A DNA stretch of 64,000 nt from Lepidodermella squamata (taxonomy: Eukaryota; Animalia; Gastrotricha): positions 1,736,001 to 1,800,000 of the forward strand of contig JBLDXI010000007.1 of the NCBI GenBank assembly GCA_047495785.1, given 5' to 3'. The stretch's first letter is position 1. Each line of letters begins with the position of its first letter. The notes below the pieces were generated by a model. It searched no databases. It was not told where the DNA came from and worked only from the letters and a program-made list of their open reading frames with translations. Below are positions 1-64,000 of this stretch, piece by piece. The position numbers were made by a program, and so were the translations under genes.

Positions 1-616
1 CCAGTCACAGACGATGAGATCAGGCCGATCGGCCTCACATAACTCTTTCAGGCTCCGGAAAGCTCCTTCGTAATTAATCTGAATGTTGTCGAAAAAGGTT
101 CTAGATTGTCTCGAAATAGCTGGAAAGGTTGGCTGGTAATTTATTAATTTTTTCCTGATTTTTGTAAAATTTACCTTCATTTTGAGACGGAACTGTTTGA
201 CTTGCATTAGCAGATCGCAATTTTAATTGCTCGCGAATTCTCTGCCGAACTGTTGGGTCCTCTGGGAATACGTATTCCTCGGTATACTTGAGCTGAACGA
301 AGCTATTGAAATCGCCTGGTTTTATCCAGGCTTTAGCTGTTTCTGACAAAGCTGCATAGGTTGTTCGATGGCCGCGTTTTTGTAGTTCCCTTGATAGGAA
401 TAGAATCGGCTTGACTTGGAACCTTGTGCAAACCTCGGTTGAGAATAGAATGTGCCCTTGTTTCGAGACAAGTTTCACGAGATCGGGTGACATATTCCCC
501 TTGATTTCTTCCAGCTTTTCCGATAGATATCCGGGTTGTTCAGCCCGACTTTGATCATCTTCGGCAGCTGCTGAGAAAAATACCTGAGGCAAGAGGATGA
601 CGAGAAATAACTGCAT
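1..616 (-). CDS. UDP-glycosyltransferase (UGT-1), 5' part; runs off window start; intron ~120-175
   Basis: Signal peptide MQLFLVILLPQVFF, then ...LSRELQKRGH. Exon 2 reads AISRQSRTFFDNIQINYEGAFRSLKELCEADRPDLIVCDW, collinear with the two upstream paralogues. Confidence 0.9.
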
Positions 617-1201
617 AATTGAACAGCGCAGTTGATAACTGCTAATAAATGAAAAAATGAAATTGTTCACTCTCTACTTCACTATAAATGATGATGTGGC
701 ATTGTGGGGACGCATCGCACGTTAATAGTCCATTGTTGAGTTATTGGATGTAACCAAGTAGTAAGCCTTTATTACCGAGATATCACAAAAGCTAGGCTTT
801 TATGTAAGTTAATTTTCAAAAGTAAAAAACATGTTTTAAAAACAAGGAAAGAACTACTATAGGTACATGCTACCTATCTGTTGTTCCGTGATATAAAAGT
901 TATCATTTCATTTTGCTAAAAAAATTGAGAATTTTCTTTTCGTGCAACTAGGCTCATTTGATAGACCGCGAAATCTCGTATATATCTACCCAAACTCAAA
1001 AAAATTGAAAAGGGTCTATTAATTAGTCTGTGGATTTTTTTAAACGATTAATTTTATCATGGGCGGATAGGGCGTTTTGTGATCAAAATAGTAATCGCGT
1101 GCCGCGCTTTTTACAATAATAATAAATTCACTATAAAAAGATCGCTTGCATCCTATCTGTTAAAGTGCTTCTATTTAGACCAGATCCACACTGTCGTGAT
1201 T

Positions 1202-2967
1202 TCACATTTTATTTGTTTTCAAATATATTGCAAAGTCTTCAGGTATAATACGAATTATGAGGAAAGGAATAATAAGCAAAAATATAAAATTAGCGTATAG
1301 ATCCAAATCGTACAGCCTGTAAAATGGCACTTCATCTTCGAACATTCTCAAGTGGTCCGAACCGATCGTCATTTCCATTTCAATTATATCAACAGCCTGT
1401 TCGAAATTCTGGGCGTTGTAGTACAAAGCCGCTCCTGCTTTTAGAAGGTTCTCAATCAATATAGGATCTTTACGGCGATATCGAGCTATGATTTCTTGTG
1501 ATTTATCGCAAATATCCATCTCAGTCGCCTCGCCATTCGCATAACTGTCGAGAACATCAGCAACTCCAAGCTCCTTCGCCCGCATGCTTGTTAGATGTTG
1601 ATCATTGACAATAGGATGAAGCAGCATGGGTTAGCCAGCTAGAATCGATTCAAACAAGCTCTCCAAACCTCCGTGATTTACAAACAAAGAAACAGCAGGG
1701 TGTTTCAGGACTTGAATTTGAGCGACTCGCTTTTCTAGCCTTAAATTCGGGAATTTTCGTGGGTCGCTGTAAATCTTAGGTGGTAGAGCCGCTTCCAATT
1801 GTACGTTGCCGTAAGACCATAGAATATTTACCTTTAAATCCTGATTTTTCCGACAAAATAATCCACGAATTAATCGTTGCATTGTCGAGTTGGTAGGGGT
1901 GACTAAAGACCCGAAGCCCAAGTAGACCACGACTTCATTCCGAGAATGAGCATCATCCAGCCATTGATTAAGGCTGGGTTCCATTTTATAGATGTCCGGT
2001 TCAACTATTGCTCCTAAAACATGGATGAAAGGCGACGTGTACCTCGCGTATTCAAAGCCCCAGTGGCTATGGGCAAAAATGTGCCGATTTTTATAAGGAG
2101 CTGTGATGTCAAAACTGTCAGGAAGTCCAAATTTCGCCCGGATTTTGGACCTCTCAGCCAAGCCCTCGTATAAGCCGAACATCATCCTAATCGGAAAGAC
2201 GAATTTAGCGTGAAGCCGTTGCTGAAACGTGGCGTCGAAAGGGCTGTATGGCGTGACAAGAGTCGGAATGAAACTTTGAACTCCTGGAACAACAGCAACA
2301 ATCGATAAGGAAGCCGTTACAACATAAGGAATTTTCGATAAAGTCGCTACATCGGGGCAACTTTGAGATACCCAGTCGCAAACGATGAGGTCGGGTCGAT
2401 CGGCTTCACATAAGTCCTTCAAGCTTCGAATAGCTCCTTCATAATTATGCTGGATGTTGTATAGAAACAATTCTGACTGTTGCGAATAGGCTGGAAAGAG
2501 GCAAGGGACAAGGAAAAGGGACAATTTTGGAAATAAAATAATTTACCTGCATTTTGAGTTGGGACAGTTCGGCTAGCGGAATCTACTAAAAGATTGAATG
2601 CGTGGCCAAGCTGTTCCCGAATATTCTCATCGCGAGGATACTCGTATTCGGCAGTGTATTTCAACTGAACGAACTTGTTAAAATCCCCGGGCTTTATCCA
2701 CGTTTTCGCCGCATCGAACAGCGCAGCATAGGTTGTGCGATGGCCGCGCTTTTGTAGAGCTCTCGAGAGAACCAACATCGGCTTGATATGCGACCGAGTG
2801 CACATTTCGGTTGAAAATAACACGTGTTTTTTCTGCGATACCAGTCTCACCAGTTCCGGGGACATGTTACCTTCAATTGCATCGATCAGCTTACCCGCAT
2901 GATTAACTTCTTCGCCATTAATTATGTAAATTTGAGCCAAGAAAGTTGTCAGCAAAATCATAAGCAT
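1202..2967 (-). pseudogene. UDP-glycosyltransferase (UGT-2), 2 exons (intron 2491-2546), in-frame TAA at 1631-1633
   Basis: Highly similar to UGT-3. In the signature region FVNHGGLESLFESILAG*PMLLHP..DQ it has TAA where UGT-3 has AAA (Lys). The C-terminal tail is also frameshifted relative to UGT-3. Confidence 0.75.
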
Positions 2968-3375
2968 TTTTCAAGAAATTGTGAATCTAAAATAATGGGC
3001 TGATAAAGCATGTGTTCTCACCGCGTAGATCACGTGAAATTAACTCGCAGAATATAAAAAATCGTAAAAAAAAAATAATATGACGTATTAACCTAGTAAA
3101 CCGTGACATCCTTTGACCCAATTTCCAGAAAATCTAAGTCTGAGAAGGGAAGATTTTACAAAAGGTAATAACATTCTACTTCCAATTTTATCAAAAATTG
3201 GTTGGGAAAATAAAGAGTTGACGTGAATTGAAGATCGGTCAGCGTTGCCGTGTCGTGAAGAACAACAGCCAAAAAGGAGCCACTTATCAGTGTGTTCGTG
3301 GTTCATGTACTCCACGTGTAGGCATGCCTGGGATGTCGTCCGAATCTAGCCTAAACGTGATTCAAGCTACAGCTA

Positions 3376-3530
3376 CAGTTTCGCGTTAAGCCGGACGATA
3401 ATAAGCCGAACTTGCGTTGATACGGACAACTTTGCTTGGCTCGTACCGAGGACTTTACGTACAAAAGGTTTAGCTGAACTTTCATTTATAGCCGGACAAA
3501 ATTATCTGGCACGGGTCGTGTTAACTACTG
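3376..3530. mobile_element. Short degenerate Tc1/mariner/pogo-like MITE
   Basis: TA|CAGT...ACTG|TA ends and internal GCCGGAC-like repeats. Absent from the paralogous UGT-3 upstream region (~6760-6800), where the two flanks (aacgtgattcaa / aactcgaaattcgc) lie almost adjacent. Confidence 0.4.
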
Positions 3531-4232
3531 TAGATTCGAACTCGAAATTCGCTTTTTTTCCCCATTTTGCAAATACCGTATTTTGAATATTTTCCTGATT
3601 ATTTTGAATGGCCTAAAAACGCGGTGATTATTCGGGTGCGATGTGCGATCTTTAATCGGGTGCAGCCTTTATTTACCCCACTCTGTAATTATCTATTAAA
3701 ATAGGCCATTCCGATAGAATAAATAATGGAATAATTTTGTATTTCCGACGCTCTAAGTCCATGAGACGTACGATAGGACGCCCCGGCTCGTAGAAAATCA
3801 GAAATAATGTGATTTTTTTAATGAGGTGCAAATTCCAAATTGCTGATTTTTTGCCATATAAAAGTGTGCATATTCACACTTCTAGCTCATTATTTATTTC
3901 GAGGAAATATTATGGAAGCTTCGAAGCCGTGTCCTATAGTAAGTCTCATGTCTAAGTCAAGATGGTACGAGGACAGAAATTACAGGTTCCATGAAACTAG
4001 CTTAAGGTATTATGAACTAAATTTGAACGTGATCGGAACCAAAATGCAATTAAATTTCAATTCGCCCGAAATTCGTGTTCAGAATTTTCTAAATCCTCAA
4101 GATTGGCTAAAAAATTCAACAATTTGTTTACAAAAAATTTACGCTGAAAAAGTTCTTAATTTTCGTCAGATATTCTGGTAAAATATTAGAATATTCAGAT
4201 CCTTTCTCCACTGTCGTGATTTCATTTTTTAT

Positions 4233-6005
4233 TCAATCATTCTTTTTTATATCGCCAAGTCTTCGGGTTCGGTTCATACGAAATATAAGGAGAGGAATAA
4301 TTAGCAAAAATATAAAAATAGCGTAAAGATCTAGATCGTACAGCCTGTAAAATGGCACTTCATCTTCGAACATTCTCAGGTGGTGTGAACCAATTGTCAT
4401 TTCCATTTCAATTATATCAACAGCTTTCTCGAAATTCTGAGCGTTGTAGTACAGAGCGGCTCCAGCTTTCAGAAGATTACTTAATAATAAAGGATCTTTA
4501 CGGCGGTATCGAGCTATGAGCTCATGTGATTTATCACAAATATCCATCTCAGTCGCCTCGCCATTCGCAAAGCTGTCGAGTACATCGGCAATACCCAGTT
4601 CCTTCGCCCGCATGCTGGTTAAATGTTGGTCGTTGACCATAGGATGAAGCATCATGGGTTTGCTAGCTAGAATCGATTCGAACATGCTCTCCAATCCTCC
4701 GTGGCTTACGTATAAATGAACAGCAGGGTGTTTAAGGACTTGAATTTGAGCGACTCGTTTTTCCAGCCGTAAATTCGGGTAATTTTCTAGGTTGCCGTAA
4801 ATCTCAGGTGGAAGAGCCGCTTCCAACTTGGCGTTGCCGTAAGACCATAGAATAGTTACCTTTAAATCCTGATTTTTTTGGCAAAATATTCCACGAATTA
4901 ATCGTTGCATTGTCGAGTTGGTTGGGGTGACTAAAGATCCGAAGCCTAAGTAGACCACGACTTCGTTGCGAGAATACGCGTCATCCAGCCATTTTTGAAG
5001 GCTGGGTTCCATTTTATAGATGTCAGGCTCAACTATTGCTCCTAGAACGTGGATGAAAGGCGACGTGTACCTTGCGTATTCAAAACCCCAGTGGCTATTT
5101 GTGAAAATGTGCCGATTCCTATAAGGAGATCTGGGGTCAAAAGTGTCAGGAATTCCTAATTTCGCCCGGATTTTAGACCTCTCAGCCAAACCTTGGTACA
5201 CGCTTAAAATCATCCTAATCGGATAGATAAATTTAGCGTAAAGCCGCTGTTGAAACGTGGCGTTGAAAGGGCTGTATGGTGTTACATAAGTCGGAATGAA
5301 ACTTTGAACTCCTGGAACAACAGGTACGGTCGATGAGGAAGTAGTTACCACGTAAGGAATTTTCAATAAATTCGCAACATCGGCGCAACTTTGAGAAAAC
5401 CAGTTGCAAACCATGAGGTCGGGTCGATCGGTTTCACATAAGTCTTTCAAGCTCCGAAAAGCTCCTTCATAATTTGTCTGAATGTTGTATAGAAACATTT
5501 CCGACTGTAGCAAATAGGCTAGAAAGGAAAAATAATTCAATTTATTCAAGTTTCGTTATTTTATTAAATGAAAGATAAAATATTTACCTTCATTTTCGGA
5601 TGGAATTTTTTGGTTGGTGGCGTCTACTCGAAAATTAAAATCCTCGACAATTTTTTCTCTAACATTTTCGTCGCGAGGATATTCGTATTCGGCAGTGTAT
5701 TTCAATTGAACGAAATTGTTAAAATCCCCGGGCTTTATCCAAGTTTTCGCCGCATCGAACAGGGCAGCATAGGTTGTGCGATGGCCGCGTTTTTGTAGAG
5801 CTCTCGAGAGAACCAACATCGGCTTGATATGCGACCGAGTGCACATTTCAGTTGAAAATAGCACGTGTTTTTGCTGCGATACTAGTCGCACCAGCTCTGG
5901 GGACATGTTACCCTCAATTGAGTCGATTTTATTCGGATGATTTACATCTTCGCCAGTAATTATGTAAATTTGAGCCAAGAAAGTTGTCAGCAAAATCACG
6001 AGCAT
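4233..6005 (-). CDS. UDP-glycosyltransferase (UGT-3), intact, 2 exons (intron 5519-5587)
   Basis: Signal peptide, RSH catalytic His motif, PDLMVC, UGT signature (AQIQVLKHP..YVSHGGLESMFES...HPMVNDQ), C-terminal TM helix and KKND (KKxx ER-retrieval) tail. Confidence 0.95.
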
Positions 6006-7641
6006 TTATATAAAATTGCGAATCTAACTGCCAAAGTTGGCCTAAAAAATCATAAAGCTCTCGCGTGAAAAAAACATAAAAAATCGTAAATAAATTAAGA
6101 TGTCGAATTAACCTTGTAAACCGTGACATCTTAGACTCAATGTTCACGAAATCAAGGTACAACGAGAGAAGAGATAAGAAGTCTGTATCAAGGCAGTAAA
6201 ATTCTATTTTATCTAAAACTCGTTACAAAAAAGTGAAGCGTTTAATCGATGATAATTTCGAATTTCATGCTAAATCGATTAGCTAAATCGGGGCGAGTCT
6301 GCAACCTTCGAAAAATAAGAAAATAGCTTCCCGGGCTAGTATAGATTTTACTTCTTAGAAATCTCAAAAAATGAAAAAATCGACAGAAAGTCAATGGTTT
6401 TGAGCCTTATTATATTACCCTCAAAACTGGGCTAATATTTCAACATTACAATATTTCTCCCTAAAATAATAAAAAAATATTATCGCCTGTAGTTTATAGC
6501 CCAAATATACTTGGGTCTTGTAGCACTTAGGACTGGCAGCATGAAAATTCTCAATTTCCAAAAAAGTAGCGTTAAAAGCGAAATTTATCAAAGTTTTTAT
6601 GGTCGTTGCTTATATACTAGATTGTTTGCCCGCTGAAAAAAATATCGTGTATGGTGACCTCCGACAGGTTTCTTAATTCTGTCTGCGTTTGCCGTGTCGT
6701 GAAGAACATTATTAGCTTAACGGAAACCACATATAAGCAGTAGGCCGCCTGAAATGAGTGCTAACGTGATTCAATCTGGATATCAACTCGAAATTCGCTT
6801 TAAAAAAATAATAACAGTTTTATTTATACTTTTCTCGACTAGCGTCTTTTACTGTTTCCGGTTTTGAAGAGGGCGAAGGTAGGCGAAGAATGCTCATACC
6901 ACCCACCCGCACAGTTGAAGATTCTGCTTTTTCCATAAAATGCATAGTTTTTAATCAAGTTAACAACCGCACAGTAAAAAAAAATTCAGTGATTACCGAG
7001 CTAAAATGGCTACTCGGTGATCACCAATTTACATGTTAATTGATTCCCGGCAAAACTGAGCGTGCACCTGGTGATTACCGAGTTTTTCGGTGACAACCGA
7101 GTTGGTTACAACCGAGTTTTTGACAACCGATCTGACGAAATCGGTTAAAACCGACCGAAAAATAGGTGATAACCGACTATTAGGTTCATTTTTACCGATT
7201 TTCTTCTAGGTTATAACCGACTGCTTCAGCATGCTCAGCGGCAGCGGGCTTCTTTCTGCAGGCGCTCACCAGTATACTATGGCATAATTAGCTATTGTAT
7301 GCATAAAAACGTTTCGCGTGGGATCCATTCTTAGTTTATTGATTTAAATCTGTGCAGAACGTTTCGTCACCGGAAATATCGAATAATAATATACAGATTC
7401 ACGCGAAGATTACGAAATTTTGGAGGCATCAATTACTGAGCGGAAATTACGAAATTTTCGAGGTATTAATCGATGATAATATTCAGAAAATCTCAGTGAT
7501 AATGCGACACGTGAAGATTTGAGCAAAACTGTTATATATGAGCACAAAATGTAGCAGACACCCGCTGCAAATTATAATTTAGTCGTATACGACATGTTAG
7601 CAAAGTTTCAATAACAATACCTCAATCAATAACAGCGATAT

Positions 7642-10413
7642 TCACATTTTGACAGGCAAGTTATCGACAATAATGAAGGAGTTGCCGAGGCTGTTGGCAT
7701 GAACAGAATAGGTGCGGACAACCTCGAGGTCGACTATTTTAACAACAGACACTCTACGTGTTTCAAGAATCGGAAGTCCCATAATTTTTTTATCAAGCGT
7801 GCCGCATTTCACTTCTCTAACTAATAAACAAAAAGCATCATCGAGCCTGATTATCGAAGCAATGACAGCAAATCGTGGAATATTTTCAGCTGAAGAGAAC
7901 CAAGTTGGTGAAGATTTTCCTATCATAACAGCTAGACCTTTATAAAAAAAGCTACCACAATATTTGAGCGAAAGAAAAGATTCAAAAAATCGAGGAAGGT
8001 TAAGATCGAGAGGAGCGTCATCAACAATATCAGCTAATTTCACAGTCCTAGGCTTACTACTTACAAAATTACTTTCAGCATTAAAAAAATTCAGAACCTG
8101 GAAACTACATGCATCGGCGATTTGTTTAGCAGAATTATTATGGTTGGAGACATAGCCCTTAAAGCGGGAAAGAGCCCGCTCAAATTTAAAATTGGAATGG
8201 AAGCGAATCGGTCCGTACTCAATGACTTGCGTGGCATAGTGTACCAAGTGATGAAATTTGTTTTGCAACATTTTTTCAGAGTCGTTTTCGGAATAAGTCT
8301 CAGCAACTAATGAAAGAAAAGATGCCACAAGCTCACTCATCATTTCAATATCTTCAGAATAAAGTATCGGTGACATACAAAAAGATGTTATAACAACAGC
8401 GTATAAGAAGCATTTGTATTGGCGAGAAGCAAAAAAATTCGATTCTTTCAGTTTAGGGATAGAAGACAAAATGAGACCAAAACGAGACAGTAGAATTCGA
8501 CAATGGGTAGCGCTGAGCTTGATACAAAAGTGATTGCGTCGCGGCTCCGTGAATTCGACTCGTGGGCGGCCGTCAAATTTTTCCAACATATCCCATGTGA
8601 AACTGGCAACAGCGTCGTTTAGATCTTGTAACGTCAACTTGAATTGGACACCTGCGTACTTCAGCAAGTCTTCGAGTTGATAGTGCAGCACCCCTAAAAA
8701 AATAGCGAATGTTTGCTTGAAGCCGCTAATGATGCCAATATTTCTTACCTTCGTACAAGTCATGCATGGGATCGTTTAACAAAAGCTGCGGAAAGTTGTA
8801 GGCTTTCAGGCGAGGATCCAGAAACACCGACCTGTGGCCGGTAAGATTGAAATTGGAACATCTGAATCGAACAAAAAATGTATTGAATAAAAGCGCAGTC
8901 TCATCCCTTACTGTTTGGTCTTTGCCGCTGAAGTCTTTTGACCCAGAATAACCTCGACGGCGACGCGGATGGAGTCGACAGTTCTCAGCCCTGACTCGAT
9001 GAAACTACGAAGAAAATCCTTCCGCAGCAAAACACATTTTCGACAGGTTGAAGCCGATTTACTGAAGCTTTTTTGCATCCCAGCCAAGTCATGAGCTGCA
9101 AGAGAGTCGGCGGCAATCGCAACCATGACACACTGGGCAGTGCCTTGAGGCAACGACATAATTTGCTCGAGATCGGCAAACAGCCTCGTAAGAACGACAT
9201 CCAAATCTGTTTGAAAAGACATTTACTAAGGCCAACGTTCAAATGAAACTTTCTTACGCGCACTCGTTGCAACTTCTATGTCTTTGGCGTTTGCGATAGC
9301 CAATAGGAATACATTAGAGGCCGGATCAAACAGTCCAATTTCGGCAAAGCTCCATGAGTAAATCGAATATTTATGGTTAGCGGCGAAGGGTCCGATCGCG
9401 TTCGTAAATGTCATTTCGTCGTAAAAAATAACCAATGGAATGACGAAGGAGGCAATTGTCAACCTGATGAGTCTCTGAACCTGGCGACCATGGATCATAG
9501 ATCGATAAACAGTGACATTTTCACCCATTTCCAGCAGCTTCGTTTTCGCAAAATTTGCAGCAAATTCGGCATTCTCGGATAGAATTGCATTAATTTGTGG
9601 TATGACCGGCAGGTAAATCCAAGAGCCGATTTTTTCCGGTTCGACGTCCGCCCATTTCTTGACGAGGAATATAGAAAACTAATGAATAAAAAAATAAAAT
9701 GAAACTAATCTGTTATACCTCAAACGTTGCTTTACGACGATATGCCGTACGAGTGGAACCGAAGAGGTAATCAACGTTAGACGCACTCGTGGCTTTGTCG
9801 ATAACATCCAGAAAATACCCGACTATCCATATAAGAAACCTGAAAAATTCACATTGAATTATGACTACTTAGAACTTAAAATATTTACAACGAACGTTAT
9901 CACGAATGAAATCAGAGCTTGCGAGGCGCGATACTGATATTTCAATGCAAATGCAAATGTTTCGATTCTTGATCGCACCATTATTAGGTCTGGTCCGCTG
10001 GGCGGCGCGCGTTTGGGCGTCGTTGGAATTCTGTCGTCGCCTTCTTCAGTCGGAGTACCTTGAATCAACTCGTCGCCTTCTTCAGTCGGAGTACCTTGAA
10101 TCAACTCGTCGCCTTCTTCAGTCGGAGTACCTTGAATCAACTCGTCGCCTTCTTCAGTCGGAGTACCTTGAATCAACTCGTCGCCTTCTTCAGTCGGAGT
10201 ACCTTGAATCAACTCGTCGCCTTCTTCAGTCGGAGCAGCTGATTTGCGCTGAATTTTACACGGAGGCTCCGATAGGTTGGAAGAAGTTGAAGGCGCAGCT
10301 GGATCGGCTGACGCACCCGCTTTCGATTTCGCGCATTGCTTCTTGTGATCTTTGAGTATATGCAACCTCATTGTCCGAAAGCCGCACTTGCATTTTTTCG
10401 TCGTAGGTCCCAT
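7642..10413 (-). CDS. EnSpm/CMC-type DDE transposase, ~6 exons, ~830 aa
   Basis: Motifs in the expected order after splicing small GT-AG introns: FYDEMTFTNAIG..HK; AADSLAAHDLAG..SF...CRKC; DPMHDLYEG (exon ~8749-8861); KFHHLVHY...GP...FKFER. N-terminal CxC...H...C putative Zn finger. Confidence 0.88.
10035..10235. repeat. 36-bp coding minisatellite (PTEEGDELIQGT x ~5.5) in transposase exon 1
   Basis: Unit cttcttcagtcggagtaccttgaatcaactcgtcgc repeated identically 5 times plus a partial copy. Confidence 0.95.
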
Positions 10414-10631
10414 TTAAAAGCTTCCTAAATAACGACTTCAAACGAATTCTAGGTTCTAGGGATGCATTATTGAGCATTCATTCAATGAAAACGTAAGGGA
10501 ATTGATGGTAAGAGCGAATCGAACGTGAGCAGTTTAAGTAGGTCAGATGATATGGAAACATGAAAAACATAATCAAAACAAAATCAAGTCAATTCAAGAA
10601 AGTCTCAGCTGAATGTGCATCACGTCAACAG

Positions 10632-12183
10632 TTAGTTGTCGGAATCAAAGTCGACTTCATTCTGGGAAACCGGTTGCAGCGGCGGTGTCTTTGGGTCATT
10701 TCTCTGCTTCTTAGGAGCGGGCTTAATAGGCGACTCTTCTAAAACTGTTTCTTTCTCCGTCTTCTTCTTCGGAACAGCAGGACGAGAAGCCGCTGGACGT
10801 GGAGTCTTCTTTGTTTCAACCGGTTCAGCATCTGCAGGTTCTTTCTCCGTCTTCTTCTTCGGAACAGCAGGACGAGAAGCCGCTGGACGTGGAGTCTTCT
10901 TTGTTTCAACCGGTTCAGCATCTGCAGGTTCTTTCTCTGTCTTCTTCTTTGGAGCAACAGGACGAGAAGCCGCTGGACGTGGAGTCTTCTTTGTTTCAAC
11001 CGGTTCAGCATCTGCAGGTTCTTTCTCCGTCTTCTTCTTCGGAGCAACAGGACGTGGAGTCTTCTTTGTTTCAACCAGTTTGGCATCTGCAGGTTCTTGC
11101 TCCGTCTTCTTCTTCGGAACAGCAGGACGTGGAGTCTTCTTTGTTTCAACCAGTTCGGCAGCTTCTTCGTCATCAGATTCTTCTTCTTCGTCGTCAGATT
11201 CTTCTTCTTCGTCGTCAGATTCTTCTTCTTCGTCTTCAGATTCTTCTTCTTCGTCATCAGATTCTTCTTCTTCTTCTTCTTCTTCAAAGAACGAAGCAAC
11301 TATGTCATCTAAATTCTCTTGCAGCGTCATCGAGCCGGAAGCTTCATGCGTATCGCCTTTGCTTTCGTCATTTGATTTCGCTGTCTTCGCCTTTCTTCCT
11401 GGCTTTTTCTTCCGTCTCTGGTTCTTGCGTTTCGGAGTGTTTACTTCATCCTCATCGCCGCCGCCGCCTTTCTTCTTGTTGTTCATGGATTGTGACAGCT
11501 TCTCTCGAAAAATTAACTAAAATAAAGACCCTAGATTAAATATGCACATGTATAATCTGGATAGACTGAACTATACCTCATGACTGAACTCCGTCGTTTG
11601 CAGCTGCAACAGCCAAGGGTAAGCCACCCGAAATTGATCGGCTACGTAACTGTAATCTGAGCTTCTGAAGCGGCGCCCGGGGTTCCTTTCGAGTAAGTAG
11701 CGAATAATGCATTGTCTTAACGAGTTCCAGGAGAATCTTAGGCAGTTGTTGTTCATTTCTGCTTCAAGGAGTGGATTTATAGCCGCGAAGTCGAGCTCGT
11801 TGATTTCGAAATGAAAAGGTGGTTCGTCTTTCTGTAAATATAAGAATTAAATTACATGCTAATTCCTAATGAATGATTCGCTAATTCTGATACCTTGTTC
11901 TTGGCATTCCGGATAGAGTCAAGCATTCCACGAAAGGCTACGCGATAGCCGATCTTGCTAGGCGGAAAAACCTCATTGATCACCTCATCTGTCGTTTTCG
12001 ACTCATCCATTAGATCTTCAACCACTGTAAGGCCAGCATCTATGACAGGATGGGCATGAAAGTCAACGCTGCGCAATTCGAGTAATGAACAATACCCTCC
12101 AGGATATCAAAAATGCCATCTCTGATGTCTTCGGGTTGATTGAATTTCCCGAAAGTTCGCATCAATCGCTCTCTTCCCGCCAT
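10632..12183 (-). CDS. Transposon accessory gene 2: SAM-like N-terminus, helical domain, acidic tract and Lys/Pro-rich repeats; 4 exons
   Basis: Spliced reading MAGRERL...ILE|DAGLTVVEDLMDESKTTDEVINEVFPPSKIGYRVAFRGML (SAM-like)...|...YVADQFRVAYPWL...SHE|LIFREKLSQSMNNKKK..., ending EVDFDSDN*. Introns are GT-AG. Confidence 0.75.
10750..11285. repeat. Coding repeats: 90/75-bp units (KKKTEKEPADAEPVETKKTPRP[AASRP]AVP) and 21-bp EEEESDD units
   Basis: 90-bp periodicity visible directly (10751 vs 10841 vs 10931); 21-bp acidic repeats at ~11160-11285. Confidence 0.9.
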
Positions 12184-12622
12184 GGTCACTAATCAATAAG
12201 TGGCTAAAAAACAAGGAAAAGGAAATGAAATAAAAGAAGGGTATCTTTATGATAAAGTTATATAGCCGGCAGAAAATGTATGAGGATTAGAAAAGACAGA
12301 AGGTGTACAGAAGTAGAAGCGGTTGGAGCGGTTGAACGTCGGCATGACCGTTGTTCACCGCTCACAGCAATGCGAGCGCATGCCGCTTTGAGATTTGAGA
12401 CAAATTTGAGACAAAATAACATTATTTTGCATACAATAAATAGAAAATTTAATATTGCATCATCTTCAATTAAATTGAATACCTGTCATGAAATTTGAGC
12501 GTTAAAATGGAACTTGTGTGAGGCCCTCACCACCGCGGCTCTAAGGTTAGGTCAACCTCATGCCGGCGACTTCGTTTGAAAATTCAAAACCTGCGTGTCA
12601 CACGATACACAACTCACGTGAA

Positions 12623-13157
12623 ATGTCTGGCCAGAATCCTTCAAAAAAAGAAATAGCAGTGCAATTCCCTGAAATTAAGGAGCTTCGGGATGTCATGCCG
12701 TACGGCCGTGAGTTATCTGCTTTTCAATCCTTGCAAGTAATCCAGCATTTTTATTTCATTAGACAAGCTTGTTATGGCCTGTCAAAAGCAGCAAGTCGAT
12801 GAAAGGGTCAATCCTACCCCGACCTTGCCTCCAATACCGAGTAACGAATCATCACCCAGCCGCATTTCGATTGCTAGCTCTTCAAGAAACTCCATTCTAA
12901 CGGTCAAGCGTCGACGAAAGAAGACGACTTTATCACAACGCAAGGACCTTCAACTGCCAAATGGACATATTGTGAAAGTCCAAATCGGCGTTCGGCCGAA
13001 GTGCTGCCGTTGTCGCGATAATACTTACTACAGATGTGTTACATGCGTTGGTGACAAGAAACCCGCAATGTGCAACGGCAAATGTGCTTTCGATTACCAC
13101 GGTTTGGATTTTGATACAAATGAGCTTGAATCTGGGCAAATGTCCCCTTCTTTGTAA
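12623..13157 (+). CDS. Transposon-borne gene 3 with C-terminal piggyBac-type cysteine-rich (CRD) zinc finger; intron 12708-12762
   Basis: MSGQNPSK...MPYG|HKLVMACQ..., basic NLS-like KRRRKK, then GH...CCRC..TYYRCVTC...AMCNGKCAFDYH. Confidence 0.7.
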
Positions 13158-13355
13158 ATGAAATTTATTGTGCTAAAATTGTGACTTTTTAACAGATATA
13201 TGCGCAATCTAGATCGTGGTGATCGAAAACACATTTGCCGTTGTGATAATATGTTTTGTTGTTATGTCGTTAGATATACCTCGAATTTTACATCTAATTG
13301 AAAGAATGACTTCTTATAATATTCTGATAGATTTCTAATCAATAGGTACATAATA

Positions 13356-13952
13356 ATGACAGAAGGCAATAATTACACTATGCAGCCGTTTGGGAAAGCG
13401 TGGAGACGCCCGCCCCGCCAGCCAACGGCACTTGAAGTCGCTAACAGCCTGGTTAGGGCCGTTGACAAACTGGAAAAGGAGAACGCCGGTGAGATTAATT
13501 TAAGAAAATTGCAATTATGTATTAATTCTGTTGCTTTTTAGATCTCAAGACGAAGATAGCTGAAAAAGAAAGCAAAATTGGATCACTATGGAGCGATTTG
13601 TCTCAGCTGAAGAGCGAACTGGCAGATGCACAGAAACGACTGGTAGTTTCTTCTTCATTTTTCTTTATATTCAAAAATACCTGCTTTTTGTAAATTAAGG
13701 ATTGGAAGGAAAAATTGCTTCATGAATCAACTGAACTGGTTTTGGCCCTAACTGAGAATGTGACAGTCGAAAACGAGATTCCACATGTAATACCCTTTAA
13801 AAATGTGTGTGTTTCTCAAGTAAACTATTTCTTCTATATCTCAGGGTCGCAAACTTCCAAAAACAATAGCGATAGACGCTGGCGATTGGCTGAAAAATGC
13901 TCGACTGCCTTATGCCGTGGAAAAGCCGAAAAAACGACTCGCTGACTGGTAG
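13356..13952 (+). CDS. Transposon-borne gene 4, small coiled-coil protein, 4 exons
   Basis: Three GT-AG introns give a continuous frame: ...VDKLEKENA|DLKTKIAEKESKIGSLWSDLSQLKSELADAQKRL|DWKEKLL...EIPH|GRKLPKTIAIDAGDWLKNARLPYAVEKPKKRLADW*. Heptad pattern in the middle exons. Confidence 0.6.
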
Positions 13953-14500
13953 CAATTCTAACTCACAAGGCGAGCAATGACGAGCATCCCAAAAACTTGA
14001 GAACTATCAGAAATTTGTTTGGCTTAACTCCTTGCATAAATTTTCATCAAAGCTTACTGTTGTACTTAATTCTCAATTATAATCAAAGTTATATCGCAAA
14101 GTTATATCGCAAATATCGCTTCACTATGTGCCAATGTATAGCCGAGGAGAAGTAAAACATTTCATTGAAAAGGCTTAATCCTTTTTGACTTCTTCAACAA
14201 AGGTGAAAACTGATAGAGTAATTCCTTTCAGAAATCAAACATTGTCATGGTTGAAACCCCCGCTGTCGTGATGAACAAAATTAGATTCAATCAGATATCG
14301 AGTTCGACCAAGTTCAGTCGCAGGTATTAGGTTTTCACAACAGCAGAGAAAGCTGAAGGAGGTTTTTCCCTGGAAAATTCAATATTATGGCTGAACATTC
14401 GTACAAAAATCAATCGAACTCGAAAAATCGATAACTTGATCGACCGATAATCGATAATCCATCGGCAATGTTTAAAAATAAATCGAATTCGAGAAATCCA

Positions 14501-14682
14501 TAATTTGATCGATCGATGTTCGATAATCGATAATTTGATCGATCGATGTTCGATAATCGATAATTTGATCGATCGATGTTCGATAATCGATAATTTGATC
14601 GATCGATGTTCGATAATCGATAATTTGATCGATCGATGTTCGATAATCGATAATTTGATCGATCGATGTTCGATAATCGATA
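14501..14682. repeat. 30-bp tandem repeat (taatttgatcgatcgatgttcgataatcga) x6 within the transposon right arm
   Basis: Six identical units; degenerate related sequence at ~14411-14500. Confidence 0.95.
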
Positions 14683-15075
14683 GCCGATTATGGATTTTCT
14701 ATGCAATGCTAAATACACTCAAGTAACCTCAAATAATCTTAACCGAGTAGTAAAAAACTCGGTTATGCCGGATTTTCTTCATTTGTCTAGTTTACAACCG
14801 ACTTATTATACTCGGTTATAGCGGAATTTGGCAAAAAGTCGGTTGCAAACTCAGTTTTGCCGGGAATTAACGCCGAAAAATAGTAATCACCGATTTTTGT
14901 AATCGGTGGTGACTGAGTTATTTTTTACTGTGCGTGCGCCATTCAGCTTTTTCAAATGAATTCCGCTAATTGACAGTGTGGAATAATTTTGATTTCAAAA
15001 TCCTTTCCGCCGGGTTTTGGTTATTTTATCCTCCAAACTTTTTTATTGTTGGATTCCCGGCGAATGTCCCTAGTA

Positions 15076-15455
15076 CAGAGTGTCCCAGAATTTGCGCAAC
15101 TATTTATTAATTTGGCAAATTTTAGTAGGAAATTTTATTAAATTAAACCTACCGAGAGAATTTCCATCTTTTATCGACGATTTAACCGAAGAAATACAAA
15201 ATTTACCGGAGAAATCCCGGAAAACCCCGATGGTAACTGGTTCGGTAATTTTCGGTATTTTACCGGGTTGGACCAAATTTCTGCGGAATTTTTTAATCCC
15301 ATTGAAAGTGACGCATACTTAATTACTATTCTTATGATATTTTGAATTTTTCTAAATATTTTCTGGCCACGAGGTGTGACTTCGTCTCTCATTTTAAAAT
15401 TTCTGAACCCTTTTCCGTGTATTTTCTTTGCATGCGTTACTTATGGGACACGCTG
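15076..15455. mobile_element. Tc1/mariner-type MITE, 380 bp
   Basis: TA|CAGAGTGTCCCAGAA ... TTATGGGACACGCTG|TA (imperfect ~24-bp TIRs, TA duplication). Confidence 0.75.
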
Positions 15456-15677
15456 TAAGACCTACTTTAATTAGGCTTCTATGCACTCCGCTGGTCCACC
15501 TGGTTCGAGGTCTACCTCTGAGTCCAAACCACCCCAACGAAGGCGTCCTAATATATATTTTGTGAATTTATATATGGATAAATTGAATATTTTTATTCCA
15601 TCTAAAATTCGATTCACAGCGGGCGAGAGCCAATCAAATAGCATGCAAAGAATACTGTCTTGATCGAGGTAGCTTTT

Positions 15678-16364
15678 TCATTTCGTTTTCGGACGTTTGG
15701 CAATGTAGGCCTTGATGCCATCAACCTCAGCAACAGCCTTCGATAGAGCAACCACGCCAGGATAAGGGCTGAAATCGGCAAACTTGCCCTCGCTGATCAT
15801 TTCCACCAAAGCAGCAACATAAATATCGGCATAGGTGTACTGCAAAATGACGGAATTAAATTACATCGAAAAGGAAATTCTTAAAATAATTTATACCCCA
15901 TCGCCGCCAGCCAGATTCTTGCCGTTATTTTCCTTGATTCGCTTCTCGATAAAACCGAAAAGACGCGGCAAAAGTTCTGTGTTGAGTTTCTCGCGCAGCT
16001 GAGTCTTCCTTGCCTCGTCCTTTTCGCCGTAGATCGAGCCAACAAATTCCTGAAATTCGCGAGCACTTTCATAAGCTTCCTCAGCCTTGGCGCTTTCGAT
16101 CGGCGATTTTCCAACCAAACCGAAGTGATTCGCCAGAAATTTGATAATGGCAGCACTTTGACCTAGAAAATGCGTCTGCTTGCCGTCGCTGAATTCGAGA
16201 ACTGGAACGGTTCCCGTCGGCATTTTCGGCTTGATTGCCGGCCATTGCTCAAAGGTGAAACGAACGTCTTCGAAATCGGCCTTGGCGTAGGCCAGCGTCC
16301 AACGAATGGCTTCAGCACGGCCTGATCCGGCGAAGTAGTGAACCTTGAAATTGCCAATGGTCAT
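15678..16364 (-). CDS. Glutathione S-transferase, sigma-like (GST-1), intron 15840-15896
   Basis: HYFAGSGRAE, VPVLE, GQSAAI, GGDG|YTYADI, ends KRPKTK*. Confidence 0.95.
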
Positions 16365-16504
16365 TTTAAACTAGTTACTTTGCACAAAAATAAGGCTCTA
16401 TTTCGCAGCTTTATATACGCTGTGTAACACAGGTAAAAAACTCTTAAATAGTAATAAAGGAGAAAGCGGCGCACAGAATGCGTGAAAGCAATCAATAACA
16501 ATTT

Positions 16505-16547
16505 TTGACCGACTCTTTACCGCTACTATTTCAAATGTTTGACCGAC
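16505..16547. promoter_or_regulatory. Two TTGACCGAC motifs upstream of GST-1 (recurrent GST-promoter motif)
   Basis: Exact 9-mers at 16505 and 16539; the same motif recurs upstream of many other GSTs. Confidence 0.5.
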
Positions 16548-16805
16548 ATAAAATGGATGCTTATGAAGAAGGAATATAGATGCTTAAAAACTGAATAGCG
16601 CGGCCAAATAACAAGATTGTCGAGAATGAATTAATGGCTTTTTTACGATTATTAGTCCGAGAACAGTGCTTTTTTATTCGCGTGACTTTATTGCTGTTCT
16701 GTAGCGGGTGGGCGGGCGGTTAGAAACCAGATCAAAAATTTGTTGAATCAAATGTATCTCGTTCATATAATTTTCGGGCAATGAATTATAAAAGAATCAG
16801 AATAT

Positions 16806-17097
16806 CTTTTAGAGGAACCCAATTTGCCTGTAGCGAAAAACCATATCGGCATTTTGCGGAACCTAATTTATGGTAAGCAAAAGGCCGCTTTTTGAATATT
16901 TCTACGAAATTGAGGCAATGCATGAATTCTATAGTGAAGAATGTGCCTTTTACAGAACTTTACGCTGAATTTAATGATTTATTTCAAATTAACCTGATAA
17001 ATCATGACAAGTTTGAAAGCTTCAAAAAGTAGCTTTAGGCCCATTGAAAATTCCAATATTTGGTTCCGCTAACAGGCAATTTTGGTTCCTCTAAGAG
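16806..17097. mobile_element. MITE with ~37-bp imperfect TIRs
   Basis: CTTTTAGAGGAACCCAATTTGCCTGTAGCG vs reverse complement CTCTTAGAGGAACCAAAATTGCCTGTTAGCG. Related GGTTCCGC fragments at ~40786-40845. Confidence 0.7.
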
Positions 17098-17266
17098 TAA
17101 GACCCTAAAAGAATGTCCATATTGGAATCAAAACCAAATTTTATTCAAAATAAATAGGTTATCATTTAATTATGCAAATGTGAATAGGTGAATACTTGAA
17201 TGTAAAATATTCAAAGTTCGGTATGTAAGGGTTTTGATCTCCAGCCATTCAGACAATTGGCTGTTG

Positions 17267-17952
17267 TTAAAAATCACCCTTCGGACGCTTGGCAAGGTAG
17301 GCTTTCACTCCGGCATTTTCCGCCACAGCTTTAGCAACAGCTGAAACCCCGGTAAACGGGCTGAAGTCCAGAGCCTTATTGTTAGCCACTGCCATCTCGT
17401 ACAAAGCCGCCAAGAATGTGTCCGCATAGGAGTGCTGAAATTTGATGTATTAATAAATTGCGTTGATTTTTCCTTAAATCTTACCCCATCACCGCCGGCC
17501 AGGTTTTTGCCGCCATTTTCTTTGATGCGCTTTTCGAGAAATCCGAAAATTCTCGGGAAGTCCTCCTTAACAAGTTTGCCCATCTTTTCAGCCTTGCGAG
17601 CTTCGTCCTTTTCAAATCTAGCGAGCAGCGCCAATTCGTTGAATTCGCGTAGACTTTCATATGCCTCGTCGATTTTTGCGGTGTGAATCGCATTTTTGCC
17701 ACCTAGCCCGAGATTGGCGCCCACAAATTTGATGATCGCCGCGCTTTGGGCGAGTTTATGCGTCTGCTTGCCGTCGTTGAACTCGAGGACTGGCAGTTGT
17801 TGGAGCGGCATGCTTTCCTTCACACCCGGCCACTGCTCGCCGATGTATCGCTGATCTTCAAAGTCAGCTTTGCCGTAGGCTAGGGTCCATCGAATCGCCT
17901 CGCCGCGGCCAGTTGCGTTGAAGTAGTGCAGCTTGTACTTGCCAGTAGCCAT
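17267..17952 (-). CDS. GST sigma-like (GST-2), intron 17435-17484
   Basis: YKLHYFNATGRGE, QQLPVLE, AQSAAI, GGDG|HSYADT, KRPKGDF*. Confidence 0.95.
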
Positions 17953-18122
17953 TAGAGAGCTTTAGGAATATTTTCAGATAATTTGCAGAAAGAAATTTGG
18001 TTAGCTGTGGTTATGGGAGAAATTCGCCGGCTTAAATAGCATTGCTGCCATGCGTATTGATCGGGTGTGGTACGTGATTTACCTACTAAGTTATTCTGAA
18101 GTTTCTTTTCAGGTATAGAATT

Positions 18123-18268
18123 TTGACCGACATGCTGTAGTATTCGCCTGGATTTCTAAAAATAGCCCCGGCATGTAAAAAATGTCGGTCAAGATTCTTT
18201 GTTTCAGCATGAATAAGATGCGGTTTTATGTACGGGGAATGGCCGTCCTTCTTTGATTCTTGACCGAC
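18123..18268. promoter_or_regulatory. Three TTGACCGAC/GTCGGTCAA motifs upstream of GST-2
   Basis: Exact copies at 18123, 18184 (reverse orientation) and 18260. Confidence 0.5.
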
Positions 18269-18832
18269 ATTCAGTAAGGCTGCGCTAATTTTAGCAATTT
18301 GAGTTTAACCTCAATAAATTGCTTTTAGCACTAAAAAATTAGGTCACGCTATAAAAATGTCATTGCCACTGATTCTTTGCTGAGATAAAAGTTAAGGGAT
18401 AATAATCCGATCTTGGAATTTCGGCTTCAAATTATTTTCTCAGTTGATGATCCATGGAAGTAATAATGAAGGTCGCAGAAGGGACAACCGGAATTCGACT
18501 ATCAAGGTTAAAAAAAAACAAATAAAAAACCGACAACGGCCTTTTTCATGGCAACAAATTTCTGGTTATTTTTTTTATGTAAAGAAAAATTTTACTCTCA
18601 TTTGAATATTCACACCGGGCCGCCGAATAAGTTGCTCACATCATTTTCCTCTGCGATTACTTGCCTGGTTAAAATCACCGATTTGCCGTGATTGATAACA
18701 ACATTTTACAGCTTCTAGGTGAATCTTTTGGGACTAAAAAAATTGGTTAACCCTGAAAAACACGATTTTTCCGAAATTAAACTCCATTTTATTCACAATT
18801 AATTCGAGTTTAATTTGAAAGCATCTCCAGTG

Positions 18833-19515
18833 TTAGAAATCGCCCTTTGGACGCTTGACAAGATGAGACTTGACCCCCTCGTTCTCAGAAATCGCCTTGG
18901 CAACACCGGCAACGCCTGGATACGGAGCGAAATCAAAATAATTACGTTGGCTCATCATATCGTAAAGGCAAGCCAGGAAAATATCAGCATACGTGTACTA
19001 ATAAAATCGATATAAAATGTATAAATAAATAATTAAAATTTGTTTACCCCATCGCCACCAGCTACATTTTTGCCGGCGTTTTCGGTGATGCGCTTCTCGA
19101 GGAAGTTGAAAACCCTCGGGAAGTCATTCTTGGCGACCTTAGCCATCGCGTCCTTCTTCTTTTCTTCGTCCTTCTCAGACACGGCTTTGAAGAAAGCGTC
19201 TTGAAATTCGCGAGCACACTCATAAGCTTCATCGGCCTTGGCGACTTCCTTAGGATTCTTCCCCGAAAGACCGGCGGTATTAGCGACGAATTTAATGATA
19301 GTAGCGCTTTGGCTTAATTTCAAAGTTTTACCATCTTCGGTGAACTCGAGAACCGGCAGCTGTTGAAGCGGCATTGACGGCTTAGCAGCAGGCCATTCTT
19401 CGAATTTGTAACGGTGGTCTTCATAATCGATCTTGGCATAGGCAAATGTCCAGCGGATAGCCTCTCCCCGCCCGGCTCCATTGAAGTAGTGAAGCTTGTA
19501 TTTGCCAGCAGCCAT
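18833..19515 (-). CDS. GST sigma-like (GST-3), 1 intron
   Basis: YKLHYFNGAGRGE, QQLPVLE, SQSATI, GGDG|YTYADI, KRPKGDF*. Confidence 0.95.
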
Positions 19516-19872
19516 AATAGTATGTAAAAACCGCGTGAAAATTTTGGAGATTGTGAATGAAAACTACACACTGCTGCTTTATGAGAGGATCAATACGAAA
19601 AGTGGGGCAAAAAATTTCGGACTCTTGTTTATTATCGTGATATTTATTTTATGACGATGATAATAAAACTGAACCTCATTTTATAAAGACTTGCGTTTGA
19701 TAATTTGCCACGTGCTATAATGAAACCAATGATTGCTCATGAAAAAATCTCGTTCTAACTCTAAGATTCGATTTCAATGGATAAGCGAAACTATAGAATT
19801 GATCCATTATGAATTTTATCGATTTTTCCAGTCATTAAGATAATGAAGATTCATTCACTATTTTCGACGCAT

Positions 19873-20555
19873 TTACATGTCACTCTTTGGGCGCTTGGCG
19901 AGGTAGGCTTTCACTCCGGCATTTTCGGCCACAGCCTTGGCCACAGCTGAAACACCAGGAAATGGGCGTAAATCCAAAACCTTTTTTTCCACCGCAGCCT
20001 CAAAGAAAGCTGCCAAACAGGTATCCGCATAGGAGTACTAAAATTTGAAGGTTCAATAAATTATTTGAATTTTTCTTGAAATCTTACCCCGTCACCGCCG
20101 GCCAGGTTTTTGCCGCCATTTTCTTTGACGCGCTTTTCGAGAAATCCGAAAATTCTAGGAAAGTCTTCCTTGAGAACTTTACGCATCATTTCACCCTTTC
20201 GAGCTTCGTCCTTTTCGAAAATTGCTCGGAACAGCATTTCCTCTAATTCGCGTACACATTCATAGGCTTCGTCGATTTTAGCGGAATGAACCGGATTTTT
20301 GCCACCCAGCCCGAGATTATTGCCCACAAATCTGATGATCGCACCGCTTTGGGCGATTTTATGCGTCTGCTTGCCGTCGTTGAACTCAAGAACAGGTAGC
20401 TGGTGAAGCGGCATGCTCTCTTTCACGGCGGGCCATTGGTCAAATTTATATCGCTGATCTTCAAAGTCAACTTTGCCGTAGGCCAAGGTCCATCGAATCG
20501 CCTCAGCGCGGCCACCGCCGTTGAAATAGTGCAGCTTGTATTTTCCAGTAGCCAT
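19873..20555 (-). CDS. GST sigma-like (GST-4), 1 intron
   Basis: Close paralogue of GST-2/5; GGDG|YSYADT, KRPKSDM*. Confidence 0.95.
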
Positions 20556-21180
20556 TGCTAAAAATATTGCAACTTTTTACAAATTTGAAAAATGTGGTTA
20601 TTCGTGGTTGAGAGAAATCGCGCCAGCTTAAATAGTACGGTCATGTATTGATCAGGCGTGGCAGTAATTTAGTCCCGCAGCCTCTTTTTGACCGATGCAA
20701 GACAGCTTTCGACCGACCCGCATTGATAATAGCTCAACTGCTCGCTAAAAAACTGCACTTATCCACGCTAAATAAACGCGATCGATTGCGTTGACCTGTG
20801 CGGCAGACATTTTATGGCTTGTGCTAAATTTAGAAATCTAGTTTGTCTGAAATTATCGATTAAAAATCCGCAGGTATTTTTGCGCCTCCTAGTACTTATC
20901 TACATGCTCTTTGAAGATGACAAAAAATTCAAAAAACCGTCCCCAAACGTCAAAAATACGACTTTTGGCATGCCAAAATAAATACAAGACAAATTAGCGT
21001 ACCGCTAAGATTTAGCTGGTTCAAAGATGGCGCTGAGAAAAGGCATAGGCGAAAAATGGCCGATACGGAAATTTGTCTACAGTTGAGTAGTAGCAGATCG
21101 TCTACGTTTCTGCAGTGATGTCAGTTACTACCTTCTCACCCTCAATTTAGCATTTAAATTAGATAACAATTATATACAAA

Positions 21181-21538
21181 CGTGGTCAGACTTTTTAGCA
21201 GTGACAATTCAGCAAATGAGGGTCAAATCAACATGATCACACGATGTTTGTGAGCTCAACTTCAATGCAGCGCATAGTCCCCCCGCTGAATACGGCTGAA
21301 TTCTGTTGATGAAATGTCTCCGCTGAAATGTCACTGCGTAAATGTCACCGAGATAAAGATAATAAATTTGGAAAAAAATAAAATAAATTATCAAAAATCA
21401 CAGCTGACTTGTCACTGATGATTTGTCACTGCGTAAATGTCGCAGCTCAAATGTCACTGCTCATTTGTCACTTATGAAAAGTCACTGCTCATTTGACCCT
21501 CATTTGCTGAATTGTCACTGCTGAAAAGTCGTACAACC
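21181..21538. mobile_element. MULE-like non-autonomous element (foldback MITE), 358 bp
   Basis: 40-bp inverted repeat with 1 mismatch (21189-21228 / 21491-21530), internal GTCACTGC tandem motifs, and 9-bp flanks ATATACAAA / ATATTCAAA. Confidence 0.75.
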
Positions 21539-22055
21539 ATATTCAAAATAATATTTAATTTTATAAAAAAAAATTTCAGGTCGACTGTGGACATTTCCGT
21601 GCTTTAAGGGGGTGAGAGCATCCTAGAGGTTTGAAATTCAAAATTTAAAATCATCAACAAAACCTGAGTAAAAGCATCTTGAAATCAAAGATCCGTACTT
21701 CTTCAAGTGAACAAACTATATTTGCAATTTGCTAGAAAATACAGAAAACTCGTCAAATCCCACTTTTCACTTATTTCTGGTCATTTAAAAAAAATTCATG
21801 TGAAGGTATAAAAGGCGCATTTTTTCTTCGGCAAGTTGTCCCGACGCCACATGTATTTCCATTTTCAGCTATCCTTTCTTGATTGTTAATATTATGACCT
21901 CGAACTCTATTGTGCGTATCTAGTAACCGCTTTTATTTTTAATGCTTGAAAGAAAAAAGAAAATCTACAAATAATTAATAATTTATAGGCAGGTCTCTTC
22001 ATCAATTCTTCCCAGCTATTCTCGGCTAGGTGCAAATTCGATGATTGGCACGCAT

Positions 22056-22743
22056 TTAAAAATCAGCCTTTGGACGCTTTGCGAGGTAGGCTTTCACTCC
22101 GGCACTTTCGGCCACAGCTTTAGCTACAGCGGAAACTCCAGGAAACGGGCTGAAGTCCAGAACCTTGTGAGCAGCTACCATCTCGAACAAAGCTGCCAAA
22201 AAGGTGTCCGCATAGGAGTGCTAAAATGTCATGTATTACTATTAATAAATTATTTTGATTTTTTGCTTATCTTACCCCATCACCGCCGGCCAAGTTTTTG
22301 CCGCCATTTTCTTTGACGCGCTTTTCGAGAAAGCCGAAAATTCTCGGGAACTCTTCCTTGATAACCTTTCCCATCAATTCACCCTTGCGAGCTTCGTCCT
22401 TCTCAAACATAGCGCGGAACAAAGTTTCTTGAAATTCGCGAAGGCTTTCGTAGGCCTCGTCGATTTTGGCCGCATGAACAGGATTTTTGCCACCGAGCCC
22501 GACGTTGTTGCCCACAAATTTGATGATCGCTGCGCTTTGGACGAATTTATGCGTCTGCTTGCCGTCGTTGAACTCGAGAACAGGAAGTTGGTGGAGCGGC
22601 ATGCTCTCTTTCACAGCCGGCCATTGGTCCCTTTGGTATCGCTGATCCTCAAAGTCGACTTTGGCGTAGGCCAAGGTCCACCGAATCGCCTCAGCGCGGC
22701 CACCGCCGTTGAAGTAGTGCAGCTTGTATTTTCCAGCAGCCAT
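22056..22743 (-). CDS. GST sigma-like (GST-5), 1 intron
   Basis: Close paralogue of GST-2/4; GGDG|HSYADT, KRPKADF*. Confidence 0.95.
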
Positions 22744-22898
22744 GTTATATTTCGGGCAGATTCTTCAAACGGAAAAATGTGGTTAGTCGTGGCTCGAAGA
22801 AAAGATGGCGGCTTAAATAGTGCGTCGTGTATTGATCAGGTATGGCGTATGTGTTTACCTTCTTTTTTATTCTAGAACTTTCCTTACCGCGAAATTTT

Positions 22899-23031
22899 TT
22901 GACCGACTCGCATTCATAAAACATCAATTCCTCGTTAAAAAACTGCACTTTATTCACGCTGCATCAATGCCGTGGATTCTTGACCGACATTTAATAGCAT
23001 GTGCTAATTTTAGATATCGAGCTTGACCGAA
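22899..23031. promoter_or_regulatory. TTGACCGA motifs upstream of GST-5
   Basis: Exact TTGACCGAC at 22899 and 22980; TTGACCGAA at 23023. Confidence 0.5.
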
Positions 23032-23445
23032 ATAATTTATTGAACCTACCAGCGACCCAGTTCAACCCCCGCAGTAGTTCTTATTATTACTGTTATATAC
23101 AGGTTATTGGAAATCATCGTGTAACCTGGGTTCGTAATATCATACGTTTCTACGCTTATTTGAGAATCATTCCCGTTCTTTTCAACGCACTAGAATTGTT
23201 TAATTGTCGAATTGTGGAGGCTAACTTAATTGAAGTATAAAACTCTTATTATTTGGGAAAATGGAAAATAAATCGAAATCTAATAATTAAAATAATTCTC
23301 CAATGCGCAAAAATCTAAGTCAGCATCAGAATTATAAAAAAACTTGTTCTCGTAGCTCACAAATCAGAGTAATTTATTATCGAGGTGAGGGGTAAACAAA
23401 AGACCACTTTCAGCAAAAAATATCCACGCTAAAAAAATTGATCTA

Positions 23446-24293
23446 TCAACGTTTTGAAATCGGCCGCTTATTCAGGTAAGCTTTGATATTTGCCACTTCT
23501 GCGATTTGTTTGCCGAGCTTGATGAAGTTAGGGTAGTCACTTAAATCGACCAACGGCAGCGTTTTAACGAGGTTTTCATAAGCAGCCCCGAGACAGATAT
23601 CAGCATAAGTTAACTAAAATGAGCCAAATTTATGAATTAAATCATTATTAATTTTCTTAAAAAATCACCCCACTTCCGCCGGTCAGGTTTTTACCGCCGT
23701 TTTCTTTGATCCGTTTCTCGAAGTAACCCAGAAGTCGTGGCAGGGCCCCGCCAATGAATCCCATGAGCACCGCAAACTTCATGTTGTCATCCTTTTCCAG
23801 GTTGTACTCGTAGAGACCATGCGAAAGGTCCTTCAAACTGTAAATCTTACTTTAGCCTTATATTCTGAAAATCAGATTAAAAAAAAACCTTTCGTAAGCT
23901 TCATCAGCCCTTGCGATTTGTTCAGGAGTTTTCCCAGCAATACCGAAAAGTCGAGCTAAATGCCGGATTATTGCTGTTGTTTGACATATTTGAATAGTTT
24001 CGCCTGATTCTGTCGGTACTTCAAGAACAGGAAGCTGCCCCATCGGCATTTTCGGCTTCATAGCAGGCCAATTAGCCATTTCAACGCGCTCGTCATCGAA
24101 ATCGGTAGCCTGGGATCATATTATAAAAAACTAGGTCATGCGGTAAAACTTTCTGAATTTTTATTATTACGAATTTATAAGCTAATATCCAACGAATTGG
24201 CTCAGCTCGCCCGGGAACGTTGAAGTAAATTATCTTGTACTTGCCCTTCGGACAGTTAGCCGTACTGCTGGCGCCACTGCAGGCTGCTCCCAT
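23446..24293 (-). CDS. GST sigma-like (GST-6) with N-terminal MGAACS extension, 4 exons
   Basis: MGAACSGASSTANCPKGKYKIIYFNVPGRAE...AYKF|ATDFDDERV...MPMGQLPVLE...GGSG|LTYADI...KRPISKR*. Confidence 0.9.
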
Positions 24294-24946
24294 AGTGTAT
24301 ATAGTTTAGAATTGCAGCGAAAACAACAATAAAAATAAGCAAATGAGAGTGTACCACAGCGAAGTGAGTATCCGCCACGGGGCGGCAAGGACAAGTTGCG
24401 CGCGTCAACGTCGCCCGGCAACTGGCGATCGATGCGACCTATGCAGTCGATCATAAATGCGCGATTTTGACCGAGCTGGACGCAGGTAATAAACTAGAGG
24501 ATAAACATAAACTTGTTGTCTGTGGAATATCTTATTAACCAGTAACCAGGCGGTAAATTAAAAAATGGCGAGCTTTCAATTAAGGATATAGGATTTTATA
24601 GATAAATAAAAATAAAATAAATATATAAAATAGGATAAAAAATATAAAAAAATTAAAAAAATTTCCTTAAAAAATATTTTTTATAGCTCGAATTATTGAT
24701 TAATTTTTTTTTCAAATTGAGGAAAAATGCTGATGTGAAAACTGGGATCCCGGTGGAATTATTGATTAGGCACCCTTCCAATCCGAACATTGAAAAAATC
24801 AACTTTGATCTGGAGCAATAATAGAAAATTTCAGAAGACCATTTATTTCCTAAAACTCTAATTTTATTTCAGCTGCCCTTATTGAGGATCGATCAAACGT
24901 TAAATTCCTAATTCCTAACTAAATAAACGTGCTTCGAATGAGAAGT

Positions 24947-25680
24947 TCAAATCGGAGTCGGCGGGCGTTTTTCGAGCCATTTCTTGATTTCCGGGTGATC
25001 GCGAACTTTCATGGCAACGCCAACAAGTCCAGGGTAAACAGCCTTAACATTGACGTCGAAATTGATGAACGGCACTTGGATCAAACCATCAACAGCTACA
25101 GCAACGGCGATATCGGCATACGTCGTCTCCTTGCCAGCCATAAATTTCCCGCCATTATCTTGCAGTTTCCTCTCCAAGTAGGCCAAGGTTCGTGGCAGGA
25201 GTTCCTCCTTGAAAAAGGTCGTAGCAACAAGTTTACGAGCTTCGTCCGATTCGAAATGGGCGCGAATTCCGTGTTCGATTAGGTCTTTCAGAATTTCCAG
25301 GGTTTCATCGGCGTGAATAGCCTCCAGAGAGCCTCTTGGGACTAAGTCGTACCAATAAGCGACAGCTCGGACCAAAGTCGAAGATTGGGCGAAGGTCCTC
25401 TTCTTGCCGTCAAGTTCAACCTCCAAGAACGGAACCTGACCGATTGGGGCGACTGAAATTTTAAGTAAAAATACAATTTAGTTAGATGTTGGGAAACAGT
25501 AAACTTACTAGCTTTCATCGCCTTCCAATCTTCAGGGCTTAGACGGGTTTCTTCCCAATGCGCCTTGCCGTAGGACAAGATCCAGCGGATGATTTCAGAC
25601 CGGCCTCGGACGTGAAAATCGACAAGTCTAACCTTGCTAGGCCTTTCCTTGCCAGGTGGACCTTTCGGGAGGAACGACAT
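24947..25680 (-). CDS. GST sigma-like (GST-7), catalytic Tyr replaced by Asp, 1 intron (~25453-25507)
   Basis: MSFLPKGPPGKERPSKVRLVDFHVRGRSE; PIGQVPFLE; AQSSTL; TYADI; KRPPTPI*. Confidence 0.9.
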
Positions 25681-26076
25681 TATTTTTTGCGAGATACAAA
25701 AAGAACAACTGGATTTGGTTATTACATCTGAAGACGAAACGCTACCCGTATTTATAGCTTGCAAGATGACGAATCAGGTGACAAATCTGCTAGCTCAAGT
25801 GTTTGCACAACGCCATAGTCATCTCGAGCTTTTTTCCAGGGATAGCGGGTCAGCTTTTTGTGTTCGTAGTGCCCTTTTTTCATTCTGGGTAAACAATGGA
25901 GCGAACACCTATGACTATTGTCGACGAGGTAAAAGACAGGTCTGTGGATATTATGAGTCGTGGTCAAAAACATGAAAAAATAACGAAAAAAGCTATGATT
26001 TATTAACAATTTTACGACACAAAAAGGACTATAGTACAGTAAATATTAGAAAATTTCGAGTCATTTAGGCAGGTTT

Positions 26077-26721
26077 TCAGAACTCCGTTTTAGGACGGTT
26101 GGCTAGATGCGCTTTGATGCCAGGATTTTCCAGTATCTTCTTGCCAATATCGCAAATAGTTGGAAACTTGGCGTAGAAGCCATCAACAGCTTCCTTGGGG
26201 TGAGCTTGAAAGTTGTCCCACATTAAAGCTTGGACAATGTCAGGGTAGGTCACGTGATCCGCTACTAGGCCCTTGCCACTGTTCTCCTTAGCGCGCTTCT
26301 CCAGGTACGGCCAAACTCGAGCGCCAGTATCTGCTACAGCTTTCTGAAGTTCGGCTTTCTTAGCCGGGTCTTTTTCGAAAAGGACTTTGGCGGTTGCCTC
26401 CATCATCTCCTTCTGGGCCTCAAATGCTTCGTCAGCTCGAGCTTGTTGTTCCAGGGTTTTGCCGTTCAAACCGAACATTGTAGCCAGAGTTCGGAGAATT
26501 GAGGCACTCTGGGCCAGCATGACTGATTTGCCGTCTTTGCCCGTGAATTCGAGAACAGGAATTTGCTGCAGGGGGCACTGTGGCTTGAAGGTCGGCCATT
26601 CTTCCTTAGAATGTCGCTGATCTTTGTACTCCTTGCCGACGTAGGCGAGCAGAAATCGAGAAGGCTCAGCACGGCCCTTGGCATCGAAGTAATGCAGCGT
26701 GATTTTGCTATCCTTATTCAT
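26077..26721 (-). CDS. GST sigma-like (GST-8), intronless CDS
   Basis: Single 214-aa ORF with a complete set of GST motifs; TATAAA-like box at ~26812-26819. Confidence 0.95.
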   Translation of the reverse strand: MNKDSKITLHYFDAKGRAEPSRFLLAYVGKEYKDQRHSKEEWPTFKPQCPLQQIPVLEFTGKDGKSVMLAQSASILRTLATMFGLNGKTLEQQARADEAFEAQKEMMEATAKVLFEKDPAKKAELQKAVADTGARVWPYLEKRAKENSGKGLVADHVTYPDIVQALMWDNFQAHPKEAVDGFYAKFPTICDIGKKILENPGIKAHLANRPKTEF

Positions 26722-28456
26722 GGTTCTGGCTGAAATTTCTTAAACTTGATAATAAAAGGCGAAAACTGCACTGAAAGTAGGACGAATGGCGAAAATGTGG
26801 TAGCGCCCCAGTATTTATACGCTATTTTATGTAGGTCATAGCGGGAAAGAATCGATTCCTTTATATCAAGGACTGGTGCGCAATACATAATATTATGCCA
26901 GCAACCATAGCATCAGAGCACCTGAATTTCGTTTTATGACCTTATTTTTGACCGACTTTCTTTGTCACGCGAATATTTTAACAAGCCTATTGAAATAACG
27001 GGGATATTTTCTTCATTGAACGCTACATCAAAGCTTTTGGCGGATATTTTGGGTGATTAATGATTTTTTTTTATTTTAACCTCGAAAGTTAATTATCATC
27101 ATTTTCTTATGCACTCGACTGGCACGAATTTTTATTGCAATGGACGTAACATCAGCGAGACCAGGTAAAAACACAAGCTAGCGACAAATAAAAAGCTCAT
27201 TAGCCCTCATAAATATAAACCCTTTTCGCTGCATTGTTTATTCCGGATTTTTTCTTATGCGAGCATAAATGAATAAGTAAGATAAATCTGACACCTGTAT
27301 GCCGAGATGATTCATCGCGATTTTCGTTTGGCGGATGTGATTTTACTCACGAATTTCTAAGGTCAACTTTTATCATGTTTTAAGTTGCGATTTCAGAATT
27401 CCCATGAAGATGCTTCATCACTGGAAAGGAAAGTGAGTAAGTGATTAAAACAATTATTCTTTTACGCTTTAATCTTTTCGAACATTTTGGAAATTTAATT
27501 ACGTAATTATTTCGCCTTCGTTTCATCACCCCAACATTTCGATGTTTTTTTGGCTAGCTGTCATGTGCCCAAATGAAAAACAACCGAATACTTGTTCGTT
27601 ACATCATATAATCACGGAAACTGGTAGAAATGAACATTTTTTATTACATGAGAGACGGTGCGATCAAAGTTGGGAAGACGCTGCGTTGGTTCTCGCAGCG
27701 CTGAAAAGAGTCTGACCGGAGTTTCCAAGTTGTCTCGCGCAGAATCAACGGTTTCGGCTACGAATTGCAGCGATCAAAGAGCAACAAAATGTGAACAAGC
27801 GTGAGTTTTGGCGAATTAGAAAATCTAAACGCATTTGAGCGGGTAAAAATTGACAAATGAGCTCGAAATGTTTGTGAAGGGCTAGTTGGTTGGGGGATCT
27901 CGAAATAGTCATCTGCCTTTTTTGTCAAGATCTTCAGACTGCTTTATTGATTTTTTGCCTGCTCTTTTGAAGTCCCTGATATAATTTTGTTGGGGAATAC
28001 TCGTTTGCTCAGGTTGTGTAGAACAACCCGGTCCATCAATATTTGCGAGAAATTCTGAACAAAAATTCGTGAAAAGTCTTGCTTTTAAGTGAAACCAAAT
28101 TTTGAATCATTAACCCGGCCAAAAAATGCCAATTCTTAATTTCCTGGAATGTTCACGATTTAATAAACAAAATCCAACTAAATAGGTCGAAATTCGCCGC
28201 GGTTTTCAGTATAAGGCCTGGCCCTCACTTTCAGAACGCGGCGCAGTTGAAGAAAATTGAGGTAAGCATTTAATGTCCGAAACAGACTTGGCACTTCTGT
28301 GGATTATTAGTAAAGAATAAAATAAAGTCGCGACAAGGCGTGATTTATTTACAACCATACGAAAAGGAATAGAAATACCGGACTATTCAACAAATAAGAA
28401 AAAGCTCGAGTCAATATTTTTATATAGGCTGGTATGTATTATATCCTTTATTATCT

Positions 28457-29104
28457 TCAGAACTCCGTTTTAGGACGCTTGGCAAGGTAAGCTTTGATAC
28501 CAGGATTGTCCAAAATTTTCTTGCCAATATCGGAAATAGTTGGAAATTTGGCGGAAAAAGCGTCCATTACATCCTTGGGCCGGTCTTGGAAGTTGTCCCA
28601 CATGAATCCGAGAACAATGTCCGGGTAGGTCACGTGATCCGCAGCTACCAGGCCCTTGCCACTGTTTTCCTTGGCTCGTTTCTCCAGAAATGGCCACACA
28701 CGAGCGCCAATGTCCTGAGCTGCCTTCTGAAGTTCAGCTTTCTTTGCGGGGTCTTTTTCGAAGAGAACCTTGGCATTTGCCTCCAGTATCTCTCGTTGGG
28801 CTTCGAATGCTTCATCAGCTCGAGCTTGCTGCTCTATGGTTTTGCCGTTCAAACCAAAGAATAAAGCCAGAGTTCTGAAAATCGAGGTACTTTGGGCCAG
28901 CATGACTGACTTCCCGTCTTTGTTCGTGAATTCCAGAACTGGTAATTGTTGCAGAGGGCACTGGGACTTGAAAGCCGGCCAATCTTCCCTGGCGTACCGC
29001 TGATCTTTGTATTCCTTGCCGACAAAGGCGAGCAGAAATCTAGATGGCTCAGCGCGGCCTTTACCGTTGAAGTAATGCAGTGTTATTTTACTATCCTTAT
29101 CCAT
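28457..29104 (-). CDS. GST sigma-like (GST-9), intronless CDS
   Basis: Single 215-aa ORF, closely related to GST-8 and GST-10. Confidence 0.95.
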   Translation of the reverse strand: MDKDSKITLHYFNGKGRAEPSRFLLAFVGKEYKDQRYAREDWPAFKSQCPLQQLPVLEFTNKDGKSVMLAQSTSIFRTLALFFGLNGKTIEQQARADEAFEAQREILEANAKVLFEKDPAKKAELQKAAQDIGARVWPFLEKRAKENSGKGLVAADHVTYPDIVLGFMWDNFQDRPKDVMDAFSAKFPTISDIGKKILDNPGIKAYLAKRPKTEF

Positions 29105-29642
29105 GTTTCGGTGAGAAATTTATCAATCAATAGCAAAAGGAAAATGGGCTGCAGGTGTGGCAAAAAAGCATCAGTGCCCCGGTATATTTATGAGCGCTAT
29201 TCAATGTCGGTGAAAACAGGCAAAAAAATCAATTCGTATAGAGAAATAGTGCCTGCTAGCTGCTATGTTTACCAGTAGCAAACATAGCATGCTCGTTACA
29301 GCATATTATAGCACCTGCTTTCATTTCTTCTATTGATGTTTTTTTCGCCACGTGGATCACGAGGCGATTTTACTTCAAAAGAGGGGTTTAATTCATTCAG
29401 AGCCTAGTCGACCTGAGCGTAGACCTTAGATAGCTGAATATGGTTCCTGTGTTTTTTAACCGACTTGCGGTTTCAAAAAAATATACTTCCATCGGGAATT
29501 CGAAGTTTAAAAAAAAATTATTTACTGGGAAATTTATTATACATAGAGATTATAAATAACAGAATGAGAGATAAAAGATAAAACTCAGCAGTCATTCCTG
29601 CTAGCAGGCCTTGCACATTGCGACTGATGGCCTCAGTTTGTA

Positions 29643-31988
29643 TCAACCAGCCAATTCAATTTCGCATATAGGATACGCCTCAACCAGACTGCAACTGTCA
29701 TCGTACCACTCGCTGGAATAGATAGAGTCATGATACCCGAAGTAGATGCAGCCCACTTGAGAGGAAATTGGCTTGCTGAACGGATATGGTCTATCTGCCA
29801 TGTAAAACGTGAAGGTAACAGGCGTTCCGGTATCCCAAGTCGTGAACATATCAGTTGGATTAAGCCGTTGCAAGCCTAGGTGATAGCCGTTCACCGATGC
29901 CATCCATTTCGCCCCTTGACTCATTATTACGCTGTTAATGTACAATTGTTCGGCTTCGCTTTCAATTTGTAACAGGCGAGAATTGGTTTGCTGACAAATA
30001 GCCTTAGCTTCGGCGCGAAATCTTGGCAATTTGTATATTACGTAGCAACTCCCCCCAAAGTAATACGGACACCAGTTACTCATGTCCAAGCTGCAGATTC
30101 CATTAGCCTTGAAATCAAATTTTTGAGTAGTCCACTCGTATGAGTCATTAGTTGGACTTATGGTTGCGAAAGGAATGGATGGATTGTCAAAAACTTGGCC
30201 CTGTGCCCAATCGGTTTCGGGGCACATCGGGGGCGGGTCGCAATATTCAGGTGTAGTTTTGCTGTCCTGCCTCATGCAGAACGGCCCTTTCGGCATTCGA
30301 GCTATGTCGGGGTTCCTGCAGTATCGATGAAACACGTGTAGTTCAGGAAAGCTTTTTGCCGCTGAGTTGTATTCAGTCCCGTTCCACATAGCGCATAAAG
30401 CTCCACTTGACGTTTTCGTCATCCTTCCGTTGTATTCGCGACCAGGCGGCGTGAATCGACAATTTTGAGGGTAAGACTGAGATGTGGGAATTTCACACAG
30501 GATTCGATTGCTGACGTCCACTCCAAAATCCTGAAACTGGTTCTTCCCAGCACCACATAGCCACTCTCCGGAATTCAAACTCGGCGGTTCACTCCAAGGC
30601 CAAAGTTCATAGGCTGGCGACCCTGCAAGGTACAGCTTGTTAATTTGGGTCGTCCAATTTGCTGGATTCGGGTAGGTACTGGGGTTCATAGCGCCATAGT
30701 CCATAATGAAATTAGGGTAGCTAAAACCCAAGTTAGCCAGCCGATCACTGGCGACAGTTATGAGTCGATACTTTTGGGATCCATCGATAGGGGCCGTCAA
30801 AATACCGCCCATTTCAGAGCAACGAGCATTTTGAAGTGTCGCGGGTAGAAAGTCGCCATACGCTATTGTTAAACAACTGTCGTGATACCGCTGGCCGAAA
30901 ATGCAAGGGCGGTTGTTAATTTCAACCAAATCGTAGACATACGTTCCAACTTCGGGCACCCTTGAGTTGAACAATGATTCGTAGAACAGGCAGCAAGTTC
31001 CACCAGGCGCCAGAGGAGCGGGTCGATATTGGAAGGTCACGCATCTGCCACGCGTTGCCTTGCACATATCGGCGCATCTCTGAAGGGTAAGCACAGCATC
31101 CGCGGTTCCACTGTAGCAGTTATTGACATTTGCGGAGTTTATTTTTGTATTCTCGCGCCGCGCTGCAGGCCGCCCTCGCACTTTTTCATAGTTCCAAGCA
31201 TCGACGTCACCCGACCCGCCCGGTGCGTTTGAAGAAGCTGACTTCAAAACGCAGTAGTTATCCCGTCGGTAGAACGTGAAAGCAACACAGCTGTCGCGAT
31301 AGACTCGATCGCACTTGTTAGCACATTCTTCGGGTCCTTTGACATTGGTCAACGTCACGAGATCTGTGCCAGCATTTCCCATACGTTTGATGTAGCCTTT
31401 GATCTCTTGAACAGGCCTTGGCCAAACGTTGGCCGCAAAAGCGGCATAGCCAATCCACCATTTGGTCGTATTAGAAGGCGCGTTATTTTTGAGAATTTCG
31501 TACAGTCGGCGGCGTTGGTCAATATTTTGGAATGTTACTAGCTCAGATTGAAAGTTTTCGTCGCAAACCTTCCACGAATACTGACGCCAGAGCGTTTCGT
31601 TTTGAAGAAGATAACACCGATCGCTATCGTTGTCCGCTATCCAACCAGGTGGGCAGAAGTGACTGCGATAGTACATTTTGTGACCCTGCCCCAGGTCTAG
31701 CTTCAGTTTTGGCAACGGTTTTGCAGAACCCGGATGACTGTACAGCTTGCACAAGCGTTTCAACTCGCTGTACGCCAAACTACTGCAACTCGCATTTTTC
31801 GTGCAGTGAGAGAAGCATTCTGTTTTTGAATTGATTTGCTGGTCAAAATATGGCGCCAACGTAGCTGGTAGCAAATTATCCAGCTCAGGCTTGCTGAGCC
31901 ATTTCTCGAAAGTAATCATCGACGATTGACAAATGGTAGGAGATGCCACGAGCAGCAATACAGATGAAATAAAGGCATCGATGAGCAT
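29643..31988 (-). CDS. Secreted multidomain protein: PAN/apple x3, C-type lectin domains, kringle (copy A, 781 aa, single exon)
   Basis: Signal peptide; PAN patterns (EC..HC...SC.S..Y.....C.LY); CTLD motifs (CPPGW..RCY, WWIG, ILCE, WYDDSC..PICE); kringle (YNGRMTKTSSGALC..W...YCRNPD...GPFC..EYC). No TM segment and no protease domain. Confidence 0.88.
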   Translation of the reverse strand: MLIDAFISSVLLLVASPTICQSSMITFEKWLSKPELDNLLPATLAPYFDQQINSKTECFSHCTKNASCSSLAYSELKRLCKLYSHPGSAKPLPKLKLDLGQGHKMYYRSHFCPPGWIADNDSDRCYLLQNETLWRQYSWKVCDENFQSELVTFQNIDQRRRLYEILKNNAPSNTTKWWIGYAAFAANVWPRPVQEIKGYIKRMGNAGTDLVTLTNVKGPEECANKCDRVYRDSCVAFTFYRRDNYCVLKSASSNAPGGSGDVDAWNYEKVRGRPAARRENTKINSANVNNCYSGTADAVLTLQRCADMCKATRGRCVTFQYRPAPLAPGGTCCLFYESLFNSRVPEVGTYVYDLVEINNRPCIFGQRYHDSCLTIAYGDFLPATLQNARCSEMGGILTAPIDGSQKYRLITVASDRLANLGFSYPNFIMDYGAMNPSTYPNPANWTTQINKLYLAGSPAYELWPWSEPPSLNSGEWLCGAGKNQFQDFGVDVSNRILCEIPTSQSYPQNCRFTPPGREYNGRMTKTSSGALCAMWNGTEYNSAAKSFPELHVFHRYCRNPDIARMPKGPFCMRQDSKTTPEYCDPPPMCPETDWAQGQVFDNPSIPFATISPTNDSYEWTTQKFDFKANGICSLDMSNWCPYYFGGSCYVIYKLPRFRAEAKAICQQTNSRLLQIESEAEQLYINSVIMSQGAKWMASVNGYHLGLQRLNPTDMFTTWDTGTPVTFTFYMADRPYPFSKPISSQVGCIYFGYHDSIYSSEWYDDSCSLVEAYPICEIELAG

Positions 31989-32257
31989 TGCTATGGTCGA
32001 TTTTCCCAGGAAAAAGAAAAGCGATAGTCTGCTCAGTCGGCTAGGGTTAGTTGTATCGCTGTGTGCGATATTGGCACGTTACCAGGTGTCTTCCACAACG
32101 GCGCCCAAGACGATCGTACTGCGTGCACAGTGAAGCTGTCAGTCATATTATTGTATCGGAACTTCATCAAGTTGCAGCCGGACATTTCCTAAAGCGTGAG
32201 CATGAATCGATTAAACTTTGAATAAAGCCTGCACGCATACGCACCATGAGTATAATA

Positions 32258-32439
32258 TCGCGGGGTGGGCGACAGAACGACTTGCCGAGAATAGAAACAA
32301 AAGACGTAAAAACTAACTTTCTGCATCTCGGCCAAGTCAGTCGCGTGCCTTATCATTATTAACACGCCAGTTGTTTCTTTGCATCAAATGCATTGCGCCA
32401 ATTGCTTCTATTCAAGTTTTTCTGTCGCCAACCCCGCGA
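32258..32439. mobile_element. MITE, 182 bp, TA target duplication
   Basis: TA|TCGCGGGGTGGGCGACAGAA ... TTCTGTCGCCAACCCCGCGA|TA; absent at the paralogous site (~38895). Confidence 0.8.
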
Positions 32440-32458
32440 TATGATGCAATATATGTTA

Positions 32459-33136
32459 CCCTTTCGTGGCGGGAGGGACGATTTCGGAATTTCGACTCTG
32501 AAAATTCGCAGAAAATTAAATGTGATGAATTCTTGATCGCCCTTTGAGGAATGTTGCTTTTCGATGTTGGCTACAAGGCTTTAAGACCTGGAAACTATTA
32601 CCTTGCATGGTCAGGACATACTAGCAATTCGAAAATAGTCTACCTGAGATTGAAATTTCGATTTTTTCAACTTGAAAGGTTCATTCTGATCATTTTTTAT
32701 CCGCCATAGTCTCATTGGCCTCTGTGTCAATTTTTTTCAGTTGGAAATTAAAAATGACGACGCTATTCAATCAAACCGGCCGAATTCGTCCTATCCGCCC
32801 AGACTTTAATACAGGCGGAGTACGTGACTGTCGGGAGGAAAACTGGAAAAGCAGAATTCAGATCTGAATGCTGAGCCTCTTGGGGATTTTCGTGAGAGTA
32901 ATTTAGAATCTAAAATTCCAAAGCTGAAGACGCCTGACACGGAAATTTGGGTGTTCGAAAGATCGCCTGAAATCAGCTAGGCGGATAGGGCGATTTCGGG
33001 CAGTTTTTTACAGCCTTAACGGTGATAGATAAATAGACAACCGGGTTTCAAAATCGTGATCAGGGCCTTCGAAGACCTCTGGAACTGCCGTAAAATATTT
33101 TTTCTCCCGCAGATGAAAAATTCCGCCATGAAAGGG
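32459..33136. mobile_element. piggyBac-like non-autonomous element, 678 bp
   Basis: CCCTTTCGTGGCGG ... CCGCCATGAAAGGG (13/14 TIR) with degenerate TTAA-like flanks and an internal inverted repeat (~32782-32800 / ~32980-32998). Absent from duplicate unit B. Confidence 0.65.
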
Positions 33137-33199
33137 TTTTAATAATGATGATAAATGGTTGGTGATACCTAAATACTATCTCAATAGCATTGTAAGATC

Positions 33200-33314
33200 A
33201 AAAAGAGACGAAGACCTCTGAACTACTTTTTATTTGATGTTCATCAAAGTGGTTACAGAATTTTATTCAGGAGTTGAAATCGTCCTGATTGGTTTAGAAA
33301 GGAGTGGCCGGGCG
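33200..33314 (-). pseudogene. GST-11 3' remnant (last codons RPATPF* plus 3'UTR) at the duplication breakpoint
   Basis: Near-identical to 38951-39067 and truncated abruptly at 33314. Confidence 0.85.
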
Positions 33315-34128
33315 AACATTTATGAACATTTATTACAAGAGAGACGGTGCGATCAAAGTTAGGAAGACGCTGCGTTGGTTCTCGCATCGCTGAAAAGAGT
33401 CTGACCGGAGTTTCCAAGTTGTCTCGCGCAGAATCAACGGTTTCGGCTACGAATTGCAGCGATCAAAGAGCAACAAAATGTGAACAATCGTGAGTTTTGG
33501 CGAATTAGAAAATCTAAACGCATTTGAGCGGGTAAAAATTGACAAATGAGCTCGAAATGTTTGTGAAGGGGGATCTCGAAATAGTCATCTGTCTTTTTTG
33601 TCACCATTTTTTGTCAAGATCTTCAGACTGCTTTATTGATTTTTTGCCTGCTCTTTTGAAGTCCCTGATTTATTTTTGTTGCGGAATACTCGTTTGCTCA
33701 GGTTGTTTAGAACTACCCGGTCCATCAATATTTGCGAGAAATTCTAAACAAAAGTCTTGCTTTTAAGTGAAACCAAATTTTGAATGAGTAACCTGGCCGA
33801 AAATGCCAATTCCTGGAATGTTCACGATTTAATAAACAAAATCCAACTAAATAGGTCGAAATTCGCCGCGATTTTCAGTATAAGGCCTGGCCCTCACTTT
33901 CAGAACGCGGCGCAGTTGAAGAAAATTGAGGTAAGCATTTAATGTCCGAAACAGACTTGGCACTTCTGTAGATTATTAGTAAAGAATAAAATAAAATCGC
34001 GACAAGGCGTGATTTATTTTCAACCATACGAAAAGGAATAGAAATACCGGACTATTCAACAAATAAGAAAAAGCTCGAGTCAATATTTTTATATAGGCAG
34101 GTATGTATAATAATATCATTTATTATCT

Positions 34129-34767
34129 TCAGAACTCCGTTTTAGGACGCTTGGCAAGGTAAGCTTTGATACCAGGATTGTCCAAAATTTTCTTGCCAAT
34201 ATCGGAAATAGTTGGAAATTTGGCGGAAAAAGCGTCGATTTCATCCTTGGGCCGGTCTTGGAAGTTGTCCCACATAAATCCGAGAACAATGTCCGGGTAG
34301 GTCACGTGATCCGCAGCTACCAGGCCTTTTCCACCGCTCTCCTTGGCTCGTTTCTCCAAAAATGGCCAAACACGAGCGCCAACGTCCTGAGCTGCCTTCT
34401 GAAGTTCAGCCTTCTTTGCCGGGTCTTTTTCGAAGAGAACCTTACCATTTGCCTCCAGCATCTCTCGTTGGGCTTCGAACGCTTCGTCAGCTCGAGCTTG
34501 CTGCTCCAGGGTTTTGCCGTTCAAACCGAAGAATAAAGCCAGAGAACGGAAAATCGAGGCGCTCTGAGCCAGCATTACTGACTTCCCGTCTTTGTTCGTG
34601 AATTCCAGAACTGGTAATTGTTGCAGAGGGCACTGGGACTTGAAAGCCGGCCAATCTTCCCTTGCGTACCGCTGATCTTTGTATTCCTTGCCGACATAGG
34701 CGAGCAGAAATCGAGATGGCTCAGCGCGTCCTTTACCGTTGAAGTAATGAAGTGTTATTTTATCCAT
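34129..34767 (-). CDS. GST sigma-like (GST-10), intronless CDS
   Basis: 212-aa ORF, duplicate of GST-9. Confidence 0.95.
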   Translation of the reverse strand: MDKITLHYFNGKGRAEPSRFLLAYVGKEYKDQRYAREDWPAFKSQCPLQQLPVLEFTNKDGKSVMLAQSASIFRSLALFFGLNGKTLEQQARADEAFEAQREMLEANGKVLFEKDPAKKAELQKAAQDVGARVWPFLEKRAKESGGKGLVAADHVTYPDIVLGFMWDNFQDRPKDEIDAFSAKFPTISDIGKKILDNPGIKAYLAKRPKTEF

Positions 34768-35319
34768 GTTTCGGTGAGAAATTTATCAATCAATAGCAAA
34801 AGGAAAATGGGCTGCAGGTGTGGCAAAAAAAGCGGCAGTGCCCCCGGTATTTATGAGCGCTATTCAATGTCGGTGAAAACAGGCAAAAAAATCAATTCGT
34901 ATAGAGAAATGGTGCCTGTTAGCTGCTATGTTTACCAATAGCAAACATAGTATACCTACAGCATATACAGCATCTCTCCCTTTGTGATGTTTTTTTCGGC
35001 GTGGTGATGGATCACGCGGCAATTTTACTTTAAAAGAGGGGTTTAATTCATTCAGAGCGCACTCTGAGCGGATGCCTTTAGTAGCTAAATCTGGGTCATG
35101 GTTTTTGACCGACTTGCGGTTTCGAAAAAAATGACTGATAATGGAGTCTGAATTAAAAAAAACTATGTTTTATTCACTAGGCATAGTGATAAATTGTATC
35201 AGGTTATTGTGCAGAGAGAGATCATAGAGAATGAGAGAGCTGATGAAAATCTATGTTACACTTCGCAGTCATTCTGATTAGCAGACATTGCAGATTGCAA
35301 CTGAAGGCCTCAGTTCGGA

Positions 35320-38300
35320 TCAACCAGCCAATTCAATTTCGCATATAGGATACGCCTCAATCAGACTGCAACCTTGATCGTACCACTCGCTGGAATAGAC
35401 AGTGTCAAGATACCCGAAATAGACGCAGTCCGCCGTAGCTGAAGCTGACGGTTTGTTTGCCATGTAAAATGTAAAGGTAACAGGCGTTCCGGTATCCCAA
35501 GTCGTGAACATATCACTTGGATTGAGCCGTTGCAAGCCCAGGTGATAGCCGTACAACGAGGCCATCCATTTTGCTCCTTGACTCATTATTATGCTGTTAA
35601 TGTACAATTGTTCGGCTTCACTTTCAATTGTTAACAGGTGAGAATTAGTTTGCTGACAAATAGCCTTAGCTTCGGCGCGAAATCTTGGCAATTTGTATAT
35701 TACGTAGCAACTCCCTCCAAAGTAATAAGGACACCAGTTACTCATGTCCAAGCTGCAGATTCCATTAGCCTTGAAATCAAATTTTTGAGTAGTCCACTCA
35801 TAAGAGTCATTAGTTGGACTTATGGTTGCAAAAGGAATGGATGGGTTGTCAAAAACTTGGCCCTGTGCCCAATCGGTTTCGGGGCACATCGGGGGCGGGT
35901 CGCAATATTCAGGTGTAGTTTTGCTGTCCTGCCTCATGCAGAACGGCCCTTTCGGCATTCGAGCTATGTCGGGGTTCCTGCAGTATCGATGAAACACGTG
36001 TAGTTCAGGAAAGCTTTTTGCCGCTGAGTTGTATTCAGTCCCGTTCCACATAGCGCATAAAGCTCCACTTGACGTTTTCGTCATTCTTCCGTTGTATTCG
36101 CGACCAGGCGGCGTGAATCGACAATTTTGAGGGTAAGACTGAGATGTGGGAATTTCACACAGGATTCGATTGCTGACGTCCACTCCAAAATCCTGAAACT
36201 GGTTCTTCCCAGCACCACATAGCCACTCTCCGGAATTCAAACTCGGCGGCTCACTCCAAGGCCAAAGTTCATAGGCTGGCGACCCAGCAAGGTACAGCTT
36301 ATTAATTTGGGTCGTCCAATTCGCTGGATTCGGGTAGGTACTGGGGTTCATAGCGCCATAGTCCATGATGAAATTAGGGAAGCTAAAGCCCAAGTTAGCC
36401 AGCCGATCACTGGCGACAGTTATGAGTCGATACTTTTGGGATCCATCGATAGGGGCCGTCAAAATACCGCCCATTTCAGAGCAACGAGCATTTTGAAGCG
36501 TCGCGGGTAGAAAGTCGCCATAAGCTATCGTTAAACAACTGTCGTGATACCGCTGACCGAAAATGCAAGGGGCTTTGTCAATTTCAACCAAATCGTATAA
36601 CAACGTGCCAGCTTCGACTGCCCTTGATGTGAACAATGAGTTGTAGAACAGGCAGCAAGTGCCACCTGGCGTCAGAGGAGCGGGTCGAAATTGAAAGGTA
36701 ACGCATCTGCCACGCGTTGCCTTACACATATCGGAGCATCTCTGACTGGTAAGCACAGCAGCCGCGGTTCCACTGTAGCAGGTATTGACACTTGCGGAGT
36801 TTATTTTCGTATTCTCGCGCCGCGCTGCAGGCCGCCCTCGCACCTTTTCATAGTTCCAAGCATCAACATCACCTGATCCGCCCGGTGCGTTGGAAGAAGC
36901 CGACTTCAAAACGCAGTAGTTATCCCGTCGGTAGAACGTGAAAGCTACACAACTGTCGCGATAGACTCGATCGCAAAAGCTTTTTGCCGCTGAGTTGTAT
37001 TCAGTCCCGTTCCACATAGCGCATAAAGCTCCACTTGACGTTTTCGTCATTCTTCCGTTGTATTCGCGACCAGGCGGCGTGAATCGACAATTTTGAGGGT
37101 AAGACTGAGATGTGGGAATTTCACACAGGATTCGATTGCTGACGTCCACTCCAAAATCCTGAAACTGGTTCTTCCCAGCACCACATAGCCACTCTCCGGA
37201 ATTCAAACTCGGCGGCTCACTCCAAGGCCAAAGTTCATAGGCTGGCGACCCAGCAAGGTACAGCTTATTAATTTGGGTCGTCCAATTCGCTGGATTCGGG
37301 TAGGTACTGGGGTTCATAGCGCCATAGTCCATGATGAAATTAGGGAAGCTAAAGCCCAAGTTAGCCAGCCGATCACTGGCGACAGTTATGAGTCGATACT
37401 TTTGGGATCCATCGATAGGGGCCGTCAAAATACCGCCCATTTCAGAGCAACGAGCATTTTGAAGCGTCGCGGGTAGAAAGTCGCCATAAGCTATCGTTAA
37501 ACAACTGTCGTGATACCGCTGACCGAAAATGCAAGGGGCTTTGTCAATTTCAACCAAATCGTATAACAACGTGCCAGCTTCGACTGCCCTTGATGTGAAC
37601 AATGAGTTGTAGAACAGGCAGCAAGTGCCACCTGGCGTCAGAGGAGCGGGTCGAAATTGAAAGGTAACGCATCTGCCACGCGTTGCCTTACACATATCGG
37701 AGCATCTCTGACTGGTAAGCACAGCAGCCGCGGTTCCACTGTAGCAGGTATTGACACTTGCGGAGTTTATTTTCGTATTCTCGCGCCGCGCTGCAGGCCG
37801 CCCTCGCACCTTTTCATAGTTCCAAGCATCAACATCACCTGATCCGCCCGGTGCGTTGGAAGAAGCCGACTTCAAAACGCAGTAGTTATCCCGTCGGTAG
37901 AACGTGAAAGCTACACAACTGTCGCGATAGACTCGATCGCACTTATTAGCACATTCTTCGGGTCCTTTGACATTGGTCAACGTCACGAGATCTGTGCCAA
38001 CATTTCCCATGCGTTTGATGTAGCCTTTGATCTCTTGAACGGGCCTTGGCCAGACGTTGGCTGCGAAAGCTGCATAACCAGTCCACCATTTAGTCGTATT
38101 AGAAGGAGCGTTATTCCTGAGAATTTCGTACAACCGGCGTCGTTGATCGACATTTTGGAATGTGACTAGCTCTGATTGAAAGTTTTCGTCGCAAACCTTC
38201 CAAGAGTATTGCCGCCATAGCGTTTCATTTTGAAGAAGATAACACCGGTCGCTGTCGTTGTCAGCTATCCAACCGGGAGGGCAGAAGTGACTGCGATAGT

Positions 38301-38616
38301 ACATTTTGTGACCCTGCCCCAGGTCTAGCTTCAGTTTTGGAAGGGGCTTTCCAGAACCCGGATGGCTGTACAGCTTGCACAATCGTTTCAACTCGCTGTA
38401 CGCCAAACTACTGCAACTCGCATTTTTCATGCAGTGAGAGAAGCATTCTGTTTTTGAATTGATTTGCTGGTCAAAATATGGCGCCAACGTAGCTGGTAGC
38501 AAATTATCCAGCTCAGGCTTGCTGAGCCATTTCTCGAAAGTCATCTGCGACGATTGGCTAATGGCAGGAAATGTCGCGACATACCATATAGCGAAAAGCA
38601 AGGCATCAAAGCGCAT
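35320..38616 (-). CDS. Secreted PAN/CTLD/kringle protein (copy B, 1098 aa) with internal 322-aa duplication
   Basis: Paralogue of 29643-31988; residues equivalent to 226-547 occur twice. Confidence 0.85.
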   Translation of the reverse strand: MRFDALLFAIWYVATFPAISQSSQMTFEKWLSKPELDNLLPATLAPYFDQQINSKTECFSHCMKNASCSSLAYSELKRLCKLYSHPGSGKPLPKLKLDLGQGHKMYYRSHFCPPGWIADNDSDRCYLLQNETLWRQYSWKVCDENFQSELVTFQNVDQRRRLYEILRNNAPSNTTKWWTGYAAFAANVWPRPVQEIKGYIKRMGNVGTDLVTLTNVKGPEECANKCDRVYRDSCVAFTFYRRDNYCVLKSASSNAPGGSGDVDAWNYEKVRGRPAARRENTKINSASVNTCYSGTAAAVLTSQRCSDMCKATRGRCVTFQFRPAPLTPGGTCCLFYNSLFTSRAVEAGTLLYDLVEIDKAPCIFGQRYHDSCLTIAYGDFLPATLQNARCSEMGGILTAPIDGSQKYRLITVASDRLANLGFSFPNFIMDYGAMNPSTYPNPANWTTQINKLYLAGSPAYELWPWSEPPSLNSGEWLCGAGKNQFQDFGVDVSNRILCEIPTSQSYPQNCRFTPPGREYNGRMTKTSSGALCAMWNGTEYNSAAKSFCDRVYRDSCVAFTFYRRDNYCVLKSASSNAPGGSGDVDAWNYEKVRGRPAARRENTKINSASVNTCYSGTAAAVLTSQRCSDMCKATRGRCVTFQFRPAPLTPGGTCCLFYNSLFTSRAVEAGTLLYDLVEIDKAPCIFGQRYHDSCLTIAYGDFLPATLQNARCSEMGGILTAPIDGSQKYRLITVASDRLANLGFSFPNFIMDYGAMNPSTYPNPANWTTQINKLYLAGSPAYELWPWSEPPSLNSGEWLCGAGKNQFQDFGVDVSNRILCEIPTSQSYPQNCRFTPPGREYNGRMTKTSSGALCAMWNGTEYNSAAKSFPELHVFHRYCRNPDIARMPKGPFCMRQDSKTTPEYCDPPPMCPETDWAQGQVFDNPSIPFATISPTNDSYEWTTQKFDFKANGICSLDMSNWCPYYFGGSCYVIYKLPRFRAEAKAICQQTNSHLLTIESEAEQLYINSIIMSQGAKWMASLYGYHLGLQRLNPSDMFTTWDTGTPVTFTFYMANKPSASATADCVYFGYLDTVYSSEWYDQGCSLIEAYPICEIELAG
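36010..37941. repeat. 966-bp tandem duplication (36010-36975 / 36976-37941)
   Basis: No differences seen by eye; ORF-track features repeat at exactly +966 (36307/37273, 36691/37657). Confidence 0.92.
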
Positions 38617-39046
38617 TATTTATGGTCGCTTTTCTCAGTATGTTAAATCATAATGATAAGGTTCATCGTGTATCGCTGCGCGCAATGTTGACTCGCCCTC
38701 TTTCCATAACGACGACTGCGCGTCTAGACGATTAGCACGTTGTCAGTCATATTTTGGTGTCGAAATTTCCTAAAGCTCCCCCCAGATTTCCTAAAGCGTG
38801 AATATGCGATGAACTGTGACGATCGAACCGACTACAAAATCAATTTTAACCCTGAATACAGCTTGCACCCATATGTATATAGCCCCATCAGTATAATCTT
38901 AATGTTGTGATGATAACTGATAATTGGCTTGTGACACCTAAAAACTCTCTCAAAAAGAGACGAAGACTTCTGAACTACTTTTTATTTGATCTTCATCAAA
39001 GTGGTTACAGAAATTTTATTCAGGAGTTGAAATCGTCCTGATTGGT

Positions 39047-39694
39047 TTAGAAAGGAGTGGCCGGGCGGGTGGCAAGGTAAGCCTTGAGGCCAGCGTTGTC
39101 CAAGACAGACTTGGCAATAGCATGGATGGTGGGGAACTTGGCCGAGAAGGCGTCAATCTCTTCCTTTGTCTTGTTGTTGTGTGCGTTGTCAAGGATGAGG
39201 CCGAGGGTGACGTCGGCATAGGTGATGGCCTCGTCGCTGGCGACGCTCTTGCCGTTGTGGGCCTTGGCCTTGGCCTCCAGGAAGGTGAAGATGCGGTGGG
39301 CGATCTGCTTGGCAGCCTCGGTCAGCTCGGCCTTCTTGGCGGCGTCCTTCTCGAAGAAAGCCTTCATGCCAGCCTCCAGCACCTCCTTGGCAGCCTCGAA
39401 GGCCTCGTCAGCGCGGGCGGTTTCCTTCGGGGTCTTGCCGTTGAGGCCGTGCCATGAGGCGATAGCGCGGACAATGCTGGCGCTCTGGGTCATGTGCTCG
39501 CTGGTGCCATCGGGCTTGTGGATCTCGATGACGGGCAGCTGGCCAAGGGGGAAGTTGGCCTTGATCGCCGGCCATTCCTCCATGGTGTAGCGCTTGTCGG
39601 TGTATTCACGACCAACATAGGCCAACAGGAAGCGGGCCAACTCAGCACGGCCACGGCCGTTGAAGTAGTGCAGGGTGATTTTGTGATCAGCCAT
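39047..39694 (-). CDS. GST sigma-like (GST-11), intronless, strongly GC3-biased
   Basis: Likely start MADHKITLHYFNGRGRAE at 39694 with TATAAA at ~39782-39787; the longer upstream ORF extension is probably spurious. Confidence 0.95.
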   Translation of the reverse strand: MADHKITLHYFNGRGRAELARFLLAYVGREYTDKRYTMEEWPAIKANFPLGQLPVIEIHKPDGTSEHMTQSASIVRAIASWHGLNGKTPKETARADEAFEAAKEVLEAGMKAFFEKDAAKKAELTEAAKQIAHRIFTFLEAKAKAHNGKSVASDEAITYADVTLGLILDNAHNNKTKEEIDAFSAKFPTIHAIAKSVLDNAGLKAYLATRPATPF

Positions 39695-41359
39695 TGCGTT
39701 GCGGGATGAAGTCTTTATTGCGAGAAGTATTAGTCGAAATGCGAATTCAGAGACACTGGTCTTCAACCCCGAACTAGCTGGTTTATAAAGGCTTGGGAAG
39801 TCGGTCGAAAAAGATAAGGAACGGAAAAAAACGGTGTGTAAACAAGCCGCTATCACCGCTGTATGGCATGACCGGCAAATTTCCAGCTCAACCGGCCGAC
39901 GTAGCATAGCAAATAACACGACCCACTTATTTGCATAATGATAACTAGGAAACTTCTCGAAAGCATAGCCTTGCAATCTCTAGAGTGAAAGTTGTGACCA
40001 TCCGAGATAGTGACCCCTTCTTCCTTTTTGACCTGATATGACGTGGCGAAATCGAGGAACGGGCATCTCGAAAATTTCTGAAAGGGTTGGACCTGAGCCA
40101 AAAGATGAAGTCTAATGAAATTTTGTGACGTTCCTAGCTAAGCCTTATTTTTTAAATTGTTGTCGGATTTTTCAAACTATTACTGAAATTATAGTATTAC
40201 AACATCCCGACATCTTCTGGAAGAATTTCAATAGCCTGAAGAATTCGAAAAATTTGGAAGCATTTTTGACTGTCAACTGCAGTCTCAATAGCGTGAATCA
40301 TTGATTGGACTTTGACCTTGCAAATCCCGGCCTGCAATATATATCGTAAAGCCGGGATCCTTTAAATTTCGGATGTCTATTTGCGAGATGACCGGAAATG
40401 ATCTTTATTTATACCCAAAAAGTGTCCACAATTACTGCAAAATATTTCAAATTGACAACAGTTAGTTATTATAGTTAAAATTGCTAAAATGTGCAGTCCG
40501 ACCAAATATCGTCTACACTTTGGTCTAAAATATCTCCTGTTAACTGTACAATAACCAAATGTAGGATGAGCGGAAACATATATTTTGGAATATTTGTTTG
40601 GCCTTGGCCTAAAGCCACTTTTCAGTATTTCTAAAGCTTTTATTTTTAGATTATCGTAATTGGAAATGAATTATTTTTAAATTCTGCTTACAATTATGTG
40701 CAAGGCGTAGCGTTCACCTTAGAAATCATACATCGCCGCAAAATTCTTGAAATTTTTGAAATTAAAATAAGGAACAACATTGAGCTTGGTTCCGCAAAAG
40801 CAAATTGGGTTCTAAATCCCGTAAATTGGGTTCCGCTAAAAGATATCAGTATTTCCTGACTCAAACCCGACGTTTAGCTTGGAAAGCAATGCTTCTACTC
40901 GAATATTCTACTCGATTGGGATAAAATTAAAGTTTAATTGCTGTTGAATCAATCTGCAGAAAATATTCTTTCGCAATTTAGTTGAGCTCGTCGAACCATT
41001 CCTGAAACCTCCAGGTCCATTCCAGGAACCAAAAGGGATGTTGATTCCAAGAATAATTACGCGAGAACCCTTTTTTTAGAAATATTCAGAAATTTCGTAA
41101 AATCGGAAATTCGTTCTGAGTTCTGAATCTTACTCTGACGCTTCTGTATAATAAAATTATTGACATGATTTCGATGTTGATGTGATGATAGTTTATTTCA
41201 AGTTTGAAGGTGAAAGTGTCGATTAACGTAAGATAATAAAGGCTGATGGGTTCCTGCGAGCAATCTTAATAACGGCAGTCAACATTATTACATATTGGAT
41301 TATTATCAGAGATTTCAGGTTATTTGAGTCAGTAAATCGTTTTTTCCTGATCGTATCGT

Positions 41360-42173
41360 TTAGAACTCCGTGACAGGACGTTTAGCAATATAAGCCTATA
41401 ATTTATAAATAAAATCATTGTTGAAAAAACCGGAGGAAAGTAATCGCAGACCTTAACACCAGGATTATCCAGAACAGCCTTGGCGATGGCAGTCATCGTT
41501 GGGAAATGTTTTTCAAGCATTTCCAGCTTCTCCTTCATCGGTTTCGTGTGATCATAAACCATGGCAATGCCAATATCGGCATAGGTGTGCTATATAAAAT
41601 GAAGGAATTATGAACATTCTCTGATGCAACACGACCACGACACTCACCCCTGACCCTCCAGCAACGTTCTTGCCGCCATTTTCCAAGGCCTTTTTCTCAA
41701 GGTAGCCAAAAATTCGCGGCATGAGATCAGTCGCCATTTTCTTCTCCATTTCTTCCTTCTTAGCAGCGTCCTTTTCGAAATGTAGCTGAGCGCCAAATTC
41801 CATAACTTCCCTTAGACTCTCGAAAGCTTCATCAGCACGAGCTTGTTCTTCCAAAGTTTTCCCATTCAATCCATACATCGTAGCCAAAGTTCGGGCAAGG
41901 GTTGCGCTCTGGGCTAGCATCACCGATTTTCCATCTTTGTTCGTGAATTCTATAACAGGCAGTTGCCCTAGAGGCGCTTGAGGTTTGAAAGCTGGCCAGT
42001 CTTCCTTCGTGTAACGCTGATCTTTAAACTCCTTCCCAGCATAAGATAGAATGAGTCGGGAGAGTTCAGCTCGACCTAAAGCATGATCATATTCTGACGA
42101 TTTATTTTCAAACAATGAAATGCTCACCTTTTCCGTTGAAATAGTGAACAGTGATTTTGCTATCCTTATCCAT
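41360..42173 (-). CDS. GST sigma-like (GST-12), 4 exons
   Basis: MDKDSKITVHYFNGK|GRAELSR...GGSG|HTYADI...PGVK|AYIAKRPVTEF*; introns ~42077-42127, ~41590-41647, ~41397-41451. Confidence 0.9.
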
Positions 42174-42602
42174 GTTTCAGCGTGTCCAAAAGTGAACTTG
42201 CAAGGTACAAGAAGAAATGCGAGAAATGGGTCGAAAAAAGCGCGGTGTGTAGACTGCGAAATAAATTCTAGCCTGACGTGCTGAGGGAAAAAAAATGCGA
42301 CGGAAATCGATTTCCGGCGTCGTGTGTGTGCGCGCCTAGGCACGCAGTAATAGCTCTCAGTAGCGTTATTTCGCGCGGGTTTATCGATGATTTTTATATC
42401 GCAGCAAACAGCTGAACACGCAAACACGCTGTATAGGGTAGTGAATAAATTAAATTATAAATAAAGCAGCGAAAAACTCCTTCACCTATACGCAGGCAAA
42501 TAATCATAAGTCGTGGCTGATTCTCTTGACATATTTTTCAATTATACAAGTTTATTGTGGTTCAAGTTAAACAAGTCAGGACATTAAAATTAAGTGTATT
42601 GC

Positions 42603-43355
42603 TTAAAATGCTGTGTCTGGTCGTTTAGCAAGGTACTCCTGTTAAAAAAATAATAAAAAAATTGATTTAAATTTAGCAATTTTTACGCGAATTTCTGGCG
42701 TTTCCATCACACGTTTCGCGATTGAAAAAAGTGTTGGATAAACCCGCTCAATTTTATCCATGCCGTCCACATTTGAAGCATTCAGAGTATCGAAAAGCAG
42801 GGCTAGAGTTAGATCCGCATACGTGAACTAAAATTAAAATTTTAATAATTAAATTGATTTTTTTTCAAATTTTCTCACCCCTTCTCCGCCAGCTAAATTT
42901 TTCCCAAAATTTTCCTTAGCTAGCCGTTCAAGATAGGCGAAAATCGGTGGCATTATAACTTTTTGAATGTGGTTCAGCATTTTGTTGCGTAATGATGGAT
43001 TTTTTTCGAAAACAGCCTTCGCGCCAATGTCCATGATTTCTCGTAAGCACTCGAAGGCCTCATCAGCCCTAGCCCGTTGTTCGAAATCTTTACCGCCCAA
43101 ATTGAACAGGACCGCCAGTTGTCGAGCCATTGTCGCAGGTTGGCATAACGTCGCAGTTTTTCCGCTTTGCTTGTTCTTAAATTCAATGAAAGGAAGCTCG
43201 CCAATAGGCGCTTGAGGTCGAAAAGCTGGCCAGTCTGCATTAGCAATACGGTGGTCTTCGAATTCTTTCTTAGCGAAGGTCAAGATCCATCTGACCAACT
43301 CAGCTCTGCCCCTTGCGTTGAAGTAGTGAACCGTAACCTCGCTATCTTTCTCCAT
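42603..43355 (-). CDS. GST sigma-like (GST-13), 3 coding exons
   Basis: MEKDSEVTVHYFNARGRAE...GGEG|FTYADL...PEIR|EYLAKRPDTAF*; probable 5'UTR intron ~43368-43420. Confidence 0.9.
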
Positions 43356-43547
43356 TATTGCCACGAGCTAAAATTAAGTGCTTAATTATTGCGCACTTTA
43401 AAGTCACCAAAAAATCACACCTTCACGGTCGAATAAAAGAAAAGGTGAGAAGCTGCGAATTTATTGCTTTATCATCGATTTTAATCAACCAAAAATAATA
43501 TGAATAATCAAGGCCGAATAAGGTCAAGCAATAACTTCAAATTGACT

Positions 43548-44249
43548 TCAGAATCGCGTATTGTTGTCTCGCGTGGCCAAATAAGCAGCAATATCCGGGG
43601 ATGTATTGATAGACTTAGCCAAGGCAGCAAGGTGAGGATATTTTTCGGTCATAACAGCCTGGTCAAGCATTTTGTCATGAGGGATGGCATCGTAAAATTG
43701 GGCGAGATACAAATCCGGATAAGCAACCTGCAAGCAGAATTTCAGCATTTAAAATTCAATCAAATAGGTTCAACTAACAGTATCTCCTCCAATCAGGCTT
43801 TTCCCGCCATTTTCGATCAGACGATGCTCCAGGAACCCGAAAATAAGTGGGATCAACATTTCAGTCAATTGCTTATGAAGCGCAGCCTTCTGTTCCGCGT
43901 CCTTCTCCCAGAAGACCCGGGCCATAAAGTCGACAACCTCACGAATGCTTTCGAAGGCCTCATCAGCGTGAGCCGTTTCTTCCGGACATTTGCCGGCCAA
44001 TCCAGTGGCCTGGGCAACGAAGCGCACAATGGCACCACTCTGCGCGAGCTTACCTCGCTTGCCGTCTTTCCTAGTGAACTCGAGAACAGGAACCCGGCGT
44101 AGATCTGTGTTTTTCACCTCATGCGTTGGCCATTGGTCGAAGGGTATACGGTTATCAGTATAGGGCGTCTTGCTGTAGATGAACAGGTATCGAATCGGCT
44201 CACCGCGGCCTCGGCCGTGAAAATAATGGAGAATAAAATTAGTCGCCAT
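43548..44249 (-). CDS. GST sigma-like (GST-14), 2 coding exons
   Basis: FILHYFHGRGRGE...AQSGAI...GGDT|VAYPDL...TRDNNTRF*. Confidence 0.9.
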
Positions 44250-44436
44250 TCTAAGAAGAAGTCAACAAAAAATTAACGAAATTCACGAAAATATTATCGT
44301 ATAGCAAGATTTTTTCATTCATTACTGACTCGTGGCTTACAACTGGTAAAGAAAAAACGCCACTTCAAAAATCTTGCTTGTGGGTTTCTTCTTATATGCA
44401 AGCAATATCGTGCTTGGCTCGTCAACATGCGCCGTA

Positions 44437-45136
44437 TTAAAACGGAGTGTTGTTGTCACGAGTGGCGATGTAGGCTGAAATTTCAGGCGACTCGTTAATA
44501 GCCTTGGCCAGAGCAGTTAATCCTGGAAACTTTTCCCAAGTCTTCTGGGCATCTAAAATTTTGTCCCGCGGTATAGCGTCGTAAATTTGCGCCAAGAAAG
44601 CATCGGCATAGGTGTACTGAAAATCCACAAAAACTCATGACTTTCCAGAAAAAAGAATGATGAAGGTGACTTACCCCGTCACCACCGGCAAGATTTCTAC
44701 CGCCGGTCTCTTTGAGGCGACGTTCCAAGAACCCGAAAATGCGAGGAATTACTTCGTCCGTAAGCTGCGTTAACAACTTGGCCTTCTTCTCCGCGTCGCT
44801 TTCAATGAAAACCTTCCCGAAGAAATCCAAAAGTTCTCGTAGGCTTTCGAAGGCTTCATCCGCTTTAACTGTCTCTTCGAGCGACTTTCCAGCCATACCA
44901 GTTACTCGGCCAACGTAGCGGGCAATGGCTCCGCTTTGAATAATGTGTATCGTTTTGCCGTCCTTATTGACCTCGAGTGAAGGAACTTGCCCCAATGGCA
45001 TTGTAGCCTTGATTGTGTTGATCCATTCATCGCGCTCGAAACGATGGTCAGTGTAGGGAGTCTTGCTCATGACGAACATGTATCGAATGACTTCAGCTCG
45101 GCCACGAGCGTTAAAGTAATGTACAGTGTAGGACAT
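44437..45136 (-). CDS. GST sigma-like (GST-15), 2 exons
   Basis: MSYTVHYFNARGRAE...MPLGQVP...GGDG|YTYADA...TRDNNTPF*. Confidence 0.92.
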
Positions 45137-45592
45137 TTTACAAGCACTTAGCTTTTGTGGGCTCAATTCTGCATATAATGAAACTCTATTAGCTTTCAAA
45201 AACGCATCGCTCGGTCCGATAACTTTTTTATCTGGTCATTATTGTAGATAAGGTAGAATATCGGTCAGTATGTTCACTCGCTGTAAATGATCTTGACTGG
45301 AGTATTAAAAGCCCACGTTAACGGACTTTATATTGCCCTGGTCTTTGACAATTAAAGTCTCGAAAGTGATCAGAAAGCGGAAGGGAAATGTGATAGTGTT
45401 ATTCACGCATGCATTCAAATATCTCGGAAATTCTTTTGAAAGCAAGAGAGAAGAATAGTTCCGACTAAGGACGTTCCTTGTCTGAGTCACTGAAATTGTT
45501 GTTCGCTGCAAGTTAGCTTCATATGTCCACATACTCTTCTCGATTCGTTTTGAATTTCTGATAAGCTTCTCTGCAAGATCGAACAGAACGCC

Positions 45593-47959
45593 ATGCGTTT
45601 GCTATTCGCCATCGTTCTAGCAAAGACTTTCTTCTTTGCTGCAGGGAAGAAGGCAAAAGGGCTGGATATTCTGGCCTTTGTCGCTTTTACAGGCAATGAA
45701 CCAAGGGACGGAAAGTTCTGCAGAGCCTCAATGCAAGTAGCCGTCGACGCAGCGAATAACAACACCAGCTTCATACCCGATTATCACATCAATGCTGTGT
45801 ATAGAGATGAAGGACCAGTGGCTCTTCAAGTTGTCAACAGAATGATGGAATTCAGGGATAGAATTGATGTTACTAACATCTCCCCTATCATTGTTGGACC
45901 ATATTTCACGACAGGATGCCAACGCTTGGCTCAATTGCTGCATCACGTCAATATGACAGCTGTTGGAACTGCTTGCAGTACTCCATTTTTCACTGGTGAT
46001 AGGAAGAACTACCCTAACCTCTACAGGATTAGCATGCCCGGCGAAGACGTGAATATTCCAAAAGTCGAATTCATCCTGAAATTCGGGCAATGGAGAAAAG
46101 TGGCGGTAATCACCAATGCCCTGTCAATTTACGACTACTCAGTCGCGGCGTTATTCGTCCAACTCGCTACTTCAAAAGGAATCGCTATTCCTTGGTTCGA
46201 TATAGTGAGCGATGTAAGCGATTCCGTTATCGAATCTCTGAAAAATAGCGACGCTCGAATCATTAACATTGACGTTGGGAACAGGCCAGCTTTTATGCAG
46301 CGATTGTTCTGCCAGGCTTATAAGGTCGGAATAACCGGGTCTAGGTACATCTTCCTAGCTCATGCAGCTGGATTCGTTGACGAACCCAGCTTACCCCTCG
46401 TCATCTACCCAGGCTGCACTAGGGAGATAGTTAGGGAACAGTATAGATACACCTATTGGATCGGTCCAACCACTGTTTCCACCATACCATTCGGTATCCA
46501 ACCACTAGCCTTAGGGTATGACTTGACAGGATTCGAGAACAGATTGGATGAAATGATGAATTCATCCCGAGGCTCTGATTACATTATGAGACAACTATGC
46601 CACGACGCTATGGTTGAAGCTTTGGTAGCTCTAGATCGATCTGAAAAAATCCTGAGGAATTTTTCAATGACTTTGTCTGACTATCGCAATTACCCCAAAG
46701 AGGTGAGTCACGTGATCAATCGGTCTCTTGCTGTGACTGACTTTATTGGAGCTCGCGTTGGCAGGACCAAGTATTCCCCCCGCTTAGAAATGGACTACGA
46801 ACCTCAATACGTCTCTTACCTTCTGTCTGAAGGCAGTCTTAATCCTATCGACTTATTATCCGTAAAATTGAACCCTGACAACGCGTCATCCACACCAACT
46901 ATACTTTCCCTAAGACCTATAGTCTGGGCGACAAATGACGGGAAACCTCCGAAGGATTCGAGAACGGTGGAGACAGTTATGAAGGATGTAAGCCGAGTAG
47001 TGACTGGAATTATTTGGTCACTATCAATTGTATCGTTAATGCTATCTCTTGCTGCCCTGATCGGATATTGCCGGTTGGAATCCTCGCGGCGAATATCAGT
47101 TGTTCTGGCATACAAAGTAGTTTCGTCTGCAGCTGTTCTTCTGCTGTTAATTTCGGCTTGCATTCATTCGACGCCCGGAGTTTTGTTCGCAGGCGTTCCA
47201 CAAATTTGTAATATCAATATAGCTCTGGCAACCATAGCACTGTCTCTCTACCACGGAGGTTTGATCGCCAAGCTCATGTTCATCAGACAACATATCAAAG
47301 GTATTATCAAGCAATGCGGCCAAGTCATTGTAGTAGAAAGTTTCCAAGAAGACACATTGTCTTCAAAAACTCATTCTCAGTCAGTTAATACTAGTACCAG
47401 GAGGCGTGTGATCGACGCCAGAGGGCAAGTGAAATCAAGGAGGCTTATAATTGTCCAGAATGCAATTGTTCAGAAGTTTAATACGCGACACTATTTTAAG
47501 ACGCTGGCCTTATTCGTTTGCATCAATTCAGTCATCTTGATTGCGTGGTTGGCAATCGAGTCGGTTCGATTTGAAACAATCCCTAATATCTCTTCATCAG
47601 GCTATGACTACAAGACAGATACTTACTTCGAGATTAGGACGGCCAGCTGTGATTACTCGGAATCTTTACCGTGGATTCTGGCTCTATTATTGATTCACGT
47701 GTTACCGTTAATAGCCTGTCTATTACTGGCATTCTCTTCGTTCACTCAGCTGAAAAAGATTGATGGACTGGCTAAAACTCTTGAATTCGGCAACATTGTC
47801 AGCACTTTGATCAACTCGATAACTCTCATAACTGCGACGGTGCTAATTCTGTTGATTCTCACTGAGCCACTAGACAAACAAGTCACCCTGAGCTTCACGT
47901 TTCTAGTCGAGGCAGCATTTGCTAGCATCGTTAATTTTTATTACGTTTTTAAGCGCTAA
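45593..47959 (+). CDS. Orphan class C GPCR, GABA-B-receptor-like (GPCR-1), intronless
   Basis: Signal peptide; Venus-flytrap motifs (AV..AN...IPDY; IIVGP; YPNLYR; WRKVAVI; DARII; FCQAYKVGITG.RYIF; DA; W....PPKD) joined directly to 7 hydrophobic helices with TM3 and ECL2 Cys. No cysteine-rich domain. Confidence 0.88.
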   Translation: MRLLFAIVLAKTFFFAAGKKAKGLDILAFVAFTGNEPRDGKFCRASMQVAVDAANNNTSFIPDYHINAVYRDEGPVALQVVNRMMEFRDRIDVTNISPIIVGPYFTTGCQRLAQLLHHVNMTAVGTACSTPFFTGDRKNYPNLYRISMPGEDVNIPKVEFILKFGQWRKVAVITNALSIYDYSVAALFVQLATSKGIAIPWFDIVSDVSDSVIESLKNSDARIINIDVGNRPAFMQRLFCQAYKVGITGSRYIFLAHAAGFVDEPSLPLVIYPGCTREIVREQYRYTYWIGPTTVSTIPFGIQPLALGYDLTGFENRLDEMMNSSRGSDYIMRQLCHDAMVEALVALDRSEKILRNFSMTLSDYRNYPKEVSHVINRSLAVTDFIGARVGRTKYSPRLEMDYEPQYVSYLLSEGSLNPIDLLSVKLNPDNASSTPTILSLRPIVWATNDGKPPKDSRTVETVMKDVSRVVTGIIWSLSIVSLMLSLAALIGYCRLESSRRISVVLAYKVVSSAAVLLLLISACIHSTPGVLFAGVPQICNINIALATIALSLYHGGLIAKLMFIRQHIKGIIKQCGQVIVVESFQEDTLSSKTHSQSVNTSTRRRVIDARGQVKSRRLIIVQNAIVQKFNTRHYFKTLALFVCINSVILIAWLAIESVRFETIPNISSSGYDYKTDTYFEIRTASCDYSESLPWILALLLIHVLPLIACLLLAFSSFTQLKKIDGLAKTLEFGNIVSTLINSITLITATVLILLILTEPLDKQVTLSFTFLVEAAFASIVNFYYVFKR

Positions 47960-47999
47960 ATGTTTCTTGGCATTTGATTGTCACTGTTACGGTGTCGTC

Positions 48000-48692
48000 T
48001 TAAAATGGAGTATTCTCGCGTTTCGCAAGGTATGCCGCGATTTCAGGCGTTGCTTCTATTGTCTTTCCCAAGGCCACAAGACCTGGGGCAATGTCCCAGT
48101 CTGAATCTTCGACCGTCCCGCTTCGTCTCAATGAGTCAAAGTACTGTGCCAAATAGATGTCAGCGTATGTGTACTGTTACGCAGAAAAATTTGTAATAGG
48201 TACAGACAGAAATTAAAAGCTCACGTTTTCACCACCGGCAAGATTTTTTCCGTTGTTTTCTTGCAGTTTCTTCTCTAGGAACTTGAAAACACGCGGGAGG
48301 ACGTTCTCCCGAAGCGCAGTCCTGTTCGCCTCCTTCCTGGCTGGGTCAGGTTCGAAAATGGCTTTGTACATAGCTTCCTGCACTTCCTTCAAGCTTTCGT
48401 AGGCTTCATCGGCTCGAGCAGCCTCTTCGTCACTGCTTCCGTACAACCCAGCGACAGCTGCGACGTGGCGGATGATAGCGCCGCTTTGGATGATAGCTTG
48501 CTTTTTTCCATCCTTGCGCCACTCTAGGATAGGAACCTGACCTAAAGGCGTCAGAGTTTTGATCGGAGGCCATTCTTGCATAGTGAATCGGCGGTCGATG
48601 AATGGAATCTTGCTGTAGGTGAACATGTAGCGAACCAACTCGCCTCGACCGCGAGCGTGGAAGTAGTGTAGAGTATAATTTGGCTGATCCAT
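48000..48692 (-). CDS. GST sigma-like (GST-16), 2 exons
   Basis: MDQPNYTLHYFHARGRGE...TPLGQVP...GGEN|YTYADI...KRENTPF* (stop 48000-48002). Confidence 0.92.
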
Positions 48693-49815
48693 GGACACGA
48701 TCAAAGTATAATTTCTTTTTTACTCTTGACTTTAGTGTGCTTGCACCGAAGTGGTTTAAAATTGTGGACAACCGGTCACCTTAATCTCGTTCCTTATCAG
48801 CTCTCCCACGGCGGTATCAGCCGGGTGTCTATAATAGAGCGAGCAGTGATAGAACTTGGAGATTATTTATTAATATCCAAGCTATAATACCTAACACGGT
48901 CATTTTTTACCGGACTGGCTATTTGGTGATGCTTATTCTTAATCATCAGAACCATCGAAGTCCGAAGTTCGCCAATGACAAAGCCTTCACAGAAACAGCT
49001 TTCATCATTAGTTGGGCTTCAAACGGGGTTTTATAAGCCATGCATCCATTTCATACAAGTTGACAACTTTAATTTCAAAGAATTTCATTGGATTGATCAG
49101 TTTGATTGATCAAAAGATAGGAGCTAGTCCGGGCGGTCCTAAAAAAATGTTGCTGAAGACGCAGCCCAAACGGGTGTCCGACTTACTCGATCTCTGCAAT
49201 CTTGCTAATGCACCCCGTATACGTTTGAAAACAAACATGTCTTGGATTTCAGGTGATTACCACGACTCAGTCTTTACGCCAGTGTAAGCAAAATCTCAGC
49301 TGACAAGCTGCCCGGGGACATTGCAAAAGTCTGCAAATTCGAAAGCAAGCCAGAGTGAGGAAGGGATTAGCGTAATTTTCGAGTCTTTCAAGTTGGTGAC
49401 ATACGACACTCAAATCCCAACCGAATCGTGGGGGTTATTTTCAGCTGTCCGGATTTTCAGATGTTATTTCTAGATACGAGGAAGCAGGCAAGGGTATTAA
49501 TGGAATTAAAACCCCCCGACATTTGTAATTATTCCAGTTCACGCTAAAAATACACTGAATGTCCCGTTCCGTTCGCTCAAGAGTTTGACTCCATTTGATT
49601 ACGTATTGAGCAAGCTTTGAATCGAAACAGCAACTGTATTTTTCTCGCCAATACCACTCTTCCCAATAGGATTTGCTCACTTCAGTCACAAAGACGATGA
49701 ATTAAAAAATTTATTATAAAAAATCCCTCACGACATATTACTCACGACTCACACGGATACAAGTACAAACCAATAATTATAGACTTCGAAAAGTCGAGCA
49801 GCTAGCTAAAGTCTG

Positions 49816-52368
49816 TTAATAGGAGTCAGTGAAATGAACGTCAACCGGCTTCCTGCAGATAAATTTGGCCGCGTCTTTGAAGAGCGAGAAGGAAATAGCA
49901 ATGAAGCCACTGAGAGATTCAAATAGGAATATCCCGACGATGAAAGCATTCTGAGCTGTCGGGTTCTGCAGTCCAATGATGATCAGAATGCCAGCAGCAA
50001 GCATTGTTAAGCAATTCAGAGCAGCAAGTCTTGTTTCTATGCTGATTGTTGCCAACTGCGCGAGTTCGGGCGATAACCGGGTGTTATTCGATGTCAGTTG
50101 CCGCAATTTGTAAGCGATGAAGCCTCCGTAGAATAACAAACAGCCGTGAAGTGCGACGAAGCATGCCAGCCAGTAAATGTTGTGATCAGCATGGCACTCA
50201 CCCTCCATGGATATCGTCCACAAATCAGCGTTTACGTCATAAAAACGCCCTGTATCTTCTACAACGTAATACTGTTTCTCGGTAACAAGCCATGCACACA
50301 GCAAAGCAGAGTTGATAACAACAAAGACTAGAGTAAACAGGAAAATGAATTTTTCATGCCCTTTTCCAGGAGGTTTGACTCTTATCAGACTCGACACCTT
50401 CCTTGCTGCATCGCTAGGGTTAGTTCGAAGTAAACTTGGTCTCCTCGGGTCGCTGTCGGTGCTTTTTTGAGGTGCGTTGGAAGTCGATTCTTGGATATTC
50501 TGTGCCGTTTTAGAAGCTACTAGCACTGTTTTAGATCGTTTCGTGCGACCAAAAGTCGTCCCTAGGATGGTTTGCATCGTTCTTTTCGGTCTGTGACTAT
50601 GAATCTCCCTTTCTAGATCTTGGTTTAGGAAATAGAGCCTTGAAAATATGTAAGCGTGCATAGTCGCAAACCCTAAGATGGCTAAGACCATTTTCACGCT
50701 GCACATTATGACTCGACTATTGTTCGAGTTCGGTATGCTGTTACCCGCGAAAACCATCGATGCGATGTTAAGTAAGATGCATCCAAAGATGAAAAGCGCT
50801 CTAGCAATGCGATCTTTATCCAATCCAAGGGAGTGGCGTGAGAAAAGCAGCTTCAGTAGGATAGCTAGTTGTGGAATAGACAGAAAAGCTCCGATAGAAA
50901 CAGTCCCGTAGAAAAGTCTCGGGTCTTCATTGTGTTTCACGTGAGTCACCTTTGCAGCATCCCTAGGAGGTTTTCCATCACTTGTTACCCACTCTATTGG
51001 TCTCATCAATTGGAATTCATAAGTGTCCGGATTTAGGAGGACCGAGTCTCTCCTGGCGAATGTTTTGTAGTTGTATACAAATTCACCAACCAAGTTCCAT
51101 GAAAACACGTAGTTTGGCTCGCTGTCAACTTCCATCCGGGATGAGTAGCGCTCGTATCCATACCTCAGCGTCCTCAATTCAACCGCCCCAGCACTTTCAT
51201 TAGCAACCTTCATAACAGTCTCGGGATATTTGGCGTAGTCTTTCAGCGAGAGATTCATTTTCTTAAGCCGTGTCTCAGTGTCATTTAAAGTAATTGCCAT
51301 TTGCAGAGCAGCGTCATGACATTCCAGCCTTTTCGTGTAATCAGCCGGGCGTGACTTGTTCGTATAAAGGTCGTAGGCAGCCTCAAATTCGACGAGATCG
51401 TATCCCAGAGAAGTAGGACCCTGATTTCCGGGCGATTTTGGAACTCCGCCAATGCCTGCGATGAAAACAGTCGTTCTCAGTTGCAGCCTAATGATTGCAG
51501 CAGTGCATCCGGGGCGGATGTCTTTCGTGATGGTTGACGGGTTGATGAATGAGTAAGCCCTGGCAATGAAGTAGTATTTGGGTCCAGTTATGCCTAGGTC
51601 ATAGGCAAAGCAGAGGAAATCCATTAGAACAGTATTTCTTTGAAAAAATGTCACAAAAATGCGGATGTCATTTTCTTTGAAGCCCTGGACAGTATCGAGA
51701 CCAACATTTTCGACCGAATCGAAATAGGCGATAGTCAAACCGAGAGCGATCGCATTTTGATAGAAAGTTGTGGCCAAAGCGATATCAGTTGGATTTCGAA
51801 TCATGAGAACCCCAATACGCCTCCAATTTCCTACTGATTTGATGAATCGAATAGTTTGCAGTGCTGCGATGTCCCCTGGAGTTTGAAGACGGTAAAGATT
51901 AGGATAACGAACCCTGTCAGCAATGAATGATGGAGCGCCGCATCCTGACGTAGTTGCGATCATGTTCAGAGGCTTCAACAACTGCGCGAATGGGGCGCAT
52001 CCAAGACTTGATGATGCTCCTAGAACAGTCGGTGATTGAAATAGAGTAGAATCGTTATTGTTACGAAACTTCTCGACGTACTCGACGAGGACACGAGACG
52101 CCCAAGTAGAGTCGCTCCACTCATCCACGATGTAAATGTCGAGTTTATAATCCGGCAAGATGTCAGATCGAGAGTTGACAACATCGGCGAGAAAACGAGT
52201 CGCAGTCATGCAAGTTTCTGGGTAGGTGACCGGGTTAGGTCCACTGAGAGGGAAGGTGGTTAGCACTTGAAGCCGATAGGGCTTATCAAGTGGAATAGGC
52301 CTAGTCTGCGCCGTGACCTTCATGCTGATCACTAACAAGGCCAAAGTTGAAGCTTGCAAGAAGAGCAT
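49816..52368 (-). CDS. Orphan class C GPCR, GABA-B-like (GPCR-2), intronless
   Basis: VNSRSDILPDYKL, DRVRYPNLYR, WRRIGVL, DIRIF, LCFAYDLGITGPKY, W.TSDGKPPRD, then 7 TM. Confidence 0.88.
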   Translation of the reverse strand: MLFLQASTLALLVISMKVTAQTRPIPLDKPYRLQVLTTFPLSGPNPVTYPETCMTATRFLADVVNSRSDILPDYKLDIYIVDEWSDSTWASRVLVEYVEKFRNNNDSTLFQSPTVLGASSSLGCAPFAQLLKPLNMIATTSGCGAPSFIADRVRYPNLYRLQTPGDIAALQTIRFIKSVGNWRRIGVLMIRNPTDIALATTFYQNAIALGLTIAYFDSVENVGLDTVQGFKENDIRIFVTFFQRNTVLMDFLCFAYDLGITGPKYYFIARAYSFINPSTITKDIRPGCTAAIIRLQLRTTVFIAGIGGVPKSPGNQGPTSLGYDLVEFEAAYDLYTNKSRPADYTKRLECHDAALQMAITLNDTETRLKKMNLSLKDYAKYPETVMKVANESAGAVELRTLRYGYERYSSRMEVDSEPNYVFSWNLVGEFVYNYKTFARRDSVLLNPDTYEFQLMRPIEWVTSDGKPPRDAAKVTHVKHNEDPRLFYGTVSIGAFLSIPQLAILLKLLFSRHSLGLDKDRIARALFIFGCILLNIASMVFAGNSIPNSNNSRVIMCSVKMVLAILGFATMHAYIFSRLYFLNQDLEREIHSHRPKRTMQTILGTTFGRTKRSKTVLVASKTAQNIQESTSNAPQKSTDSDPRRPSLLRTNPSDAARKVSSLIRVKPPGKGHEKFIFLFTLVFVVINSALLCAWLVTEKQYYVVEDTGRFYDVNADLWTISMEGECHADHNIYWLACFVALHGCLLFYGGFIAYKLRQLTSNNTRLSPELAQLATISIETRLAALNCLTMLAAGILIIIGLQNPTAQNAFIVGIFLFESLSGFIAISFSLFKDAAKFICRKPVDVHFTDSY

Positions 52369-54192
52369 GTTCAATGTAATACAGTTCTACGGGTGAAAAT
52401 GCAGCGAGTGAAGAATACGTGATATTAATTCTGCTAATATATGGGCGGGGTTTTTCGCATCTTTCGCTTTCGCAAAACAAGCTCATCTGTTAAATTAAAG
52501 CTAAATTAAGTTTCGAACAAGATATGATTTTTAATCAAGCTAAATAGCTAAGAACATTTTGACCATCTAGCCAAATAAGAGCATCTTTGATAAATCATAG
52601 ACGTGAGCACGTGAGCATTAACTTCGAGGTTGGATGAATATTAATAAATAATTTGGTGGAAATCAACATCCTAAATTCTCACGTGTGTGTTGCCACCTGG
52701 GAAGGACACATTTTCTTACAAATATTGAACGAGTTGAGGAGATATCTTCTAGAGGATGAAGATTGGAGTTTAAAACCAAATCTGCTCTTCTGACTTCTGA
52801 CTTGGCAAAAATGAGCAATAAAATAAACGGGGTATTTGCGCAAAACTGACTCCAAGTCAGCTTATGTTTTTAATTAGTTGGGAAAGAGATGGCCTTTTCT
52901 CGTCGCTTCTCGGGTCTTCATTGAACAAAATGTGAGTTTTAGATGAAAGAAAGTCGCGGAAGTTCAAAAACGACACACGTGAGAGTTACATATTACCAAA
53001 AATAGCTGCCAAATATTTCCTGTTTTAATAGTAAAATGACAAATCAAAAATTGAGTTTCACAGATTAAGTGCGTTTTAAGTGTGAAGACATCTTTAAGGG
53101 CTTCTAAGGGGTTTTCAGGCTAGGTCTATGGTGTGAAGTGTGATTTTGCTAGCACGCTATCCATATCCACAGAATGAGAAAATAAAGCCAAAACCTACGA
53201 CTGATGATCATAGATTAATTTTGATGGGATTGATTGTTTCCAGGATTCAAGATCTATGAAAAATATTGAAATATTTTCAAACGGTGCTAGGTCTTTTTGA
53301 TATTGGACGTGCTTGTGTAAGGCGATTCTCTAATATAGCAAACAATTTCGGCGAGCATCAATTTCCCCAAGAAAGGAGCAGATTCATTTTGGCGATTCTT
53401 CTTAAAAAGCTCACAAACAATCGATCGCAAGTTGTGCAAATCAGCCCTTATTTACGTATTAGTCCCAATAAATAAAGGAATAGACACTATGCTTCGCCTT
53501 CTTTTTATCGCCAGCTTGTGCCTCTCCTTTAAAAACGTGCTACCCTAGCGGTCACGGATGAAGCAGTCAGTAAATATTTCATTCCCTCATAACTCGTCTT
53601 ATAAAACATTCGACGGCTGACGTCTGCGCAAGGATCCGGATTATCCTAGGGCCATTTCCGGTAATCCAGGCCAAAATTCTCGATGTGACCGATTGCACAG
53701 CACATAATCAGGGGAAAGATTCCTGAGTGCTTCCGTTACCGCCAGCAAAAAAGTCCAACCAACAAGGTGTGACATTTCAAACCAGTCCGTTGATTTAATT
53801 AAGCCACATGACGCAGATAGGAAGTAGGAGTCTGGCCCTTCGAATGTCCGGTTTTTTCAACACGGATCTGCCGAACACGCTTTCCCAAAGGGGAAAACTC
53901 TTCTAACTAGGACAAAAGATGAACGGAGTCCAAAAAAACAACGGAGGCAATTCATCAATAATGGTGCATACTGCAAGGTTGCTCCGCAATCGTTTCCTAC
54001 GAGGTTTCTCCAAAACCTGGTTTCCTATGAAGATGGAATCTGGGTCACATTTTCAGCATCGGTGTTCGCTCTGATGACACTCAATATGTATAAATGAAAG
54101 CTATAAAATCACGAATTTATTGCTACATATGCTGTAATCGAATGTGAGCTATCAGAACCATATAACGTTCGCAACCACAGTTTCAGCGGTAA

Positions 54193-55070
54193 CTAACGAT
54201 CCGTTTTTGGGCGTTCGGCAATGTATTTGGCGATGGCAGGGATCTCTTCAATTGACTTGGCCAGTTTGATAAGATTTGGATACTGCGACTCAATGAAATC
54301 AGCCAGGCAATTGACGTAGTCTTGGCAACCGCGAATAATCCAAGCCACACAAAAATCAGCCCATGTTAGCTACGGTGAGAGAATCATAAATAATGATGAT
54401 TATTATTATGCAACATATTTCCTTACTTGATTGCCAACCATGTGCTTGCCACCATTTTCGACAAGCCGCTTTTCCAATGCACCGAAAATTCGTGGATACT
54501 CCTTAGTCTTGAGTAACTCAATTGTTGATTTTTTGAATTGTTCATCCTGGCTGTAGTATACTGGACACGCTTTGAGAAAGGGTTCCTGCAATGAGTCAGC
54601 GATTTCATCGCATGTCGCTGCTTCAATGTCCGATGAACCGCACAAGCCTAAAACAGAAGCGCTACAGTTGCAGTAGAAAATGAAAAACCAAACCAACCGA
54701 ATCGTTTCGCCAGAAAACGGGTAATCGCCACAGATTGCGCTAATCTATGAGTGGTGCCGTTTTCGGTAATCTCCAGCAAAGGAACCCTCCCATTTTCGTA
54801 AAGAGAGAATGGAACTGAAGTAGAGAATGTTATAAGTCAGACTGTAAGTTGTAATATCTACAATTTCAACCTTACTTGTAGGGTCTTTCGCCATCCATTG
54901 AGGAATAGTGAATCGGTAATCCTCAAACTCAACCCCAGCATAATGACAAAGGTACCTTATAGCCTCTACCCGGCCTCGAACCTAAATTTGCGAAAAGGTT
55001 AACAATCAACGCTTCCACAGCAGAATATCCATACATCGAAATAATGCAGCTTGTATGTGGTAGGCATCAT
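54193..55070 (-). CDS. GST sigma-like (GST-17), 5 exons
   Basis: MMPTTYKLHYFD|VRGRVEAIRY...DPT|IPFSLYENGRVPLLE...AQSVAITRFLAKRF|GLCGSS...VGNQ|LTWADF...ERPKTDR*. Confidence 0.9.
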
Positions 55071-56033
55071 ATCAGAATAAAATACAGGATTTGAACACCC
55101 TTTTCGCCGCTGCAAAATGAAAAAAAGTGCGGAGATTGCAGCAACTAATTCATTAATGAATGAACTATAAGCGCAAGTACGAAAGATTAAATGTATTACA
55201 TCAGCGGTTTTTATTTCAGTGATAAGGCACTCGTGCCGCAATTATAATGCTCCAATCGAGGTAAATCGCGCATGCTACCTCGAAATCTATTCATTTTTTT
55301 AACCACGAAATTATGCCCAATAGCTTTCCTACAATTAGCCGTTGTTGTGATTGCTTTTTGCGTGTGGCGTTTACAAATTTGCAAATTAGTAAAGTTTGTA
55401 GTAATTATTGGGCAACAGATTTTCGGTTATCGATATAGATTGATTAATCTCTTTGCTGGGTCAGAAAAATGAGTTCGCATTCCGATTAATCGCCACGAAT
55501 TACACCGTGTTATGGTCAGAATATCGGTCATAGCTGGCCATCACCACTGCCGTCGCTTATTCGTGCTTTCCTACGCTGAAAATTGCATCAAGAGTTCAGT
55601 TTTATAGCAGCCATTCTCATCATTGATTCCTATTTTTCGAGATAGAGTTCGCGTAATAATCTTTTCTCCGCGGTTGCTGAGCTTGGCTTAAGCGGGATAT
55701 ACTCACAACTTGGGTAAGGTTTCCAAAGTTCGGAGGGCCAAAGTAGCCGAAGTTGGTCGTACAAAAAAGTGAGCATTGTTTATAAAGTGTTAACCGTCGG
55801 ACGGCGCGAACTATAGGGCGAAGCATCCGAAGTTTTCGGAAAATGCAACGCACTGTGCTGCATCGCTAGGGTGTCTTAACCGAAGCTCCGCCGAAGTGTT
55901 CATTTTTATTATTTTTGAAATAAATGTTTGCTGTTAGGTTTGATAGCATTCATTATTCATTGAATAAATCAGAAATCACGCATGCATGTAGTATAACTTT
56001 TAACCGAACCGTATTCGTTATCCGGTAGGATCA

Positions 56034-56907
56034 CTAACGGTCCGTTTTCGGACGTTCAGCAATATACTGGGCGATTTTGGGAATTTCTTCAATTGACTTG
56101 GCCAATTTGATAAGACTTGGGTACTGCGATTCGATAAAATCGGCGAGACACTTCGCGTAGTCTTGACAACCGCGAATGATCCAAGCGACACAGAAATCCG
56201 CCCATGTTAGCTACAATGAAAGAGTCGTGATATTAGACAATTTATCACATCAGCTTTCTTACTTGATTGCCAACCATGTATTTACCGCCATTTGCGATGA
56301 GGCGCTTTTCCAATGCACCGAAAATTCTGGGATACTCTTTAGTTTTGAGTTGTTCAATTGTTGATTGTTTGAACTGCTCATCCTCGCTGTAGTAAACTGG
56401 AATAGCTTTGTTGAACGGCTCCTGCAGGGAGTCAACTATTTCATCACAAATAGCTGCTTCAATGTCGGAAGAGCCACACAAGCCTGAAGAAAATCAGTCT
56501 CAGTTTAAATCAATCGGAAGGCAGAAGGCTTTACGAACCGAATCGCCTCGCCAGAAAACGGGAAATTGCTACAGATTGCGCTAATTTATGAGTGGTGCTG
56601 TTCTCGGTAATTTCCAGCAAAGGAACCTTCCCATTTTCGTAGAGAGAGAACGGAACTGTAGAAAGAATTTCTTTAGTTGAACTGAAAGGCTTCCACAGAG
56701 CTTACTTGTCGGATCTCTCGCCAGCCATTGTGGAATAGTAAATCTGTAATCCTCGAACTCGACTCCAGCGTAGTGGAACAAGTACCTTATGGCTTCAGCC
56801 CGACCTCGAACCTGGATTCATCAAAAATAAGAACAAGTTTGGTTTTTAATTAACCGAGTTCCGAGTTCTGTTACATCGAAATAATGTAGCTTGTATTTGC
56901 TCGGCAT
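56034..56907 (-). CDS. GST sigma-like (GST-18), 5 exons, paralogue of GST-17
   Basis: MPSKYKLHYFD|VRGRAEAIRY...; same four intron positions as GST-17; ends ERPKTDR*. Confidence 0.9.
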
Positions 56908-57234
56908 TATATATGAATTACAGAAATACAACTTCGAGCACGTTATACGTTAGGATCTGTTTAGAGGGTGTGGAGAGTGCAGCAACTAAATGCTAATAAA
57001 ATAATGAATGAAACGCACGCATGTGTTGGAGATAAAAAATATCACTCGCCGAGGTTATTTCAGTGATAACGGACCGCTACGCGTATGAACATTGAGGCGT
57101 GTGTTAAAAGAGAGAGCTCAATTGAATTGTGGGGATTTTGTTCTCTGGTACTACCTTCCTGTTTCATTCTTGGAATTTTTCAAGATTCGATTTTATTTCC
57201 GATGAACTCATGTGTGACAAACTCCTAATAGGGA

Positions 57235-59658
57235 TTAGCTGCTATTATGTCGGATGTTTTTAACAAAATAGCGCAAATTCCCAACACTGGCAACTCCTGC
57301 ATCCACGAGAAGTGCAACGGAAATCACAGTTTGCTGCATTTTATGCGTGTCAACAATGAGAAGAATCAATATCGTGGCAACGAATACACTCAGTGCGTTG
57401 CAAACTGTTAGAAACAAAATCCTGAACTCGTACTCAGCATTGAGCTTATCAATAATCGTTCGACTGTGTTTTGTCCGGGAAAAGACTCGATAAGCTCGTA
57501 AAGATGCCAATATTACAGGGAATGCAATTACAGCTGTTAAAGAATATACCCATGTTGTCGACTCGTCATATGTGCATCCCGCCGAAGAAACTTCCCAATA
57601 AATGTCTGTATCAACATCATAATGCGAGTTTAGTCCAGATTTCTCGATGGTGAATGCGACGGGAAAGATCCCAACCCAAGTGAATGTCAATGCGCCACAT
57701 AATGCGGTATAACCTGATGTTGAGCCTAGGATTTTCCTCCAGCTTATAACGGCCAAGATAAACTCCACTGGCGGAATGTTGGACGATGATCTCGAGGCTC
57801 GTCTAGATGATCTAGCCACTGATGGTATCGCCAGAGAAACATTCTTTTGCGAGTTGATACTACCTCTTGCTGCAGAATCAATACAAATCGGCTCCTTGAC
57901 TTGGACAGCTCTACTGACTCTTGCCAAAGCCTCATTCGAAACAGTGCGGCAGATCAGGGTAGCCATAGATGCTAAGCATGAATGAAAAACTGCCAAGCCG
58001 AGACCGGTCAAAATTATTTGGATGGAACAAACATTTGAACTGTAATGGCGATTCACCTCCTGAGGCAATATAAAAATTATTGCGGCTGTTAACATTATCA
58101 AACTAGATAAAGCCAATAGCAGTTTGTAGCATCTCAACGCCGTTGAAATTACTAATTTTTGCCGCAATAAAAAGATGATATTCGCGCCGGTAACTATTAG
58201 CAAAACAGATGACAGGCAAATAACAACAATTGATACAGCAAGATTGACGTCCTCCATTACTACCTCGATCTGCTTAGAATCTCTCGGAGGGGTCCCGTCT
58301 AAAGTTGGCCATATAAACGGTCTTAGTTTTGTCGTGGTCAAGTTATTATCCGGTGATTTCTCACTGTTAACTGTTACCATCATGATGTCGTACATTGACT
58401 CTTGCTCTGTCCAATAAGAAATGACTTGAGGCTCGTAATCCATCTCTAACCGCGATGAGTAGCGAATTCTTCCGACTCTAAGCCCAATGAAATCAGTCTT
58501 TGCAAGAGAGTTGTTGGTTGCTGCTAGAACACTTCGAACATCAGAGTAATTATTTGATAACGGGAGAGATTTGTTCAACGTAACAAGGGCTTCCATCATC
58601 GCGTCATGGCAGAGATGCCTCATTACGTAATCTGGAGTTCTTAGTCCATTCGTGTTTCGATCAAGTTTTCTCTCGAACCCGAAAATGTCGTAGCCAAGCG
58701 GTGTTGATCCGTAACTTCGGGTAGAAGTCGCTACAGCGCCCATCCAAAACGTGTATTTATACTGCGCTTTGATCATTTCCCTCGTGCAACCGGGGTAAAT
58801 TTCGAGCGGGAGCGTGGCCGGTTCGACAAATGCTGGATTTTGAGCTATGAAAACGTATCTTTGCCCAGTCATGCCAACGTTGTAGGCCTGGCATAGGAAT
58901 CGCTGCAGAAAGGCTGGTTTATTGCCGACATCTACATCGATTATTCTCGAACCACTCGCTTTCAAAGAGGCAATAACTCCATCGCTTACATCAGTCACGA
59001 TATCAAGCCAAGCCACTTTGATTCCTCTTGCTGTTGCTGCCTGCGAGAAAATCGTCGCCACTGTGTAGTCATAGACTGAATCGGCATTAGTTATTATCGC
59101 AACGTTGCTCCATTTTCCGATGGTTTGAATGAAGACCAATCTTGGGTAAATGACATACTCACCAGGAACCCGCAATCGGTATAGATTCGGGTAAGTCTTT
59201 CGATTATCGGTGAAAAACGGTGTGGAACAAGCAAGCCCTACCGCGAACATGTCGATATGGTGCAACATAGCCGCCAATCGTTGGCAACCTGGGCTGAAAT
59301 ACGGTCCGACAATGATCGGAGATTTGACTTTATAACTGACATCTCGCCAGAATTCAATGGCGTGTTTAACACTTTGTGTCGCGCTGGTTGCTTCGTTCTT
59401 GAAGACAGGGATGACCTTGTAACTTGGAAGAAAGTCTACAATTTCATTTGCCGTGTTAACAGCAACTTCCATTGCTGCTTGGCAAAGCTTACCATCCCTC
59501 GGTTCATTGCCTGAAAGGAAAAACTCAGAAAAATATGGCAACTCCAATGAATACGAACCCGTGTAGGCAACCAGGGATAAGATGTACAAATCAGTCGATT
59601 TTTGAGCTTTGCATACCACGATTAAAAAAGTAAAGACCAAGCTTATTTTATTGCGCAT
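57235..59658 (-). CDS. Orphan class C GPCR, GABA-B-like (GPCR-3); start MRNKISL at 59658; 48-bp in-frame intron 59511-59558
   Basis: Close paralogue of GPCR-1. The upstream ~100 codons of the raw ORF precede the signal peptide and are likely 5'UTR. Confidence 0.88.
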   Translation of the reverse strand: MRNKISLVFTFLIVVCKAQKSTDLYILSLVAYTGSYSLELPYFSEFFLSGNEPRDGKLCQAAMEVAVNTANEIVDFLPSYKVIPVFKNEATSATQSVKHAIEFWRDVSYKVKSPIIVGPYFSPGCQRLAAMLHHIDMFAVGLACSTPFFTDNRKTYPNLYRLRVPGEYVIYPRLVFIQTIGKWSNVAIITNADSVYDYTVATIFSQAATARGIKVAWLDIVTDVSDGVIASLKASGSRIIDVDVGNKPAFLQRFLCQAYNVGMTGQRYVFIAQNPAFVEPATLPLEIYPGCTREMIKAQYKYTFWMGAVATSTRSYGSTPLGYDIFGFERKLDRNTNGLRTPDYVMRHLCHDAMMEALVTLNKSLPLSNNYSDVRSVLAATNNSLAKTDFIGLRVGRIRYSSRLEMDYEPQVISYWTEQESMYDIMMVTVNSEKSPDNNLTTTKLRPFIWPTLDGTPPRDSKQIEVVMEDVNLAVSIVVICLSSVLLIVTGANIIFLLRQKLVISTALRCYKLLLALSSLIMLTAAIIFILPQEVNRHYSSNVCSIQIILTGLGLAVFHSCLASMATLICRTVSNEALARVSRAVQVKEPICIDSAARGSINSQKNVSLAIPSVARSSRRASRSSSNIPPVEFILAVISWRKILGSTSGYTALCGALTFTWVGIFPVAFTIEKSGLNSHYDVDTDIYWEVSSAGCTYDESTTWVYSLTAVIAFPVILASLRAYRVFSRTKHSRTIIDKLNAEYEFRILFLTVCNALSVFVATILILLIVDTHKMQQTVISVALLVDAGVASVGNLRYFVKNIRHNSS

Positions 59659-61887
59659 TTGCTGGGAATGAAGAAGATATGTCTCAGACTTTTGATGAGT
59701 GCATTTCAAATGCTTCAAATGCGAAGATTTCAGCGGCTTCCTGGTGCGAACAACTCGAAGTTTCCTGTTGTAGTACACCTTCGCGTCAGATGATACACGC
59801 CCCATTGAAAAAACAGCGATTCGCCTACAGTCATGTACCTTTACAAGTTCCTGTGGCTCGTCACGCTTTGTCGCAGCGGTTGTATTTATATTCTCTGAAA
59901 GGAATGTTCCGAAGTAACGAGCGACACGCCTTGTCTGGGTTTTGGAAATTTTGATCACGAGGAACCGATTTTTCTCACAAACATATCTTATTGGTATGCG
60001 AAATTTCGAAAATTATCCTATCAAAACCTTTCCAGCTTTCATTATCTGATGATCCTCATGAATTATGTAGTCATTATAAAATCTACTGAACGTTTGCGTA
60101 GCAATACTACGGCTAAATTTAGATACTTATGATCGAAGTTGAAGTGAACTATTTTTAGTTGCCTATTGATCCCTCAGTTCCAGTCGTAAAAAGGTAGACT
60201 ATGGCTAGATCTAAATTTCCGACTGTAAAATTTACCACTACACAGATGGTAAAAATGTTAAAATTAGGAGCTGCGCATGATCCAGTCTATTAGATAATAC
60301 CTAATAGGTCATGAAATTAGCCATTTTGGACGGATGTTTTGCATTTAGACCTACGCACGATCAATTTAGCTCTAGATTATCTGCTGATTTCCGTCTGGGG
60401 TTCAGTATCTTGTGACAAACATTACGCCCTGTCCATGCGCGTCGGTGATCCTCTTCGTTTTAGCCACAACAGTTCAGGAACAACTGGATCGCAATGGCCT
60501 GTAACTATGCTTAACGTCAACTGTCTGCAACTCCGTCTAATTTTAGCACGAAGCCGCTCGAGGCAATCACTGCGCATAATAAAAACAAATGTGTTTTCAG
60601 TTTTCCAGTGTTCAAGTCGTTTGCAAGTCGTGTATTTAGTCTGTAGCTGGCACACATTGAGCTAGTAATGTCCGCTGAAATAATCTGCTGAATTTGCTAA
60701 TCTGTCACCAACGCTCGTCAATTTTCCTGTGAATCCCAGTCCGTAATCCAGGCATCATCCTGTTCCGTCAAGATGGACAACTGATCCTGCCATTTCTTGA
60801 AGTTCAGATATCTTGCAAAATAATCAGTGCAAAGCCATTTTTATGAGAACTGCATAGAATAAGCATCATACGAGGATAACAGACACTTTTCAGAACAGAG
60901 AAACGTCACAGACACGAGTTTCTGAAAGACTGTCTGCTGCTCTCGAGTGTACTGTACTGTATTCAAATGTGTCGTCGAGGGCTTTGTGCGAAAAAAGCAT
61001 CCAAAATAATCTTGGGCCCGTCACTTATGTTAGATTCAGGATTTCTTCGTTTCCGCAATGTTAGAGCTATTTTAGCCTCACATACTGTCAAGTGATGCGG
61101 CAACCGAGTACAGCTGCCTTTTCCCCGACCTATCGAAACACTTGCTAAGAACCTACGAGCGTCTGCGTTTTCTATTCCTGAGACGTTTTCGTTAGCGTCG
61201 TTGAATAACTCAGGTTATTTGCTTCTTCATGTCAGTTTCATTGTAAAAGGTGACGAGACTGAAAGCCACTCGTATGTTTTATTATTAATTACGAACAACG
61301 AATTCAGGCGCACACAGTTATCCTTAGTAGGCTTGTATCCGACGCCCTAGGACGTTCATCTTTTCCTTCAAATTTGTTGACGTGATGTTGACTAATTGTG
61401 ATGTGGACGATATTAGGGAATAAGGCATCGCGTGGTAGGTTGTTCCATTAATTGACGATCTCCTGCACTCTACGAAAGGTGCCGCGTCGACCATGTTCTT
61501 CGACGGTTTTGCGAGCTGTAATCGCTGCCCTCGTGCTTGTTCGCGGCTTCGAAGTTTTCGAGTGGACTTGTTTCGTCCCCGGAATTGTATCACCTCTTCA
61601 TTTCACGTTGTGTGTTGCTTTTTTTTAATATATTATTTTCGAAAACACCGGACAGCACGTAATTTCTGTGCTTGGAAATAGTGACTGTCATCTACCTTTA
61701 AACTTATAGCACGGCGATGTCGTGAAAAACCTCTATCGCCTATGTAAGGCGCAATAAATATCTCGGGTTTCTACCAACTGTCCCAGCATTGACTTTCCGG
61801 CTTGGTCTATTTCGGAATTCTCTTAGAACTGAAAAATCTGCCAGAATGATCTAGGATCATCTATCAAGTCAGGTGCATGGATATTTC

Positions 61888-61925
61888 CATAGAGAATGGA
61901 GTGACTCCGTTCTCCGTTCTCTATG
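61888..61925. mobile_element. 38-bp P-element-like remnant / excision footprint with 8-bp TSD
   Basis: GATATTTC|CATAGAGAATGGAG...CTCCGTTCTCTATG|GATATTTC. Confidence 0.65.
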
Positions 61926-63031
61926 GATATTTCTTTCAAAGAGCAGCAATAGCTCATGTTACTGAAGACCTACACATCACCTACGAGCCATTAGCGTTAT
62001 TAATTATGGTTATCATATAAAATAATCACGTTGGGACTGGGCACTATGAAATTAAAAAACATTACCATGGCTGATTAATCTTATATGCTAATTTGCTGTC
62101 TTTCGTCTTAAATTTTATCGAGTAAGAAAATTAATCATCCAAATTTGCCAATCTGTAACAAGATATCGATTCTACATTTCACCAAAATATTTGCGCCAGG
62201 CATAACCCTGTTTTGAGCTATTTTTGCCGTTTCCTCCACTGTGAAGTTGGCACATTTCGCGAATAAGTCACTACAGAGACCTTGAGGGAAGCGTCATTCT
62301 TCATTCTAGAAAAACCGACTCTTGGACGAAGTGTCTGTGGCTCTTGAATTTCGTATGAAGCTTAACTTAATTTCGATAATTTGTTGATGGCTTGCAGTAT
62401 AACTCATTCGAAGTAGTCAGCGTGCGACCCGTCATCTATTTCAATTGATATTTAGGCTTATTTCTTATTTCCGCAATGTTCAAACTCTGTTTACCTCATT
62501 TCCTCATAAGTGATGCGGAAATAAATGTTGCGTCTGCCCTGAGTCCCTAGTCCGTTTTCTTTAGCTTTTAGAGCAGTGATAAACTTTTCCCACTCAAGAC
62601 AAATTCCTATCGAGCATTCCCGTTTGATTGCGATTGTCGCAAACAAACGAGAACTTCAGCCAAAGAATTACCTATACAATAACAGGTCTCTCAAATTTGA
62701 AGTGCAAGCTGTAAGTGCTCACTACCTTCCCTGTGACTTGGAAATTTGGGATGACTAAACAAGTTGCTTCTTCAATTTCTTGTTAGCCACAGCTATCAAG
62801 GTTAATCACATTGTCAACTCTGCGGAGGGACTCAGGTTAATCCATTTCGTATCAATTTCAATTAATCCTTTCAAGTAAAGTCGGCATCACATTTTCAGGG
62901 TTGAACTGATCCTACACAGAACATCTTTCATGATTAGCATATGCTTCTGAAGAGCAACTTTATTTATTACTTTGATAGAAATTATTATTAGCATCTTCAC
63001 AGTCGAGGACGAATCGCGTTCAGATATTGCC

Positions 63032-64000
63032 ATGCATATTAACAGCCTTTTGGCGACCTTTTTGTTTCTCAAAAACGTCATTGCTGATAATCGGGAATTA
63101 ACAATTCTTGCGTTGATTCCATTCACAGGTTTGTGATTTCCATAAATGCCGAAAGTTGTTTTTCATTTCTTTCATCAGGTAACGATCCGAAAGATGGAAA
63201 GCTTTGCCGAGCTGGGATGGAGATAGCAATTGAGGCTGCGAACAAATCGCCCAATATACTGCCCGGTTACCGTTTATCCGCTTCATTCAAAGATGAAGGG
63301 TCCAATTCAATGCAAGCTGTGAGGCACACAGTTGAATTCATCCGATCTACTCCTTCAGCTGCACCCATTGTCGTTGGCCCTTACTTCACCCCTGGCTGCA
63401 AAGCTCTAGCAAGTTCCAGCCATCATCTCAATATGACCCAGCTTGGCGTTGGCTGCGGTGCGACCTTATTCACAAATAACCGCAAGAGCTACCCTAATCT
63501 GTACCGCCACAGAGCCTCGGCAGAACTCGATATTCCATCTCGTCTAAGTTTCATTCGCACCATTGGGAAATGGAGTAGGATCGCAATTATAACAAGTGCT
63601 GAAAATGTTTTCGACTACACGACAGCTTCTTTGTTCTCCCAGGCAGCTAGCTCAGCAGGTATCGAAGTCGCTTGGTTCAATACAGTTTCAACGGTAACAG
63701 ACGACGCGGTGGAGTCTTTGAAGCAAAGCGAGGCTCGTATTGTGATGATAGACGTCGGTAGTAGGGCTGCTTTTGTGTTCAGTGTGGTTTGCCAGGCGTA
63801 CAAGTTTGGAATAACGGGATCGAGATACATTTTCATGGCTGCTACGCAGGCTTTCGCAGATCCGAACTCATCAGTATTACCATGCTCTAGAAACATTGTA
63901 ATCGAGCAATTTCGATTTGTTTATTGGATTGGAGTTGCAACAGCTGCTCCCACAGATTTCGGCAGAACTAGCCTAGGCTACGATCGGAATAGTTTTGAGA
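63032..64000 (+). CDS. Orphan class C GPCR, GABA-B-like (GPCR-4), 5' part, intron 63129-63178; not in the ORF track
   Basis: Manual translation MHINSLLATFLFLKNVIADNRELTILALIPFT|GNDPKDGKLC...ILPGY...IVVGPYFTPGC...YPNLYR...CQAYKFGITGSRYIF, open to the window end. Confidence 0.88.

Follow-up and report, generated by a model that had tools for sequence, protein, structure and literature searches.

Regulation by CNC-bZIP proteins is the classical mode of control for GSTs of other animals, and the classical GST promoter element is the antioxidant response element of CNC-bZIP/small Maf proteins, TGACnnnGC. Xenobiotic sensors of the NR1I/NR1J type (PXR/CAR/HR96/DAF-12 type) bind paired half-sites (DR, ER, IR) at fixed spacing. 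The Tailless/TLX-type site is AAGTCA(A), and Motif 1 of Drosophila core promoters is YGGTCACACTR. The RORE is composed of RGGTCA after A/T-rich sequence and is bound by a monomer (PMC4750502).

We analyzed a 64-kb stretch of DNA (hereafter the window) containing 18 sigma-like GST genes in tandem, G1 to G18, a cluster located in a detoxification island between UGTs and a P450. The proximal promoters of nine of the 18 GSTs carry exact or variant copies of a short word, TTGACCGAC/GTCGGTCAA. Because this word has been kept in half of the GSTs while the surrounding DNA diverged, selection has very probably preserved it as a site where one regulatory protein would switch these genes on, an element of an ordinary kind.

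The element resembles the antioxidant response element in its location in GST proximal promoters and in its TGAC/GTCA half, but its sequence is TGACCGAC, then A or T, and does not match TGACnnnGC, a consensus that is not enriched in these promoters (0.51 versus 0.46 per kb). Like the NR1I/NR1J response elements, it has a GGTCA-like core and is associated with detoxification genes, but it is absent from P450 and nearly all UGT promoters, and the regular pairing implied when the first-pass annotation invoked receptors of this type is not seen, as the spacings between copies are irregular (21, 34, 43, 61, 76, 81 bp, and larger, over a range of 21–137 bp). With the Tailless/TLX site it shares GTCAA, although AAGTCAA is not enriched here; with Motif 1 it shares YGGTCA, although it lacks the 3′ half CACT, and its copies are variable in position and lie upstream of a TATA box rather than at the start site. 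The likeness to the RORE/RevRE is more extensive. Both contain a single GGTCA-type half-site that has no partner at fixed spacing and is preceded by A at −4, W at −3, and an invariant T at −1. Numbered relative to the half-site, position −4 is A (10) or G (3) in 13 non-homologous copies of the element, position −3 is A or T in 11, and position −1 is T in all 13, such that the flank A-W-G-T is compatible with the W-A-W-N-T that precedes the half-site of the RORE, an A/T-rich stretch ending in T. The element differs in that the half-site begins with C rather than a purine in 16 of 17 sites, and its strong preference for G at the "N" position and its strong 3′ AARA extension are features of its own.

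Occurrence and definition of the element

All nine exact copies of the 9-mer listed by the first-pass annotation were recovered (starts at 16505, 16539, 18123, 18184 on the other strand, 18260, 22899, 22980, 26948, and 35105), against 0.36 expected from dinucleotide shuffles, none of 100 of which reached nine. They belong to G1, G2, G5, G8, and G10 and start 149–346 bp 5′ of the ATG, in agreement with the ~140–350 bp given earlier, and both orientations are represented (eight sense and one antisense relative to the gene). The one-mismatch variants at 20688, 20709, 23023, 24467, 29456, and, in reverse complement, 39800 are likewise present. Two further one-mismatch copies, which read TTCACCGAC, had been missed, at 29206 and 34869, both in reverse complement; we count these as real sites because the copy at 29206 is exact in the other haplotype. 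At k = 7, 8, and 9 the strongest-enriched k-mer of the window is the word of the element, and all 12 copies of TCGGTCAA in the window are inside GST promoters.

The flanks of the 9-mer are informative only for ~2 bp on the 5′ side and ~3 bp on the 3′ side, with R at −2, W at −1, R at +9, and A at +10 in the 13 non-homologous sites. We consider it quite likely that the copies represent a 13-bp cis-regulatory element, R-W-G-T-C-G-G-T-C-A-A-R-A, whose core is GTCGGTCAA and whose 3′ side is rich in A/T. It is a concrete candidate for a regulatory word in an unsampled invertebrate. A scoring matrix built from the window's own sites, with at least 15 bits as the threshold for a real site, finds 17 matches in the window, all of them upstream of the TATA-like box in the promoters of nine of the 18 GSTs; this 17-of-17 figure is partly circular because of the training sites, while the k-mer and shuffle tests are free of circularity. 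Neither exact 9-mers, TCGGTCAA, nor matrix hits occur in the window's coding DNA, introns, or promoters of interspersed lectin/receptor genes or UGTs, and rather than being equally frequent in all promoters or intergenic DNA, the sites of the window are confined to the promoters of GSTs. By these counts, the word is real, non-random, and GST-promoter-specific. The 13-mer AGAATATCGGTCA, earlier grouped with the element as a shared promoter sequence, is indeed present at 45255 and 55518 but scores 7.6–7.8 bits on the matrix, compared with at least 15 for real sites, and because of this low score is probably something separate from the element.

Motif-bearing promoters (G1, G2, G4, G5, G6, G8, G9, G10, and G11) have one to three copies each, located 100–360 bp before the ATG and ~10–230 bp upstream of a TATA-like box that is itself at −77 to −99 (table 1); every copy of the element sits upstream of such a box. 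The copies adjacent to the TATA-like box are antisense, and the majority of all copies are sense. Within the tandem battery, half of the GSTs carry the motif and half lack it. A single factor would co-regulate the motif-bearing subset, and the homotypic clustering of copies would raise the occupancy of that factor.

Table 1. GST genes, copies of the element, and TATA-like boxes in the window. Copies are given as the 13-bp element; offsets are of the 9-mer start (or of the box) relative to the ATG.
Feature	Gene	Offset	Position	Strand	Remarks
Tandem cluster, 18 sigma-like GST genes			15681..56910	-	tblastn with window ORFs; Pfam GST_N/GST_C; ATGs checked
GST ATGs, 18	G1–G18		16364, 17952, 19515, 20555, 22743, 24293, 25680, 26721, 29104, 34767, 39694, 42173, 43355, 44249, 45136, 48692, 55070, 56907	-
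Exact copy, sense	G1	-183	16537..16549	-	20.0 bits; identical in other haplotype
Exact copy, sense	G1	-149	16503..16515	-	20.4 bits
Exact copy, sense	G2	-316	18258..18270	-	homologous to G5 -245 copy
Exact copy, antisense	G2	-240	18182..18194	+	17 nt in common with two neighboring G2 copies
Exact copy, sense	G2	-179	18121..18133	-	best match, 21.9 bits
Variant copy, core GTCGGTCGA	G4	-162	20707..20719	-	15.9 bits; homologous to G5 -164 copy
Variant copy, core ATCGGTCAA	G4	-141	20686..20698	-	15.3 bits
Variant copy, core TTCGGTCAA	G5	-288	23021..23033	-	15.3 bits
Exact copy, sense	G5	-245	22978..22990	-	20.7 bits
Exact copy, sense	G5	-164	22897..22909	-	20.4 bits
Variant copy, core CTCGGTCAA	G6	-182	24465..24477	-	16.9 bits; identical in other haplotype
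Exact copy, sense	G8	-235	26946..26958	-	21.6 bits
Canonical extended half-site TATGTAGGTCA, antisense	G8		26828..26838	+	just 5′ of TATA-like box; by alignment, homologous in position to G9/G10 antisense copies
Variant copy, core GTCGGTTAA	G9	-360	29454..29466	-	matrix hit; exact word in other haplotype
Variant copy, core GTCGGTGAA (+ strand reading), antisense	G9	-110	29204..29216	+	10 bp 5′ of TATA-like box; exact in other haplotype
Exact copy, sense	G10	-346	35103..35115	-	21.6 bits
Variant copy, core GTCGGTGAA, antisense	G10	-110	34867..34879	+	just 5′ of TATA-like box; matrix hit
Variant copy, core GTCGGTCGA, antisense	G11	-114	39798..39810	+	8 bp 5′ of TATA-like box; 18.7 bits
TATA-like box CTATTTAAG	G1	-87	16443..16451	-
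TATA-like box CTATTTAAG	G2		18031..18039
TATA-like box CTATTTAAG	G4		20627..20635
TATA-like box CTATTTAAG	G5		22812..22820
ATAAATA-type box	G8		26811..26820
ATAAATA-type box	G9		29184..29193
ATAAATA-type box	G10		34847..34856
TATAAA box	G11		39780..39789

Candidate binding factors

The most likely candidate for the binding factor, which we put forward tentatively, is a nuclear receptor that would take single extended half-sites as a monomer in the style of ROR/HR3 and Rev-erb/E75. Such a receptor would tolerate or prefer a half-site that starts with C instead of a purine, and some nuclear-receptor DNA-binding domain of this animal, whose genome has at least 150 zf-C4 (nuclear-receptor DNA-binding-domain) matches, would bind ATGTCGGTCAAAA. 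The position just 5′ of the TATA-like box of G8 is informative in this respect: it is occupied by a canonical ATGTAGGTCA, and the homologous position is ATGTCGGTCA or ATGTCGGTGA in G9 and G10, with the extended half-site TATGTAGGTCA of G8 matching the position of ATGTCGGTCA in the C32 haplotype of G9. This G8 site is one of only three that fit WAWNTRGGTCA. Compared with the rest of the window, GST promoters are 2.4-fold denser in RGGTCA and 4-fold denser in WAWNTRGGTCA; an occasional AGGTCA or TGACCC is found near copies of the element (in G8 and G10) and is not kept in paralogues. The proposal of the first-pass annotation that CGGTCA is a variant half-site is reasonable with respect to the 5′ flank and the canonical G8 homologue, but all but one of the 17 sites fail the strict RGGTCA consensus because of their C at position 1. 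We found no literature that pairs CGGTCA with "half-site." If a nuclear receptor binds it, the element would serve as a bait for assigning target genes to one member of a very large and undescribed receptor expansion.

A serious possibility, although one that falls short of probable, is that the element is a selected site for a factor of another family, either a lineage-specific C2H2 zinc finger or a bZIP/CNC-type protein recognizing a TGAC half-site, and that the likeness to a receptor site is coincidental. The near-invariant C breaks RGGTCA, and a footprint of 13–17 bp with a strong 3′ AARA would suit a multi-finger protein; the classical role of CNC-bZIP proteins at GSTs would suit a bZIP, but the motif has no fit to TGACnnnGC, which, as noted above, is not enriched. 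Against either family, G8 differs by an A/C exchange at a homologous site and has a perfect canonical extended half-site there, and canonical half-sites are co-enriched with the element. If the factor is not a nuclear receptor, the word would be an ordinary family-specific promoter element.

A more specific version of the nuclear-receptor reading, that a lineage-specific receptor evolved to read ATGT-CGGTCA-AARA and has a sub-battery of sigma-class GSTs under its private control, seems unlikely at present. Were it true, the locus would present a newly evolved pair of sensor and response element and a handle for de-orphanising a member of the expansion.

Distribution among detoxification genes

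The first-pass annotation proposed the motif as a candidate xenobiotic-response element. We consider it improbable that the word is a general xenobiotic-response element for an NR1I/NR1J-like xenosensor shared by GST, CYP, UGT, and ABC genes. The setting of the cluster within a detoxification island and the receptor-rich genome are in keeping with such a role, as is a C20 UGT with the full 13-mer 65–73 bp before its ATG, where ~0.02 such hits are expected by chance. However, of the 54 copies of the full 13-mer in the genome, 17 are in the two haplotypes of the GST cluster, and the 37 elsewhere are at about chance level; in a comparison of coordinates that used the full 13-mer rather than degenerate versions, none of these 37 was near any of ~100 P450 matches and one was near the 26 UGT matches, so that a broad xenobiotic regulon is unsupported. 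The element is also absent from the flanking UGTs and P450 of the island, from nine of the 18 GSTs of the cluster, and from four further GSTs in the continuation of the cluster beyond the window, and the paired half-site architecture is missing. Among the other GST clusters, one on C9 contains one exact copy, and the rest are without the element. On these coordinates, the candidate element is almost private to this GST cluster.

The copies outside the cluster that we inspected fall in coding DNA. One of these hits is in a ribosomal protein L23a-like ORF (recognized by reading its translation), another is in the coding part of an RXR-like gene, and two are in SEA-like mucin paralogues. Elsewhere in the genome, paired copies of the word (on C1, C4, C7, C21, and C30) are in coding or unannotated DNA, and none is at a detoxification gene. 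SKN-1-like, XRE, and MRE words are ~2.4-fold enriched in GST promoters, a value based on short words and small counts. In the literature, the 9-mer occurs in 347 papers, in primers and the like, for example, a mutagenesis primer.

Shared ancestry, constraint, and repeats

Given one ancestor for all GST promoters, the word could have survived by chance in tandem duplicates without having any function, and three pairs of copies are clearly homologous (G2 −316/G5 −245, G5 −164/G4 −162, and G10 −346/G9 −360). We regard inheritance without function as very improbable. The exact word is common to lineages with saturated synonymous sites and flanks that do not align: promoter alignments by blastn are limited to G2–G5 (66 bp), G4–G5, and G9–G10, and dS is 1.0–1.15 for G8 versus G9/G10, >1.5 for G1 versus all others, and saturated between the two clades. 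The earlier statement that the motif occurs in promoters that do not otherwise align holds for G1, G2, G8, and G10, but G6, which had been included, has only a one-mismatch copy. Several promoters have two or three copies that differ in position and orientation, and when paralogues are collapsed to one promoter per alignable group, a check proposed by the first-pass annotation, seven copies remain in four promoters, the word is still the top 9-mer, and none of 300 shuffles reaches seven. In protein comparisons, which were based on single exons or ORFs rather than joined spliced models, the best relatives are only 45% identical, and a metagenome scan with a GST alignment returned no relative; the statistics that bear on function are accordingly drawn from this one genome.

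Between haplotypes, the core differs at two of 126 positions and the flanks at 316 of 4772 (Fisher one-sided P = 0.009), that is, the core is ~4-fold better conserved. Purifying selection would keep the element as the putative binding site of one sequence-specific transcription factor. This constraint is not absolute because the window allele of G9 has lost both of its sites through single substitutions, with its coding frame intact; the C32 allele has two exact sites. The two alleles constitute a natural experiment, one without both sites and the other with both.

That the word is a piece of some repeat or mobile element, as the 17 nt common to the three G2 copies (with inverted pairs 48 and 57 bp apart) and the TCGGTCAAC within a 178-bp satellite on C9 might suggest, or a 3′-end/termination signal of the upstream tandem gene, is extremely unlikely: the 9-mer is not a repeat because its 715 copies in 121.2 Mb (0.38 per 64 kb) are what composition predicts, the many copies with conserved flanks or termini of a dispersed repeat or MITE are not seen, in the satellite the word has neither the 5′ G nor the AARA context, an Rfam search for non-coding RNA gave no matches in the window, and the distance from a copy to the stop of the upstream gene varies (~190–1500 bp), whereas that to the downstream ATG is confined. 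A genome search for direct pairs, two copies of TCGGTCAA within 300 bp, recovered mostly this satellite and a polyubiquitin gene; otherwise, the GST cluster is the main locus.

Recurrence of a nine-base word upstream of GST genes

The window (C7:1736001-1800000 of a 121-Mb assembly) contains 18 sigma-like GST genes (G1-G18, numbered by rising ATG position), all on the minus strand as mapped by tblastn with the window's own ORFs; GST_N and GST_C domains are confirmed by Pfam, and the closest public relatives are only 45% identical (protein comparisons used single exons or ORFs, not spliced GST models). The recurrence of an exact 9-mer core, hereafter the word, upstream of these genes is real and statistically robust. 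The nine exact copies reported by the first-pass annotation are exactly those that we find, against 0.36 expected from shuffles, and its one-mismatch copies are likewise present. All nine lie 149-346 bp upstream of the ATGs of G1, G2, G5, G8, and G10, eight of them in sense orientation relative to the gene. An unbiased comparison of k-mers between the GST upstream DNA (9.7 kb) and the remaining window ranks the word first at k = 7, 8, and 9, and TCGGTCAA occurs 12 times in the window, each time inside a GST promoter. The word is no repeat, as its 715 genomic copies in 121.2 Mb (0.38 per 64 kb) equal the base-composition prediction.

A profile from 13 non-homologous sites, R-W-G-T-C-G-G-T-C-A-A-R-A (the element), carries information in two bases 5' and two to three bases 3' of the 9-mer, and the three G2 copies have 17 nt in common. 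A matrix scan of the window gave 17 hits of 15 bits or more, all of them in the promoters of G1, G2, G4, G5, G6, G8, G9, G10, and G11, a figure that is partly circular because the matrix was trained on these same sites; at this threshold there are none at G3, G7, G12-G18, the interspersed non-GST genes, or the UGTs of the window. Every element copy is upstream of a TATA-like box (CTATTTAAG, ATAAATA-type, or TATAAA) located 77-99 bp before the ATG, and in G9, G10, and G11 an antisense copy is 8-10 bp upstream of the box with sense copies farther out. The box is the identical CTATTTAAG in G1, G2, G4, and G5, at 77-87 bp from the ATG; a short way upstream of it, G2, G4, and G5 also have GATCAATAC in common. 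The distance from the element to the stop codon of the upstream gene spans ~190 to 1500 bp, which argues against a 3'-end signal; an Rfam search of the window gave no matches. The 13-mer AGAATATCGGTCA, noted earlier as shared upstream of G15 and G17, is exact at both genes (0.05 expected), with unrelated flanks and a low score against the element matrix; it could be another kind of site or a coincidence.

Two PAN-kringle-lectin genes, three ANF_receptor-domain receptor-like genes, UGT genes, and one transposon lie between or beside the GSTs, and UGT genes, the 18 GSTs, a P450, and more GSTs form a detoxification gene island inside ~115 kb of the contig. In the 1098-aa PAN-kringle-lectin ORF a block of ~320 residues is repeated relative to its 781-aa paralogue, which looks like a recent internal duplication.

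Coordinates of promoter sites, genes, and related loci (window positions unless a contig, C, or a locus on it, L, is named)
Feature	Position	Orientation	Remarks
ATGs of G1-G9	16364, 17952, 19515, 20555, 22743, 24293, 25680, 26721, 29104	minus	tblastn
ATGs of G10-G18	34767, 39694, 42173, 43355, 44249, 45136, 48692, 55070, 56907	minus	tblastn
TATA-like CTATTTAAG	16443-16451 (G1), 18031-18039 (G2), 20627-20635 (G4), 22812-22820 (G5)		
AGAATATCGGTCA	45255-45267; 55518-55530	antisense to genes	119-131 bp before G15 ATG; ~450-460 bp before G17 ATG
G9 promoter sites lost in window allele	29204-29216, 29454-29466		C32 allele (L009) exact at both
PAN-kringle-lectin ORFs	35320-38616; 29643-31988		1098 aa; 781 aa
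Detoxification island blocks	C7:1734861-1741420, 1751681-1792910, 1828317-1829846, 1838433-1848994		
Full 13-mer at signal-peptide-bearing UGT gene	C20:2651721-2651729 (L022:921-929)	antisense to gene	
Full 13-mer upstream of two-DBD nuclear-receptor gene	C54:2550660-2550672 (L024:1660-1672)	sense	~300 bp upstream
RXR/USP-like gene	C9:929845-931598 (L023:1045-2798)	minus	13-mer in coding DNA (GIYFDR)
Tandem satellite	C9:100-16160	both	178-bp unit

Retention among paralogues and haplotypes

Only three promoter pairs are alignable by blastn: G2-G5 (66 bp), G4-G5 (291 bp, 68%), and G9-G10 (84%). Synonymous divergence in exon 1 is ~0.5 within G2/G4/G5, 0.25 for G9/G10, 1.0-1.15 for G8 versus G9/G10, and >1.5 for G1 versus all others; between the G1-G5 and G8-G10 clades it has reached saturation. 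Neutral sites have therefore turned over in at least four lineages that have the exact word in common. When each alignable group was reduced to a single promoter (15 in all), the word still led the G+C-containing 9-mers, with seven copies in four promoters, a count reached in none of 300 dinucleotide shuffles (maximum four). This evidence, drawn from sequence comparison, says that the word is more than duplicated promoter DNA.

A region of contig C32 (543-595 kb; 543647-595000, loci L005-L010) is collinear with window 1-64000 in reverse orientation at 91-99% identity, without the transposon insertion at window 6970-14932 and with a different structure around G3-G5. It is most likely the other haplotype, and its 11 exact copies of the word are therefore allelic, not independent. 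The haplotypes differ at 2 of 126 positions in the 9-bp cores versus 316 of 4772 in flanking promoter DNA (Fisher one-sided P = 0.009). Both core differences are single substitutions in the window's G9 allele, each costing one site, in the promoter most diverged among clearly allelic pairs (86.6%); the two alleles lend themselves to a natural test by allele-specific expression. The best reading is that selection maintains the element as a promoter site specific to this gene family and used by one transcription factor; it may be a variant of the extended nuclear-receptor half-site.

Genomic reach and candidate binding factors

The 13-mer RWGTCGGTCAARA has 54 genomic copies, 17 of them in the two haplotypes of the cluster, which make up ~0.07% of the assembly; the other 37 compare with ~30 predicted by simple composition. 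By coordinate comparison, none of these 37 is near any of ~100 P450 matches and one is near a UGT, 65-73 bp before its ATG, the only detoxification gene beyond GST clusters with the full element among the copies checked. One copy precedes a nuclear-receptor gene, and another is in a gene that we take to be RXR/USP-like from its canonical CEGCKG P-box and KREAVQEERQR T-box; the other copies inspected are coding. In a separate GST cluster, on C9, a single exact copy precedes one GST by ~380 bp, and four more GSTs and a P450 in the continuation of the present cluster beyond the window have none. The element is therefore all but confined to two clades of the present cluster. The broad detoxification regulon that a general xenobiotic-response element implies is unsupported for the full-length word by this genome-wide distribution, and the label is unproven. 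The end of C9 carries a tandem satellite whose unit contains TCGGTCAAC.

The nature of the binding factor is a matter of inference. A monomeric nuclear receptor is a tentative candidate, somewhat short of probable. The core contains GGTCA, preceded by A at -4, A or T at -3, and T at -1 of the half-site, a flank that agrees with the 5' extension of monomeric-receptor sites such as ROREs, defined as RGGTCA with A/T-rich sequence 5' of it (PMC4750502). G8 has a perfect canonical site, TATGTAGGTCA, just upstream of its TATA-like box (alignment A2), and the homologous position reads ATGTCGGTCA in G9 of the C32 haplotype and ATGTCGGTGA in G10 and the window's G9, so that A and C alternate at half-site position 1 within a conserved block. 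Relative to the rest of the window, GST promoters are enriched in canonical half-sites (2.4-fold by density) and in canonical extended sites (4-fold). However, unlike a RORE, the element breaks RGGTCA at 16 of 17 sites, which counts against a nuclear receptor, and its long footprint would suit a zinc-finger protein. The word does not fit the ARE consensus, which is not enriched in GST promoters. The NR1I/NR1J xenosensor proposed by the first-pass annotation is improbable because the half-sites do not come in pairs and the element shows no spread to CYP and UGT genes.

Also in favour of a receptor, nuclear-receptor DNA-binding-domain matches in the genome number at least 150 out of 438 candidates, counting both haplotypes. 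The C54 copy of the element belongs to a stretch (C54:2.55-2.67 Mb) occupied by a very large tandem array of receptors, with dozens of zf-C4 hits. The receptor search also gave paired matches on other contigs, e.g., C25/C26 and C15/C105, which suggests that both haplotypes are held widely across the assembly.
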